From Leucoraja ocellata (taxonomy: Eukaryota): 63,815 bases of DNA. Location: NCBI GenBank assembly GCA_036785375.1, contig JAWMAR010000471.1, forward strand, positions 1,054,001-1,117,815. Reading direction: 5' to 3'. Position numbers and translations under genes: made by a program. Numbering within the stretch: position 1 is the stretch's first letter; each line of letters opens with the position of its first letter. A model generated the notes under the pieces. The model saw nothing but the letters and a program-made list of their open reading frames with translations, ran no database searches and was not told the DNA's origin. Positions 1 to 63,815 of the stretch are shown one piece after another.

Positions 1-3000
1 CATCCAACTCAGTATCCCGTACCTGCCTTCTCTCCATACCCCCTGATCCCCTTAGCCACAAGGGCCACATCTAACTCCCTCTTAAATATAGCCAATGAAC
101 TGGCCTCAACTACCTTCTGTGGCAGAGAGTTCCAGAGATTCACCAATCTCTGTGTGAAAAAAAGTTCTTCTCATCTCGGTTTTAAAGGATTTCCCCTTTA
201 TCCTTAAGCTGTGACCCCTTGTCCTGGACTTCCCTAACATCGGGAACAATCTTCCTCCATCTAGCCTGTCCAACCCCTTAAGAATTTTGTAAGTTTCTAT
301 AAGATCCCCTCTCAATCTTCTAAATTCTAGAGAGTATAAACCAAGTCTATCCAGTCTTTCTTCATAAGACAGTCCTGGCATCCCAGGAATCAGTCTGGTG
401 AACCGTCTCTGCATTCCCTCTATGGCAATAATGTCCTTCCTCAGATTTGGAGACCAAAACTGTACGCAATACTCCAGGTGTGGTCTCACCAAGACCCTGT
501 ACAACTGCAGTAGAACCTCTCTGCTCCTATACTCAAATCCTTTTGCAATGAAAGCTAACATACCATTCGCTTTCTTTACTGCCTGCTGCACCTGCATGCC
601 TACCTTCAATGACTGGTGTACCATGACACCCAGGTCTCGCTGCATCTCCCTCTTTTGATTGAGAGGGGATCTTATAGAAACTTACAAAATTCTTAAGGGG
701 TTGGACAGGCTAGATGCAGGAAGATTGCTCCCGATGTTGGACAAGTCCAGGACAAGGGGTCACAGCTTAAGGATAAGGGGAACATCCTTGAAAACCGAGA
801 TGAGAAGAACTTTTTTCACACAGAGAGTAGTGAACTCTGGAACTCTCTGCCATAGAGGGTAGTCGAGCCCAGTTCATTGGTTATATTTAAGAGGGAGTTA
901 GATGTGGCCCTTGTGGCTAAGGGGATCAGAGGGTATGGAGAGAAGGCAGGTACGGGATACTGAGTTGGATGATCAGCCATGATCATATTGAATGGCGGTG
1001 CAGGCTCGAAGGGCCGTATGGCCTACTCCTGCACCTAATTTCTATGTTTGCCTCATTATTGTGTTTTGTATTGAATTCTGTCTTTACTTTGTGTACTAGT
1101 CATGTCTCTACTATTTATTTAATTCCCCTTACATGTTTTTCCTCTACCTGCTAAATTTTTGTAAGGTGTCCTTGGGACTCTTGAAAGGCGCCCATAAATA
1201 AAATGTATTATTATTATTATTATTATCCTTCGCAGTAAAGTTATTGGCCTTCCCTGTCTTATGAAGAAAGACTGGATAGACTTGGTATATACTCTCTAGA
1301 ATTTAGGAGTTTGAGAGGGGATCTTATAGAAACTTACAACATTCTTAAGGGGTTGGACAGGCTAGATGCAGGAAGATTGTTCCCGATGTTGGGGAAGTCC
1401 AGACAAGGGGTCACAGCTTAAGGATAAGGGGGAAATCCTTTAAAACCGAGATGAGATGAACTTTTGTCACCCAGAGAGTGATGAATCTCTGGAACTCTCT
1501 GCGGGTAGTTGAGGCCAGTTCATTGGCTATATTTAAGAGGGAGTTAGATATGGCCCTTGTGGCTAAGGGGATCAGGGGGCATGGAGAGAAGGCAGGTACT
1601 GGATACTGAGTTGGATGATCAGCCATGATCATATTGAATGGCGGTGCAGGCTCGAAGGGCCGAATGGCATACTCCTGCACCTAATTTCTATGTTTCTATA
1701 CTTGTTTCCGTTTCTGCAAGATCTCCGCTCATCCTTCTAAATTCCAGTGAATACAATCCAGGTCTTTCCAACCTTTCCCCATATAACAGTCCCGCCATAC
1801 CGGGGAGTAACCTGGTGAACCTTCGCTGTACTCCCTCCATAGCAAGGATGTCGTTCCCCAATTTAGGAGACCAAAACTGCACATCCAGATGTTGTCTCAC
1901 CAAGGCCCTGTACGACCGCAGAAGGACGTCTACTCGTATACTCAAACAGCCAGAAACAAACTTCAAACAATGCCAGAAATCTCGGGGTTATTATGGATTC
2001 AGATTTACATTTCGACAGTCACATCAAATCAGTAACAAAATCGGCTACTATCACCTCAAAAACGTAGCAAGACTAAGAGGACTCATGTCAGCTCAAGACT
2101 TAGAAAAACTTGTACATGCCTTTATTACTAGTAGGCTAGATTGTTGTAACGGTCTCCTTGCAGGTCTTCCGAAAAAGCTGTCAGGCAGCTACAGCTTGTT
2201 CAGATCGCTGTTGCTAGAGTTCTAACAAAGACAAAAACATTTGAACACATTACACCAATTCTTAAATCCTTACATTGGCTCCCTGTATGTCAGAGAATTG
2301 ATTTCAAAATCCCGCTGCTCACCTATAAATTACTACATGGATTAGGGCAAAAGTATATCACTGACATGGTTCCACTATATAAGCCTTCTAGACCGCTAAG
2401 ATCTTCTGAGACCAATCTGTTAGTCATTCCCAGAGTAAATACAAAACATGGGAAAGCAGGATTTAGTTACTATGCAACAAATAGCTGGAATAAACTTCCT
2501 GAAGATTTAAGACTTGCCTCAACTTTAACCACTTTTAAAACAAGACTGAAAACATTTAATGTTTACTTTAGCTTTCAGCTAAATCTTATCTACATTGCAC
2601 TCTTAACTTTTGCACTTTTTTATAATGCACTTTTATTTTATTTTATTTTAATTATTTTATTTTATTTCATTTTATTATTTCGTATTATTGTCTGACATGT
2701 TTTTTTATGTGAAGCACTTTGAGTCTGCCTCGTGTATGAAATGTACTATATAAATAAAGTTGCCTTGCCTTGCTTTACTCAAATCCTCTCGTAATGAAGG
2801 CCAACTTAATTTTCTTCACTACCAGGTGTACCTGAATGTTTACTTTCAGTGACTGGTGTACAAGGACACCCATGTCTCGTTGCACATCCCTATTACCCAG
2901 TCTGACACCATTGTGACAGTAATCTGCTTCCACGTTCTTGCCGTCACAGTGGATAACCTCACATTTACCGACATTATACCGCATCTGCCATGAATCTGCC

Positions 3001-4112
3001 CACTCAATCAACCTGTCCAGGTCACCCTGCAACCACCTAGCCTCCTCTTCGCAGTTCACAATGCCACCCAGCTTGGTGTAATCTGCAAATTTGTTCGTGT
3101 TCCTTTGAATTCCATCATCTAAATCGTTAATATATATTCTGAATAGTTGTGGCCCCTTCACCGAGCCTTACGGCACTCCACTCGCCACTGCCTGCCATTT
3201 ATGACAGGGACCTCCTTCGTCAATTTTACTTGTCACATTCTCAAAATATTCCAGCAGATTAGTCGATCAGGATTTCCCTGATGCCTCTGAGAATAATCCA
3301 TCTCGGAGGCATCTCAAACTGCCTTTCTTGGGTTCCAGAATCAATCTGATTTTCCCAGTCTACCAGCATTTTTGAAATCTTCCGTAACAACAGTGGCATT
3401 ACATTTGTTACATCTCAATTTTAACTCCCGCTGCAACTTGCACCCTTTATCCAGGCTACTGTTTCGGCGCCTGCAGATAACTCCCCTTGCCGATTTACCT
3501 TTTCAATTCCTCAATTCTATCCACAGCGAATTTACATCGTCCGTGGTTCTGTCAACCCTTGCATCAGCCAATCTTCCCTGTCCCGCCTGCAACTGGTCCA
3601 AAACGCCGCAGCGAGACTCCTGACGGGCACCCGAAAAGGGGACCACATCACCCCGATCCTAGCCTCTCTCCACTGGCTCCCGCATACATTTCAAGACCCT
3701 CCTCTATGTCTACAAAGCCCTCGATGGGCTTGCCCCCTCCTACATTAAAAGTCTTCTCATCCACCACTACACCTTCAGGTCCCTCAGATCGGCCGACTTG
3801 GGGCTGCTGAATATCCCCTGGTCTAGGCATTAGCTTAGGGGCGACCGCGCCTTTGCGGTTGCAGCTCCTAGACTGTGGAACAGCATCCCCCTTCCCATCA
3901 GAACTGCCCCCTCCATCGACTCCTTTAAGTCAAGACTAAAATCTTATCTAAACTCCCAAGCCTTTCCTGACGTCCACTGAGCGAGTGCTATATGTATATA
4001 TGTATGTAGTTTGTATGTCTATACTATTCTTATAACACATGTAAAGCACTTTGGCCAACGAGAGTTGTTTTTTAAATGTGCTATATAAATAAATGTGACT
4101 TGACTTGACTTG
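1..4112. mobile_element. Nest of CR1 3' fragments (both strands) and two L2 3' fragments (about 1946-2772, 3562-4112)
   Basis: CR1 motifs VRPHLEYCVQFWSP and RLRGDLIE; L2 motif SRLDCCN with tails (TTGCC)n and (TGACT)n. Same nest repeated at about 19267-23373. Confidence 0.85.
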
Positions 4113-4864
4113 ACATGCAAGGGATGCATTCCATCCCTCATCAACAGAGCTACCCCACCTCCTGTGCCCACATGCCAAAATCATATTGAATCTTGGGTCA
4201 AAGGGAGAATGATTTACACCTACACGTATTTTCCATGTGTCTGTGTTTTCTCCATCCCTGCAGGTGACTGCATTATTTGCAATCTGTGTGTTCCCTTTCA
4301 CTGGCTCATTGACATTCGGAGGGATACCGGTACCCAGCCCGACTCTGGTCTCGCATTGACCTTTCGTCGATCTTATAAGCCGCGGTGCAGCAATTCCCAC
4401 TACCTTCGGCCGTCCAGCCTCTCATCAAACAAACAAACAGGTCTTGCACTGGCCTTGCTGCATTATTGCGGAGTTTCACAGTGGAGCGGCTGCCTCTGCT
4501 GACAAAACACCTCCGCCACCCGTTCAGTTTAGTTTATTTGTCACGTATACCGATTGGAGAGGGGACTGTGCGTTCATCCTATCTACTGCCCCCATATGTT
4601 CAGCTGCCTGAATGGTTCAGATGGTCCACTGAACGTCAGAGAAACGTCAGGGCCATATCAGATGTTTCACATCCGATTCCGGGCCACCAAACAAATCAGC
4701 AGATGTAACGATCCTCTTCTCAAACTCTTCCTCTCCTCGCACATCGATTTTCAAAAATTCCCAGAACACCGCCCGCACCGAAACGAACAGCCCAGCCTGA
4801 GGTCACCGCTCGGTTCTCCGGGATTGGCTGCAGGATCTGTCTGGCGACCTGGTTTCCAGCCTCT

Positions 4865-4885
4865 CGTCACGTGAACCATTTATTC
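4865..4885 (+). promoter_or_regulatory. Candidate V promoter: CRE half-site (CGTCA) and AT-rich box just upstream of the leader ATG
   Basis: CGTCAC about 30 nt before ATG in all four leaders. CRE-like elements are known in TCR V promoters. Short motif, weak evidence. Confidence 0.3.
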
Positions 4886-4899
4886 CCGGAGAAGGCGCG

Positions 4900-4942
4900 A
4901 TGGGAATCCTCCTATTTTTTGTGCTGTCACTCTGCTTACGCC
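4900..4942 (+). CDS. Leader exon of NAR-TCR V, cassette 1 (MGILLFFVLSLCLR)
   Basis: ATG at 4900, 14 mostly hydrophobic codons + 1 nt, then donor GTGAGT at 4943. Phase 1 matches the V exon acceptor at 5095-5096. Confidence 0.9.
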
Positions 4943-5096
4943 GTGAGTACCGGTCCCCTACTCCCACACAGTGCGGGTTTAACATAAAACAACTCGAGTC
5001 CACTCCGACCTGAATTTCAAACACTGTCCGCGATGTATCCTTCTGCCGTGGTTCGCCTGGAATTCCCACTCACCTCTCCCTGTGTTTCATCTACAG

Positions 5097-5389
5097 ACTC
5101 CTTCAGTCAGTCAGTGACCCAGAGCCCGAATGCGGTGGCTGGAAAAGAGTGTGAGTCCGTCACCATCACCTGCCTTTTCAAAGAAGGTTCCAGTGGCAGC
5201 TACGAATTTAATGTAGGAGGTTTCTTCAAGCAAGCACAACCCGGTGCTAAACGGCAACGGATCACAACAGGTGGACGGTTTGTTGTGTCGTCCAATAAAG
5301 CGGAAAAATCATTTACAGTGAAAATTATTCGTTTGAGAGTTGAGGACATGGCCACATATTACTGTCAAGCTGAGTACAGGTGGAGCATA
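5097..5389 (+). CDS. VNAR-like variable exon (NAR-TCR V), cassette 1, open frame
   Basis: Pyrimidine tract + CTACAG acceptor. Translation SVTQSPNAVAGKECESVTITC...GGRFVVS...LRVEDMATYYC has both canonical Cys, a short FR2-to-GGRF region as in VNAR (no CDR2) and an extra FR1 Cys (KECE). Followed by an RSS. Confidence 0.88.
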
Positions 5390-5428
5390 CACAGTGATGG
5401 GCCTGCGGTTCCAGCAATACAAAAAACC
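5390..5428 (+). other. V recombination signal (22/23-bp spacer)
   Basis: CACAGTG at 5390-5396, then 22 nt + ACAAAAAAC (or 23 nt + CAAAAAACC). Confidence 0.92.
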
Positions 5429-5753
5429 CTGATGGCAGATTCTAGTAGCAACGTGGAGACGCGAGGTAAATCCACCGGGTAAACCCACGGGCCCGCTTTG
5501 TCCCGCCTGCCCTGCATTCTGGGTTGTACCGGATGAAATGCGTGCGATTCAAACAATGGGGTTTCTCTATTTGGCGAGTGCGGCTGGATAATGCCCCCTG
5601 TACCGAAAATGGTGTAAACGAACTGCCATCGAGAATGACCGACCACTCTTCTGATGCACAACTCCAGACGGGATCCAGTTACACAAACTGCAATCTGAAA
5701 AATGCATTCGCTGAACGTTAATCTCCTGCCCGCCCGTCTCGCCGGGCGCCTGG

Positions 5754-5825
5754 GGATTTGAAAGTGACGTGTAACAACGTGTGGCAGTTGGGACAGCCAC
5801 AGTGTAGGAGAGTCGAGTAAAAACT
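5754..5825 (+). other. D segment TGGCAGTTGGGACAGC (5782-5797) flanked by 12-RSS on both sides
   Basis: 5': GGATTTGAA-12-CAACGTG (5754-5781). 3': CACAGTG-12-GTAAAAACT (5798-5825). Lies between V and J; the same structure recurs in cassettes 2 and 4. Confidence 0.8.
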
Positions 5826-6136
5826 CACCCCATTCAAGATATATATTCTTGGGTTTCGGAACCAAAATCATACGATTATTGTTCGTGACGCTGTCGTCCA
5901 AATAAATTACACAGGGATTACCACATTCCATTAACATTCCTTAATAATTGGTTCCCTGTTTGTCAAAACACACCGGCCTGCGTGTGGGAGATCACTCTGC
6001 TCTTAGCTCTGATTCTTAGCGGGAACCGGTCGACCCACCGAGGATTGGGGAGCAAGGACAGTTACTGGTTGGTCTGAAACTCCTGGAATAATTGGGCAGC
6101 GATTCTGATGGTTGCCGGGCAAATCGCGGTGAGGAC

Positions 6137-6239
6137 TGTTATTGTACTACGAGCATCGAGAGACGGGGCACTGTGGCTGCGGCTTCATGGAACACTTACT
6201 ATCAGGATGGGACGGGGACTACGGTGACTGTCGCAGCCG
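6137..6239 (+). other. J segment (6176-6239, AAASWNTYYQDGTGTTVTVAA) with 5' 23-RSS
   Basis: TGTTATTGT-23-CACTGTG (6137-6175), xGxGTxVTV motif, phase-1 donor GTAAGT at 6240. Confidence 0.9.
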
Positions 6240-6814
6240 GTAAGTACTCTAAACCTCTCTTATCCACGGTTGTTCTTGGAAATATTCAGTTCCCTTTAAC
6301 ATTGGATCATGAGGCATCAATTGCTTTCCAATTGAAACAGATTCTATTTATAAAGGGTTCCGGCAACTTGCTCCAGATGTTACGGTACACGTGAGTCCAA
6401 TGAGAGGATATGTCGGGCTCCCCGGGAGCACAACGTGAATCAGGTTGAAGAATAGCTTCTTCCCCAAAGCCATCAGGATCGGGAACACCACATCGCGCTA
6501 ACCACAGCTATGGATTTCTAGGCAGACACAAGTAAATGCGGACGCTGAAATCGGTTACTGAAGTCTAGATTCCAAATGTCGGCTATCAATGTTCTCCTGA
6601 AATGCTGCCTGACCCGTGGAGTTAATGCTACCACCGAACCGCCGGCTTGTTCCAACATACTCTGCGAATTTACCCTCTTGCTCTACAAGTTACTGCAGCC
6701 CTTAGTGTTCATAAACTTTTCATAATTGTCTCTGGTTATACAAAGGATTTGTGTTTTTGTTGTTGTCGCTCTAGGATGTGGCCATTAGATTATTGAGTAG
6801 TTTTTGTATCAGAC

Positions 6815-7030
6815 AGGACGACAGATGGCACAATGGGCTAAGTGTTCGGCTGGCGACCGGAAGGTAGCCGGTTCGAATCCCGCCTTGGAGTGCATACTGT
6901 CGTTGTGTCCTTGGGGCAAGACACTTCACCCACCTTTGCCTGTGTGTAATGTAATGTAATTATGTGAAGCACTTTGCGGTGAATGCAAGTTGACTGAAAT
7001 GTGCTATATAAATAAGATTATATATATATA
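6815..7030 (+). mobile_element. tRNA-derived CORE-type SINE with L2-like tail
   Basis: B-box GGTTCGAATCC, CORE-like GTGTCCTTGGGGCAAGACACTT, tail TGTGAAGCACTTT...GCTATATAAAT. Not present in the paralogous introns of cassettes 2 and 4. Confidence 0.7.
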
Positions 7031-7691
7031 GACATTATAAGAGGAATGGGTTGATCGTACGGTTGATCGTCCATCATCCAGATCGAAAACATACAACGGG
7101 GAAAGTAGTGAGCCCGACTTGACCCATTAGTCAAAGGCAGCAAGCGGAAAGATCACTTGTATTCCAATATTTGCCCTGCAACGGAAGCCTATCCTCTGTC
7201 CAGGCTGAAACCTCATCTCTAACACCAATACTCCAATTTTAATTATCCGCTTCGCGTCGGCACCAAGAAAGCTGCATTTCTGACTTGCCTTTGTCCATCC
7301 TGCTTGTTGCTATCACAAACAATTTCAACAGGGGCAAGAACCCCCCCCCCCCCCCCCACCCCGACTAGTTCTCGCTGACTTGCAAATTTTATCATGTGCT
7401 TCCAGATAGCACTGAACCGCATTTTTATAATCGTTTCAAAATCTTACAAACTATGAAGTCATGCTAACCGCCTTATCATTACAACTGGCTTATGAATGTA
7501 TCCCATAAAATCTATGGGATTGATCCACGCCCGCTGTGAGAGAAAGCCTGGGAAACAATCTATTTCTTACTCCAGGAAACAGAGGGAGGTTGGCGGGGAG
7601 TAGATGGGCTGTGAGTGAAGCTGAACCCTCTGTAAACATTCCACTAACTGAAATCAAACGACAGCTGGCAGACCTGTTGAAACGGTTCTCT

Positions 7692-7722
<31 letters not shown>

Positions 7723-8411
7723 ATATGAACTGCAAGCAGCAAAAAGGCGGGCGACCAAGATTGAAAACCAAAACTGTTCTTCAATTAAATTAAAATAAAA
7801 TGCAGAAGGACGTGGCCCAGTGAAGAAAAACCCCAACTCTTGATACATAGAGGGCAAAGGCATTTATCCCGGGTTGTGTAATTCCACTTAAAAGATGACC
7901 TTCCAGTTGTTAATCCAAGAAGGCTGTGGAGGCGAATTCAGGGGAAAATAAGGCAGCGATAGATAGATTTTTGATTAAGTCGAGGCGTCAGAGGTTTTGA
8001 CATTGCGGAGAATGGGGTCGGAGGAGACATAGGTCAGCCATTATTGAATGGCAGAGTGGGTCTGATGGGCCGAATGGCCTAATTATACTCCTTTCACATG
8101 TCCTTATGACCTTATGACCTTATGCCTTAAATGCCAACACACCACTGTTGAACCTTGACTATATCCAGGAAGGGATTACACTTCAGTCAAGTTGTGGGAG
8201 AATTACTAGTTCTATTGTTTAACGCCAAGCACAATTGCAAAACTTTGGAGAACCGACAAAAGGAATTTGTCTCAATCACCGGATCCCGACTCACTGAATC
8301 AGCTCCACTATTATCCCGTGCTCGCTTTGACTGTTCCCACAGCTGGAATATTTCCAATTTCACTTTCACAATCAGAGTTTGACCTCGGGGATATTCGTCA
8401 GTGATTTTCTC

Positions 8412-9400
8412 CACGGTGGCGCAACGGTAACGGTAGAGGTGCTGCCTAACAGCGCGTTTAGCACCAGCGACCCGAGTTCGATCCCGACCCGGTGCTGTTG
8501 GTACGGAGTTTGTATGTTCACCACACAATCTGTGTGGACTTTCTCCGAGATAGAACATAGAAACATAGAAAACAGGTGCAGGAGTAGGCTATTCGGCCCT
8601 TCGAGCATGCACCAGCCATTCAATATGATTATGGCTGATCATCCAACTCAGTATCCTGTACCTGCCTTCTCTCAATACCCCCTGATCCCTTTAGCCACAA
8701 GGGCCACATCTAACTCCCTCTTAAATATAGCCAATGAATGGCCCGCAACTACTTCTGCGGGAGAGAATTCCAGAGATTCACCACTCTCTCTGTGAAAAAA
8801 AGTTTTCCTCATCTCGGTCCTAAAAGATTTCCCCTTTATCCTTAAACTGTGAACCCTGTTCTGGACTTCCCCAACATCGGGAACAATCTTCCTGCATCTA
8901 GCCTGTCCAACCCCTTAAGAATGTTGTAAGTTTCTATAAGATCCCCCCCTCAATCGTCTAAATTCTAGCGAGTACAAACCGAGTCTATCCAGTCTTTCTT
9001 CATATGAAAGTCCTGACATCACAGGAATTAGTCTGGTGAACCTTCTCTGTACTCCCTCTAGGGCACGAATGTCTGTCCTCAGATTAGGAGACCAAAACTG
9101 TACGCAATGCTCCAGGTGTGGTCTCACCAAGACCTGTACAACTGCAGTAGAACCTCCCTGCTCCTAAATCTAGGGTATCTTCCCACACTCCAAATACGGA
9201 CAGTTTATAAGGGTTATTGGCGCTCTATAAATGTAAATATTCCATCGTGTGTGTTGGATTGTGTTAATGTGCGGGGATTGCGGGGCGGCGCTGACTTGGT
9301 GGGCCGAAGGGCCCGTTTCCGCGCTGTGTTCCTAAACTAAATTAAACTGAACTAAACTGAACTAATGTAAACTAAACCAAACTATACAAAGTAAACTAAC
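8412..9400 (+). mobile_element. HE1/V-SINE-like element split by an antisense CR1 fragment (about 8549-9167)
   Basis: tRNA-like head GGTGGCGCA...GTTCGATCC, 3' GGGCCGAAGGGCCCGTTTCC and (AAACT)n tail. Same nest at about 26740-28050 and 60455-61765, with further CR1 insertions. Confidence 0.7.
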
Positions 9401-9575
9401 CTAACGAAATTAAATCTCCACTCGTCGAGGGAACAATTAAAGGATCCATAAATAACGTTTCCATACATTTAGCAAAATGTGATGAACTACAGGATACGGT
9501 AACTAGTTTCTGTGTGTGTCACAGTCTCCAACAGTCAATGTTAAACAATAACTATTCCCCTGTTATTTTCCGCAG

Positions 9576-9917
9576 ATTCCATTTACGCGGGTTCCCAGAG
9601 TCCGCCTCACAATCCTCTCTTTCTGGTGACACTGCCACCCTTAACTGCGTATATTCCGGATTCTGCTCGTACACAGTACACTGGTACCGACAGTTCCCAG
9701 GCAGGCTCTGGAATTCCTGCTCCAAAGACACACTTCAGGAAAGCAAGATGAGGAAGAGGCTGCCGAAGGTCGTATTTCTGGTTCTCTCGATCCAGGCCAG
9801 AAATCAGTCAGTTAACTCTCTCTGAAGTACTGCCGAGCGACGAGGCTGTGTATTACTGTGGGATGAGTCCGCGCATCGCACAGTGGCACAGCGCAGCGAG
9901 ATAGCTGTACCAAAACC
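9576..9917 (+). pseudogene. Leaderless supporting TCR-delta-type V, cassette 1 (exon 9576-9878, 23-RSS 9879-9917); frameshifted in this assembly
   Basis: TTTTCCGCAG acceptor; NCVYSGFCSYTVHWYRQ...DEAVYYC; CACAGTG-23-ACCAAAACC. Three 1-nt losses in short homopolymers relative to the 29620 copy, close to a gap, so these may be consensus errors. Confidence 0.75.
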
Positions 9918-10061
9918 TCAGCGTTGCGGAATACAGGCACACAGCCCTGCAGAACATCTGGGGCGCTAACCGAGAACCTCAGTGTAGTATGGATTGTTAC
10001 ACGTTGCCAGGGAAGGAAATAAAGAACACATTACAAGATAAATTATGTTGAAACTTACAGA

Positions 10062-10269
10062 NNNNNNNNNNNNNNNNNNNNNNNNNNNNNNNNNNNNNNN
10101 NNNNNNNNNNNNNNNNNNNNNNNNNNNNNNNNNNNNNNNNNNNNNNNNNNNNNNNNNNNNNNNNNNNNNNNNNNNNNNNNNNNNNNNNNNNNNNNNNNNN
10201 NNNNNNNNNNNNNNNNNNNNNNNNNNNNNNNNNNNNNNNNNNNNNNNNNNNNNNNNNNNNNNNNNNNNN
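10062..10269. other. Assembly gap
   Basis: N run. Confidence 1.
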
Positions 10270-10934
10270 CTCCGACGCTGAGAAGTTTCGAAACGCCCTT
10301 TCAAATGTTTTGTCGGAGGGAAGAGGGACAGAGACAACGAGAGTTCGAAGTCTGACCTAACGTCGGACGCGGAAACTATCAATTTTAAAGGATATCTCCA
10401 TTCAGTGCGGGAATTCCAGCGCTTTTATGGAGGGCCGCGAGAGCAGCAGTGGCTGGTGGATTGCCATTCGTACCTGGTGAACGGGAGTCGGAAAGTGTCG
10501 TGTTTTTATCGTTTCTAGCACCATAACCCTGCTCCCATACCGAGTGCCCAGAGAGTACAGGACCCTGGCCACTCACTGGCCAGCTCATCGCTGTCAGAGA
10601 TATCGGGATCCTCCCTCGACACTGATCCCGGGGATGGGATCATGCTGGAGGTGGGGAACCCCGATGTATCCAGCTTACGCAGTGGAGCGAGCGAGCTAGC
10701 AGCCAGCTGCAGCCCTCCGTACTCAGAGCTTGAGCGTAGTGAGTGGGAAGATGCTGCTTCACGTATCAATGGGTTGGCAAAATGCCTGAATTCCAGTGTT
10801 GTGTCTTTTGGGGCCGTTATCTGGCCCATGCGGGAATTTCTGAAAGTAAACAAGTTTAGCAGGAGCACAAGACCAGACAGCTGGCAAACAGTGGCCGGAT
10901 CTGACGAAACATAACCGGGCACTTGATGCCGCAT

Positions 10935-12210
10935 AACCTACTTGAACCCCTCCAATCTGGCTTTCGCCCCCTCCATAGCACAGAAACTGCTCTCCTCAAA
11001 GTCCTCAACGACCTCCTCACCTCTGATGACACTGGGTACCTCAACATCCTCATCCTCCTCGACCTGGCGCAGCCTTCGATATAGTGAACCATAACATCCT
11101 GCTCACCAGACACAAAGACCTCGGCATTGAAGGCTCTGCACTCAGCTGGCTCCGTTCTAACCTTTCCAACATATCCCACTTCATCTCTCTCCACAACCAC
11201 ACCTCTGCTACAGCCACAGTCACTCAAGGCGTTCCCCAAGGCTCCGTACTCGGCCCCTCATCTTCATCATCTACATGCTCCCCCTTGGTCAGATACTCCC
11301 GCCACTTCAACCTGGACTTCCAACTGTTACGCTGATGACACCCAGATCTACCTTGGCACCAAATCCCACCACACCCCTCCCACCCTCCCATATCAACTCC
11401 TGTTTGTCCAGCTATAAAAACCTGGATGCAACATAATTTCCTCAAACTCAACAGCGTAAAACAGAATTCCTACTCATAGGCTCCAAAGCCACACATCAGC
11501 AAAATCAATAACCCCACTCTCACCATCGACGGCAACACTGTTTCCCCATCTCCCAGGCCCGCAACCTTGTGTGATCTTTGATTCCACCCTCTCCCTTGAG
11601 CCTCACATCCGCCATGTCATTAAAACCACCTTCTGTCATCTCCGCAACATCGCCAAACTCAGACCCTCTCTCACACCTCCCGCTGCTGAAAGACTTATCC
11701 ATGCCTTCATCTCCTCCCGACTGGACTATTGCAACTCACTTCTCCTTGGCATCAGCTCCACCTACATCAACCGACTCCAACTGGTCCAGAATGCAGCCGC
11801 CCGACTCATCACCCACACCAAATCCTGGCATCACATCACTCCAGTCCTCAAACAACTTCACTGGCTTCCCATCTCCCACCGGATCACTTACAAAATCCTG
11901 ATCCTCACCTACAAAGCCCTCCACCATCTGGCCTCCACATATCTCACTGACCTCCTCTCCCCTACCAACCTTCACGGTCCCCTCAGATCCACATCAGCCG
12001 GTCTCCTCTCCATCCACAAGTCCAACCTCCGCAGTTTCGGGGACAGAGCCTTCTCCAGGGCAGCTCCCAGCTCTTGAACTCCCTCCCCCAACTGATCCGC
12101 AATTCCGTGTCTCTCACTATCTTCCAGTCCCGCCTCAAGACCCATCTCTTCACCTCTGCCTACCCTTAGCCCCGCGTCCCCCTCCCTTTTCATCTGTGCA
12201 TAAAGGGCCA
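10935..12210 (+). mobile_element. L2-clade LINE 3' portion (tail continues at about 14963-15141)
   Basis: GVPQGSVLGP, YADDTQIY, SRLDYCNSLL, HITPVLKQLHWLP; (TAT)n tail resumes after the CR1 insertion. Confidence 0.85.
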
Positions 12211-12239
12211 CTTTTCAACATAATTGTATAAGGGGTAAG

Positions 12240-14962
12240 AGTGTTGTAAAAACAAGCCTGAAGGCTTTGTGTCTCAATGCAAGGAGCATTCGTAATAATG
12301 TGGATGAGTTGAATGTGCAGATAGCAATTAATGACTATGATATAGTTGGGATCACGGAGACATGGCTCCAGGGTGACCAAGGCTGGGAGCTGAACATCCA
12401 GAGATATTCAATATTCAGGAGGGATAGAGAGAAAGGAAAAGGAGGTGAGGTAGCGTTGCTGATTAGCGAGGAGATAATTCAATGGAAAGGAAGGACATTA
12501 GTTTGGAGGATGTGTAATCGGTATGGGTAGAGCTGCGAAACACTAAGGGCGGAAAACGCTGGGGTGTTTGTGTACAGGCCACCTAACAGTAGTAGTGAAG
12601 TTGGAGATGGTATCAAACAGGAAATTAGAACTGCGTGCGACAAAGGCAAAACAGTTATAATGGGTGCCTTGGGCAAGAGTGACCATAATATGGTTGAGTT
12701 CTTCATTAGAATGGGAGAGTGACATTGTTAATTCAGAAACAATGGTTCTGAACTTAAAGAAAGGTAACTTTGAGGGTATGAGACGTGAATTGGCCAAGAT
12801 TGACGGGCAATTGATTCTAAAAGGGTTGACGGTGGATATGCAATGGAAGACATTAAAGACCTGCATGGATGAACTACAACAATTGTTCATCCCAGTTTGG
12901 CAAAAGAATAAAATCAGGAAGGTAGTACATCCGTGGATAACAACGGAAATCAACGATAGTATCAAAGCGAAGGATGATGCGTACAAATTAGCCAGAAAAA
13001 GCAGCATACCGCAGGACTGGGAGAAATTCAGAGACCAGCAGAGGAGTACAAAGGGCTTAATTAGGAAAGGAAAATAGTTTATGAAAGAAATCTTGCAGGG
13101 AAACATAAAAAACTGACTGCAAAAGTTTTTTATAGATATGTGAAAAGAAAGAGATTAGTTTAAAACAAATGAAGGTCCCTTGCAGTCAGAAAAAGGTGAG
13201 TTGATCATGGGGAACAAGGATATGGCGGACCAATTGAATAACTACTTTGGTTCCGTCTTCACTAAGGAAGACATAAATAATTTTGCCGGAAATAGCAGGG
13301 ACCCGGGGTCGGTCAAAGGAGTTGGAGAATTGAGTGAAATCCAGGTTAGCCGGAAGTGGTGTTGGGTAAATTGTATGGATTAAAGGCCGATAAATCCCCA
13401 GGACCAGATAGGCTGCATCCCAGAGTACTGAAGGAAGTAGCTCCAGAAATAGTGGATGCATTAGTAATAATCTTTCAAACTCTTTAGATTCTGGAGCTGT
13501 TCCTGAGGATTGGCGGTAGCAAACGTAACCCCACTTTTTAAGAAGGGAGGGAGAGAGGAAAGGGGGAATTACAGACCAGTTAGTCTAACATCGGTAGTGG
13601 GGAAACTGCTAGAGTCAGTTATTAAAGATGGGATAGCAGCACATTTGGAAAGTGGTGAAATCATTGGACAAAGTCATCATAGATTTACGAAAGGTAAATC
13701 ATATCTGACGAATCTTATAGAATTTTTCGAGGATGTAACTAGTAGCGTGGATAGGGGAGAACCAGTGGATGTGGTGTATCTGGACTTCCAGAAGGCTTTC
13801 GACAAGGTCCCACATAAGAGATTAGAATACAAACTTAAAGTACACGGCATTGGGGGTTCAGTATTGATGTGGATAGAGAGCTGGCTGGCAAACAGGAAGC
13901 AAAGAGTAGGAGTAAACAGGTCCTTTTCACAATTGCAGGCAGTGACTAGTGGGGCACCGCAAGGCTCAGTGCTGGGACCCCAGCTATTTACAATAAATAT
14001 TAATGATCTGGATGAGGGAATTGAATGCATTATCTCCAAGTTTGCGGATGACACTAAGCTGGGGGGCAGTGTTAGCTGTGAGGAGGATGCTAGGAGACTG
14101 CAAGGTGACTTGGGTAGGCTGGGTGAGTGGGCAAATGTTTGGCAGATGCAGTATAATGTGGATAAATGTGAGGTTATCCATTTTGGTGGCAAACACAGGA
14201 AAGCAGACTATTATCTAAATGGTGGTCGACTAGGAATAGGGGAGATGCAGCGAGACCTGGGTGTCATGGTACACCAGTCATTGAAAGTAGGCATGCAGGT
14301 GCAGCAGCCAGTGAGGGAAGCGAATGGTACGTTAGCTTTCATAGCAAAAGGATTTGAGTATAGGAGCAGGGAGGTTCTACTGCAGTTGTACAGGGTCTTG
14401 GTGAGACCACACCTGGAGTATTGCGTACAGTTTTGGTCTCCAAATCTGAGGAAGGACATTATTGCCATAGAGGGAGTGCAGAGAAGGTTCACCAGTCTGA
14501 TTCCTGGGATGTCAGGACTGTCTCATGCAGAAAGACTGGATAGACTTGGTTTATACTCTCTAGAATTTAGGAGATTGAGAGAGGATCTTATAGAAACTTA
14601 CAAAATTCTTAAGGGGTTGGACAGACTAGATGCAGGAAGATTGTTCCCGATGTTGGGGAAGTCCAGGACAAGGGGTCACAGCTTAAGGATAAGGGGGAAA
14701 ACCATTAAAACCAAGATGAGAAGAACTTTTTTCACACAGAGAGTGGTGAATCTCTGGAACTCTCTGCCGCAGAGGGTAGTCGAGGCAAGTTCATTGGCTA
14801 TATTAAAGAGGGAGTTAGATGTGGCCCCTGTGGCTAAGGGGATCAGAGGGTAAGGAGATAAGGCAGGTACGGGATACTGAGTTGGATGATCAGCCATGAT
14901 CATATTGATTGGCGGTGCAGGCTCGAAGGGCCGAATGGCCTACTCCTGCACCTAATTTCTAT
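12240..14962 (+). mobile_element. Long CR1-clade LINE (elasmobranch HER1-like) inserted into the 3' end of an L2 element
   Basis: ITETWL endonuclease remnant, RT ORF 13510-14853 (LDFQKAFD, PQGSVLGP, FADD), 3' end ...GGCCTACTCCTGCACCTAATTTCTATG. Confidence 0.9.
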
Positions 14963-15269
14963 GTTTGCCTTATTATTGTGTTTTGTATTTTGAATTCTGT
15001 CTTTACTTTGTGTACTAGTCATGTCTCTACTATTTATTTCATTCCCCTTACATGTTCTTCCTCTACTTGCTAAATTTTTGTAAGGTGTCCTTGAGACTCT
15101 TGAAAGGCGCCCATAAATAAAATGTATTATTATTATTATTATCCTTCGCAGTAAAGTTAGTGGCCTTCCCGAGTCTGAGACGCGGCAGTTTGGGGACCTT
15201 GCGAAGCGCCTATGAGTGAGGAGCCCCACTCCTACGAAGTGTGAGGGAAAACCCTTAGTATGACTTCAA

Positions 15270-15645
15270 CATGAAGATCGCAGTTGATAGCCTAACCATT
15301 TATGGCGGAAGGCGGGACCTTCGCAGATGTCATCATCTATCAATCGTCAAAGAGGGGATATATTGGTACGTTTTCTGCAAGAGGCGCATACTGTTGTCAG
15401 TGATGAAACCTCGTGTCTCATGGAATGGGAAGAGCCACCACAGCACAAATTCGAGTGGGGTGGCCTTCCTGTTGCCCCTGACTTCCCAGCCAGTGATCCT
15501 GAAGGTGCAGGAAATTGTGCCAGGCCGTTCGCTCTATCTGGCCGTGAGCGTGGCTGACATGCCGTTTCATTTCATTAACTTGCCCGCCATAAGCGTGCAG
15601 GCGTGCCTACTTCAGGAGGTGACAGCTCTGCTGAATATTTTATAA
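15270..15645 (+). mobile_element. Degraded Tx1/L1-type endonuclease fragment
   Basis: SLTIYGGR...FLQEAH...SGVAFL...IVPGR motifs across frames. Confidence 0.5.
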
Positions 15646-15711
15646 AGCAGATGTTCTACCATTCTTCTACCATTCATCAACGAGGAACACGCACAGGTTT
15701 CATTTGATTCA

Positions 15712-15950
15712 GAAAGAACTACAGATGCTGGATACATCGAAGGGTGACAAAAATGCTGGAGAAACACAGCGGATGAGGCAGCATCTGTGGAGCGAAGCCC
15801 CCCCCCCCCCCCCCCGCCCCCACCCCAACATCAGCCTGAAGAAGGATCTCAACCCGAAACGTGACCTGTTCCTTCGCTCCATAGTTGAAGCCTCACCCGC
15901 TGAGTTTCTCCAGCATTTTGTCTACCTTCCATTGTTCCAGCAGCTGCAGA
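15712..15950 (+). mobile_element. Palindromic Penelope-derived non-autonomous element
   Basis: Inverted arms (CAGATGCTGG...AAAATGCTGGAGAAAC / GTTTCTCCAGCATTTT...CCAGCAGCTG) and a CTGAAGAAGG...CCCGAAACGT motif. Confidence 0.6.
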
Positions 15951-16038
15951 ACTTTCTTAAACTAATGTTTAAACTAAATGTTTGTATTTTCACATAAATC
16001 CGATAATCAAACCACTCGCGTGTTGTTGTGATATTATT

Positions 16039-18557
16039 TTAATGATATTGTTTTACCAATTGCCCTATATTTTTAGCTCGGCGGAATGGATATGTTAGCA
16101 CACGGACCAACTCATCTCTGAACTTGCGCTGTGTCACGGTGTAAATGGCCGTGTTGGTGCAGGAGCTCAGGAGCTGAAGCATAAATCCAACCTTTTCAAA
16201 TTCGAACAGGGGGTTTGGCGAGGACCTGCGTAAGGGGAAATTAAACCATCGAAGCGCAATAAAATGTGCGACACTTGTGGCCCAGAGCAGGATGAAGGAG
16301 CTCGAGATTGCCAGAAGTAAAACGACCGACCGTCTGCGGTTCACCATCTCCTGGTCTTTCTTTTTCTCGCCACCGCTGAGATCTCGGAGGCTCCTGCGGA
16401 CCCGACTGGCCACGGAAATACGTCTGACGGTGAGCGCGTTAAACAACAAAATCAGGCAGAATGGAATCACCGGGGTGAACAACTGTTCGATCCAAGAGAA
16501 CACCATCCATTCGTGACGTATGTAAAAATTTACATCTTTGGCGCAGCCCAGATTCCGTTCACTTAGGAAATAGGGAACGTATGCGAAGGGCAAAGGTGTA
16601 TTCAGAAGGCAGACGAACGGGGTCACTGTCAGAATAACAATCGACGCGGTTCTCTCGGTGCAATATTTGGCCTTCATATTCTTAGTAGAAATCGCAACAA
16701 AGCGATCAAATGTGAACGCGACTGTGAACCATACAGAACATTCCACCGACACGGGAGCCAGGTAGAGTATTATTTTACACACAGGAGTGTAGGTCAATGA
16801 AGTAGGCCACCAATACATATCAGCAATCCGACGAAATACCACGTCCATGAGAAGCACAGAGAGGTCCGCGGTCGCCATGGCTACCATGTAACGAGTGATG
16901 CACTTGGTGAGGCCGCACTTGCCACGGGACAGGATCACAATCGCCATCAGATTCACTGGGAAAGAATGAAAACAGAACTGATTAATTGTGTGGTGTATAG
17001 GTTGGTGGGATGGGAGCAGACGGAGTAATTTAAACCTGTGTCTCCAGTGGTAGAGACTATTTATTTAATTAATCAATATTTGGGACAGTCACCCGTCAAA
17101 CGTTTGCCAAAACTATGTTCAATCAGATATTTATTAAATTCCTGATTACCAAAATTAGTGGCACTGCTTTATGTAGAAAATAATTACATAAAGATGAAAA
17201 TATTGGTACAAACGACAATCCGATTTTAGAAATCAGGGATTTAGTCTGCAAATGAATAAAATCCCGTTTACCAAAATTAGCGGGTTTGCCTTATGTAGTA
17301 ATCTTCACATCATTATGCCAATCGCTTGATGTTGATGTAACATCCATCGTTGATGTAAAATATACAATATTTTCAACCGGTCAGTCAGTGTCTCTGAAAA
17401 ATGGAATTAACAATCCAAATTACCGTCTATTAAATCAGAATGAAGAGGGGATCCTCCCAATATCAAATATGTGATTTAATTTTCCAACATGAAAGGATTT
17501 CAGGGAAGCGCAGCAAATATAATTACAAACACCCTTCACAAACAAGGCTAACAACATAACGGGCATGTATTTTCTGCCGAACAACGGGCGGACCTGTGTT
17601 CTGTCGCTGACAAGAAAAGGTGCTGGAGTATCTCAGTGGCGGAAGCAATATATCTGGAGGACATAGATAGGCGATGTATCAACTCGAGCCCCTTCTTCAG
17701 ACTCTGATCGGAACAATGATCCCAACCCGATACGTCGACTGCGTCGGTCCTCCAGAGATGCTGCAAGACTGGCTGAGTTAACCAGTCATTTGGTTCCACT
17801 GCAAGATATCTGCACGTGTAGTTTATTTTATCTGCACTCCGATTTTGTGGAACAGGTTGTACGTACGACCTTCAAACCTGTCTCTGCGAAATTATCCCTA
17901 TGAGAATTTAAGAGCGAATCATAAAATGCAGTGTCAAATGACTGGACGGGGTGTATTTCTCGTTCTGCCGAGTGCAGTACGCACAGTGGAACAGAAACTG
18001 CCACTCACAGCGAGGACGAAGTTTCGCTTCACCGACCGGCATTGATTTCAGTAAACAGCCGCGAAACTACATTCCTGCCAACGCCAATGAGCGGCATCCA
18101 TCACATACACCATCGCGCTTCCTCGCTCCTAAGATGTACATTGCTTAGTTTATTTTAGTTTAGGAATACAGCGCGAAAACAGGAAAACAGCCCACGTAAT
18201 CCGCGCCGGTCGCGCACACTAACACGAGCCGACACACACCAGGGACAATTTATTTTACTTTTATGGAGCGTGGGAGGTAACCGAAAATCTGGCGGAAAAC
18301 CTAAAAGGTTACGGGGACAAGGTACAAACTCCGCACAGACATCCGCTGTAAGACAGTTGGTCTAACGCTGCGCCGCCATGCAGCCCTAACGCCTGCTAGT
18401 TATTCGGTATGTTCTCTTAACCTTTAATATTCTGCGCGTTTAAAACAGTCTTTGATAGTTCCATGAGATGTACCGACAATTACCTACCAGGTATACCGAT
18501 TACTGCCAGAATCGGGTAATACACATTTTCTATATCCGTGATCTCCTCATAATACAT
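16039..18557 (-). CDS. Two-exon class A orphan GPCR, GPR139/GPR142-like, about 328 aa (exon 1 18557-18488, exon 2 16955-16039)
   Basis: Exon 1 MYYEEITDIENVYYPILAVIGIP, G|GTAGGT donor, joins CAG|TGAAT in phase 1. Seven hydrophobic segments, ATADL in TM2, TFDRF (DRY), CTNTAIY (NPxxY), Cys at the top of TM3 and in ECL2. Confidence 0.88.
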
Positions 18558-21500
18558 TTTAATGCGACGGTCCAGGCGACCACTCCTTGTGCTGCCACTC
18601 AGCGGTTGTCAGCGAAACAAACAAATATCTGGCATATTTATAAACTAGAGAAAGGGAAAACAGGCAACTAGATTACATCCCTGTGGACATTACTTACACA
18701 CTTTTGAACAAACATCTACTGTTTTACTCAGATTCACCTTATTCTTAAACTGTGGCCCCTGGTTCTGGACTCCCCCAACTTCGGGAACATGACTCGTGCC
18801 TTTTCCGTGCCCAAAGCTTTAATAATCTCATATGTTTCAATAAGATCCCCTCTGATTCTTCTGAATTACAGATTATACAAACCCAGCCACCCCATTATCT
18901 CAGCATATGACAACCTAGAAATTAACCACGTGAACCTACGCTGCATTCCTACAAGAGCAAGAATATTGGACCGGCTAGATGCAGGAAAAATATTCCGGAT
19001 ATTGTGAGAGTCCAGAAAAAGAGGTCCCAGTTTACGAATAAGTGGTCGGCCATTTAGAAACATAGGAACAATTTAGATGATTGAGGGGGCGATCTTATTG
19101 AAACTTACAAAATTCTTAAGGGGTTGGACAGGCTAGATACAGGATGATTGTTCCCGATGTTGGGGAGGTCCAGATCATAGAAACATAGAAACATAGAAAT
19201 TAGGTGCAGGAGTAGGCCATTCGGCCCTTCGAGCCTGCACCGCCAATCAATATGATCATGGCTGATCATCCAACTCAGTATCCCGTACCTGCCTTCTCTC
19301 CATACCCCCTGATCCCCTTAGCCACAAGGGCCACATCTAACTCCCTCTTAAATATAGCCAATGAACTGGCCTCAACTACCCTCTGTGGCAGAGAGTTCCA
19401 GAGATTCACCACTCTCTGTGTGAAAAAAGTTCTTCTCATATCGGTTTTAAAGGATTTCTCCTTTATCCTTAAGCTGTGACCCCTTGTCCTGGACTTCCCT
19501 AACATCGGGTACAATCTTCCCCCATCTAGCCTGTCCAACCCCTTAAGAATTTTGTAAGTTTCTATAAGATCCCCCCTCAATCTTCTAAATTCTAGAGAGT
19601 ATAAACCAAGTCTATCCAGTCTTTCTTCATAAGACAGTCCTGGCATCCCAGGAATCAGTCTGGTGAACCGTCTCTGCATTCCCTCTATGGCAATAATGTC
19701 CTTCCTCAGATTTGGAGACCAAAACTGTACGCAATACTCCAGGTGTGGTCTCACCAAGACCCTGTACAACTGCAGTAGAACCTCTCTGCTCCTATACTCA
19801 AATCCCTTTGCAATGAAAGCTAACATACCATTCGCTTTCTTTACTGCCTGCTGCACCTGCATGCCTACCTTCAACGACTGGTGTACCATGACACCCAGGT
19901 CTCGCTGCATCTCCCCCTTTTGATTGAGAGGGGATCTTATAGAAACTTACAAAATTCTTAAGGGGTTGGACAGGCTAGATGCAGGAAGATTGCTCCCGAT
20001 GTTGGACAAGTCCAGGACAAGGGGTCACAGCTTAAGGATAAGGGGAACATCCTTTAAAACCGAGATGAGAAGAACTTTTTTCACACAGAGAGTGGTGAAC
20101 TCTGGAACTCTCTGCCACAGAGGGTAGTCGAGCCCAGTTCATTGGTTATATTTAAGAGGGAGTTAGATGTGGCCCTTGTGGCTAAGGGGATCAGAGGGTA
20201 TGGAGAGAAGGCAGGTACGGGATACTGAGTTGGATGATCAGCCATGATCATATTGAATGGCGGTGCAGGCTCGAAGGGCCGAATGGCCTACTCCTGCACC
20301 TAATTTCTATGTTTGCTTTATTATTGTGTTTTGTATTGAATTCTGTCTTTACTTTGTGTACTAGTCATGTCTCTACTATTTATTTCATTCCCCTTACATG
20401 TTTTTCCTCTACCTGCTAAATTTTTGTAAGGTGTCCTTGGGACTCTTGAAAGGCGCCCATAAATAAAATGTATTATTATTATTATTATTATCCTTCGCAG
20501 TAAAGTTATTGGCCTTCCCTGTCTTATGAAGAAAGACTGAATAGACTTGGTATATACTGTCTAGAATTTAGGAGTTTGAGAGGGGATCTTATAGAAACTT
20601 ACAACATTCTTAAGGAGTTGGACAGGCTAGATGCAGGAAGATTGTTCCCGATGTTAGGGAAGTCCAGACAAGGGGTCACAGCTTAAGGATAAGGGGGAAA
20701 TCCTTTAAAATCGAGATGGGATGAACTTTTTTTCACACAGAGAGTGATGAATCTCTGGAACTCTCTGCGGGTCGTTGAGGCCAGTTCATTGGCTATATTT
20801 AAGAAGGAGTTAGATATGGCCCTTGTGGCTAAGGGGATCAGGGGGTATGGAGAGAAGGCAGGTACTGGATACTGAGTTGGATGATCAGCCATGATCATAT
20901 TGAATGGCGGTGCAGGCTCGAAGGGCCGAATGGCATACTCCTGCACCTAATTTCTATGTTTCTATACGTGTTTCCGTTTCTGCAAGATCTCCGCTCATCC
21001 TTCTAAATTCCAGTGAATACAATCCAGGTCTTTCCAACCTTTCCCCATATAACAGTCCCGCCATACCGGGTAGTAATCTGGTGAACCTTCGCTGTACTCC
21101 CTCCATAGCAAGGATGTCGTTCCCCAATTTAGGAGACCAAAACTGCACATCCAGATGTTGTCTCACCAAGGCCCTGTACGACCGCAGAAGGACGTCTACT
21201 CCTATACTCAAACAAAGCCAGAAACAAACTTCAAACAATGCCAGAAATCTCGGGGTTATTATGGATTCAGATTTACATTTCGACAGTCACATCAAATCAG
21301 TAAAAAAATCGGCTACTATCACCTCAAAAACGTAGTAAGACTAAGAGGACTCATGTCAGCTCAAGACTTAGAAAAACTTGTACATGCCTTTATTACTAGT
21401 AGGCTAGATTGTTGTAACGGTCTGCTTGCAGGTCTTCCGAAAAAGCTGTCAGGCAGCTACAGCTTGTTCAGATCGCTGTTGCTAGAGTTCTAACAAAGAC

Positions 21501-24164
21501 AAAAACATTTGAACACATTACACCAATTCTTAAATCCTTACATTGGCTCCCTGTATGTCAGAGAATTGATTTGAATATCCCGCTGCTCACCTATAAATTA
21601 CTACATGGATTAGGGCCAAAGTGTATCACTGACATGGTTCCACTATATAAGCCTTCTAGACCGCTAAGATCTTCTGAGACCAATCTGTTAGTCATTCCCA
21701 GAGTAAATACAAAACATGGGAAAGCAGGATTTAGTTACTATGCAACAAATAGCTGGAATAAACTTCCTGATGATTTAAGACTTGCCTCAACTTTAACCAC
21801 TTTTAAAACAAGACTGAAAACATTTAATGTTTACTTTAGCTTTCAGCTAAATCTTAACTACATTGCACTCTTAACTTTTGCACTTTTTTATAATGCACTT
21901 TTATTTTATTTTCTTTTAATTCATTTATTTTATTTCATTTTATTATTTCGTATTATTGTCTGACATGTTTTTTTATGTGAAGCACTTTGAGTCTGCCTCG
22001 TGTATGAAATGTACTATATAAATAAAGTTGCCTTGCCTTGCTTTACTCAAATCCTCTCGTATTGAAGGCCAACTTAATTTTCTTCACTACCAGGTGTACC
22101 TGAATGTTTACTTTCTGTGACTGGTGTACAAGGACACCCAGGTCTCGTTGCACATCCCTATTACCCAGTCTGACACCATTGTGACAGTAATCTGCTTCCA
22201 CGTTCTTGCCGTCAAAGTGGATAACCTCACATTTACCGACATTATACCGCATCTGCCATGAATCTGCCCACTCAATCAACCTGTCCAGGTCACCCTGCAA
22301 CCACCTAGCCTCCTCTTCGCAGTTCACAATGCCACCCAGCTTGGTGTAATCTGCAAATGTGTTCGTGTTCCTTTGTATTCCATCATCTAAATCGTTAATA
22401 TATATTGTGAATAGTTGTGGCCCCTGCACCGAGCCTTACGGCACTCCACTCGCCACTGCCTGCCATTTATGACAGGGACATCCTTCGTCAATTTTACTTG
22501 TCACATGCTCAAAAGATTCCAGAAGATTAGTCGATCAGGATTTCCCTGATGCCCTTGAGAATAATCCATCTCAGAGGCATCTCAAACTGCCTTTCTTGGG
22601 TTCCAGAATCAATCTGATTTTCTCTGTCTACCAGCATTTTTGAAACCTTCCGTAACAGCAGTGGCATTACATTTGTTACATCTCAATTTTAACTCCTGCT
22701 GCAACTTGCACCCTATATCCAAGCTACTGTTTCGGCGCCTGCAGATAACTCCCCTTGCCGACTTACCTTTTCAATTCCTCAATTCTATCCACAGCGAATT
22801 TACATCGTCCGTGGCTCTGTCAACCCTTGCATCAGCCAATCTTCCCTGTCCTGCCTGCAACTGGTCCAAAACGCCGCAGCGAGACTCCTGACGGGCACCC
22901 GAAAATGGGACCACATCACCCCGATCCTAGTCTCTCCACTGGCTCCCGCATACATTTCAAGACCCTCCTCTATGTCTACAAAGCCCTCGATGGGCTTGCC
23001 CCCTCCTACATTAAAAGTATTCTCATCCACCATACACCTCCAGGTACCACTGATCCGCGGACTTGGGGCTGCTGAATATCCCGTGGTCTAGGCATTAGCT
23101 TAGGGGCGATCGCGCCTTTGCGGTTGCAGCTCCTAGACTGTGGAACAGCATCCACCTTCCCATCAGAACTGCCCCCTCCATCGACTAAAGACAAGACTAA
23201 AATCCTATCTATACTCCCAAGCCTTTCCTGACGTCCACTGAGCGAGTGCTATATGTATATATGTATGTAGTTTGTATGTCTATACTATTCTTATAACAAA
23301 TGTAAAGCACTTTGACCAACGAGAGTTGTTGTTTAAATGTGCTATATAAATAAATGTGACTTGACTTGACTTGACATGCAAGGGATGCATCCCATCCCTC
23401 ATCAACAGAGCTACTCCACCTCCTGTGCCCACATGCCAAGATCATATTGAATCTTGGGTCAAAGGGAGAATGATTTACACCTACACGTATTTTCCATCTT
23501 TCTGTGTTTTCTCCATCCCTGCAGGTGACTGCATTATTTGCAATCTGTATGTTCCCTTTCACTGGCTCATTGACATTCGGAGGGATACCGGTACCCAGCC
23601 CGACTGTGGTCTCGCATTGACCTTTCGTCGATCTTACAAGCCGCGGTGCAGCAATTCCCACTACCTTCGGCCGTCCAGCCTGTCATCAAACAAACAAACA
23701 AACAGGTCTTGCACTGGCCTTCCTGCATTATTGCGGAGTTTCACAGGGGAGCGGCTGCCTCTGCTGACAAAACACCTCCGCCACCCGTTCAGTTTAGTTT
23801 ATTTGTCACGTATACCGATTGGAGAGGGGAATGTGCGTTCACCCTATCTACTGCCCCCATATGTTCAGCTGCCTGAATGGTTCAGATGGTCCTCTGATCG
23901 TCAGAGAAACGTCAGGGCCATATCAGATGTTTCACATCCGATTCCGGGCCACCAAACAAATCAGCAGATGTAACGATCCTCTTCTCAAACTCTCCCTCTC
24001 CTCGCACATCGATTTTCAAAAATTCCCAGAACACCGCCCGCACCGAAACGAACAGCCCAGCCTGAGGTCACCGCTCGGTTCTCCGGGATAGGCTGCAGGA
24101 TCTGTCTGGCGACCAGGTTTCCAGCCTCTCGTCACGCAAACTATTTATTCCCTGAGAAGGCGCG

Positions 24165-24686
24165 ATGGGAATCCTCCTGTTGTTTGTGCTGTCACTCTGA
24201 TTACGCCGTGAGTACCGGTCCCCTACTCCCACACAGTGCGGGTTTAACATAAAACAACTCGAGTCCACTCCGACCTGAATTTCAAACGCTGTCCGTGATG
24301 TATCCTTCTGCCGTGGTTCGCCTGGAATTCCCACTCACCTCTCCCTGTGTTTCATCTACAGACTCCTTCAGTCAGTCAGTGACCCAGAGCCCAAATGCGG
24401 TGACTGGAAAAGAGTGTGAGTCCGTCACCATCACCTGCCTTTTCCATGTTGGTTCCCGGGGTTACTACAAATTTAATGTAGGACATTTCTTCAAGCAAGC
24501 ACAACCCGGTGCTAAACGGCAACGGATCACAACAGGTGGACGGTTTGTTGTGTCAACCAATAAATTTACATTTACGTTGAAAATTCTTGGTTTGAGAGTT
24601 GAGGACAAGGCCACATATTACTGTCAAGCTGAGTACAGGTGGAGCATACACAGTGATGGGCCTGCGGTTCCATCAATACAAAAACC
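24165..24686 (+). pseudogene. NAR-TCR V, cassette 2: leader 24165-24207 with in-frame TGA, V exon 24362-24648 open, 22-RSS 24649-24686
   Basis: Leader codon 12 is TGA (24198-24200) where other copies have TGC. V exon SVTQSP...EDKATYYC is open. RSS is CACAGTG-22-ACAAAAACC. Confidence 0.85.
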
Positions 24687-25011
24687 CTGACGGCAGATTC
24701 TAGTAGCAACGTGAAGACGCTAGGTGAATCCACCGGGTAAACCCACGGGCCAACTTTGTCCCGCCTGCCCTGCATTCTGGGTTACACCGCATGAAATGCG
24801 TGCGATTCAAACAATGGGGTTTCTCTATTTGGCGAGTGCGGCTGGATAATGCCCCCTGTACCGAAAATGGTGTAAACGAACTGCCATCGAGAATGACTGA
24901 CCACTCTTCTGATGCACAACTCCAGACGGGATCCAGTTACACAAACTTCAATCTGAAAAATGCATTCGCTGAACGTTAATCTCCTGCCCGCCCGTCTCGC
25001 CGGGCGCCTGG

Positions 25012-25082
25012 GGATTTGAAAGTGACGTGTAACAACGTGTGGCAGCGGGATATCCACAGTGTAGGAGAGTCGAGTAAAAACT
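25012..25082 (+). other. D segment TGGCAGCGGGATATC (25040-25054) with 12/12 RSS, cassette 2
   Basis: GGATTTGAA-12-CAACGTG ... CACAGTG-12-GTAAAAACT. Confidence 0.8.
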
Positions 25083-25393
25083 CACCCCATTCAAGATATA
25101 TATTCTTGGGTTCCCCAACCAAAATATAACGAATATTGTTCGTGACGCTGTAGTCCAGATAAATTACACAGGGATTACCGCATTCCGTTAACATCCCTGA
25201 ATAATTGGTTCCCTGTTTGTCAAAACACACAAGCCTGCGTGTGGGAGATCACTCTGCTCTTAGCTCTGTTTCTTAGCGGGAACCGGTCGACCCACCGAGG
25301 ATTGGGAAGCAAGGACAGTCACCGGTTTGTCTGAAACTCCTGTAATAATTGGACAGCGATTCTAATGGTTGCCGGGCAAATCTTTGTGAGGAC

Positions 25394-25490
25394 TGTTCGT
25401 GTACTGCGAGCATCGAGAGACGGGGCACTGTGGATTCATGGAGCACTTACTATCAGGAAGGGACGGGGACTACGGTGACTGTCACAGCCG
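25394..25490 (+). other. J segment (25433-25490, DSWSTYYQEGTGTTVTVTA) with 23-RSS, cassette 2
   Basis: TGTTCGTGT-23-CACTGTG (degenerate nonamer); donor GTAAGT at 25491. Confidence 0.88.
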
Positions 25491-28400
25491 GTAAGTACCC
25501 TAAACCTCTCTTATCCACGGTTGTTCTTGGAAATATTCAGTTCCCTTTAACATTGGATCACGATGCTTTCCAATTGAAACAGATTCCATTTAACATTGGA
25601 TCACGAGATCAATTGCTTTCCAATTGAAACAGATTCTAGTGCCAGTAACTTGGCCTAGATGTTACGGTACACGTGAGTCCAATGAGAGGATATGCCGGGC
25701 TCCCCGGGAGCACAACGTGAATCAGGTTGAAGAATAGCTACTTCCCCAAAACCATCAGGATCGGGAACACCATACCGCGCTAACCACAGCTATGAAATTC
25801 TATGCAGACACAAGTAAATGCGGACGCTGACATCGGATTCTGAAGTCTAGATTTCAAATGTCGGCTATCAATGTTCTCCTGAAATGCTGCCTGACCCACG
25901 GAGTTATTCCTACCACACCCGCTGTGAGCGAAAGCCTGTGAAACAAACTATTTATTACTCCAGGAAACAGAGGGAGGTTGGCGGGAGAGTAGATGGGCTG
26001 TGAGTGAATCTGAACCATCTGAAAACATTCCACTAACTGAAATCATGTGACAGCTGGCAGACCTGTTGAAACGGTTCTCTGGAGGGGGGAAATATGAACG
26101 GCAAGCAGCAAAAAGCGGGCATTCTAGATTAAAAACCAAAATCGTTCTTCAATTAAATGAAAGTAAAATGTAGAAGGACGTGGCCCAGTGAACGAAAAAA
26201 AACACAACTCTTGATACATAAAGGGCAAAGCATTTATCCCGGGTTGTGTAAATTCCACTTAAAAGATGACCTTCCAGTTGTTAAACACAGAAGGCTGTGG
26301 AGGCCAAGTCAGGGGGAAAATAATGCAGCGATATATAGCCTTTTGATTAGTCGAGGCGTCGGAGGTTTTGACATTGCGGAGAAGGCAGGAGAATGGGGTT
26401 CGGAGGGTGACATAGTTCAGCCATTATTGAATGGCTGAGTGGGCCTGATGGGTCGAATGGCCTAATTACGCCGTTGAAACTTGACTATATCCAGGAAGGG
26501 ATACACTTCAGTCAAGCTGTGGGGAGAATGACTAGTTCTATTGTTTTAACGCCAATAACCAATTACAAAATGCTAGAGAACCGAGTAAGATAATTTGTCT
26601 CAATCACCGGATCCCGACTCACTGAATCAGTTCCACTATAATTCCGTGCTCGCTTTGACTGTTCCCACAGCCTGGAATATTTCCAATTTCACTTTCATAA
26701 CCAGAGTTTGACCTCGCGTATATTCGTCAGTGATTTTCTCCACGGTGGCACAACGGTAACTGTAAAAGTGCTGCCTAACAGCGCGTTTAGCACTAGAGAC
26801 CCGAGTCCGATCCAGACTCCGGGTGTTGGCTGCACAGAGTTTGTATGTTCTCCCCATAATCTGTGTGGGTTTTCTCCGAGATAGAAACATAGAAACATAG
26901 AAAATATGTGCAAGAGTAGGCTATTCGGCCCTTCGAGCCTGCACCGCCATTCAATATGATCATGGCTGATCATCCAACTCAGTATCCTGTACCTGCCTTC
27001 TCTCCATACCCCCTGATCCCTTTAGCCACAAGGGCCACATCTAACTCCCTCTTAAATATAGCCAATGAACTGGTCTCAACTACCTTCTGCGGGAGAGAAT
27101 TCCACAGATTCACCACTCTCTGTGTGAAAAAAGTTTTCCTCATCTCTGTCCTAAAAGATTTCCCCTTTATCATCAAACTGTGACCCCTTGTTCTGGACTT
27201 CTCCAACATCGGGAACAATCTTCATGCATCTAGCCTGTCCAACCCCTTAAGAATTTTGTAAGTTTCTATAAGATCCCCCCTCAATCTTCTAATTTCTAGC
27301 GAGTACAAACCGAGTTTTCCCTCTGAGAGGAGGGAAGATGCAAACAAGGGGACATGACTTGAGAATTAAGGGACAGAAGTTTAGGGGTAACATGAGGGGG
27401 AACTTCTTTACTCAGAGAGTGGTGGCTGTGTGGAATGAGCTTCCAGCGAAGGTGGTGGAGGCAGGTTCGTTTTTATCATTTAAAAATAAATTGGACAGTT
27501 ATATGGACGAGCAAGGAATGGAGTGTTATGGTCTGAGCGCAGGTATATGGTAGTAGGGGAGAATACGTGTTCGGCACGGACTAGAAGGGTCGAGATGGCC
27601 TGTTTCCGTGCTGTAATTGTTATATGGTTATATGTTATATGGTTATATGACTCTATCCAGTCTTTCTTCATATGAAAGTCCTTACATCCCAGGAATCAGT
27701 CTGATGAACGTTCTTTGTACTCCCTCTATGGCAAGAATGTCTTTCCTCAGAGTAGGAGACCAAAACTGTACGCAATACGCCAGGTGTGGTCTCACCAAGA
27801 CACTGTACAACTGCAGTGGAACCTCCCTGCTCCTATAATCTGGGGTTTCTTCCGGCACTCCAAATACGGACAGTGCTGAAGGGTTATTGGCGCTCTATAA
27901 ATGTAAATATTCCACCGTGTGTGTAGGATAGTGTTAATGTGCGGGGATTGCAGGGCGGCGCGGACTTGGTGGGCCGAAGGGCCCGTTTCCGCGCTGTGTC
28001 CCTAAACTAAACTAAACTGAACTAAACTGAACTGAACTGAACTGAACTCCTTGAAAGAGGAATCGCATATAGATAGGGTGGTAAAGCAAGCTTTTGGTAT
28101 GCTACCCTTTATAAATCAGAGCATTGAGTATAGAAGCTGGGATGTAATGTTAAAATTGTACAAGGGATTGGTGAGACCAAATCTGGAGTATGGTGTACAA
28201 TTTTTCGTCGCCCAATTACAGGAAGGATGTCAACAAAATAGAGAGAGTACAGAGGAGATTTACTAGAATGGTGCCTAGGTTTCAACAACTAAGTTACTGA
28301 GATAGGTTGAATAAGTTAGGTCTTTATTCTCTGGAGCGCAGAAGGTTAAGGGGGGACTTGATAGAGGTCTTTAAAATGATGAGAGGGATAGACAGAGTTG

Positions 28401-29619
28401 ATGTGGACAAGCTTTTCCCTTTGAGAATAGGGAAGATTCAAACAAGAGGACATGACTTCAGAATTAAGGGACAGAAGTTTAGGGGTAACATGAGGGGGAA
28501 CTTCTTTACTCAGAGAGTGGTAAGTGGAATGAGCTTCCAGTGGAAGTGGTGGCGGCATGTTCGTTGGTATAATGTGGATAAGTGTGAGGTTATGTATTCT
28601 GGTGGCAAAAACAGCAAAGCAGACTATTATCTAAATGGTGGCCGACTAGGAAAAGGGGAGATGCAGCGAGACCTGGGTGTCATGGTACACCAGTCATTGA
28701 AAGTAGGCATGCAGGTGCAGCAGGCAGTGAAGAAATCGAATGGTATGTTAGCTTTCATTGCAAAAGGATTCGAGTATAGGAGCAGGGAGGTTCTACTGCA
28801 GTTGTACAGGGTCTTGGCGAGACCACACCTGGAGTATTGCGTACAGTTTTGGTCTCCAAATCTGAGGAAGGACATTATTGCCATAGAGGGAGTGCAGAGA
28901 AGGTTCACCAGACTGATAACACCAGACAAGGGGTCACAGCTTAAGGATAAGGGGGAAATCCTTTAAAACTGAGATGAGAATAACTTTTTTCACACAGAGA
29001 GTGGTGAATCTCTGGAACTCTCTGCCACGGAGGGTAGTCGAGGCCAGTTCATTGGCTATATATAAGAGGGAGTTAGATGTGACCCTTGTGGCTAAGGGGA
29101 TCAGAGGGTATGGAGAGAAGGCAGGTAAGGGATACTGAGTTGGATGATCAGCCATGATCATATTGAATGGCGGTGCAGGCTCGAAGGGCCGAATGGCCTG
29201 TACTCCTGCACCTAATTTCTATGTTTCTATGTATCATTTAAAAATACATTGGATAGGCATATGGATGAGAAGAGAATGGAGGGTTATGGTATGATTGCAG
29301 GCAGGTGGGACTAAGGGAAAAAAAGTTGTTCGGCACGGACTTGTAGGGCCGAGATGGCCTGTTTCCGTGCTGTAATTGTTATATAGTTATATGGTTATAT
29401 GGTAATGTAAACTAAACCAAACTATACTAAAGAAAACTAACCTAAACGAAATTAAATCTCCACTCGTCGAGGGAACAATTCAAGGATCCATAAATAACGT
29501 CTCCATACGTTTTGCAAAAATGTGATGAACTTCCGGAGACGGTAACTAGTTTCTGTGGGTGTCACAGTCTCCAACAGTCAATGTTAAAACAATAACTATT
29601 CCCCTGTTATTTTCCGCAG

Positions 29620-29925
29620 ATTCCATTTCCGCGGGTTCCCAGAGTCCGCCTCAACAATCCTCTCTTTCTGGTGACACCGCCACCTTTAACTGCGTATATT
29701 CCGGATTCTGCTCGTACACAATACACTGGTACCGACAGTTCCCAGGGCAGGCTCTGGAATTCCTGCTCCAAAGACACACTTCAGGAAAGCAAGACGAGGA
29801 AGAGGCTGCCGAAGGTCATATTTCTGGTTCTGTCGATCCTGCCCAGAAAATCAGTCAGTTAACGCTCTCTGAAGTACTGCCGAGCGACGAGGCTGTGTAT
29901 TACTGTGGGATGTGTCCGCGCATCG
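29620..29925 (+). CDS. Leaderless supporting TCR-delta-type V, cassette 2, intact
   Basis: Phase-1 acceptor in frame with the J donor. DSISAGSQSP...FNCVYSGFCSYTIHWYRQFPGQALEFLL...DEAVYYCGMCPRI, with an extra Cys in CDR1. No leader exon recognised in the J-V intron. Confidence 0.88.
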
Positions 29926-29964
29926 CACAGTGGCACAACGCAGTGAGATAGCTGTACCAAAACC
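29926..29964 (+). other. 23-RSS of supporting V, cassette 2
   Basis: CACAGTG-23-ACCAAAACC. Confidence 0.92.
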
Positions 29965-30149
29965 TCAGCGTTGCGGAATACAGGCACACAGCACTGCAGA
30001 ACATCTGGGGGCGCTAACCGAGAACCTCAGTGTAGCATGGATTGTTTACACGTTGCCACGGAAGGAGGGAAAGACAAAATTATAATGATAAATTATGTTG
30101 AGACTTACAGAAACACAATTAGTCTGGGAAGAGAGCGAGAGTAAGGGAG

Positions 30150-30150
30150 G

Positions 30151-30235
<85 letters not shown>
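30150..30235 (+). repeat. (GA)n microsatellite
   Basis: Directly visible. Confidence 0.95.
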
Positions 30236-30237
<2 letters not shown>

Positions 30238-31310
30238 TCCCGGTGGCGGGCATCAGTCGACCCGCCCTAAGGGGCTTGCCTGTTTTCTACCGGGATGTGT
30301 TAAGAGTGAGGAATCTGGTTGTTTTCAGCCAGCGTGTTGCTCCACGAGGGGAGGGGGATGTTGCGGCTGCGGGAGTGGCCGGTCCTCAACAAATCATGGC
30401 GGGTGTCGAGGAGAGGCGTGCGCCTAGAGTGGTTTTAAATGAGCTCTTACCCGCTCCGTCAGATCTGCTCATTGGGCCTCGGTTCCGGGATATATCTCGG
30501 GCACCGGTTCCACACAACCTGAGCCGCCTTTCGGAGATGATTAGCGTGCCGTTTCGTGATGCGAAGAGACGCTCACTGTATAGAATGTTCCTGCACATTC
30601 TGCACCTCCTTGCCTTCGTCTCCCGTCCCGACACACCATGGCGGACGGTGTTACCACCTGAAGGCGGGGAAAGTCCCCAGTGGGGGTCCCTCTACAAGGG
30701 AGTTGTCCCCCTTTACGTGGGGGACCTGGGGTGGAGAGTGCTGCACAGAGCGGTGGCGTGTAATAAACTTTTGAGTCGGTTCACGGACTCGTCCGCTGCC
30801 TGTATTTTTTGTGGCGAGGAAGAGACCGTGTTCCACATTTATATGGAGTGTGAGAGGCTACTGCCCCTGTATCAATATCTGAAGGGGTTGTTCCTAAAGT
30901 TCTGGTTACATTTTAGTCCTACGATTCTTGTGTTTGGACACAAGGCAGGGTGTGGGGAGAGCCAAGTGGGAGGGTGGGACCTACCTGTCGGTCTACTCCT
31001 GGGCCTGGCCAAGATGGCCTTACGCGGGTCCAGGCAGCAGGCGATGGATGGTAAGGCAAGAGTCGGCTGCTTGCCCCTCTTTCGGGCCTACGTCCGTGCA
31101 CGTGTGTCCCTGAAGAGGGAACATGCGGTGCTCACGGGGACTTTGGAGGTATTCCGTGGGCGCTGGTCACCGCGTGGGGTTGAGAGTATTGTGAATAATG
31201 ATTGTAACGTTGTACTATAATGACACGATATATTGTAAGTTCGTTTTGTGTATGACTTGATCTGTTGTATTATTTGATGTGTTGAATAAAGTCTTTGAAA
31301 AAGAAAAAGA
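30236..31310 (+). mobile_element. 5'-truncated Tx1-clade LINE inserted in a (GA)n microsatellite
   Basis: ORF 30243-31220 with DLGWRVLH...CIFCGEEETVFHIYMEC zinc knuckle; AATAAA and A-rich tail; (GA)n on both sides. Confidence 0.8.
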
Positions 31311-34300
31311 GAGAGAGAGAGATAATCTCCCGCTTCCCTGAACGGAAATCGAATTCGTACCCCTGGAGCATGAGGGTAACTGGCTTAATTATTGTGCCTT
31401 AATCTACGTAACTCATCCTGGCCATGGAAGGGGATGGAGAAGGGGAGAGAGAACTGGAGATAGAAGGGGAGTGGTTAGGGGTAGAGAAGGGGAAAGGAGT
31501 GGAGACAGTTTTAAATTTAACGAGACCTAGTGCAGACCCGTTGGTTCTGGTCCCCGAACGTCCCCAATAAGTGGGTTTCCTGGTTTCCTAAGTGGTGCAG
31601 GGGCTTTAGCATTCATAGCAAAAGGATTTGAATATAGGAGCAGGATAGTTCGACTGCAGTTATACACGGTCTTGATGAGACCACAGCTGGATTATTGCGT
31701 AGAGTTTTGGTCTCCAAATCTGAGGAAAGACATTCTTGCCATGGAGGGAGCACAGAGCAGGTTCACCAGACTGATTCCTGGGATGTCAGGACTTTCATAT
31801 GAAGAAAGACTGGATAGACTCGGAGTGTACTCGCTAGAATTTAGAAGATTGAGGGGGGATCTTATAGAAACTTACAAAATTGGTAAGGGGTTAGACAGGC
31901 TAGATGCAGGAAGATTATTCCCGATATTGTGGAAGTCCAGAACAAGGGGTCACAGTTTAAGGATATGGGGGAAATCTTTTAGGACCGAGATGAGAAAAAA
32001 GTTTTTCACAGAATAAGTGTTGAATCTTTGTAATTCCCTGCCACAGAAGGTAGTTGAGGCCATTTCCTTGGCTATATTTAAGAGGGAGTTAGATGTAGCC
32101 TTATGGCTAAAGGGATGGAGAGAAGGCAGGAACAGGATACCGAGTTGAATGATCAGTCATGATCATATTGAATGGCGGTGCAGGCTCTAATGGCCGAATG
32201 GCCTACTAGTGCACATATTTTCTATGTTTCTATGTTTCTCTGAGAGACATAAGCTCCGGAGATATACATGCGATCGACACGGGAACCACCCCCTCAGACC
32301 TGCGCAAGAAAGCGTTGGAATCAGCGTGGAGCTGAAAGAAAAACATTAAAGATTCATACAAGAAATTTTCACTTTTATTTAGCTGGATAGAAACTTCCCA
32401 ATTTGTTTCACGAGAGATCAGCAAATTTTAAAAAATCCCACGTAGTAAGGCTTTGTAGATTTAATCGGGAGAATCGTCAATATTGTTATGGGGCATACAA
32501 TATATTTTCAATGGAGACAACAGCGGAGAAGGTAAGATTTTAGCAACTGAATTCAAGCCATTTGGCCTAAGGAGCCTGCTGCATTCAAAGAAACACACGA
32601 GTAGTAAAAATGGACAATGGTCTTCGTTACGATTATCCCTACTAAATGGCGAGAAATATGGTTCAAAATTTTCCCTACCACACAGAATAATTCCGCTCAC
32701 ATTTACATGTCACGGAATGCGCGAATAAACATGTCCCCGTGAGGGGATGCTGCATGATAATGTTGGCAAAGTTGACATATGGACACCTGCAGGAGTGTAT
32801 TATCCTTTAATATATTAGACATTGGTTTGTGAACGACAGAGTGCACGAGCGATGTTTATTTTGTTTTATTTTAGAACAAGATAACGCCATTTTAATTCAT
32901 AAATGGCAGAAAATTTTTATTTTCTTCACAGTTTGCGAGGGAAGAGGAGAAATAGGTAGATACAAAGTTAACCCCCCACCAGCCCCAATTTTGTAGTATC
33001 AGGGGAACATTATGCGGCTTGCCGCCTCTTGAGTGCAAATGAACAGCAGGCAGTATCTCTACAGGAAAAGGATAGATGACGTTTCTGGTCAGGATCCTTC
33101 TTCCGTCTGAAAGTAGGGCGAGGCCACTGGATGCAAGAGTAGGCCAGAACGAGGCAGGGAAGGCAACGCATGACTAGGAAATGAAGGAGCCCATAATGGC
33201 CCATCGTTGGCTGTGGAATAAGTGGTCACACACAACTACAAAGATGCGAGCAGTACAACTAGTGTGATGACTATATTGGGGGTGAGGGTGAGAGAAAGGG
33301 AGTCAAGTGACCTACGAGATAATGCTCCTTCATTTTGTGCGTGGCCTCGCTCTAGCAGTTGAGGAGTACAACGACAGAATGGTTTATATGGGAATGGGTA
33401 GAGGTGTTAAAATGTTTGCCCACCGGGGAACGTAAAGGCCAATGTGGAAATTGATTTATTACCGTACATGGGAGCCACAGAGTCACAGAGTCACAGAGTG
33501 ATACAGTGTGGTATCAGGACCTTCGGCCCAACTCGCCCACACCGGCCAACAATATCCCAGACACACCAGTCGCACTTGCATGCGCTTGGTCCATATCCCT
33601 CCAAATCTCTCCTATCCAAGTAACTTTCTAACTGCTGCTTAAACGACGGGATAGTCCCAGGCACAACTACCTCTTGTCGCAGCTTGTTCCGTACACCCAC
33701 CATCCTTCGTATGAAAATGTTTCCCCACCGAATCCTCTTAAATATGTTTCCCTTCTCCTTGATCCAATGTCCTCTGGTAGTAGATTCACTGGGCAAACGA
33801 CTCTGTGCATCTAACCGATATATTCATCTCACGATTTTGTATTTCTGGCACTCCTCACCTATAGCTCTACATTGGATAGAAGTTTTCCGTATACAGAAGG
33901 TATTTTAATCACGGTACCTGTATGAAACTTTGCACAATCCACATCATCCGCTGCTAAAACAGCAGATTCTCTTGAAACCGAAAACCTCGTCAATGAGCAA
34001 TTTTTAACGTTTTTTTAATGATAAAAGGAATTCATCAAACAACACGTTGCACCTATTCAACTGAAAATATTCACTCGTTTTGAAAACAATATGTTCCAGG
34101 CTTATGTATACATATTCGTGAACACACAGAAGTTGGATGATTGAACGGGGCACATGGGAATACGTACACGAGTTGAGACTCAATTGAGCCCATGAACCCC
34201 CGAAGCCGTTGGGCGCGTCCGACAGGGCGAATGGACATAAAATGCTGTATTTCCATATTTTATTTTTATTTTTTATTTAACCTTTATGTAACCAGGAGAA

Positions 34301-34444
34301 GTCTCATTGAGATTAAAAATCTCTTTTACAAGAGAGTCCTGGCCAAGACAGACAGCAGCACAGTTCCACAGTTCCACAGTTCCACATATAAACCATACAG
34401 CAAAGCAACGCATGAAGACCAGCTGGTCACTCGTGTGTGTTATA

Positions 34445-35700
34445 TTATTTTAACTCACACTTTACCGATTTAAATATCTTTCCAGTGCAAATGATCGGAT
34501 ATTTTAGAACACGAAACAGCTCCTCTCTGAACTTGCTCTGGGTCACGGTGTAAATGGCCGTGTTGGTGCAAGAGCTCAGCAGCTGAAGCATAAATCCAAC
34601 CCTTTCCAATCCACCCAAGGGGTTTCCCCAGGCCTTGTGCATAAACACATTCAAACATCGAACCGCAATAAAGTGTGCAACACTTGTGGCCCAGAGCAGT
34701 ATGAAGCAGCTCGAGATTGCCAGAAGTAAAACGACCGACCGTCTGCGGTTCACCATCTCCTGGTCTTTCTTTTTCTCGCCACCGCTGAGGTCCCGGAGGT
34801 TCCTGCGGACCCGACTGGCCACGAAAATACGTCTGACGGTGAGCGCGTTAAACAACAAAATCAGGCAGAATGGAATCACCGGGGTGAACAACTGTTCGGC
34901 CCAAGAGAACACTATCCATTCGGGATCAACGAAGAAATATATGAATTTCAGGCAGCCCACTTCTCCAGCGGCACCGTAAAAAGAAGTGTATGCAAAGGGC
35001 AAGGGTAGATTTTTGAGGCAGATGAGCGGGCTCACGGTCAGGATAACAATCGTCGCGGTTCTCTCGGTACAATATTTGGTTTTCATTCTCTGAGTAGAAA
35101 TCGCAACAAAGCGATCAAAGGTGAAAGCGACTGTGAACCACACAGAACAATTCACAGAGACTGATGCCAGGTAGATTGTCATTTTACACACAGGAGTGTA
35201 GGGCACGGAGGCATGCCACCAATACATATCAGCAATCCGGTGAAATATCACCTCACAGAGAATCACGGAGAGGTCCGCGGTCGCCATGGCTACCATGTAA
35301 CGAGTGATGCACTTGGAGAGGCCGCACTTGCCACGGGACAGGATCAAAATCGCCATCAGATTCACTGAGAAAGAATGAAACGAGAAACAGATTAATTATG
35401 AGGTGTACAGGTTGGTGGATGGGAGCAGACGGAGAAAACCGAAGATTTCGGGGAAACCCAAAAGGATACGGGGAGCAGTACATCTCCGTACAGCCAAGCG
35501 CTGTAAGACAGTTACTCTAGCGCTGTACCAGCGTGCCGCCCGAACCCCCGCTGGGCTACTCGCTATGTCCTCTTAACCTTTAATATTCAGGGCTTTTCAA
35601 ACATGAGATGCGCCGACAATTACCTACCAGGTATACCGATTGCTGCCAGAATCGGATAATACACACGTCCAAATTTTACCTCGATCGGAATACCGTGCAT
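34445..35700 (-). CDS. Two-exon class A orphan GPCR paralog 2, about 330 aa (exon 1 35700-35628, exon 2 35364-34445)
   Basis: Exon 1 MHGIPIEVKFGRVYYPILAAIGIP; same splice sites and motifs as paralog 1; open frame; 263-nt intron. Confidence 0.88.
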
Positions 35701-38380
35701 TTTAATACGGGGATCCAGCCGATCACTCCTTGTGCTGCAGCTCAGCGGTTGTCAGCCAAGCAAACAAATATCTGCCATATTTATAATGTAAATGAAGGGA
35801 AAAACAGGCAACGAGATTACATCCCTGTGGACATTACTTACACACTTTTGAACAAACATCTACGGTTTTGCATGTAATACTCAAAATCACCTTGTTCTTA
35901 AACTGTGCCCCCCCCCCCCCCCCCCCCCGGCTCTGCACTCCCCAACATCGGGAACATGGTTCGCGATTCTAGCGTGTCCAAACCCTTAATAATCTGAAGA
36001 AGGCTTTCGGCCCGAAACGTTGCCTATTTCCTTCGCTCCATAGATGCTGCTGCACCCGCTGAGTTTCTCCAGCTTTTTTTGTGTAACCCTTGATAATCAT
36101 ATATGTTTAAATACGATCCCCTCTCATTCTTCTAAATTCCAGAGTATACAAGATCAGCCGCTCCATTCTCTCAGCATGTAACAGCCACACCATCCCGGGA
36201 ATTAACCTTGTGAACCTACGCTGCATTCCCTCAGTAGCAAGAATATTGGACCGGCTAGATGCAGGACAATGTTCCGGATATTGAGAGAGTCCAGAAACAG
36301 AGGTCCCAGTTTAAGAATAAGCGGTAGGCCATTTAGAAACATAGAAACAGAAAATTCGATGCTCGAGTAGGCCATTCTGTCCTTCGAGCCAGAACCGCCA
36401 TTCAATGTCGTCATGGCTGAACATCTAAAATCAGTACCTCGTTCCTGTTTGTACCCCATATCCCTTGATTCCTTTAGTCCCAAGAGCTAAATCTAACGTT
36501 CTCTTGCAACGTCCGGTGAAAATTCATCCACTCTATTCTGTGCCTGAGAATTCCACAGATTTACAACTCTCTGGGTGAAAGAGACGTGCCCTCATCTCAG
36601 TCCTAAATGGCCTATCCGTATTCTTAAACATTGAACCCTTATTCTCGACTCCACCAACATCGAGAACATGTTTCCTGCATATTGCCTTGCCAACCCTTTA
36701 AGAATTGTATATGTTTCTTTAACATACCCTCTCATCCTTCCAAATGCCAGTGAATACAAGCACACTCAACCCATTCTTTCATCATATGGCAGTTCCGCCA
36801 TCGCGGGAATTAACCTGGAGAACCGATGTTGCACTTCCTCAATAGAAATCATGTCCTTCCACAAATTAGGAGGCCAAAATCATTGACAAATGCGGCCTCA
36901 CAAGGGCCCAAAACAACTTAGGACTGAGATGGGGAAAATCTGTTTCTCCCAGAGAGTTGTAAATCTGTGGAATGTTCTACCACAGAAGGCCGTGGAGTCC
37001 AATTCACTGGAATATTTCACAAGAGAGTTAGATTTAGCTCTTCGGGCTAAACGAAACAAGGGATATGGGGAGAAAGCAGGAACGGGGTACTGATTTTAAA
37101 TAGAAACATCGAAACATAGAAATATAGGTGCAGGGAGAGACTATAAGGCCCTTCCAGTCAGCACCGCCACGATCATAGCTGCTCATCCACAAACAAATAC
37201 CCGTGCCTTTCTTCTCCCCATGCCCCTGCATCCCGCTAGCCCCAAGACCTCTAGCTGTCTTTTAATTTCATCCAGTGAATTGGCCTCCATTGTCTTCTGT
37301 GGCAGAGATTTCCACAAATTGACAACTCTCTTGGTGAAAGAGATAATTCTCATCTCAGTTTTAAATGTCCTCCCCTTTCTTCCAGGACTTTGGCCCCTGG
37401 TCTGTGCTCCCCCAGCATTGGGAACATTTTTCCTGCATCTAGCTTGTCCAGTACTTTTATAATTGTATATGTTTCTATAAGATCGCCCCCTCATCCTGCT
37501 GAATTCGAATGAATACATGCCCAGTCTTTCTCATATTCCTCAAATGACAGACCTGCCATACCTGGGATTAACCTTGTAAACTCCCTCAATAGCAAGGAAG
37601 TCCTTCCCCTAATTAGGAGACATAAACTGCACACAATATTCAACATGTTGTCTCACCAGTGCCGTGTACAACTGCAGAAGGACCTCCTTACTCGTGTACT
37701 CAAATCCACTCATTATGAAGGCCAACATACCATTACATTTCTTTACTACCTGCCGTAGGACACGCAGGTCACGTTCCACTTCCCATTTTCCCCAATTGAA
37801 ACCATTGAGATAATAATCTACCTCGATGTTCTTGTCGTCAAAGTGGATAATCTCGCATTTACCTGCATTATGCAGCATCTGCCATGTTTCTGCCCACTCA
37901 CTCAACCTATCCAAGTCTCCCTGCAACCACCTGGCATCCTTTCCGCAGTTCAAACTATCACCCAGCTTTGTGTCATCTGCAAATTTGCTCGTGTTACTTT
38001 TAATTCCATAATCTAAATCACTAATATATATTGTCAATAGTTACGGCCCCTGCACCGAGCCTAGCGGCACTCCACTCGCCACTGCCTGCCATTCTAACAG
38101 GGACCTTCTTGTTCCATTTTACTTGTCACATTCTCAAACATTCCAGATCGGAGTCAAGCAGGATTTCCCTTCCATAACTCCATGCTGACTTGGACTAATC
38201 ATTTTACCGCTATCCAAATGCGCCGTTGTTACTTTAAAAACTGACTCTGGCATCTTCCCCAGTTCCGATATCAGGCTAACTGGTCTCTAATTTCCCGTTT
38301 TCTCTCTCCCTCCTTTCTTGAAAAGTGGGGTAACATTAGCTCCCCTCCAATCCACAGGAACTGATCCTGAAGCTATAGAA

Positions 38381-41300
38381 GTGAGTCCAAGATGGCGGCG
38401 CGCTCAGTCGCAGCGGCCCCTCGGGAGATAGTCGGAGCTTTAAAAAGTGAGTGTTGTGTGTCTTGTCCAGTCTGGCCAAGATATATGTACTGCAGGAACA
38501 TGCTCCTAAACATCGGGGCAAACCACGGTAGTAGTACAGGCGCGTTTTGGTGCGATTTAGACCATATACGCCGCTATGGACTACTACTACCGGCTGCGAA
38601 GCCGAACATATCGGCCGCAGATATGGCTACGACCGGAGAGAGGAGGCGAGAGAGGAGAGAGAGGAGGAGGAGGAGACGCAAGCGGTGTGAGAGGAGGCAG
38701 AAACGGGGTAAAAGAGCAGGCTCTTACACGAGGCGGAGACGGGGGAAAAGAGCAGGCATTCACGCTAGGCTAACAGCCAACCCCACCCGACCTGCAGTGC
38801 CCTCGCTTCTCCTCTCTAATGTCCGCTCCCTGGACAACAAACTCGACGAACTGCGTCTTCTCAGGACAACATACAAGGATATACGAGACTGCTGTGTGTT
38901 TGTTTTCACGGAATCATGGCTCCACGGCAATATACCGGACACGGCAATACAGCTGGAGGGAATGACATCATTCCGTGCGGACAGAGAGGCAGCTAGCTCT
39001 GGTAAGAGCCGAGGTGGAGGCCTGTGCTTGTACATAAACAAGGACTGGTGTGTGAACGCTACGATAGCCGGGAAACACTGCTCTCCGCTGATAGAATTCC
39101 TCATCGTGAAATGTCGGCCTTTCTATCTGCCGAGGGAATTCTCCGTTGTTTTTGTTGTGGCTGTATATGTTGCACCAAGTGCAAATGTAAATTCTAAGGC
39201 CAACGAGGCACTGGGAGCCCTGCATGACGCCGTCAGTGAGTTCCAGACCAAACATCCTGATAGCTTCATTGTGGTGGCCGGGGATTTTAATCACACCAGC
39301 CTTAAGACTGTGCTCCCAAAATTCAAGCAATATGTGGATTTTGAGACCAGGGGAGAGAACATCTTGGACTTGGTTTACACCAACACCCCAGAGGCTTACA
39401 AGGCAGCCCCACGCCCTCACCTGGGCCACTCGGGCCACATTTCAGTGTTTTTAACACCAGCCTACAGACCTCTGCAAAACAAGTCAGAGCGGAGAGAAAA
39501 CACACCAGGGTCTGGCCAGAGGGAGCAGCCTCAGCACTGCAGGATTGCTTCCTGCACACTGACTGGGATGTGTTCAGGACAGCAGCATCCTATGATGACC
39601 TCATCAACATCGAGGAGTACGCAGAGACTGTAACCAGCTACATTGCCAAGTGCACTGAGGATGTCACCATCATGAAAACTTTCACTGCACGTGGAAACGA
39701 AAAGCCATGGATGACAGCAGAGGTGCGCTCGCTGCTGAGGGCTCGTGATGCAGCCTACAGAGCCGGTAACACAGCCGCTCTCCGATCCACCAGGACTGCA
39801 CTGGGAAAAGGAATCAGGGCAGCGAAACGTGCCTTCGCGGGGAAAATCCAGGGACACCTCTGCGACACAGGAGACACCAGGAGGATGTGGAAGGGAATCG
39901 AAACACTGACGGGGTACAAGGCAAGGCAGCAGGCAACCGACACGGACACTTCTCTCCCAGATAAACTAAACAACTTATTTGCACGTTTTGATGCAGCAAA
40001 CACCACACCCAAGAGGAGAGCCAGCCCCTGCGTACAAACCGACCAGCCAGTCCTGACCATAGACAAAATGGACACACGGAGAATCCTGTCTAAGGTCAAC
40101 CCGTGGAAAGCAGTCGGACCCGACAACATCCCAGGACGTGTGCTAAAGGAATGTGCTGAGGAGTTAGCAGATGTGCTAACAGACATCTTTAACATCTCCC
40201 TTAGTCAAGCCATTGTCCCCACATGCCTCAAAACTTCCACGATAATCCCCATAGCGAAGAAACCAGTGGTTGCCTGCCTAAATGACTACCGCCCTGTCGC
40301 CCTGACCCCAATAATAATGAAGTGTTTTGAACGCCTGGTGAAACCCCACATTACTGCCAGCCTCCCCTCATCGTTAGACCCCCTACAGTTTGCCTATCGC
40401 CCCAACCGCTCTACAGAGGATGCCATCTCTACCACGCTGCACACAGTAATCGCGCATCTGGAACATAAGAACACATACGCCAGAATCCTGTACATTCCTG
40501 TACAAGTCCCACAGAGACTTCTGGAGAAACTAACCATGCTGGGCCTCAACACCACCCTGTGTCACTGGATCTTGGACTTTCTGACAGAGAGACCACAGTC
40601 AGTCCGTGTTGGCAAGAACACTTCAGGCTCGATCACGCTGAGCACCGGCTCCCCTCAAGGCTGTGTGCTCAGCCCGCTGTTGTTCACACTGCTCACACAT
40701 GACTGTGCTGCCAGATTCAGGGAAAATAAAATCATAAAGTTCGCGGACGACACTACAGTGGTGGGACTCATCAGTGGAGATGACGAAACAAGGTACAGGG
40801 AGGAAGTAGAACAATTGGTGGATTGGTGCGGCAAAAATAACCTGGAATTGAATGTCGACAAAACTAAGGAGATGGTTGTCGACTTCAGGAGGGCGCAGCC
40901 AGAGCATACGCCGCTCAACATTAGTGGCACTGCAGTGGAGAGAGTGGAGAGCATAAAGTTCCTCGGTGTGCAGATAACGGACAGCCTCACCTGGTCCAGG
41001 AACACCACTGGGACCGTTAAACGGGCCCATCAGCGACTGCACTTCCTGAGGAAACTAAAACAGGCCCCACTCCCCACCAACATCCTCAGGACTTTCTACA
41101 GGGGTACGGTGGAGTCTGTACTCACGTACTGCATAAATACGTGGTACTGCACCTGCAACTGCTCGGACAGGAAGGCTCTGCAGAGGGTAGTGAGGGGAGC
41201 AGAGAGGATCATTGGCGTCTCCCTACCCTCGGTACAAGAACTGTTCCAGCGCCGCTGTCTGAAGAAAGCACAGAGAATTGCCAAGGACAAACTGCACCCC

Positions 41301-41411
41301 CTCCACACACACCTGGATCTCTTGCCATCAGGCAAGAGATATCGAAGCATCAAAGCCCGGACTACGAGGCTGCTAAACAGCTTCCTACCACAGGCTGTGA
41401 GGCTGCTAAAC
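38381..41411 (+). mobile_element. Near full-length Rex1/Babar-like non-LTR retrotransposon (APE + RT), disrupted, 3' end in gap
   Basis: NVRSL / FTESWL / GDFN endonuclease motifs; [15 protein letters not shown]-terminal [10 protein letters not shown]...[12 protein letters not shown]. Frameshift near 39500 and a damaged DFSSAFN region. Absent at the paralogous site near 55266. Confidence 0.82.
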
Positions 41412-41611
41412 NNNNNNNNNNNNNNNNNNNNNNNNNNNNNNNNNNNNNNNNNNNNNNNNNNNNNNNNNNNNNNNNNNNNNNNNNNNNNNNNNNNNNNNNN
41501 NNNNNNNNNNNNNNNNNNNNNNNNNNNNNNNNNNNNNNNNNNNNNNNNNNNNNNNNNNNNNNNNNNNNNNNNNNNNNNNNNNNNNNNNNNNNNNNNNNNN
41601 NNNNNNNNNNN
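41412..41611. other. Assembly gap (200 N)
   Basis: N run. Confidence 1.
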
Positions 41612-42078
41612 GACAGTAATATGTGGCCATGTCCTCAACTCTCAAACGAATAATTTTCACTGTAAATGATTTTTCCGCTTTATTGGACGACACAACAAAC
41701 CGTCCACCTGTTGTGATCCGTTGCCGTTTAGCACCGGGTTGTGCTTGCTTGAAGAAACCTCCTACATTAAATTCGTAGCTGCCACTGGAACCTTCTTTGA
41801 AAAGGCAGGTGATGGTGACGGACTCACACTCTTTTCCAGCCACCGCATTCGGGCTCTGGGTCACTGACTGACTGAAGGAGTCTGTAGATGAAACACAGGG
41901 AGAGGTGAGTGGGAATTCCTGGCGAACCACGGCAGAAGGATACATCGCGGACAGTGTTTGAAATTCAGGTCGGAGTGGACTCGAGTTGTTTTATGTTAAA
42001 CCCGCACTGTGTGGGAGTAGGGGACCGGTACTCACGGCGTAAGCAGAGTGACAGCACAAAAAATAGGAGGATTCCCAT
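41612..42078 (-). CDS. Inverted NAR-TCR leader (42078-42036) and V exon (41881-41612), truncated by gap
   Basis: Reverse complement of 4900-5366. Protein appears identical to cassette 1 V up to YYC. RSS, D and J would lie in or beyond the gap. Confidence 0.85.
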
Positions 42079-42832
42079 CGCGCCTTCTCCGGGAATAAAT
42101 GGTTCACGTGACGAGAGGCTGGAAACCAGGTCGCCAGACAGATCCTGCAGCCAATCCCGGAGAACCGAGCGGTGACCTCAGGCTGGGCTGTTCGTTTCGG
42201 TGCGGGCGGTGTTCTGGGAATTTTTGAAAATCGATGTGCGAGGAGAGGAAGAGTTTGAGAAGAGGATCGTTACATCTGCTGATTTGTTTGGTGGCCCGGA
42301 ATCGGATGTGAAACATCTGATATGGCCCTGACGTTTCTCTGACGTTCAGTGGACCATCTGAACCATTCAGGCAGCTGAACATATGGGGGCAGTAGATAGG
42401 ATGAACGCACAGTCCCCTCTCCAATCGGTATACGTGACAAATAAACTAAACTGAACGGGTGGCGGAGGTGTTTTGTCAGCAGAGGCAGCCGCTCCCATGT
42501 GAAACTCCGCAATAATGCAGGATGGCCAGTGCAAGACCTGTTTGTTTGTTTGTTTGATGAGAGGCTGGACGGCCGAAGGTAGTGGGAATTGCTGCACCGC
42601 GGCTTATAAGATCGACGAAAGGTCAATGCGAGACCACAGTCGGGCTGGATACTGGTATCCCTCCGAATGTCAATGAGCCAGTGAAAGGGAACACACAGAT
42701 GGCAAATAATGCAGTCAACTGCAGGGATGGAGAAAACACAGAAACATGGAATATACGTGTAGGTGTAAATCATTCTCCCTTTGACCCAAGATTCAATATG
42801 ATCTTGGCATGTGGGCACAGGAGGTGGGGTAG

Positions 42833-45800
42833 TGTAGATCAGTGCATGTTCCTTTAACCATAGTGACCTCCCGTATTACTAACCACTCCCCATTGTCTCC
42901 AGTATAATTGTAGTGTCCCCACCTCTAGCTCGCTCTCTAGCTCCAGTGATGACCACGGACAGCTACAGCATAGTGATTAACAGTTACCTAATAAATAGTT
43001 ATAGTAAAAGACTTGTGTGTGTGCAGTAAGTCCTTTTACATGGTGTCATAGCGGTAGACGTGCGTCTCCTGTTCATCGGTTTTTGTTTTATTATTTCTTT
43101 CTCCCAGTCCTTCCCTCCTTTCTTTTATCATGTCCCACCACTGTCGTCGACCAGACACGTTGGTGTTCGACACGGACATTGTCCATCGCTGGACCGTGTT
43201 CCAGCGCGATTACGAGCATTACATTGCTATCGCCCATCCTGATGCCACTCCTGCTGTACAGGCTCACCTATTGCTTAACCTCGCGGGACCTGCAGCTATG
43301 GATCAGTATGCATCGTTCCATTTCGCCGCCGGAGAGGACCGCAACGACCCGGTATGTCTCCTTAATAAGTTCGCTGCCCTCTGTGATATTCCTACCAACA
43401 ACATCATCGAACGCTTCAAATTCTTCCAGAGGCAGCAGCTGCCAGGCGAGCCTGTCGGCACTTACATTGCCGCCTTGCATCACCTGGCTCAGCGCTGCCG
43501 CCTTGACACAATCACCCTTGACGAATTAATTAGGGACGTCCTGGTCAATGGTCTCCGCAACGATAGACTGCGTGAGCAGCTCTTAGTTAAACCCGATCTG
43601 ACACTGCGGGATGCTATGTATTCTGCGCGCATGTCCGAAGCCGTTGGTTCCGTGTCCAGACAGGCTCCCCAGGACATTAACTTCACCGGTCAAGCCGGTC
43701 GCCTGACTACGCGACGCAACCCCGCGGCTCTCCCCATGAAAGTCGCCACCTCCACTGTCCCGCGACGCTGCCCTAACTGCTTTTTTACGGCTCATCCCTC
43801 AAACATTTGCCCCGCACAGGGCAAGACCTGTCTTTCCTGTGGCAAACTCGGGCACTTTTCTGCCGCCTGCCGTTCCCGTGGGAAGCCAGTCCCTGCTCCA
43901 AGAAGGAGTCTAAACAACCTTGCCGAACTAAACAACATTGCACTCCCTGATAGCGCTCTGCTTTCCCAGTACGAGCTGGAGGAGCTCCCCGACTCTGATG
44001 CACTCCCCTCTCGTGAAGATCCAACTATTTGTTTCACTTTTGGGTACACCTGCTCTGATTACGGATCCCTCTGTGCATGTTACTGTGAACGGCCATTCCT
44101 TTTCAGCCAAGGTCGATACTGGCGCTTTCGCCAATGTTATGTCAATAAGCCTTTTCAAGCAGATCAGATCTGGTGAGAAAGTTCTTCCTGGCGACACCTG
44201 CCTCCATGCCTACGGGGGGGGAGTCCTGATTCCCGTGGGTAAGGCAACTCTTATCTGCACAGTTCTAGAGACCTCTCGGCCCCTCACTTTCCACCTGCTG
44301 GACTCTGACAACGTCACCCTGCTGGGCGCCCGTGCGTGTCAGGACTTAGGGCTAGTCTCATTCCACCGCGGCATTCACCTGGTGCAAGCCCCCATGGACC
44401 CCCTGGCCGAGTACCCCGACCGTTTTGATGACGTTCTGGGCAAGCTGCCCTGCGACTACAAGATTGTTGTCGACCCGAGCGTCGACCCGGTGATTCGGCC
44501 GGCACACCGCGTCTCCTTTGCCATGAAGGGCCGCGTGGAGTCTACTCTGCGCGATATGGTGACCATGGGCATCCTCAAGGAGGTGAGCGCTCCCACCGGG
44601 TGGGTCTCCACCATGGTCGTCGCAGCCAAAAAGGACAAAAGCGAGATCCGGATCTGCATTAACCCCAAGGACCTCAACCTTGCCATCAAGCGCCCCCACT
44701 ACCCCATGCGGACGGTAGAGGACGTTGCTGCACAGGTCGGCCCTGCTACTGTCTTTTCAGTCCTAGACGCCAAGAGCTCCTTCTGGCAGATCCCTCTGGA
44801 CGAACGCTCCTCATTCCTCACCACGTTCAGCACTCCCTTCGGCCGGTTCCGTTTCCTCCGCATGCCGTTTGGAATCAACTCTGCCAGCGAGGTTTTCCAG
44901 CGCACCATGGAGCAACTGTTTGCCGGCTTACCGTGCGCCATCATCGTGGATGACATTCTGGTGTACGGGAGGGACGTTGCTGAGCACGACCTGAACCTCC
45001 GCAAAGGCCTGGACAGGGCGCGGGTGATAAACCTCAAGCTGAACCCGAAGAAATGCCGGTTCCGGGTTCCAGAAGTCACTTACGTTGGCCATGTCTTCAC
45101 GGCTGGGGGTCTCAAACCTGACCCCCAGAAAACGTCAGCGGTCACTGACATGCCCGCTCCTACCGACGTCCCTGGCCTGCAGCGTTTCCTGGGCATGGTC
45201 AATTACCTGGGTAAATTCATACCCGACCTCAGTGAACTGAGTGCCCCCCTTCGGGAACTAATCAAAAAGGACTCCGCGTGGGTCTGGCTCCCGCACCACC
45301 AGTCAGCTTTCGTGACTCTGAAGCTAAAGCTTGCCGCTACCCCGACTTTGAAATTTTTCGACCTGCACCGACCCATTATCCTCACTTGCGATGCCTCGAA
45401 GTTTGGTCTCGGTGCCGCTTGTCTGCAGCTTTATGACAACCTTCAGCTGCCCGTCTCCTACGCTTCTCGCACCATGACCCCTGCCGAGCTGCGATATGCC
45501 CAGATTGAAAAAGAGCTGCTTGCCGTGGTCGTCGCTTGCTCCAAGTTTAAAGACTACATCCTCGGCAACTCTTTCACCATCGAGACTGACCACCAGCCGT
45601 TGGTGACAATCCTTAATAAACCTATCCATGTTGCTTCTTCCCGGTTGCAGCGCATGATGCTGCAGCTCCAGCGTTTCACGTTCCAGATCGTCTACTGTAA
45701 GGGCAAAGACATGTTTGTAGCTGACACTCTTTCTCGTGCTCCGCTGCCTTCCGTTGTCCGTCACCCGTACGAATCCTCCGACCTTCTGGTACTAAACGTC

Positions 45801-47461
45801 AACATTGTTCCTTCACAGCAAATGCAGTCCCTGGTCCAACATACTGCTGATGATCCTGCCCTGCAACAACTTGCGGACGTTATCCGCCGTGGTTGGCCTG
45901 ACCGTCGCTCCGAACTGCCTGCTAACGCGGCACCATATTTCCTCGTTCGCGACGAACTGGTGCTTCACGCCGGCGTGGTGGTAAAGGGTCACAAAGTCGT
46001 GGTGCCTGCCGCCCTGCGGGATCATTACTTCCAGTCTGCTCACAGCGGCCACCCCGGGGTGGAAGCTACTTTATCCCAGGCCCAGAGCCAATTCTACTGG
46101 CCAGGTATGGCTCAAGACATCCGTGACAGGGTCTCCGCCTGCGCTGCCTGCAACACCCTGCACCCCCATCAGCAGCGCCAGCCTCTCCTGCAACCGCCGG
46201 CTCCAGAACTCCCATGGATGGCCGTTGCCACCGACCTCTTTGAGTGGCCCCGGTGACCCTCCGGTCCGACAACGGCAGCCAGTTCTCCAGCGACGAGTTC
46301 AAGACCTTTGCTGCCCGTTGGAACTTTAACCACATCACCAGCAGCACCGAGTTTCCTCAAAGCAACGGACTTGCTGAACGGGCCGTTCGTAGTGCCAAGG
46401 AGCTGCTGGAACACTACCGCCTGTTCCGTGCCGATTTCCACCTTGCCCTGCTTAACCTCCGCAACATTTCCCGCGACCCTGCGCTCGGTTCCCCTGCCCA
46501 GCGCCTCATGTCTCGCACCACCAGACCTCCCCTGCCGGTCTCCCAGCAGTCCCTCAAGCCCTCAGTACAAAACCCTGCCACTGTCACTGAGCGCATTGCC
46601 AAAAAACAGGTGACCCAGAAGCGCTCCTTTGACAAATCCGCCCGGCCCCTTCCACGTCTGTTCCCGGGGCAGGTTGTCCGAATGCAGTCCCCCACTGGCC
46701 ACTACCGCCTGGCCGTCGTAGTCGGCGACGCCGGTTCTCCGCGGTCCTACTTCGTCGACTACGAGGGGGCTATCTACCGTCGCTCCCGCCAGCACCTACT
46801 CCTTGTGAATGAGCCCGCTCCGCCTCCCGCGGATCCTTCTCACCCCCCCCCCCCCCATCTCTTCTCGACCTCCCGTTGCCCCTCACGCCCCGGCAACACC
46901 TCGCATGCCACGCACCCTACCTTCACAACTGTCCGCCCGTTCCCCTGCCTCGCCTGTCAAGCCGGCATCGCCCGCAAAACCTACCTCGCCTGCCAAGCCT
47001 GTTTCTCCACCCGGAGCCCCGCGTTCTCCTCCGCCCGCCTCTCCTGCCCATCCCCCGGCTGCTGTCCCTTCTGTTCCCGACGATGAGGAGGAGGGCGGTT
47101 TACGCACCCGCTCTGGCCGGCTGGTCAGGCCGCCTGTCCGCTACGGGGAACACGCATAGTGTTGTACTGTTGCCGGTGCGGTTGGTGTTCTTAGCGTATG
47201 AGCCGTGGTCACTCTGTATAGTACCTGCCATGCTTTTGTTTCCAAGAGGAAGGATGTAGATCAGTGCATGTTCCTTTAACCATAGTGACCTCCCGTATTA
47301 CTAACCACTCCCCATTGTCTCCAGTATAATTGTAGTGTCCCCACCTCTAGCTCGCTCTCTAGCTCCAGTGATGACCACGGACAGCTACAGCATAGTGTCA
47401 AAGAGTTACTTTAATAAACAGTTACAGTAAAAGACTTGTGTGTGCAGTAAGTCATTTTACA
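42833..47461 (+). mobile_element. Gypsy/Ty3 LTR retrotransposon: LTRs 42833-43040 and 47255-47461, gag from 43130, pol about 43938-47159; defective
   Basis: TG...CA LTRs of about 208 bp, PBS TGGTGTCA at 43041, PPT AAGAGGAAGGA before the 3' LTR, CCHC knuckle, protease VDTGA, RT IVDD, RNase H CDAS, integrase HHCC. Deletion/frameshift in the integrase core near 46250. No TSD. Confidence 0.93.
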
Positions 47462-49506
47462 GTATCTCTACAGGAAAACGATACATGACGTTTCTGGTCA
47501 GGATCCTTCTTCCGTCTGCAAGTAGGGCGAGGCCACTGGATGCAAGAGTAGGCCAGAGCGAGGCAGGGAAGGCAACACGTGACTAGGAAATGAAGGAGCC
47601 CATAATGGCCCATTGTTGGCTGTGGAATAAGTGGTCACAAACAACTACAAAGATGCGAGCAGTACAACTACTGCGATGACTATGTTGGAGGAGAGGGTGA
47701 GAGAAAGGGAGTCAAGCGACCTATGAGATGCTGTTCCTCCATTTTGTGCGTGGTCTCGCTCTAGCAGTTGAGGAGGACAACGACAGAATGGTTTATATGG
47801 GAATGGGTAGAGGTGTTAAAATGTTTGCCCACCGGGGAACGTAAAGGCCAATGTGGAAATTGATTTATTACCGTACATGGGAGACACAGAGTCACAGAGT
47901 CACAGAGTGATACAGTGTGGTATCAGGACCTTCGGCCCAACTCGCCCACACCGGCCAACAATATCCCAGATACACCAGTCCCACTTGCCTGGGCTTGGTC
48001 CATATCCCTCCAAATCTCTCCTATCCAAGTAACTTTCTAACTGTTGCTTAAATGACGGGATAGTCCCAGGCACAACTACCTCTTGTCGCAGCTTGTTCCG
48101 TACATCCACCAGCCTTTGTATGAGAATGTTTCCCCACCGAATCCTCTTAAATATGTTTCCCTTCTCCTTGATCCAATGTCCTCTGGTCGTCGATTCACTG
48201 GGCAAACGACTCTGTGCATCTAACCGATACATTCATCTCATGATTTTGTATTTCTGGCACTCCTCACCTATAGCTTTACTTTCGGTGGACGTTTTCCGCA
48301 TACAGAAGGTATTTTAATCACGGTATCTGTATGAAACTTTACACAATCCACATCATCCGGTAAATTTACATGGTAAATGGCAAGGGAATTGAAGAATGCA
48401 GGTGAACAGAGGGATCTGGGAATAACTGTGCACAGTTCCCTGAAAGTGTAATCGCATGTAGATAGGGTGGTAAAGAAAGCTTTTGGTGTGCTGGCCTTTA
48501 TAAATCAGAGCATTGAGTATGGAAGTTGGGATGTAATGTCAACATTGTACAAGGCATTGGTGAGGCCAATTCTGGAGTATGGTGTACAATTTTGGTCGCC
48601 TAATTATAGGAAGGATGTCAACAAAATAGAGAGAGTACAGAGGAGATTTACTAGAATGTTGCCTGGGTTTCAGCAACTAAGTTACAGAGAAAGGTTGAAC
48701 AAGTTAGGGCTTTATTCTTTTGAGCGCAGAAGGTTAAGGGGGGACATGATAGAGGTATTTAAAATGATGAGAGGGATAGACAGAGTTGACGTTGATAAGC
48801 TTTTCCAACTGAGAGTAGGGAATATTCAAACAAGGGGACATGACTTGAGAATTAAGAGACTGAAGTTTAGGGGTAACATGAGGGGGAACCTCTTTACTCA
48901 GAGAGTGGTGGCTGTGTGGAATAAGCTTCCACTGAAGGTTGTGGAGGCAGGTTCGTTATTATCATTTTAAAATAAATTGGATAGTTATATGGACGGGAAA
49001 GGAATGGAGGGTTATGGTCTGAGCGCAGGTATGTGGAACTAGGGGTGAATACGTGTTCGGCACGGACTAGAAGGGTCGAGATGGCCTGTTTCCGTGCTGT
49101 AATTGTTATATGATTATATGGATATATCCGCTGCTAAAACAGCAGATTATCTTCAAACCGAAAACCTCGTCAATGAGCAATGATACGTCTGTTCAATGAT
49201 GAAAGGAAATCATCAAACAACACGATGCACCTATTCAACTGAAAATCTTCACTCGTTTTGAAAACAATATGTTCCGGGCATATATATACATATTCGTGAA
49301 AATACAGAAATTGAATGATTCAACGGGGCACATGGGAATACGTACAAGAGGTGAGACTCAATTGAGCCCATGAACCTACTAAGCAGCCGGGCGTGTCCGA
49401 CAGGGCGAATGGACATAAAATGTCCACACATTAAATGCTGTCTTTTCACATAAACCCTACAGCAAAGCAACGCATTAAGCCCAGCTGGTCATTCGTTCTT
49501 GTTATA

Positions 49507-51785
49507 TTATTTTAACTTACACTTTACCGATTTAAATATTTTTCCAGTGCAAATGATCGGATATGTTAGTACACGAAACAGCTCCTCTCTAAACTTGCTC
49601 TGGGTCACGGTGTAAATGGCCGTGTTGGTGCAGGAGCTCAGCAACTGAAGCATCTGTCCAACTCTTTCGAATTCTTCCAAAGGGTTTCTCCAAGCCTTGC
49701 GCATAAACACTTTTAAACTTCGAACCGCAATAAAATATGCAACACTTGTGGCCCAGAGCAGGATGAAGGAGCTCGAGATTGCCAGAAGTAAAACGACCGA
49801 GCGTCTGCGGTTCACCATCTCCTGGTCTTTCTATCTCTCCCCACCGCTGAGGTCCCGGAGGTTCCTGCGGAACCGGCTGGCCACGAAAATACGTCTGACG
49901 GTGAGCGCGTTAAACAACAAAATCAGGCAGAATGGAATCACCGGGGTGAACAACTGTTCGGCCCAAGAGAACACCAACCATTCGGCATGAACGTAAAAAT
50001 CTACGAGTTTGAGGCAGCCCAGTTCTCCACCCATTCCGAGATAAGAAGTGTATGCAAAGGGCAAGGGTAGATTTTTGAGGCAGATGAGCGGGCTCACCGT
50101 CAGGATAACAATCGTCGCGGTTCTCTCGGTGCAATATTTGGTTTTCATGTTTTGAGTAGAAATCGCAACAAACCGATCAAAGGTGAAAGCGACCGTGAAC
50201 CACACAGAACAATTCACCGTGACCGATGCCAGGTAGATTGTTATTTTGCACACAGGAGTGTAGGGCAAGGAGGCATGCCACCAATACATATCAGCAATCC
50301 GGTGAAATATCACCTCACAGAAAATCACAGAGAGGTCCGCGGTCGCCATGGCTACCATGTAACGAGTGATGCAATTGGAGAGGCCGCACTTGCCACGGGA
50401 CAGGATCAAAATCGCCATCAGATTCACTGGGAAAGAATGAAAACAGAAACTGATTAATTGTGTGGTGGGTGGGAGCAGACGGAGTCATTTAAACCTGTGT
50501 CGCCAGTGGTAGAGACTGTTTATTTAACGAATCAGTATTTGGGTCAATCATCCGTCAATCGTTTGCCGGAAAGATGTTCATTCAGTAAATTATTAAATTC
50601 TTGATTACCAAAATTAGTGGGATTGCCTTATGTAGAAAATAACTACATAAAGATGAAAATATTGGTACAAGAGGCAATCCGATTTTAGAAATCAGGAAAT
50701 TAATCTGCAAATGGATAACATATCGTTTACCAAGATTAGTGGGAGTGCCTTTTGTACTAATCTTCACAACATTATGCCAACCGTTTGATGTTGATGTAAA
50801 ATATAGAACATGTTCTAGCGGTGAGTCAGTGTCTCTAAAAAATTGAATTAACTATCCAAAGTACCGTCTATCAAACCAGAATTAAGAGGGGATCCCCCCC
50901 AATATAAAATATGTGATTTCAATTTCATACTGGGACATTCAAATGCGCAGTGTCGTTTTTATTGCTGAGACATGGGCAACTTTTGCGTCGGGGCATTGAG
51001 TCAATCGCGGTCTGAATTAACGCGGTCTGTTTTCCATTGGGCCTTCGAGAATGCATCTCCCAACACGGGGCCAAGGAAAGGGATACAGTGAAGCGCAGCA
51101 AATATAATTACAAACACCCTTCGCAAACACGGCTAACAACATAACGGGCAGGTGTTTTCTGCCGAACAGCGGGCGGGCCTGTGTACTGCACCTGACAAGA
51201 GCCAATGGTGGAGTAACTCAGTGGCGCAAGTAATATCTCTGGAGAACATCGATAGGAGACGTAGTAAAATCAATACGGGCATTGATTTTAGTAAAAAGCC
51301 GCGAGGGCTACATTTCTGCCAGCTTCAATGAGCGGCATCCATCACATATACAAACGCGCTACCTCGCTCCTGAGGTGGATATCGCTTACTTTATTTTAGT
51401 TTAGGAATGCAGCGCGAAAACACAACACCGGCTCACCTAATCCGCATCGATCGTGCACACTCACAACAACAACACACACAAGGGACAATGTATTTTACTT
51501 ATATGGAGCGTGGGAGCAAACCGAAGATCTCGGGGAAAACCCAAAAGGATACGGGGAGAACGTACAAACTCCGTATAGACAAGCGCTGTAAGACATTTAT
51601 TCTAGCGCCGCGCCAGCGTGCCGCCCTAACCCCCGCTGGGCTACTCGCTATGTCCTTTTAACCTTTAATATTCTGCGCTCTTCAAACATGAGATGTGCCG
51701 ACAATTACCTACCAGGTATACCGATTGCTGCCAGAATCGGATAATACACAAGTCCTATTTTTTCCTCGATCGCAACAACGTCCAT
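49507..51785 (-). pseudogene. GPCR paralog 3 (exon 1 51785-51713, exon 2 50426-49507) with in-frame TAG in ICL3
   Basis: Exon 1 MDVVAIEEKIGLVYYPILAAIGIP. LSGGER*KDQEM (AAG>TAG at 49831-49833); both ORF halves are in the same frame. Confidence 0.82.
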
Positions 51786-54465
51786 TTTAATGCGAAGGTC
51801 CAGGCGATCACTCCTTGTGCTGCCGCTCAGCGGTTGTCAGCGAAACAAACCAATATCTGGCATATTTATAATGTAAATAAAGGGAAAAACAGGCAACGAG
51901 ATTACATCCCCTGTGGACATTACTTACACACTTCTGAACAAACATCTACTGTTTTCCGTGTAATACTAAAAATCACCTTAGTCTTAAACTGTGTCCCCTG
52001 GTTCTGCACGCCCCCAACATCGGGAACATGGTTCGTGACTCTAGAGTGTCCAAACCCTCAATAATCTTATATGTTTAAATAAGACCCCCTCTCATTCTTC
52101 CAAATTCCAGAGTATACAAGCTCAGTCGCTCCATTCTCTCAGCATGTAACAGCCAAACCATTCCGGGAATTAACCGTGTGAACGAACGCTGCATTCCCTT
52201 AGTAGCAAGACTGTTGGACCGGCTAGATGCAGGAAAAATGGTCCGTATATTGATAGAGCACAGAAACAGATGTCCCAGTTTAAGGATAAGTGGTAGGCCA
52301 TTAAGAAACATAGAAACAGAAAATTCGATGCCGGAGTAGGCCATTCGGTCCTTCGAGCCAGAACCACCATCCAATGTGATCGTGGCAGATCATCTAAAAT
52401 ATGTACCCCGTTCCTGTTTATTCCCCATATCCTATGATACCTTTGGCCCCAAGAGATAAATCTAACTCTCTCTTGAAACATCCAGTGAATTGTCCTCCAC
52501 TCTAATCTGTGGCAAAAAAACTCCACAGATTCACAACTCTCTGGGTGAAATAGAATTTCCCTCATCTGAGTCCAAAATTACCTATCCTTATTCTTAAACG
52601 TTGACTCCCTGTTCTGGACACCCCCAACATCGGGAACATGTTTCCTGCATCTAGCCCATTCAACTCTTTTAGAATTGTATGTTTCTATAAAATCCCTCTC
52701 ATCCTTCAAAATGCCAGTGAATACAAGCACACTCAACCCATTCTTTCATCATATGTCAGTCCCGCCATCGCGGGAACTAATCTGGAGAACCGATGCTGCA
52801 CTTCCTCAATAATAATCATGTCCTTCCACAAATTAGGAGACCAAAATCATTCACAAATGCGGTCTCAACAGGGCCCAAAACCACTTAGGACTGAGATAAG
52901 GAAAATCTATTTCACCCAGAGAGTTGTGAATCTGTGGAATGCTCTACCACAGAAGGCAGTGGAGGGCAATTCACTGGAAGATTTCACGAGAGAGTTAGAT
53001 TTAGCTCTTATGGCTAATCGAAACAAGGGATAGAAACATAGAAACATAGAAAATAGGTGCAGGAGTAGGCCATTGGGCCCTTCGAGCCTGCACCGCCATT
53101 CGATAGGATCATGGCTGATCATCCAACTCAGTATCCCATCCCTGCCTTCTCTCCATACCCCCTGACCCCTTTAGCCACAAGGGCCACATCTAACTCCCTC
53201 TTAAATATAGCCAATGGACTGGCCTCAACTACCTTCTGAGGCAAGGAGTTCCACAGATTCACCACTCTCGGTGTAAAACATGATTTTCTCATCTCGGTCC
53301 TAAAAGACTTCCCTCTTATCCTTAAACTGTGACCCCTAGTTCTGGACTTCCCCACCGTCGGGAATAATCTCCCTGCATCTAGCCTGTCCAACCCCTTAAG
53401 AATTTAGTAAGTTTCTATAAGATCCCCCCTCAATCTTTTGAATTCCAGCGTGTACAAGCCGAGTCTATCCAGTCTTTTTTCATATGAAAGTCCTGCCATC
53501 CCAGGAATCAGTCTGGTGAACCTTCTCTGTACTCCCTCTATGGCAAAAATGTATTTCCTCAGATTAGGAGACCAACACTGTACGCAATACTCCAGGTGTG
53601 GTCTCACCAAGACCCTGTACAACTGCAGTAGAACCTCCCTACTCTTATACTCAAAACCTTATAGGGGGAGAAAGCAGGAACGGGGTACTGATTTTAAATA
53701 GAAACATGGAAACATAGAAAAATAGCTGCAGGAGGAGGCTATTTGGCCCTTCGAGTCAGCACCGCCATGCATATTGATCGTGGCTGCTCATCCACTATCG
53801 GTAACGCGTGCCTGCCTCCTCATGTCTCTTCATTCTCCCAGCCCCAAGAGCTCTATCTAGCTCTCTTTTCATTTCATCCAGTGAATTGGCCTCCACTGCC
53901 CTTTGTGACAGAATTCCCCATATGCCCAACTCTCTCGGTGAAAAAGATTTTTCTCATCTCAATTTTAAATGCCCTCCCCTTTACTCTTAGACGATGGCCC
54001 CTGGTTCTGGACTCCCATAGCAGTTGCAAAAAAAAATCCTGCCTCTAGCGTGACCAGTCCTTTTATAATTGTTTCTGTTTCCACAAGGCGCCCACTCATC
54101 GTTCTAAATTCCAGTGAATAAATGCCCAATCTTTCTAATCTTTCCTCTTATGAGTCCCGCCATACCGTGGGTTACCCTTGTGAACCACGCTGCACTCCCT
54201 CCATAGCAAGGATTTCCTTCTCCAAATTGGGAGACCAAAACTGCACACAATACTGCAGATGTTGGCTCACCAAGGTCCTGCACAACTGCAGAAGGAACTG
54301 TACTCCTATGCGCAAATCCTCACGTTATGAAGGCCAACATGCCATTAGCTTTCTTCACTACCTGGTGTAGCTGAATGTTCGCATTAAGTGACTGGTGGAC
54401 AAGGACACCCAAGTCTCGTCGCACATCCCTTTTCCCCCAAATCTGACACCATTGAGATAATAATC

Positions 54466-54700
54466 ACACACGTGTGAATGTGTGTGAATGTGTGTGAGTG
54501 TTTGGTGGTGGTCGGAGGGGCCGTAGGCGCAGATTAGCAGCCACGCTTCCGTCAGTCTACCCCGGGGCAGCTGTCGCTACAGAAGTAGATCACCACCACC
54601 GAGTGTGACTGTGGAGTGAATGAATAATGCGATGTAAAGCGCCTTGAGTATCTAGAAAGGCGCTATATAAATCCCATCCATTATTATTATTAATAATAAT
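54466..54700 (+). mobile_element. SINE 3' portion with L2-like tail inserted in a CR1 fragment
   Basis: GGTGGTCGGAGGGGCC...GGGCAGCTG...TGTAAAGCGCCTTGAG...GGCGCTATATAAAT(TAT)n. Absent at the paralogous site near 37815. Confidence 0.6.
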
Positions 54701-57700
54701 CTGCTTCCATGCTCTTGCCGTCAAAGTGGATAACCTCACATTTACCTACATTATGCAGCATGTGCCATGAGTCTGCCCACTCACTAAACCTGTCCAGGTC
54801 ACCTTACATCTACCTCGCATCCTATTCGCAGTTCACATTACATCCCGCCTCTGTGTCATCTGCAAATTTGCTCGTGTTACTTTTAAATCCATCAGATGTA
54901 TCATTAATATCTATTGTCAATAGCTGCGGCCCCTGCATCGAGCCTTGCGGCATTCTACTCGCCACTGCCTGCCATTCTGACAGGTAAATCCTTCATCCAT
55001 TTTACTTGTCATATTCTCAAAACATTCCAGAAGATTTGTCAAGCAGCATTTACGCTTCATAAATCCACGCCGACTTGGACCAATCTTTTAATTGTGTACA
55101 AATGCGCCGTTATTACGTCTTTGATAATTGACTCCAGCATCTTCCCCAGCTCCGATGTCAGGCCAACTGTTTTCTAACTTCCCGTTTTAGCTCTCGCTCC
55201 TTTCTTGAAAAGTGGGATAACGTCAACTACTCTCCAATCCACATGAACTGATCCTGAATCTATTGAACATTGGAAATGATCACCAATACGTCCACGATTT
55301 CTAGAGCCACGACCTTGAATCCCCTGGGATGTTGACCGTCAGATCCTAGGGATTTATCAGCCTTCAGTCCCAGCGGTTTACCCAATACTATTTATGGCCC
55401 AATGCAAATTTCTTTCAGTTTCTCCGTCTGTCTTATAGACAATAGACAATAGACAATAGGTGCAGGAGTAGGCCATTCGGCCCTTCGAGCCAGCACCGCC
55501 ATTCAATGTGATCATGACTGATCATCCCCAATCAGCACCCCGTTCCTGCCTTCTCCCCATATCCCCTAACTCCGCTATTTTTAAGAGCCCTATCTAGATC
55601 ACTCTTGAAAGCATCCAGAGATCCCGCCTCCACCGCCCTCTAAAGTAGATCATTCCACAGGCTCACCACTCTCTGTGAGATAAAGTGTTTCCTCGTATCC
55701 GTTCTAAATGGCTTACTCCTTATTCTTAAATTGTGGCCCCTGGTTCTGGACTCCCCCAACATCGGGAACATGTTTCCTGCCTCTAGCGTGTCCAGGCCCT
55801 TAACTATCTTATATGTTTCAATGAGATACCCTCTCATCCTTCTAAACTCCAGAGGGTACAAGACCAGCTGCTCTATCCTCTCAGCATATGAGAGTCCCGC
55901 CATCCCGGTAATTAACCTTGTAAACCTACGCTGAACTCCCTCAATAGCAAGAATGTCCTTCCGCAAATTAGGGGACCAAAACTGCACACAATACTCCAGA
56001 CGTGGTCTCGCTAGGACTCTGTAATACGTCTCACTAGTCTTCTAGTACATCTGGGAGATGTTTGTGTCTTAGTTAGCGAGGACGGAACTAAAGTACATGT
56101 TCAACTCTTCTGACATTTCCTTGTCACCCATAATAATATCAACTGCTTCTGCTGTTAAGGAACCCACATCTGCCTTTCCTATTCTTTTTCTCTTAACATA
56201 CCTAAATGTGTTTTTACAGCCCTTCTTTATATTCCTGGCGAGCTTACCTTTGTACTTCATCTTTTCACACCGTATTGCCCTTTCTGTTACTTCTGATGTT
56301 TCCCAATCATCTAGCTTCCCGCCATTCTTTGCTATTTTATTCATCTTTTCCTTTAGTTTTATACCGTCCGCAACATCCCTTGTCAGCCACGGTTGCCTCT
56401 TACACCCTTTAGAATAGTTCTTCATCTTTGGACTGAAATGATCCTGCATTTTCTGCATAATGGTCAGAAATTCCTGCTATTGCTGTTTCTCCGTCATTCC
56501 TGTTTGAATCATTCCCCAGTCGACCTTGGCCAGCTTTTCTCTCATGCCGTCATAGACCCCCTTGTTCAACGGCAACACTGACAATTCTGATTTAACTTTC
56601 TCCCTCTCAAATTGCAGATTAAAACTTATCATATGATGGTCACTACCTCCTTGCGGTTCCTTACCTAGATTTCCCCTACTAAATTTGGTGGATTAGACAA
56701 CACTAAATCCAGAATTGCATTCTCTCTTGTATGCTCCAATGCAAGTTGCTTTAAAAATCCATCTCAGAGGCACTCTACAAACTCCCTTTCTTGTGTTCCA
56801 GAACCAACCTGATTTCAGTCAGTCCCTCTATCAACCCTCGCAAGGGCGTCCATTTCACCCTCACCAACAGAGCTACCCCACCTCCAGTGCCCAAATGCCT
56901 GGATCATATTGAATGTCAGTGCTGTCTCGAAAGGAGAATGACCTACGCATACAGCTATTTTCTGTGGTTCTGTGTTTCACCATCCCTGCTGGTGACTGCA
57001 TTCATTGCAATCTGTGTGTTACCTTTCACTGGGTCATTGACAGTCGGAATTATACCGGTACCCAACCCGACTGGGGCCTCGCGTTGACCTTTCGTCGATG
57101 TTATAAGCCGCGGTGCAGCAATTCCCACCACCTTTGGCCGTCCAGCCTCTCATCAAACAAACAAACAATAAAACAGGCCTTGCACTGGCCGTCCTGCATC
57201 ATTGCGGAGTTGCACAGGGGAGCGGCTGCCTCGGCTGACAAAACACCTCCGCCACCCGTTCAGTTTAGTTTATTTGTCACTTATACCAAGGTACAGAGAA
57301 AGACGTTTGTTGCATACTACCCAATCAGTGGAGAGAAAATACATGGTAACAATCGAACCATTCACAGTGTACATCTACATGATAAGGGAATACAGTGCAA
57401 GATAAAGCCATCAGTCCGATAAGGTTAATCAGAGGGTCAGCGTTGAGATAGATAGTAGTGCAGGATTGCTCTCTAGTTGTGGCAGGATGGTTCAGTTGCC
57501 TGATAACCGCTGGGAAGACAATCTCCCTGAATCTGGAGGTGTGAGTTTGCACACTCCTATATATTCTGCCCGATTGGAGCGAGGACTGTGCGTTCACCCT
57601 ATCCACTACCCCCCCCCCCCCCCCCCCAATATGTTCAGAAGCCTGAATTGTTCAAATTGTCTACTGAACGTCAGAGAAACGTCAGAACCACATCAGATGT

Positions 57701-57940
57701 TTCACATCAACTTCCAGGAACCAAACAAATCAGCAGGCGTAACGGTCCCCTTCTCAAACTCTCCCTCTCCTCGCACATCGATTGGGATGTTTTCAAATAT
57801 TCCCAGGACACCTCCCGCGCCTAAACCAACAGGCCAGCAGAGATTCCCGCTCAATTCTCCGGGATAGGCTGCAGGATCTGTCTGGCGACCTGGTTTCCAG
57901 CCTCTCGTCACGCAAACTATTTATTCCCTGAGAAGGCGCG

Positions 57941-58462
57941 ATGGGAATCATCCTGTTGTTTGTGCTGTCACTCTGCTTACGCCGTGAGTACCGGTCCCCT
58001 ACTCCCACACAGTGCGGGTTTAACATAAAACAACTCGAGTCCACTCCGACCTGAATTTCAAACGCTGCCCGCGATGTGTCCTTCTGCCATAGTTCGCCTC
58101 GAATTCCCACTCACCTCTCCCTGTGTTTAATCTACAGACTCCTTCAGTCAGTCAGTGACCCAGAGCCCGAATGCGGTGGCTGGAAAAGAGTGTGAGTTCG
58201 TCACCATCACCTGCCTTTTCCAAGAAGGTTCCCGGGGTTACTACGAATTTAATGTAGGACATTTCTTCAAGCAAGCACAACCCGGTGCTAAACGGCAACG
58301 GATCACAACAGGTGGACGGTTTGTTGTGTCAACCAATAAATTTACATTTACGTTGAAAATTCTTGGTTTGAGAGTTGAGGACATGGCCACATATTACTGT
58401 CAAGCTGAGTACAGGTGGAGCATACACAGTGATGGGCGTGCGGTTCCAGCAATACAAAAACC
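57941..58462 (+). CDS. NAR-TCR V, cassette 4: leader 57941-57983, V exon 58138-58424, 22-RSS 58425-58462; intact
   Basis: MGIILLFVLSLCLR with GTGAGT donor; SVTQSPNAVAGKECEFVTITC...EDMATYYCQAEYRWSI; CACAGTG-22-ACAAAAACC. Confidence 0.88.
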
Positions 58463-58787
58463 CTGACGGCAGATTCTAGTAGCAACGTGAAGACGCGAGG
58501 TGAATCCACCGGGTAAACACACGGGCCCGCTTTGTCCCGCCTGCCCTGCATTCTGGGTTGCACCGGATGAAATGCGTGCGATTCAAACAATGGGGTTTCT
58601 CTATTTGGCGAGTGCGGCTGGATAATGCCCCCTGTACCGAAAATGGTGGAAACCAACTGCCATCGAGAATGACTGACCACTCTTCTGATGCACAACTCCA
58701 GACGGGATCCAGTTACACAAACTTCAATCTGAAAAATGCATTCGCTGAACGTTAATCTCCTGCCCGCCCGTCTCGCCGGGCGCCTGG

Positions 58788-58858
58788 GGATTTGAAAGTG
58801 ACGTGTAACAACGTGTGGCAGCTGGATATCCACAGTGTAGGAGAGTCGAGTAAAAACT
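58788..58858 (+). other. D segment TGGCAGCTGGATATC (58816-58830) with 12/12 RSS, cassette 4
   Basis: Same RSS pair as the other D segments. Confidence 0.8.
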
Positions 58859-59169
58859 CACCCCATTCAAGATATATATTCTTGGGTTCCCCAACCAAAA
58901 TATAACGATTATTGTTCGTGACGCTGTAGTCCAGATAAATTACACAGGGATTACCACATTCCGTTAACATTCCTTAATAATTGGTTCCGTGTTTGTCAAA
59001 ACGCACAAGCCTGCGTGTGGGAGATCACTCTGCTCTTAGCACTGTTTCTTAGCGGGAACCGGTCGACCCACCGAGGTTTGGGGAGCAAGGCCATTTACTG
59101 GTTGGTCTGAAACTCCTGGAATAATTGGACAGCGATTCTAATGGTTGCCGGGCAAATCTATGTGAGGAC

Positions 59170-59266
59170 TGTTCGTGTACTGCGAGCATCGAGAGACGGG
59201 GCACTGTGGATTCATGGAGCACTTACTATCATGAAGGGACGGGGACTACGGTGACTGTCACAGCCG
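59170..59266 (+). other. J segment (59209-59266, DSWSTYYHEGTGTTVTVTA) with 23-RSS, cassette 4
   Basis: TGTTCGTGT-23-CACTGTG; donor GTAAGT at 59267. Confidence 0.88.
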
Positions 59267-62200
59267 GTAAGTACCCTAAACCTCTCTTATCCACAGTTGT
59301 TCTTGGAAATATTCAGTTCCCTTTAACATTGGATCACGAGGCATCAATTGCTTTCCAATTGAAACAGATTCTAGTGCCAGTAACTTGGCCTAGATGTTAC
59401 GGTACACGTGAGTCCAATGAGAGGATATGCCGGGCTCCCCGGGAGCACAACGTGAATCAGGTTGAAGAATAGCTACTTCCCCAAAGGATCGAGAACACCA
59501 TACCGTGCCAACCACAGCTATGAAATTCTATGCAGACACAAGTAAATGCGGACGCTGACATCGGATTCTGAAGTCTAGATTACAAATGTCGGCTATCAAT
59601 GTTCTCCTGAAATGCTGCCTGACCCACGGAGTTATTCCTACCACACCCGCTGTGAGCGAAAGCCTGTGAAACAAACTATGTCTTACTCCAGGAAACAGAG
59701 GGAGGTTGGCGGGAGAGTAGATGGGCTGTGAGTGAATCTGGACCATCTGAAAACATTCCACTAACTGAAATCAAACGACAGCTGGCAGACCTGTTGACAC
59801 GGTTCTCTGGAGGGTGGAAATATGAACCGCAAGCAGCAAAAAGCGGGCATTCTAGATTAAAAACCAAAATCGTTCTTCAATTAAATGAAGGTAAAATGTA
59901 GAAGGACGTGGCCCAGTGAACGAAAAAAAACACAACTCTTGATACATAGAGGGCAAAGCATTTATCCCGGGTTGTGTAAATTCCACTTAAAAGATGACCT
60001 TCCAGTTGTTAATCACAGAAGGCTGTGGAGGCCAAGTCAGGGGGAAAATAAGGCAGAGATATATAGCTTTTTGATTAGTCGAGGCGTCGGAGGTTTTGAC
60101 ATTGCGGAGAAGGCAGAAGATTGCGGTTTGGAGGGTGACATAGTTCAGCTATTATTGAATGGCTGAGTGGGCCTGATGGGTCGAATAGAACTTGACTATA
60201 TCCAGGAAGGGATACACTTCAGTCAAGCTGTGGGGAGAATGACTAGTTCTATTGTTTTAACGCCAAGAACCAATTACAAAATGCTAGAGAACCGAGTAAG
60301 ATAATTTGTCTCATTCACCGGATCCCGACTCACTGAATCAGCTCCACTATTATTCCGTGCTCGCTTTGACTGTTCCCACAGCCTGGAATATTTCCAATTT
60401 CACTTTCATAATCAGAGTTTGACCTCGCGTATATTCGTCAGTGATTTTCTCCACGGTGGCGCAACGGTAACGGTAGAGGTGCTGCCTAACAGCGCGTTTA
60501 GCACCAGAGACCCGAGTACGATCCAGACTCCGGGTGTTGGCTGCACAGAGTTTGTATGTTCTCCCCATAATCTGTGTGGGTTTTCTCCGAGATAGAACCA
60601 TAGAAACATAGAAAATATGTGCAGGATTAGGCTATTCGGCCCTTCGAGCCTGCACCGCCATTCAATATGATCATGGCTGATCATCCAACTCAGTATCCTG
60701 TACCTGCCTTCTCTCCATACCCCCTGATCCCTTTAGCCACAAGAGCCACATCTAACTCCCTCTTAAATATCGCCAATGAACTGGTCTCAACTACCTTCTG
60801 CGGGAGAGAATTCCACAGATTCACCACTCTCTGTGTGAAAAAAGATTTCCTCATCTCTGTCCTAAAAGATTTCCCCTTTATCATTAAACTGTGACCCCTT
60901 GTTCTGGACTTCTCCAACATCGGGAACAATCTACCTGCATCTAGCCTGTCCAACCCCTTAAGAATTTTGTAAGTTTCTATAAGATCCCCCCTCAATCTTC
61001 TAATTTCTAGCGAGTACAAACCGAGTTTTCCCACTGAGAGGAGGGAAGATGCAAACAAGGGGACATGACTTGAGAATTAAGGGACAGAAGTTTAAGGGTA
61101 ACATGAGGGGGAACTTCTTTACTCAGAGAGTGATGGCTGTGTGGAATGAGCTTCCAGCGAAGGTGGTGGAGGCAGGTTCGTTTTTATCATTTAAAAATAA
61201 ATTGGACAGTTATATGGACGAGAAAGGAGTGGAGTGTTATGGTCTGAGCGCAGGTATATGGGACTAGGGGAGAATACGTGTTCGGCACGGACTAGAAGGG
61301 TCGAGATGGCCTGTTTCCGTGCTGTAATTGGTATATGGTTATATGTTATATGGTTATATGACTATCCAGTCTTTCTTCATATGAAAGTCCTGACATCCCA
61401 GGAATCAGTCTGGTGAACGTTCTCTGTACTCCCTCTATGGCAAGAATGTCTTTCCTCAGAGTAGGAGACCAAAACTGTACGCAATACTCCAGGTGTGGTC
61501 TCACCAAGACACTGTACAACTGCAGTAGAACCTCCCTGCTCCTATAATCTGGGGCTTCTTATAATAGGGACACTCGAAATACGGACAGTGTTGAAGGGTT
61601 ATTGGCGCTCTATAAATGTAAATATTCCACCGTGTGTGTAGGATAGTGTTAATGTGCGGGGATTGCAGGGCGGCGCGGACTTGGTAGGCCGAAGGGCCCG
61701 TTTCCGCGCTGTGTCCCTAAACTAAACTGAACTGAACTAAACTGAACTGAACTGAACTGAACTCCTTGAAGGTGGAATCTCATATAGATAGGGTGGTAAA
61801 GAAAGCTTTTGGTATGCTAGCCTTTATAAATCAGAGCATTGAGTATAGAAGCTGGGATGTAATGTTAAAATTGTACAAGGGGTGGTGAGACCAAATCTGG
61901 AGTATGGTGTACAATTTTGGTCGCCCAATTATAGGAAGGATGTCAACAAAATAGAGAGAGTACAGAGGAGATTTACTAGAATGTTGCCTAGGTTTCAACA
62001 ACTAAGTTACAGAGATAGGTTGAATAAGTTAGGTCTTTATTCTCTGGAGCGCAGAAGGTTAAGGGGGGAATTGATAGAGGTCTTTAAAATGATGAGAGGG
62101 ATAGACAGAGTTGATATGGACAAGCTTTTCCCTTTGAGAATAGGGAAGATTCAAACAAGAGGACATGACTTCAGAATTAAGGGACAGAAGTTTAGGGGTA

Positions 62201-63307
62201 ACATGAGGGGGAACTTCTTTACTCAGAGAGTGGTAGCGGTGTGGAATGAGCTTCCAGTGGAAGTGGTGGCGGCATGTTCGTTGGTATAATGTGGATAAGT
62301 GTGAGGTTATGCATTCTGGTGGCAAAAACAGCAAAGCAGACTATTATCTAAATGGTGGCCGACTAGGAAAAGGGGAGATGCAGCGAGACCTGGTTGTCAT
62401 GGTACACCAGTCATTGAAAGTAGGCATGCAGGTGCAGCAGGCAGTGAAGAAAGCGAATGGTATGTTAGCTTTCATTGCAAAAGGATACGAGTATAGGAGC
62501 AGGGAGGTTCTACTGCAGTTGTACAGGGTCTTGGCGAGACCACACCTGGAGTATTGCGTACAGTTTTGGTCTCCAAATCTGAGGAAGGACATTATTGCCA
62601 TAGAGGAGTGCACAGAAGGTTCACCAGACTGATAACACCAGACAAGGGTCGCAGCTTAAGGATAAGGGGGAAATCCTTTAAAACTGAGACGAGAAGAACT
62701 TTTACACACAGAGTGGTGAATCTCTGGAACTCTCTGCCACGGAGGGTAGTCGAGGCCAGTTCATTGGCTATATTTAAGAGGGAGTTAGATGTGACCCTTG
62801 TGGCTAAGGGGATCAGAGGGTATGGAGAGAAGGCAGGTACGGGATACTGAGTTGGATGATCAGCCATGATCATATTGAATGGCGGTGCAGGCTCGAAGGG
62901 CCGAATGGCCTCTACTTCTGCACCTAATTTCTATGTTTCTATGTATCATTTAAAAATAAATTGGATAGGCATATGGATGAGAAGAGAATGGAGGGTTATG
63001 GTATGAGTGCAGGCAGGTGGGACTAAGGGAAAAAAAGTTGTTCGGCACGGACTTGTAGGGCCGAGATGGCCTGTTTCCGTGCTGTAATTGTTCCGTGCTG
63101 TAAACCAAACTATACTAAAGAAAACTAACCTAAACGAAATTAAATCTCCACTCGGCGAGGGAACAATTCAAGGATCCATAAATAACGTTTCCATACATTT
63201 TGCAAACATGTGATGAACTACCGGAGACGGTAACTAGTTTCTGTGTGTGTCACAGTCTCCAACAGTCAATGTTAAAACAATAACTATTCCCCTGTTATTT
63301 TCCGCAG

Positions 63308-63651
63308 ATACATTTCCGCGGGTTCCCAGAGTCCGCCTCAACAATCCTCTCTTTCTGGTGACACTGCCACCTTTAACTGCGTATATTCCGGATTCTGCTC
63401 GTACACAGTACACTGGTACCGACAGTTCCCAGGGCAGGCTCTGGAATTCCTGCTCCAAAGACACACTTCAGGAAAGCAAGACGAGGAAGAGGCTGCCGAA
63501 GGTCGTATTTCTGGTTCTCTCGATCCTGCCCAGAAAATCAGTCAGTTAACGCTCTCTGAATTACTGCCGAGCGACGAGGCTGTGTATTACTGTGGGATGA
63601 GTCCGCGCATCGCACAGTGGCACAGCGCAGTGAGATAGCTGTACCAAAACC
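63308..63651 (+). pseudogene. Leaderless supporting V, cassette 4 (exon 63308-63612, 23-RSS 63613-63651) with a 1-nt loss at the exon start
   Basis: AG|ATACATTTCC versus AG|ATTCCATTTCC in cassette 2 shifts the frame. The rest reads intact (AGSQSP...YYCGMSPRI). Confidence 0.78.
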
Positions 63652-63815
63652 TCAGCGTGGCGGGATACAGGCACACAGCCCTGCAGAACATCTGGGGCGC
63701 TAACCGAGAACCTCAGTGTAGTATGGATTGTTTACACGTTGCCACGGAAGGAGGGAAAGACAAAATTATAAAGATAAATTATGTTGAGACATACAGAAAC
63801 ACAATTAGTCTGGGA

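Follow-up and report, generated by a model that had tools for sequence, protein, structure and literature searches.

The 63,815 nt stretch of DNA analysed here (the window) very probably belongs to an array of NAR-TCR cassettes repeated in tandem within the TCR alpha/delta locus, likely of a rajid skate. The V-D and D-J fusions of cassettes upstream of the window are likely due to RAG activity in the germ cells of ancestors, with later duplication. NAR-TCR is a doubly rearranging TCR-delta of cartilaginous fish, the defining description of which is reportedly that of Criscitiello in 2006. The layout flagged in the initial annotation is this known system, and the flagged cassette (cassette 1) is by itself one more copy of it; the new point is the presence of partly joined paralogues upstream.

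Organization of the window

The order leader and V (23-RSS), a single D (12-RSS on both sides), J (23-RSS) and a leaderless V (23-RSS) occurs three times in the window. All three cassettes are unjoined, and in each of them, complete in its segments, the RSSs are arranged 23-12/12-23 with a degenerate D 5' RSS. The features are as follows (window positions):

4900..4942, + strand: cassette 1 leader exon, 14 codons plus 1 nt, phase 1
5097..5389, + strand: cassette 1 NAR-TCR V, open; a-b loop Cys (KEC), FFKQ, i.e. WYRK Trp absent
5390..5427, + strand: 23-type RSS of the cassette 1 NAR V, 22-nt spacer, one nonamer mismatch
5754..5825, + strand: cassette 1 single D with RSSs; D 5782-5797, degenerate 5' 12-RSS with heptamer at 5775-5781, 3' 12-RSS 5798-5825
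6137..6239, + strand: cassette 1 J with 23-RSS; RSS 6137-6175, J 6176-6239, phase-1 donor at 6240
9576..9917, + strand: cassette 1 leaderless supporting V-delta with 23-RSS; V 9576-9878, phase-1 acceptor, RSS ending at 9917
24165..25490, + strand: cassette 2 L-V-D-J, unjoined; leader codon 12 is TGA
29620..29964, + strand: cassette 2 supporting V-delta, open, CDR1 Cys, 23-RSS
41612..42078, - strand: inverted leader and V, interrupted by a run of N; identity with cassette 1 is 98.6% across 1.2 kb, possibly an uncollapsed allele
57941..59266, + strand: cassette 3 L-V-D-J, unjoined, open
63308..63651, + strand: supporting V-delta of cassette 3, with 23-RSS; in the assembly one nucleotide is missing close to its start

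The leader, VNAR-like V, single D and J named in the initial annotation could all be placed within 4900-6239 with their RSSs, and the leaderless V with its own 23-RSS, put there at 3-4 kb further on, lies at 3.3-4.1 kb across the three copies (the J-to-second-V intron of cassette 1 is 3,336 nt). Between 4900 and 9917 there are two RSSs with no more than one nonamer mismatch and five with no more than three; these counts exceed chance, since neither was reached in any of 1000 first-order Markov simulations. The D 5' RSS has two mismatches in the heptamer and four in the nonamer, and its somatic use is therefore only putative. A search of the three J-to-V introns for a leader of the second V returned one, two and two ATG-to-GT candidates, none of them leader-like (best hydrophobicity 1.0, versus 3.16 for the real leader). 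A sequence resembling a 12-RSS at position 4967, within the leader intron, was considered as a route by which the NAR V-D-J might be deleted and the second V acquire a leader, and this proved unsupported; the element has three nonamer mismatches and, of 17 copies, its heptamer is changed in four and absent in one, while the spacer is shortened in one further copy.

The phases of the J donor and the second V acceptor fit the original statement that both are phase 1 and in frame, but the flagged second V is broken as assembled, since it is 303 nt long where intact paralogues have 306, has lost a single base at each of three homopolymers, and contains a premature stop. These are probably consensus errors: the flagged cassette has five private homopolymer losses in ca. 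680 nt at the second V, next to an N stretch, and none over the 1,800 nt of its L-V-D-J, and the best-matching copy on scaffold C1182 carries different indels. Because of these lesions, the TGA in the cassette 2 leader and the missing nucleotide in the second V of cassette 3, none of the three window cassettes is open end to end as assembled, and the earlier description of them as "complete" is not confirmed.

Locus

The array sits in the TCR alpha/delta locus. The scaffold of the window (C471) carries ordinary V's, two 12/23 D's with one J next to them, dozens of J's with 12-RSSs and a C-alpha-like exon. A single C-delta match with four J's was found on the unplaced scaffold C5524 using the constant part of P0030, a Mustelus gene model of the order L-V-J-V-J-C-TM; C-delta was not found on C471 within the part examined, and we infer the linkage of the array to it. 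A genome search with the Pfam C1-set gave no match on C471 among 150 scored of 618 candidates, and C-delta was not recovered by it. The assembly contains indel errors and misoriented blocks, and is fragmented.

Relationship to NAR-TCR

The available part of PMC1845163 describes NAR-TCR as having a VNAR-like V with a cysteine in the a-b loop and no WYRK tryptophan, together with a leaderless V-delta with a CDR1 cysteine; both V domains are described as somatically rearranged. In the array the N-terminal V is VNAR-related and has its own leader with a phase-1 donor, the open NAR V's carry KEC in the a-b loop and FFKQ, FVKQ or FFKR in place of the WYRK motif, and the supporting V-delta is leaderless, with the CDR1 cysteine and its own RSS. 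All features of that description which can be tested here, including both cysteine marks, are present, in agreement with the NAR-TCR organization proposed at the outset. The cassettes resemble NAR-TCR in their leader, VNAR-like V, own D and J, leaderless V-delta and position in the TCR alpha/delta locus, and differ in having expanded recently in the skate (identity among copies 93-98%), with 7 of the 19 cassettes examined partly joined.

Among PDB sequences the top match of the first V is a multi-domain scDb, and the next six include five VNARs (best E 9e-15). The nearest proteins among the matches listed are Amblyraja radiata models (82-88% identical to the first V among the best rows, 86-92% to the second), which bears out the assignment to a skate or ray. 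Domains 1 and 2 of P0030 share 56% and 57% identity with the V's of the window. The initial annotation had further supposed that such segments are usually missed by automated annotation; they are in fact missed in part at most, as NCBI has two-V models of them, although misnamed, and the portion of Table S1 seen in PMC12227049 has NARTCR V rows for stingray. The phylogeny of the two V types, which had been suggested as a check, places them in separate clades, each of which also contains two-V models from sharks, rays and a chimaera. Support is 100/99 for the NAR-V clade and 94/94 for the supporting-V clade, which stands apart from 12 ordinary V's of the locus; the references were unnamed two-V models from other elasmobranchs and a chimaera. 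The value for the supporting-V clade is slightly below the starred cut-off, and long branches join in the same tree.

Partly joined cassettes

Of 19 cassettes examined, seven are partly joined; they are located 9-50 kb upstream of the window and on scaffold C2754:

VD-J (three): C471:1,004.9k, C471:1,020.4k, C2754:30.4k
V-DJ (four): C471:1,032.0k, C471:1,045.0k, C2754:4.5k, C2754:19.1k

The distance from Cys2 to the J donor is 855-878 nt in ten unjoined cassettes, 479-481 in the three VD and 490 in the four DJ copies. At the VD joint V is complete to within 0-1 nt of the heptamer position of its paralogues, 2-3 nt are trimmed from D, both RSSs and the spacer are gone, and the frame is open. 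The DJ joint, likewise open and free of both RSSs, has the full 16-nt D and 2 extra nt, and its J starts as does the unjoined J at C1182:335.1k. Both types obey the 12/23 rule, and the joined cassettes retain the leader intron, one spacer and two RSSs. Trimming amounts to 0-3 bases overall, a value known only to a few bases since paralogues differ at the ends of D and J; the joint bases were not taken from a cheap-gap global alignment, which scattered them. The extra dinucleotide of the DJ joint is GT in three copies and GC in one. While GC would fit P addition, the GC copy nests among the GT copies, and a P-nucleotide signature is therefore not established.

Genome-wide the VD joint occurs three times (no mismatches) and the DJ joint four times (≤1 mismatch), with no matches to the reversed-sequence controls of either. 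Over 1.7 kb the VD copies are 97-98% and the DJ copies 96.1-97.1% identical; they are spread over C471 and C2754, which are colinear, and two of the DJ copies are contained in a 12.3-kb tandem duplication (96.9% identity). The V's of VD and of DJ cassettes form separate clades, each with unjoined relatives, and the unjoined, VD-J and V-DJ forms coexist at 86-92% identity. For A. radiata, P0007 predicts that the VD family has an unjoined copy. Among the sequencing runs listed, which were of relatives, the best contained a share of 0.41 of the query words, and no RNA run was among the holders. Contig sets of three relatives covered 30/30 bins of the VD cassette among the matches listed, and two of them hold a 225-nt piece of its V family, with 2-3 differences, ending some 10 nt before the joint; repeat matches shortened these listings, which therefore do not bear on the joined or unjoined state. 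Among the relatives' contigs listed (four of 24 listed runs compared) none bridges the VD joint, so that the joins rest on one assembly. When the VD read-through frame was compared with proteins, 0/5 candidates scored, and an RNA run of another species, ca. 5% of which was read, gave zero depth on the VD-cassette exons, a result with no bearing on expression.

A further cassette, at C471:924.6k, is a possible third and older VD join. Its V leads straight into a degenerate 12-RSS, and the score of its spacer against the cassette 1 D-J spacer was reached by 1/300 shuffles, that against the V-D spacer by 119/300; it has no resemblance to either spacer of the 917k cassette (51/300 and 291/300 shuffles).

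Origin of the joins

From the sequences at hand, an inherited RAG joint appears the best account of joints that recur in diverged copies. RAG would have been the agent, and the germ line the place. The features of the joints are those by which, in the accessible part of PMC2193156, joins in shark Ig genes were attributed to RAG in germ cells. It is exceedingly improbable that the joined cassettes are instead somatic lymphocyte rearrangements or assembly chimeras, in an inherited array which is unjoined throughout. The joins are indeed known from one fragmented and error-bearing assembly, no independent run among those listed confirmed a joint, and shark thymocytes commonly have partial V-D and D-J joins at IgH (PMC2435157, in part); against this, one joint is common to three copies and another to four, on two contigs and at 2-4% divergence in substitutions, where independent somatic joins would differ, and two of the DJ copies lie within the 12.3-kb duplication. 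Ordinary germ-line deletions falling near segment ends, with no part played by RAG, are also highly improbable. The array does lose DNA in this manner, as in the cassette at C471:1,126.6k, which lacks D and J and has its break just inside an RSS spacer, and there are no proven P bases; but each of two independent deletions would have had to take out one facing 12/23 RSS pair exactly, the four ends all lying 0-3 nt from the heptamers. By our own arithmetic there are about 32 such end pairs among ca. 400,000 in a 900-nt span, or near 1e-4 per event.

A NAR-TCR array by descent that is now largely dead, its flagged cassette and joins without function, has more to recommend it, yet we consider it unlikely. 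Open reading from end to end is found, as assembled, in 0/3 window cassettes and in one of the nine unjoined cassettes that have a second V of their own, versus four of the five joined cassettes with an assembled second V, and the private homopolymer losses of the flagged second V, like the different indels of the C1182 copy, point to consensus error. An IgNAR cluster consists of a V, three D's, a J and Ig constant exons. To regard the L-V-D-J block as an orphan of this kind, and the second V as an unrelated V-delta without a leader, is barely credible: each cassette has a single D and a J without the WGxG/FGxG motif, a motif scan of the stretch examined revealed no Ig constant exon between or after the cassettes, the second V is in place, and the V-J-V pairing and both cysteines are conserved across sharks, rays and a chimaera.

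Proposed mechanism

To judge from the anatomy and from NAR-TCR as described, RAG would join NAR V(23)-(12)D(12)-(23)J within an unjoined cassette, and in a separate second rearrangement the leaderless supporting V(23) would be joined to D-delta and J-delta. Splicing, in phase 1 throughout, would yield L-VDJ-VDJ-C-delta. The a-b loop and CDR1 cysteines are predicted to link the two V domains through a disulfide, and the chain would pair with TCR-gamma, so that the NAR V would bind as a single domain. One somatic join would finish the NAR domain in the pre-joined copies, and half of the NAR CDR3 would therefore be inherited. We infer expression and function of the cassettes, as we do the disulfide. 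A bolder reading, which we put forward tentatively and with some doubt, is that RAG acted on TCR-delta in skate germ cells at least twice, perhaps three times, and that the VD-J and V-DJ forms became fixed as complementary half-joined cassettes, rank with the best-preserved copies of the array, and may equip gamma-delta T cells of an early or innate-like type with a single-domain binder whose CDR3 is half inherited.

Comparison with other germline-joined receptors

The germline-joined Ig genes of sharks and skates, as described in the accessible parts of PMC2193156 and PMC5192425, share with the present cassettes fully excised RSSs, slight trimming, retained introns, joined and split genes side by side, and joining within a small cluster. 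The forms listed there are VD-J, VD-DJ, VDJ and VJ; a lone V-DJ is absent from them and present here. In the portion of Table S1 seen in PMC12227049 the great white shark has a "NARTCR V(gj)V(gi)V" entry. Since "gj" is used in that paper for Hyco-gjH, it most likely means germline-joined, and a pre-joined NAR-TCR V had therefore been noticed already; the entry is a label, with neither joint sequence nor partial forms. The same portion of the table has three stingray NARTCR V rows without the "gj" mark, and the main text, in the part available, uses "germline-joined" once, on ratfish IgM.

Inherited joined segments within a TCR locus also occur, from partial texts, in newt TRD V-J (PMC12698447), in catfish germline TCR (PMC6170632) and in marsupial TCR-mu (PMC7615758), the last likewise with two V domains. 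In TCR-mu it is the supporting (second) V that is fully joined, most likely by retrotransposition, whereas in the skate copies a half join has been made in place, in the antigen-binding first V. A V-DJ NAR-TCR was not found in the literature examined; joined NAR-TCR may be mentioned in Criscitiello 2006, Criscitiello 2010, Deiss 2019 or Ott 2021, or in their supplements.

Taken together, the three forms of this TCR cassette (unjoined, VD-J and V-DJ) make up a natural series, with which one can ask whether any V-D-J cluster is a target of germ-cell RAG if its segments are tightly spaced, regardless of receptor class. The series also bears on when germ-cell RAG acted, and on whether early T cells favour pre-joined cassettes. 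If the joins are truly inherited, some T cells of the skate would receive a binding domain that is already half made.

Structure of the cassette and its repeats

An NAR-TCR-like cassette had been proposed by the initial annotation at window 4900-9917 (copy 1). The features found in the window are:
within 4900-9917, +, leader, 43 nt, phase 1
5097-5389, +, first V, open, then an RSS with a spacer of 22
within 4900-9917, +, single 16-nt D flanked by 12-RSSs
within 4900-9917, +, J with 23-RSS and phase-1 donor
within 4900-9917, +, J-to-second-V intron, 3,336 nt
9576-9878, +, second V with 23-RSS
24165-29964, +, repeat of the unit (copy 2)
57941-63651, +, repeat of the unit (copy 3)
42078-41612, -, inverted L-V fragment

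The RSS count of 4900-9917, scanned with the usual RSS consensus, was reached in 0/1000 simulations and is thus beyond chance. The proposed order, leader-V-D-J followed by a leaderless V with its own 23-RSS, holds, and the unit occurs twice more; no hydrophobic leader exon was found in the three J-to-V introns of the window, as expected if the second V lacks a leader of its own. The cassette had also been called complete. All segments and RSSs are indeed present, but the second V as assembled contains a stop and measures 303 nt vs 306 in intact paralogues. This region, which adjoins an N stretch, carries five private 1-bp homopolymer losses in ~680 nt, the L-V-D-J part none in 1,800 nt, and the best-matching copy, on contig C1182, shows different indels. 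Judged from the sequence, consensus error is the likeliest cause. Copy 2 has a stop in the leader and the second V of copy 3 is 1 nt short. The cassette genuinely exists and is an ordinary representative of a known system, but its assembled sequence is broken.

A 12-RSS look-alike lies in the leader intron (4967, 24232, 42011 on the minus strand, and 58008); its nonamer is weak and its conservation across copies not strict. A V-relic-like stretch of ~250 nt (4260-4510, 23520-23780, 42470-42750 on the minus strand, 56985-57260), with an acceptor, HYCG, and a heptamer-like element with an 18-nt spacer, precedes many leaders and was duplicated along with them. It had no significant match among the proteins in hand.

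Identity as NAR-TCR

Against PDB sequences the first V matched one multi-domain scDb on top, then VNARs in 5/6 of the next matches. The available text of PMC1845163 gives a leader, a Cys in the a-b loop and no WYRK Trp as marks of the NAR V, and a CDR1 Cys without leader as marks of the associated V-delta; every mark listed there occurs in this array. Two-V models from skates, sawfish, sharks and chimaera are among the matches listed (13/44 and 30/125 candidates), including a Mustelus model (P0030) with the layout L-V-J-V-J-C-TM and a 56-57% match to both window V's. A tree of 36 V domains, 12 of them ordinary V's of the same locus and none a nurse-shark reference, placed the NAR V's in one clade (support 100/99) and the supporting V's in a separate one (94/94) set apart from the 12. 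The nearest neighbours of the window rows are Amblyraja radiata, in keeping with the "skate or ray" assignment; the program flags long branches.

The window spans 1,054,001-1,117,815 of contig C471. Downstream of it, this contig carries ordinary V's along with two 12/23 D's, numerous 12-RSS J's and one C-alpha-like exon. Unplaced C5524 (28 kb) contains the one C-delta match, a TM exon belonging to it and four near-identical J's with 12-RSS; this contig likely belongs in a C471 gap near 1,362k-1,394k. Since VNAR matches, marks, two-V models, tree and locus context agree, the array is NAR-TCR, as originally read, and sits in the TCR alpha/delta locus of what is likely a rajid skate.

In the stretch C471:1,362k-1,518k, blocks with D-delta, J and C-alpha-like elements switch orientation from one side of a 200-N stretch to the other, which likely reflects scaffolding flips, and at 1,457k-1,490k one J family has grown to >30 near-identical copies.

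Census of cassettes

The survey covered C471:814k-1,528k, C2754:1-110k, C1182:240k-348k and C5524; all 20 NAR-family rows of the NAR V search fall inside these stretches. Nine further rows are weak matches (71-73%) to the NAR V 3' half on C2073, C2063 and C7, by sequence possibly IgNAR clusters. Among 19 cassettes with a complete V, ten are unjoined, three have V fused to D (VD copies), four have D fused to J (DJ copies), one is a candidate older V-D fusion and one is without D and J:
C471:1,004,466-1,005,416, V-D fused
C471:1,019,975-1,023,064, V-D fused
C2754:30,853-27,784, -, V-D fused
C471:1,031,097-1,036,224, D-J fused
C471:1,044,152-1,045,113, D-J fused
C2754:5,352-234, -, D-J fused
C2754:19,943-15,157, -, D-J fused
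C471:924,630-928,014, divergent, open; V continues into a degenerate 12-RSS oriented toward J; may be an older VD join
C471:1,126,587-1,130,143, DJ clade; D and J deleted, break just before the D heptamer, V frameshifted
C471:1,232,222-1,233,542, fast-diverged V (branch 0.51), altered heptamer, short J; next cassette begins without an intervening second V

The D-J fused cassette closest to the window ends ~9 kb upstream.

Probable inherited joins and their likely origin

VD copies keep V intact to 0-1 nt from the usual heptamer position and D short by 2-3 nt; they have lost the 23-RSS, the spacer and the 5' 12-RSS but retain the 3' 12-RSS and J. DJ copies have a complete D, then two extra bases (GT in three, GC in one, which does not prove P addition) and an untrimmed J; they lack the 12-RSS, the spacer and the 23-RSS but retain V with its RSS as well as the D 5' RSS. 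The reading frame is open in the VD and DJ joints alike, and each join complies with the 12/23 rule. A genome-wide pattern search returned three copies of the VD joint, four of the DJ joint and none with reversed controls.

Over 1.7 kb the VD copies are 97-98% identical and the DJ copies 96.1-97.1%. Since an unchanged somatic joint could not recur in diverged duplicates, the joins are most likely inherited. The joined copies are divided between C471 and C2754, where the same ordinary V genes lie in the same order; C2754 is probably the other haplotype of the region. Three distinct VD and four distinct DJ sequences imply a minimum of two VD and two DJ loci, although C471's two VD copies, which flank an N stretch, may be a single locus that was assembled twice. 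The V's of the VD and of the DJ copies belong to separate clades, each alongside unjoined relatives, which implies at least two joining events.

The VD copies form a distinct V family (CDR1 QIHFWGSYRLQAG) to which P0007 of A. radiata and P0008 of L. erinacea also belong. Translation of P0007 continues through the V heptamer (HSDGP), so the A. radiata copy is predicted to be unjoined. No relatives' contig among those listed bridges the joint, and the joins are known from one assembly. In the Rhinoraja longicauda model P0017, V runs to J without the RSS read-through motif; this could mean that its NAR V-D-J is already fully joined, or could reflect only a predicted splice.

As to origin, retrotransposition is at odds with what is retained: the leader intron, a spacer, two RSSs and the array on either side. 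By the criteria in the available text of PMC2193156, RAG activity in germ cells is the likeliest source. We regard the combined reading, an array of NAR-TCR cassettes with inherited VD-J and V-DJ joins, as very probable.

Function and relation to known systems

Under established V(D)J rules, and given the published description of NAR-TCR, the NAR domain of an unjoined cassette would require two joins, its supporting V would join D-delta and J-delta separately, and splicing would give a delta chain with three domains. A pre-joined cassette would need a single NAR join, half of its CDR3 being inherited. As assembled, among cassettes that have a second V of their own, 4/5 joined ones are open from end to end vs 1/9 unjoined, a contrast that is a hint only because several of the unjoined failures are probably assembly errors.

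It had been suggested that the germline layout in batoids may be poorly documented. Table S1 of PMC12227049, in its accessible portion, lists a stingray NARTCR V, so NAR-TCR presence in batoids is already in print; our literature search found no paper on this skate array or on partly joined NAR-TCR cassettes, although the primary NAR-TCR papers may say more. The same table has a great white shark entry, "NARTCR V(gj)V(gi)V", and probably flags pre-joining as a label. Germline-joined TCR segments, like those of the pre-joined skate cassettes, are reported in the available texts for TCR-mu (PMC7615758), newt (PMC12698447) and catfish (PMC6170632). To these the array around the window cassette adds a variant: complementary inherited VD-J and V-DJ joins in a TCR locus.

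What the first reader, a model, noticed from the sequence alone, without database searches (positions are those of the whole stretch)
4900..63651. Orphan GPCR genes alternate with NAR-TCR cassettes inside a rearranging T-cell receptor locus
Seen: the order is cassette 1(+), GPCR1(-), cassette 2(+), GPCR2(-), inverted V, GPCR3(-), cassette 4(+). GPCR1 and GPCR3 sit head-to-head with the next leader, 5.6 and 6.2 kb away, so the duplicating unit appears to be [GPCR + V-D-J-V]. Established: supporting Vs rearrange to TCR-delta D/J. Inference: if D/J/C-delta lie downstream in the same orientation, that join deletes every downstream GPCR and brings the adjacent upstream GPCR near the TCR enhancer. 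GPCR content or expression could then be tied to the cassette a T cell uses. I know of no description of this linkage but cannot check the literature. Passive hitch-hiking in tandem duplications is the null explanation.
Basis: partly seen in the sequence, partly recalled or inferred. Interest (0 to 1): 0.88.

Follow-up and report, generated by a model that had tools for sequence, protein, structure and literature searches.

The report
GPCR genes between skate NAR-TCR cassettes
In a skate T-cell-receptor locus, an orphan receptor gene has been copied along with each antibody-like receptor cassette, most likely as a passenger of tandem duplication and not as a working partner.

Summary
The layout is real. 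Three full NAR-TcR cassettes (+), one inverted leader+V fragment and three two-exon class-A GPCR genes (-) alternate as described. GPCR start codons lie 5.6 and 6.2 kb from the next leader. The units are collinear paralogues, so GPCR and cassette were duplicated together. Their histories differ, though. The two GPCR lineages predate the Leucoraja/Amblyraja split (dS 0.15-0.29), while cassettes differ by only 4-9%, which implies later homogenisation. The GPCRs show purifying selection (dN/dS 0.38-0.63). They are neither clear GPR139 orthologues nor olfactory receptors. As assembled, 0 of 3 cassettes is fully in frame and GPCR3 carries a stop. Four RNA runs gave no reads on GPCR2 exons or on the supporting-V control, so that test is uninformative. 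Eight literature searches found no description. The nearest precedent is olfactory receptor genes between mammalian TRAV genes. Unchecked first-stage notes report the same interleaving on many other windows of this genome. Best reading: passive co-amplification. Functional coupling is unsupported.

The parts
4900..4942 (+). Cassette 1 leader exon (43 nt, phase 1, MGILLFFVLSLCLR)
5097..5389 (+). Cassette 1 NAR-type V exon, open; 23-type RSS heptamer starts at 5390
   Evidence: best single-domain PDB hits are VNAR domains
5782..5797 (+). Cassette 1 putative D (16 nt). The 3' heptamer at 5798 has an 11/12 spacer; the 5' RSS is weak
6176..6239 (+). Cassette 1 J (..YYQDGTGTTVTVAA) with a 5' 23-type RSS and a GT donor
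9576..9878 (+). Cassette 1 supporting V exon (no leader, AG acceptor). Three 1-bp deletions relative to its paralogues break the frame. 23-RSS at 9879
10062..10269 (.). Assembly gap 1; continuity across it is unknown
16039..16955 (-). GPCR1 exon 2 (TM1 end to C-terminus, 305 codons, open)
   Evidence: (7tm_1, E 3e-17)
18488..18557 (-). GPCR1 exon 1 (ATG at 18557, 70 nt, GTAGGT donor)
24165..24207 (+). Cassette 2 leader exon with an in-frame TGA at 24198-24200
24362..24648 (+). Cassette 2 NAR-type V exon, open; perfect heptamer and nonamer at 24649 (22-nt spacer)
25040..25054 (+). Cassette 2 putative D
25433..25490 (+). Cassette 2 J (DSWSTYYQEGTGTTVTVTA), 5' 23-type RSS, GT donor
29620..29925 (+). 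Cassette 2 supporting V exon, in phase with J and open; 23-RSS at 29926
   Evidence: (V-set, E 7e-14)
34445..35364 (-). GPCR2 exon 2 (306 codons, open)
35628..35700 (-). GPCR2 exon 1 (ATG at 35700, 73 nt)
38392..41411 (+). LINE-type retroelement (two ORFs; the RT ORF runs into gap 2). It interrupts the GPCR2 unit where the other units continue to a cassette
41412..41611 (.). Assembly gap 2. LINE on its left and inverted V on its right are unrelated flanks
41612..42078 (-). Inverted leader (42078-42036) plus NAR-type V exon (41881-41612, cut off by the gap after YYC). It belongs to a 1.2-kb inverted copy (41612-42832) that is 98.6% identical to 4150-5366
43017..47086 (+). LTR-retrotransposon-like gag/pol/integrase ORFs between the inverted V and the GPCR3 unit
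49507..50426 (-). GPCR3 exon 2 with an in-frame TAA at 49833-49831 (in the putative third intracellular loop)
51713..51785 (-). GPCR3 exon 1 (ATG at 51785)
57941..57983 (+). Cassette 4 leader exon, open
58138..58424 (+). Cassette 4 NAR-type V exon, open; perfect RSS at 58425
58816..58830 (+). Cassette 4 putative D
59209..59266 (+). Cassette 4 J
63308..63612 (+). Cassette 4 supporting V exon. A 1-bp deletion just after the acceptor puts it out of phase with J. 23-RSS at 63613

Best explanation
The window is part of the V region of a rajid skate's TCR alpha/delta locus. It is built from a tandemly repeated unit; cassette 1 leader to cassette 2 leader is 19,265 bp. Each unit holds one NAR-TcR cassette on the + strand: leader, IgNAR-like V, D, J, then a leaderless supporting delta-type V. 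On the - strand it holds one independent two-exon class-A GPCR gene from an orphan family that is greatly expanded in elasmobranchs.

Shown: the parts, their order and orientation, the collinear paralogy of the units, purifying selection on the GPCRs, and lesions in several members.

Inferred: one GPCR gene came to lie inside the V array in a batoid or rajid ancestor. Unequal crossing-over then amplified V cassette and GPCR together. Later gene conversion or secondary duplications homogenised the cassette part. Retroelements inserted, one cassette was broken and partly inverted, and some copies decayed, which is birth-and-death evolution. The GPCRs work, if at all, as ordinary receptors with their own promoter and ligand specificity. 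V(D)J joining of a supporting V removes or inverts the GPCR genes lying between it and D/J-delta on that chromosome, purely as a by-product.
For: Layout and counts: 3 GPCR, 4 NAR V and 3 supporting V.

Collinear blocks between units:
- 16022-17484 = 49495-50926 (83%)
- 18035-19070 = 51275-52318 (81%)
- 23396-23816 = 56858-57287 (87%)
- 23815-30129 = 57570-63815 (94.6%)
- 1-6634 = 19267-25916 (95.6%)
- 34385-35434 = 49447-50484 (91%)
- 36085-37707 = 52053-53658 (79%)

The GPCRs are separate genes with their own ATG, GT-AG intron and stop. The 5.6-6.2 kb to the next leader is largely LINE fragments.

GPCR dN/dS is 0.63, 0.58 and 0.38, with synonymous change in excess (Fisher p 0.016, 0.003, 0.0004). 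Change is concentrated in codon windows 121-150 and 241-270.

In the tree, the window's GPCRs form a rajid clade of 7 (support 100) with two lineages, each holding a Leucoraja erinacea and an Amblyraja radiata protein. The two L. erinacea proteins share one 208-kb contig and the two A. radiata proteins one chromosome. Shark relatives form species-specific expansions.

The family is large: 1892 proteins with E<=0.001 among 3424 candidates.

Decay: GPCR3 stop, cassette 2 leader stop, and supporting V1 and V4 frame-broken.

Precedent for GPCR genes among TCR V genes: OR10G2 and OR4E2 between human TRAV1-1, TRAV1-2 and TRAV2, and three Olfr genes between mouse TRAV1 and TRAV2 (passages of PMC4574546).
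Against: No expression data were obtained for any tissue, so a lymphocyte role is not excluded. In one search the supporting-V control was as blank as the GPCR.

In the single-cell run X4, minus-strand depth of 15.6 (bin 34160-34359) and 3.2 (bin 34360-34559) lies just downstream of GPCR2's stop on the gene's own strand. This could be a 3' end of GPCR2 or of a close paralogue. I favour a repeat, for three reasons. The reads sit on a 140-bp insertion absent from GPCR3's flank. All reads carry 34352 A>G. The bulk runs show both orientations and nothing on the coding exons.

Two of three GPCRs are intact and selected, and the 1:1 pairing with cassettes is reported by unchecked first-stage notes across roughly 900 kb and on other pieces of this genome. 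That is more regular than a few stray passengers.

The lesions in supporting V1 are all 1-bp homopolymer changes next to a gap and may be assembly errors.

Linkage to TCR V genes in other species could not be tested.
Confidence: 0.7

Rival explanations
1. Functional coupling. V(D)J joining of a given cassette edits the GPCR gene content of that T cell and places the retained upstream GPCR under TCR-locus control. GPCR paralogue expression would then be tied to cassette use.
For: The head-to-head arrangement of GPCR and next leader at 5.6 and 6.2 kb is conserved in two units. GPCRs are intact and under selection in 2 of 3 copies. Variation is concentrated in the putative extracellular loops. 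Unchecked notes suggest the pairing is locus-wide. A possible 3'-end signal appears next to GPCR2 in one single-cell run.
Against: No reads fell on GPCR2 coding exons in 4 of 4 RNA runs. As assembled, none of the 3 full cassettes here can make an in-frame chain. GPCR lineages are much older than the present cassette copies, so pairs are not stable partners. The spacer between GPCR and leader is mostly LINE debris. The position and orientation of D/J/C-delta are unknown. The same topology in mammals (OR genes among TRAV) has no function attached to it in the passages read.
Confidence: 0.08
2. The GPCRs are functionless, decaying passengers: pseudogenes or genes never expressed, kept only because the array keeps duplicating.
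For: GPCR3 has an in-frame stop. dN/dS of 0.58-0.63 for GPCR1 against the others is only mildly below 1. There is no RNA support.
Against: Two of three have complete ORFs, ATG and consensus splice sites. Synonymous change significantly exceeds non-synonymous change in all 3 pairs. The TM3/ICL2, TM5 and TM7 segments are nearly invariant while the loops vary. Proteins 89-95% identical to GPCR1 are annotated in two other skate genera.
Confidence: 0.12
3. Assembly artefact: GPCR-bearing and TCR-bearing sequence were wrongly joined, or the inverted V is a contig-end artefact.
For: There are two N gaps. The inverted V sits at the very edge of gap 2 and is 98.6% identical to cassette 1. The homopolymer indels in supporting V1 lie next to gap 1.
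Against: GPCR1-cassette 2-GPCR2 and inverted V-GPCR3-cassette 4 each lie in uninterrupted sequence. The three units are diverged paralogues (79-96%), not collapsed copies. DNA runs of one study hold 38-46% of the sampled words of the GPCR1 region.
Confidence: 0.03

Closest known systems
NAR-TcR (doubly rearranging TCR-delta with an N-terminal IgNAR-like V). Features taken from passages of PMC1845163, which cites Criscitiello et al. 2006 (not held)
   Same: The NAR V has a leader, a Cys in the a-b loop (..GKEC..) and no Trp in the WYRK position (..GGFFKQ..). The supporting V has no leader and a Cys in CDR1 (..SGFCSY..). Each V has its own RSS-flanked rearrangement.
   Different: Here the cassettes are seen in germline context, in a skate, repeated in tandem, each with a GPCR gene between it and the next. 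All 3 full copies carry a frame or stop lesion as assembled.
Olfactory receptor genes interspersed among the 5' TRAV genes of mammals (human OR10G2 and OR4E2; mouse Olfr1507-1509; sheep). Passages of PMC4574546 and PMC2275272
   Same: Class-A seven-transmembrane receptor genes lie between rearranging V genes of the TCR alpha/delta locus. They would be lost from a chromosome that rearranges an upstream V.
   Different: In mammals there are two or three OR genes at the 5' edge, not co-amplified with V genes. The skate genes are not ORs: Pfam gives only 7tm_1 and no 7tm_4, and none of the 53 PDB matches is an OR. They also repeat 1:1 with the cassettes.
Trypsinogen genes embedded in the mammalian TCR beta locus (recalled from memory; no call)
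   Same: Tandemly duplicated non-immune genes sit inside a rearranging TCR locus and are deleted by V-to-DJ joining without known consequence.
   Different: They are not paired one-to-one with V segments.
GPR139 (the automatic name of the nearest annotated proteins)
   Same: Rhodopsin-type 7TM receptor; weak full-length similarity to human GPR139 chains (E 6e-6, 29 bits).
   Different: GPR139 is not the best solved match (5-HT2B 3e-8, CCK-B 8e-7, galanin R1 2e-6). The family has 1892 hits with E<=0.001 in the protein collection, and relatives fall into species-specific expansions in the tree. By contrast, the GPR139 abstracts listed describe a conserved gene.

Membership tests
NAR-TcR cassette | N-terminal V has its own leader peptide exon | tested here: met
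   A 43-nt leader exon with ATG and GT donor is present in all 4 copies. The cassette 2 copy has an in-frame TGA.
NAR-TcR cassette | NAR-TcR V has a Cys in the a-b loop and lacks the Trp of the WYRK motif (PMC1845163 passages) | tested here: met
   All 4 V exons read ..GKEC.. in the a-b loop and ..FFKQ.. at the WYRK position.
NAR-TcR cassette | N-terminal V is IgNAR-like | tested here: met
   The best single-domain PDB matches are VNAR / New Antigen Receptor variable domains, E 1e-14 to 1e-12. Pfam V-set, E 4e-7.
NAR-TcR cassette | Own D and J with RSSs obeying the 12/23 rule | tested here: met
   V 23-type RSS (0-1 mismatch), D 3' 12-type RSS and J 5' 23-type RSS. The D 5' RSS is weak and was read by eye.
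NAR-TcR cassette | Supporting TCR-delta V lacks a leader, is entered by splicing from J, and has a Cys in CDR1 | tested here: met
   J ends in phase 1 at a GT donor. The supporting V starts at a polypyrimidine-AG acceptor and is in phase in cassette 2. CDR1 reads ..SGFCSY... A hidden leader exon was not searched for exhaustively.
NAR-TcR cassette | Supporting V is of TCR-delta type | tested here: inconclusive
   Pfam V-set, E 7e-14. The PDB ranking is dominated by multi-domain antibody constructs and does not discriminate. The protein search gave 1 hit, a Callorhinchus Ig-like protein.
NAR-TcR cassette | Able to encode an in-frame double-V chain | tested here: not met
   0 of 3 full cassettes as assembled: supporting V1 is frame-broken, leader 2 has a stop, and supporting V4 is out of phase. 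Assembly error is not excluded for V1.
NAR-TcR cassette | Supporting V rearranges to D/J-delta and is expressed with C-delta | not testable with these tools
   No D/J/C-delta lies in the window. No reads fell on the supporting V in 4 RNA runs.
Class A (rhodopsin-type) GPCR | Match to Pfam 7tm_1 above the curated cut-off | tested here: met
   63.4, 62.3 and 46.1 bits against a cut-off of 30.5.
GPR139 orthologue | Human GPR139 is the closest characterised receptor by a clear margin | tested here: not met
   GPR139 chains score E 6e-6, ranked behind 5-HT2B, CCK-B and galanin R1. There were 0 matches at E<=1e-8.
Vertebrate olfactory receptor (7tm_4) | Match to Pfam 7tm_4 or to solved ORs | tested here: not met
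   Only 7tm_1 was reported at E<=0.01. None of the 53 PDB matches is an OR.
Tandem segmental duplication unit [GPCR + cassette] | Collinear homology across GPCR, spacer and cassette between units | tested here: met
   Collinear blocks are listed. Identity is uneven: 79-87% outside the cassettes and 91-96% within them.
Tandem segmental duplication unit [GPCR + cassette] | GPCR and cassette of a unit show equal divergence (one duplication event) | tested here: not met
   GPCR dS is 0.15-0.29, against 4-9% cassette divergence that includes non-coding DNA. The GPCR lineages predate the skate genus split.

The most novel reading that the evidence does not exclude
In skates, RAG-mediated joining in the TCR alpha/delta locus somatically removes or inverts a clonotype-specific block of an orphan GPCR family that was co-amplified 1:1 with V cassettes. 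Each T-cell clone would then carry, and perhaps express, a GPCR set determined by its V choice. That would be a second, receptor-level consequence of V(D)J recombination. The physical editing is close to certain if these Vs rearrange. The novel part is that it matters to the cell.
Probability: 0.07. Interest if true: 0.85.

Novelty: new variant of a known kind. Interest (0 to 1): 0.45.

Why it matters
NAR-TcR cassettes are known, and so are stray receptor genes inside mammalian TCR loci. What appears undescribed in the library searched is a whole orphan GPCR family amplified in step with V cassettes inside a rearranging locus. Eight searches found nothing on it.

If it is only hitch-hiking, it is a clear case of an antigen-receptor array's duplication machinery inflating an unrelated gene family. 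It would also explain part of the 'GPR139-like' expansion in elasmobranch annotations.

It also makes a sharp question testable with ordinary data: do T cells of a skate lose or invert defined GPCR genes according to V usage, and are those genes expressed in lymphocytes at all?

Tried and rejected
Cross-species synteny. The look-up of encoding contigs for the A. radiata and L. erinacea GPCRs was closed. As a substitute I searched the supporting V exon in the protein collection, hoping for V proteins on the same contigs. That gave 3 candidates and 1 hit (Callorhinchus), with nothing from skates, so the route failed. The third protein search was not spent on the NAR V because germline V segments evidently are not in that collection.

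RNA test. One stretch (29760-35759) was chosen to hold GPCR2 plus part of supporting V2 as a T-cell control. In 4 of 4 runs the two supporting-V bins and the six bins 34560-35759 had zero depth. All substantial depth lay on retroelement pieces. This result speaks neither for nor against expression.

GPR139 orthology and OR kinship were both rejected. The atlas search only repeated automatic names.

The idea of a single clean duplication unit was rejected because divergences are unequal. The idea that the 27919/61634 and 9249 minus-strand RSS-like hits mark J segments was rejected. The real J lies at 25433/59209/6176.

Literature. The Criscitiello 2006 paper (PMC1458790) and PMC7909615 are not held. 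For PMC12227049 I read only passages found by term search: 0 occurrences of GPR139, GPCR or 'G protein'. Its supplementary locus maps, and all other supplements, were not opened and might show genes inside elasmobranch TCR alpha/delta loci. For all other papers I saw search listings and abstract starts, plus passages of PMC4574546, PMC2275272 and PMC1845163.

Full report
WHAT IS THERE.

A tblastn of three window-derived queries against the window finds three GPCR copies on the minus strand. It also finds four IgNAR-like V exons (three plus, one minus) and three supporting V exons (plus). An RSS scan and direct reading give the anatomy of each full cassette:
- a 43-nt leader exon
- a NAR-type V exon ending in a 23-type RSS (perfect heptamer and nonamer in cassettes 2 and 4)
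- a 15-16-nt putative D with a 12-type RSS on its 3' side and a weak one on its 5' side
- a J with a 5' 23-type RSS, ending in phase 1 at a GT donor
- about 3.3-4.1 kb further on, a leaderless V exon entered through a polypyrimidine-AG acceptor and closed by a 23-type RSS

The features that passages of PMC1845163 give for NAR-TcR are all present. The NAR V has a leader, a Cys in the a-b loop and no Trp in WYRK. The supporting V has no leader and a Cys in CDR1. The N-terminal V's best single-domain PDB matches are VNAR domains.

THE GPCRs.

Each copy matches Pfam 7tm_1 and nothing else at E<=0.01. The long ORFs lack TM1 and an ATG. Annotated skate relatives showed a short first exon. I found it 0.26-1.5 kb upstream of each copy, with an ATG, a GTAGGT donor and a matching AG acceptor.

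GPCR1 and GPCR2 are open. GPCR3 has a TAA at 49833-49831.

The nearest proteins are automatic 'probable GPR139' models from Leucoraja erinacea (95%) and Amblyraja radiata (89%). The family is large: 1892 proteins with E<=0.001 among 3424 candidates, and nearly all of the 120 listed are elasmobranch. Against solved structures there is no match at E<=1e-8. At 0.01, human GPR139 (6e-6) ranks behind 5-HT2B, CCK-B and galanin R1, and none of the 53 matches is an olfactory receptor. 'Orphan class-A GPCR' is therefore the right label. 'GPR139' is only a name.

GAPS.

Gap 2 (41412-41611) has a LINE RT ORF running in from the left on the plus strand. The inverted V exon runs in from the right on the minus strand and is cut after YYC. 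These flanks are unrelated, so the through-N ORFs mean nothing, and the inverted V's end and RSS are unseen.

Gap 1 (10062-10269) follows a complete cassette 1. Homology to cassettes 2 and 4 runs to its left edge, and the right flank has no counterpart in the window.

The two key arrangements, GPCR(-)...cassette(+)...GPCR(-) and V(-)...GPCR(-)...cassette(+), each lie in uninterrupted sequence.

DUPLICATION HISTORY.

Self-alignment shows that the units are collinear through GPCR, GPCR upstream region, pre-cassette region and cassette. This supports a [GPCR + cassette] unit.

Identity is uneven, however. Between the GPCR1/cassette 2 and GPCR3/cassette 4 units it is 81-87% up to 23815/57570, then 94.6% across the whole 6.3-kb cassette including its introns. 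Cassettes 1 and 2 share 95.6% over 6.6 kb, reaching to the window's first base.

GPCR synonymous divergence is 0.15-0.29. A maximum-likelihood tree was built from 55 of the 120 listed proteins plus the three window copies. It puts the window's GPCRs in a rajid clade of 7 (support 100) with two lineages. GPCR1 groups with L. erinacea P0001 and A. radiata P0002 (99). GPCR2 and GPCR3 group with P0004 and P0003 (93). The two GPCR types therefore predate the split of these genera, whereas the cassette copies look young or homogenised. Shark relatives form species-specific expansions.

The GPCR2 unit is collinear with the GPCR3 unit up to 38380/55267. A LINE then intervenes, followed by the gap and then a 1.2-kb inverted promoter-leader-V piece that is 98.6% identical to cassette 1. 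An LTR-type element (43.0-47.1 kb) follows. The third cassette is thus broken. Its inverted remnant lies at a contig edge, which lowers confidence in it somewhat.

SELECTION AND INTEGRITY.

Pairwise dN/dS on exon 2 is 0.63, 0.58 and 0.38. Synonymous change is significantly in excess. Non-synonymous change is concentrated in codon windows 121-150 and 241-270. Judged by the usual class-A layout, these are the second and third extracellular loops (an inference; no topology was computed). This pattern fits working receptors with diversifying ligand contacts.

Against a working locus: as assembled, no full cassette can give an in-frame double-V chain. Supporting V1 has three 1-bp homopolymer deletions. 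The cassette 2 leader has TGC>TGA. Supporting V4 is out of phase from its first codon. The V1 lesions sit beside a gap and may be errors.

EXPRESSION.

No indexed RNA run holds the GPCR1 region. DNA runs of one study hold 38-46% of its sampled words.

I laid four raw RNA runs from four studies on 29760-35759. They were one single-cell run, one oligo-dT run and two cDNA runs. The number of reads laid was 3399, 1508, 2903 and 8926, almost all 95-99% alike and only partly fitting, on retroelement pieces. The supporting-V bins and the six bins covering most of GPCR2 exon 2, its intron and exon 1 had zero depth in 4 of 4 runs. Because the T-cell control is blank too, the test says nothing about lymphocytes.

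One loose thread remains. The single-cell run has minus-strand depth of 15.6 and 3.2 in the two bins just past GPCR2's stop. These reads sit on a 140-bp insertion that GPCR3's flank lacks. All of them carry 34352 A>G, and the bulk runs show both orientations. I therefore read it as a repeat, but a 3' end of a GPCR2-like transcript is not excluded.

CONTEXT.

Unchecked first-stage notes on this genome describe the same GPCR/V interleaving on many windows. They range from about 650 kb before to 245 kb beyond this one, and on other pieces. One note claims a D/J-delta cluster downstream that faces the Vs. I could not read outside the window.

Eight literature searches found nothing on GPCR genes in cartilaginous-fish TCR loci. 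PMC12227049, on elasmobranch TCR alpha/delta-IgH linkage, has no occurrence of GPCR terms in its main text. Its supplements were not seen.

The nearest precedent is OR genes between the first TRAV genes of human, mouse and sheep and near the opossum locus. From memory, trypsinogen genes in the TCR beta locus are another.

VERDICT.

The deletion scenario is conditional on unseen D/J-delta geometry and is in any case a by-product of locus topology. Nothing here ties GPCR expression to cassette use. The most likely reading is passive co-amplification of an independently functioning orphan GPCR family inside the V array (0.7). The arrangement itself seems undescribed and is cheaply testable, which keeps moderate interest.

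Noticed in passing
window 24198-24200: The cassette 2 leader codon 12 is TGA where the other three copies have TGC. This is a substitution, so it is unlikely to be a homopolymer sequencing error. It would silence an otherwise intact cassette.
   Followed up: partly
window 9576-9878 and 63308-63312: Supporting V1 differs from V2 and V4 by three 1-bp deletions, all in short homopolymers and all within 500 bp of gap 1. Supporting V4 has a 1-bp deletion plus a substitution right after its splice acceptor, which puts it out of phase with J4.
   Followed up: partly
window 4967, 24232, 58008 (+) and 42011 (-): A perfect RSS heptamer, a 12-nt spacer and a nonamer-like A-rich 9-mer (3 mismatches) sit in the leader intron of all four NAR V copies. 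This may be a cryptic RSS or chance.
   Followed up: no
window 24649-25490 (and the same parts of cassettes 1 and 4): The RSS spacer pattern of the NAR part is V-23, 12-D-12, 23-J, which from memory is the heavy-chain-like arrangement. The J lacks the usual F/W-G-x-G and reads ..(Q/H)(D/E)GTGT... J1 has a coding end 6 nt longer than J2 and J4, and the three D segments differ.
   Followed up: partly
window 5097-5389, 41612-41881 versus 24362-24648, 58138-58424: There are two NAR V types. Cassette 1 and the inverted V share one type. Cassettes 2 and 4 share another, with different CDR1 and a 6-nt shorter FR3. V types and GPCR lineages do not alternate in a simple two-unit super-repeat.
   Followed up: partly
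window 34245-34384: A 140-bp insertion lies in GPCR2's 3' flank and is absent from GPCR3's flank. It contains three AATAAA motifs on the minus strand. RNA reads from all four runs pile up around it, every one with 34352 A>G. It is probably a short interspersed repeat.
   Followed up: partly
window 38392-41411: A LINE-type element has two long ORFs. The second has RVT_1 and a PF09004 (ALKBH8_N) match and runs into gap 2. Many 0.3-0.7-kb fragments of a related RT family are scattered through every unit.
   Followed up: partly
window 43017-47086: An LTR-retrotransposon-like element has gag-like, RT/RNase H/integrase-zinc and integrase-core ORFs in three different frames. GC rises to 0.56-0.58 here.
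   Followed up: no
window 35365-35627 versus 16956-18487 and 50427-51712: The GPCR intron is about 0.26 kb in GPCR2 but about 1.5 and 1.3 kb in GPCR1 and GPCR3.
   Followed up: no

Follow-up and report, generated by a model that had tools for sequence, protein, structure and literature searches.

Vertebrate chemosensory receptors of the OR, TAAR, V1R and V2R types form very large tandem arrays that evolve by birth and death, and they combine a variable outer face and a short N-terminus with a conserved signalling core. The coding regions of OR, TAAR and V1R genes typically lie in a single exon. It is common for GPCR paralogues to vary in their outer loops and keep a conserved core. GPR139 and GPR142 are vertebrate orphan class A receptors for L-Trp and L-Phe.

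As described in PMC4453067, chicken FFAR2 (GPR43) underwent a lineage-specific tandem expansion with much gene conversion and positive selection at a few ligand-side residues. PMC4574546 places olfactory receptor genes among the TCR V segments of the mammalian TRA/TRD locus (human OR10G2 and OR4E2; mouse Olfr1507-1509). Cartilaginous fish carry NAR-TCR, a doubly rearranging TCR-delta of the TCRalpha/delta locus in which a supporting TCR-delta V comes after an IgNAR-like V-D-J (PMC3457774 and PMC12227049).

Here we analysed a 63,815-nucleotide stretch of DNA from Leucoraja ocellata, which we call the window. It holds a skate orphan class A GPCR in three tandem copies, one of them broken, among NAR-TCR cassettes. 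The N-terminus, ECL2 and ECL3 of these receptors outpace flanking DNA, and the core is conserved. We lean towards the reading that long-lived loop types, putatively for different outside ligands, persist and are exchanged between copies by recombination, with positive selection likely at only a few sites.

Receptor genes among NAR-TCR-type cassettes

The window contains three two-exon receptor genes, A, B and C, all on the minus strand (Table 1). In each, a TATA box precedes the ATG by about 80 bp, and a phase-1 GT-AG intron separates the two exons. The receptors match PF00001 (7tm_1) above the cut-off, and the model of gene B shows seven helices and helix 8, with Foldseek matches to class A receptors at a TM-score of about 0.7. 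Gene B has D2.50, D-R3.50, Cys3.25 with the ECL2 Cys, P5.50, W6.48 and N7.49/Y7.53, all of which hardly vary across 46 family rows; T replaces P6.50 and P7.50 in gene B. By fold, domain and motifs, A, B and C are class A (rhodopsin-like) GPCRs. A PDB search with a single sequence gave no match at E<=1e-5.

The premature TAG of gene C (window 49831-49833) had gone unremarked in the sequence-only reading. In two unlabelled RNA runs, contigs over 49833 read a non-stop base, but neighbouring sites differ too, so these contigs may come from other paralogues. In the surrounding region, 5 of 17 GPCR copies are broken as assembled.

Table 1. Positions of receptor exons and immunoglobulin-type segments in the window
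Feature	Position	Strand	Details
NAR-TCR-type cassette 1	4900..6239	+	leader 4900-4942, VNAR-like V 5097-5389, RSS 5390, D 5782-5797 with 12-RSS, J 6176-6239
Supporting TCR-delta-type V	9576..9917	+	23-RSS; frameshifted as assembled
GPCR A exon 2	16039..16955	-	intact 328-aa class A receptor, A-type loops; PF00001 E 4e-17
GPCR A coding exon 1	18488..18557	-	ATG 18557; 23 codons + 1 base; TATA box 18635-18642
NAR-TCR-type cassette 2	24165..25490	+	leader with TGA, V 24362-24648, D 25040-25054, J 25433-25490
Supporting TCR-delta-type V	29620..29964	+	open frame; 23-RSS
GPCR B exon 2	34445..35364	-	intact 330-aa receptor, B-type loops; 7TM model, mean pLDDT 87
GPCR B coding exon 1	35628..35700	-	ATG 35700; TATA box 35778-35785; intron 263 bp
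Inverted NAR-type leader + V copy	41612..42078	-	cut by N stretch 41412-41611
GPCR C exon 2	49507..50426	-	in-frame TAG at codon 223, ICL3; broken as assembled
GPCR C coding exon 1	51713..51785	-	ATG 51785; TATA box 51863-51870
NAR-TCR-type cassette 3	57941..59266	+	leader, V 58138-58424, D 58816-58830, J 59209-59266
Supporting TCR-delta-type V	63308..63651	+	23-RSS; one base short near start as assembled

The GPCR genes alternate with immunoglobulin-type V-D-J cassettes, a feature absent from the earlier reading. The window has three sets of leader, V-RSS, D-RSS and J. Among single-domain PDB entries the cassette V matches VNARs best, and downstream of each cassette lies a V with a splice acceptor and 23-RSS. 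Cassette 2 stands head-to-head with gene A (5.6 kb apart) and cassette 3 with gene C (6.1 kb). On contig C471, the V array spans the first 0.95 Mb, and FGxG J-alpha-type segments with 12-RSS follow at 1.399-1.455 Mb; on these two features we assign the window to the TCRalpha/delta locus. Genes of the GPCR family occur along at least 0.8 Mb of the V region. Of the 17 copies in 264 kb, 10 are head-to-head with a NAR-V leader, about 2.7-6.2 kb apart. Copy number may have grown by unequal crossing-over of a unit holding the GPCR and the NAR-TCR cassette.

This organisation resembles the described NAR-TCR in its order of segments and its locus. It differs in having GPCR genes inside the cassettes, of which we found no mention in the searchable texts, including the main text and supplements of PMC12227049. 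In the openly available literature searched, we found no description of the receptor family or of GPCRs in a shark TCR locus. A NAR-V protein search for linkage in other species returned nothing at E<=1e-8. The mammalian TRA/TRD olfactory receptors are likewise GPCR genes interspersed with TCR V segments; they number two or three and sit at the 5' end, whereas the skate genes belong to another GPCR family, extend much further and form part of a repeated NAR-TCR unit.

A large family distinct from GPR139

An exact search with the family motif found 834 matches on many contigs of this assembly, pseudogenes and haplotype duplicates included, and none in the control. Among the 120 of 2196 family matches listed, relatives came from sharks, rays and chimaeras, and none was named from outside cartilaginous fish. 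NCBI labels these relatives 'probable G-protein coupled receptor 139'. There is some likeness: among solved structures the family profile matches GPR139/GPR142 best (E 8e-19), and both GPR139 and the skate family have W6.48 and lack P7.50.

The window's genes are only 18-25% identical to true GPR139 and lack R6.51, E3.32 and F3.33; the skate family has the Cys3.25/ECL2-Cys pair, whereas GPR139 in the alignment does not; and the family has hundreds of copies as opposed to one or two. This genome's true GPR139 lies elsewhere: it is on contig C465 and matches human GPR139 at E 3e-150. A motif search for GPR139/GPR142-type genes found only two copies, both GPR139. Since gene B is 19% identical to the genome's own GPR139 and separate from it in the tree, we rejected GPR139 orthology of the window's genes. 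The sequence-only reading had proposed a phylogeny against GPR139/GPR142; the tree, with one outgroup row, shows separation and not a sister relationship.

Only GPR139/142 have Arg at 6.51, and their activation depends on it (PMC8807744). This position is Ser in A, B and C, and Arg in 3 of 46 family rows. Because the residue that GPR139 requires is absent, a single conserved ligand as for GPR139 appears unlikely, which agrees with the earlier suggestion that the family does not serve one conserved ligand. Across the family, positions 2.61, 3.32, 3.33, 6.51 and 7.39 are variable.

The skate family is large and clustered with a variable ligand face, as are the chemosensory repertoires; it differs from OR, TAAR and V1R genes in having two coding exons, and no search run on the window's receptors assigned them to OR, TAAR, V1R or V2R. 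Like chicken FFAR2, it is a lineage-specific tandem GPCR expansion with gene conversion and, probably, a few selected residues, but the chicken expansion comprises about 23 genes of a receptor with known ligands, compared with an orphan family of hundreds of motif matches and relatives throughout cartilaginous fish.

Divergence of loops, core and flanking DNA

The sequence-only reading held that the paralogues are hypervariable only on the extracellular face. Its N-terminal, ECL2 and ECL3 sequences read as quoted in genes A, B and C, and about 12-13 residues precede the YYP motif of TM1, in line with its estimate of about 12. Variable positions among the three genes number 10 of 12 in the N-terminus, 18 of 24 in ECL2 and 14 of 18 in ECL3 (75-83%), compared with 3/36 in TM5, 3/30 in TM6 and 2/23 in TM7 (8-10%), which bears out the near-invariance claimed for TM5-ICL3-TM6 and TM7. 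Elsewhere the counts are 2/21 in TM1, 7/28 in TM2, 6/25 in TM4 and 3/10 in ICL2. The restriction to the outside fails, however: inside the cell, 13 of the 25 C-tail positions vary (52%), and of the 14 positions in ECL1 only 4 do (29%). Noncoding DNA around exon 1 aligns as easily as claimed, at 76-88% identity.

We compared these regions with flanking DNA in 19 disjoint pairs. Loop non-synonymous divergence was 1.58 times that of the flanks (pair bootstrap 1.28-2.06) and loop synonymous divergence 1.40 times (2.0 times in clade 2); outside the loops the values were 0.33 and 0.83. The loops therefore do not follow a pattern of divergence no higher than noncoding DNA with dN/dS at or below 1. 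Only 12 of the 19 pairs had a loop pN above the divergence of their flanks (sign test p 0.18; Wilcoxon p 0.005); in clade 3 this held for 1 of 5 pairs. In gene A and the C1182 copy, which are whole-unit duplicates, loop pN was 0.18 and flank divergence 0.032.

With a shared synonymous rate, core omega was 0.31-0.48 versus a loop omega of 1.66-1.88 across all three clades (p 1e-5, 7e-4 and 0.025), and the receptor core is under purifying selection in each. The clades disagree once the loops are given their own synonymous rate, because loop omega then becomes 1.40 (p 0.11), 1.00 (p 0.99) and, in clade 3, 3.43 (p 0.005). Pooled loop pN/pS was 1.12 (0.92-1.37) or 1.19 (0.93-1.54), both intervals including 1, and clade 3 gave 2.4 (1.3-8.0). 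Loop dN/dS reaches only about 1.1-1.9 because loop synonymous sites are raised too.

Site models were run with our own GY94 code, not PAML. M2a was favoured over M1a in two of three clades (p 1.6e-5 and 1.3e-8), with omega of about 3.7 at about 10% of sites, and M8 over M8a in the local clade (p 1.3e-6). The M2a-selected sites fall disproportionately on the outer face (Fisher p 0.002 and 6e-6), and 5/6 and 9/10 of the best-supported ones lie in loops or N-terminus. Tests for positive selection gave p 0.014, 0.005 and 0.57 in the three clades with a loop-specific rate. With gamma-distributed site rates, p was 0.16 in the local clade, 0.043 in clade 2 and 1.0 in clade 3; in the local clade, M1a plus rate variation fits as well as M2a. 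Class A pocket positions as a class showed no elevation (omega 0.70, 0.30 and 0.43), and the C-tail was nearly as free as the loops (omega 0.57-1.21).

The earlier claim of diversifying selection on ligand contacts thus survives in part. The significant site models, the outer-face position of most selected sites and the loop excess over flanks stand; a region-wide dN/dS above 1 does not, and the signal is weak or gone with site-rate variation. From these codon comparisons, positive selection is likely at only a few sites. Strong ongoing diversifying selection driving the whole extracellular face, an arms race with, for example, pathogen or prey molecules, seems improbable to us given the pooled ratios near 1 and the lost or marginal signal under site-rate variation, even though the standard site models, the non-synonymous excess and the clade 3 values all point that way and the raised loop dS could itself stem from selection resisting conversion.

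Equally improbable, in our judgement, is that the loops are merely unconstrained (omega about 1), as is frequent for outer loops of GPCR paralogues, with gene conversion resetting the cores and flanks that are similar, and with most copies simply carried along when NAR-TCR cassettes duplicate. The core purifying selection in all clades argues against this, as do loops that exceed even flanking DNA in whole-unit duplicates and a family that is large far from this locus. Several observations fit it nonetheless: a loop pN/pS not distinguishable from 1, the raised loop synonymous divergence, the equal fit of M1a with rate variation, the free C-tail and the broken copies. We also found no co-evolution of GPCR and adjacent NAR-V distances (Mantel rho 0.10, p 0.27, and 0.04; 10 units), which also fits this reading.

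Comparison with other skates bears on both alternatives. Gene A has the same N-terminus as little skate P0003 and differs from it at 1 of 18 ECL3 positions; gene B differs from P0001 at 1 of 18, and A from B at 13 of 18. A neighbouring copy differs from P0004 of Amblyraja (thorny skate) at 3 of 24 ECL2 and 2 of 18 ECL3 positions. In the tree, A-type genes and B-type genes each cluster with one Leucoraja and one Amblyraja protein. By these protein alignments the loop types are common to skate genera, and much of the loop difference is therefore old. Rapid turnover in an arms race would not leave types nearly unchanged between genera, and such persistence implies constraint within a type, contrary to unconstrained loops. 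A PHI-type test detects recombination among copies (p 0.003, 0.003 and 0.037), and mosaic copies are visible, such as a B-type body carrying an A-type exon 1.

Collapsed or chimeric repeats, haplotype duplicates or misaligned loops could in principle create both the mosaicism and the rate excess. Scaffold-type N stretches occur in the region, several copies lack single bases, C2754 and C1182 could represent other haplotypes of contig C471, and the N-terminus alignment requires a one-codon gap. However, no gaps are needed to align A, B and C in ECL2 and ECL3, and the same loop types and a mosaic appear in independently assembled Leucoraja and Amblyraja proteins, so that we consider artefact highly improbable.

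In the reading we prefer, old loop types would be retained on a conserved core and swapped between copies by recombination. Ligand preference would be set by the loop type and a few pocket residues (2.61, 3.37 and 7.39), and the near-invariant TM5-ICL3-TM6 and TM7 would feed one shared G-protein pathway, giving many inputs and one output.

Possible sites of action and significance

Six raw RNA runs (another organism label, tissues unlabelled), compared at 85% likeness with a neighbouring unit or gene C exon 2, gave few short partial matches to conserved TM stretches. In the comparison with the neighbouring unit they placed no reads on the NAR V-D-J either, and we regard these runs as uninformative. 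A search for RNA data sets containing gene B listed none. By analogy alone, sensory cells are the likeliest site of action, at somewhat less than an even chance; leukocytes come next, with other tissue slightly behind.

The loop and core pattern alone is of modest interest; the family and its location are what matter. One possibility, to which we give slightly less than an even chance, is that this is an overlooked large sensory or immune repertoire whose TCR-locus copies are bystanders. It is very improbable, although conceivable, that cartilaginous fish have an unrecognised variable-ligand repertoire of many hundreds of genes in which T cells express the cassette copies and cassette rearrangement switches on the head-to-head GPCR, so that every NAR-TCR clone would have, besides its TCR, another variable receptor that is encoded in the germline.

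Cartilaginous fish are known for very few olfactory receptors. The label 'probable GPR139' is misleading and hides these genes. The GPCR within a repeated NAR-TCR unit offers a marker for expansion of the locus, and the embedded GPCRs could show if non-immune genes inside it are affected by V(D)J rearrangement. If the family is a ligand-diversified repertoire, sharks and rays may be using it to detect chemicals or immune cues.

GPCR genes within a TCRalpha/delta array

The minus strand of the window carries three GPCR genes (A, B and C) of two exons each, with a TATA box ~80 bp 5' of every ATG. The window belongs to a tandem array in which each unit combines a minus-strand GPCR with plus-strand segments: a leader, a VNAR-like V and its RSS, a D, a J and a further, RSS-bearing V of TCR-delta type. 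This V-D-J-plus-second-V order matches the NAR-TCR segment layout, as described in the available parts of three papers (PMC3457774, PMC6795676, PMC12227049). Contig C471, which holds the window, has a large V array upstream and J-alpha-type segments downstream; therefore, the array lies in the TCRalpha/delta locus.

Across 264 kb, 10 of 17 GPCR copies stand head-to-head with a NAR-V leader at ~2.7-6.2 kb, and 10/11 forward NAR-Vs have a head-to-head GPCR neighbour. GPCR distances did not correlate with those of the adjacent NAR-Vs, which argues against a fixed functional pairing. Five of the 17 copies are broken as assembled, and some of their single-base losses may be assembly errors. Two of the window's three supporting Vs are also frameshifted as assembled, and numerous shorter LINE copies occupy its spacers. 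The germline D-J joins are a sign of past germ-line RAG activity in the array.

Coordinates of features in the window and elsewhere in the assembly
Feature	Location	Details
NAR cassette 2 leader	window 24165-24207	TGA in frame
LTR retrotransposon-like element	window 42833-47461	209-bp terminal repeats, 94.7% alike; adjoins inverted NAR-V copy
Its gag-like ORF	window 43058-44173	
Its weak integrase match	window 46244-47083	
Long LINE reverse-transcriptase ORF	window 13507-14850	PF00078
Germline NAR-type V fused to D remnant (L002, L003)	C471:1004653-1004997, 1020166-1020510	D's 12-RSS comes next
Third germline-joined NAR-type V copy	C2754 ~30.4-30.7 kb	by V similarity
Germline-joined D-J (L004, L006)	C471:1031934-1032061, 1044988-1045111	additional junction bases
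Inverted near-identical mosaic GPCR pair (L013, L014)	C471:1183854-1193231	either side of N stretch; A-type exon 1, B-type body, ECL2 insertion of two residues
More distant family GPCRs (L063-L069)	C471:1281081-1346866	41-53% identity; among V segments; reach to within ~20 kb of 12-RSS at 1366961
Separate GPCR clade	C10:6.2-6.5 Mb, C7, C2063, C2073, C3594	tandem repeats with broken NAR-V-like segments, mostly oriented as the GPCR
GPR139 exon 2 (L081, L082)	C465:706093, 753270	near-identical inverted copies ~47 kb apart

Among the best 120 of 2196 relatives, skate proteins are the nearest with a name (Leucoraja 88%, Amblyraja 83%), all named ones are from cartilaginous fish, and almost all are labelled 'probable GPR139'. 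The top match of the family profile is human GPR139, though weak (E 8e-19). The genome's true GPR139 lies elsewhere, on contig C465, in two near-identical copies (E 3e-150 to human) that represent either a genuine duplication or one introduced by the assembly; its identity to 46 family rows is 18-25%. R6.51 is described, in the part of the source available, as unique to GPR139/142 and required for activation (PMC8807744), whereas the window's genes have Ser at this position. A 29-base degenerate family motif matched the assembly 834 times (reversed control, 0), a count that takes in pseudogenes and haplotype duplicates and that members with an altered motif escape. We found no description of the family, or of GPCRs in a shark TCR locus, in the portions of the literature available to us. 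'GPR' does not occur in the main text of a catshark sensory-genome paper (PMC11979771) or in the available portions of the text and two supplements of an antigen-receptor-complex paper (PMC12227049).

Variable loops and their age

A sequence-only reading had described these paralogs as hypervariable only on the extracellular face. The N-termini, ECL2 and ECL3 it quoted are correct; it overlooked an in-frame TAG within ICL3 of gene C. With region boundaries that follow the AlphaFold structure predicted for B exon 2 (pLDDT 87) and were set with the alignment already seen, hence not blind, positions variable among A, B and C number 10/12 in the N-terminus, 18/24 in ECL2 and 14/18 in ECL3, against 3/36 in TM5, 3/30 in TM6 and 2/23 in TM7. 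The contrast between loops and core is thus real, but it is not confined to the extracellular face, as 13/25 C-tail positions vary and just 4/14 do in ECL1.

Each of the three clades shows recombination by a PHI-type test (p 0.003, 0.003, 0.037), and mosaics are plainly visible in the alignment. In a quick tree, the A-type and B-type groups each hold one Leucoraja and one Amblyraja protein (SH-aLRT 100, 94). ECL3 differs at 1/18 positions between A and little skate P0003, and likewise between B and P0001, versus 13/18 between A and B. A neighbouring A-type copy differs from Amblyraja P0004 at 3/24 positions in ECL2 and 2/18 in ECL3, and Amblyraja P0002 is a mosaic with an A-like N-terminus and C-like ECL3. 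Loop types shared with other skate proteins, together with these mosaics, indicate that the loop differences among A, B and C stem largely from shuffling and from old types that have been retained. Stability is lower in ECL2 (B vs P0001, 13/24), which is the best candidate for ongoing change. The mosaic pair L013/L014 is possibly an assembly duplicate.

Selection on the loops

Genes of all three clades were picked by hand from 126 scored matches. The local clade comprises 15 intact genes: 12 lie on C471 and the other 3 on two contigs that may be alternative haplotypes (C2754, C1182). It excludes 5 broken copies and a further 2 in which exon 1 was not located. Gene C (stop masked) entered only the variable-position counts and the flank comparison, which used 19 disjoint pairs selected by non-coding similarity. 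Clade 2 has 16 genes (C471, C128), after removal of a stop-containing gene and a divergent copy, and clade 3 has 12, all from C10. Codon models were fitted with our own GY94/F3x4 code, without simulation validation, on five segment-specific trees per clade, and site posteriors are naive empirical Bayes.

When loops and the remaining regions had one synonymous rate in common, omega in the loops was 1.85, 1.66 and 1.66 in the three clades (p 1e-5, 7e-4, 0.025) and 0.44, 0.31 and 0.44 outside the loops. M2a was favored over M1a in the local clade (p 1.6e-5; sites 12, 66, 154, 158, 167, 271) and clade 2 (p 1.3e-8), with 5/6 and 9/10 sites of posterior >0.9 in loops or the N-terminus; the two exceptions are 2.61 and 6.51. 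Relaxed loops on passenger genes would be one explanation, in our view an unlikely one, and mammalian olfactory receptors within TRA/TRD are, from the part of the source available, a precedent for bystander GPCRs in a TCR locus (PMC4574546). Relative to flanking DNA, non-synonymous differences stand at 1.58x in the loops (pair bootstrap 1.28-2.06) and at 0.33x outside them. Loop divergence is therefore above that of non-coding DNA, the opposite of the outcome that would have counted against the sequence-only reading. Independently inserted repeats may inflate flank estimates for distant local pairs, in which case the loop excess would be understated.

Strong selection across the whole outer region also seems improbable to us. 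Loop synonymous sites are themselves raised (1.40x flank overall, 1.99x in clade 2), even in invariant-amino-acid columns in 2/3 clades. With a loop-specific synonymous rate, loop omega became 1.40 (p 0.11), 1.00 and 3.43 (p 0.005). Clade 3 site models were not significant (p 0.13; 12 genes), and site-model p for the local clade, clade 2 and clade 3 was 0.014, 0.005 and 0.57 with loop-specific scales; allowing gamma-distributed rates among sites brought it to 0.16, 0.043 and 1.0. A count of distinct states, a measure robust to homoplasy from conversion, gave a pooled pN/pS of 1.19 (0.93-1.54) in the loops and 0.39 elsewhere; the pairwise loop value was 1.12 (0.92-1.37), and loop pN exceeded flank in 12/19 pairs. 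The diversifying selection first proposed is partly supported: it is backed by the excess over flank and by M2a in two of three clades, and is weakened by raised loop dS and gamma rates.

We lean slightly toward a receptor set with many inputs and one output as the best explanation of the family. Unequal crossing-over and conversion would multiply and remix copies, recombination itself being observed; chicken FFAR2 expansion offers, in the part of the source available, a precedent for conversion plus limited selection (PMC4453067). Ligand preference would depend on the loop type and on a small number of pocket residues, and the conserved TM5-ICL3-TM6 and TM7 would maintain common signalling.
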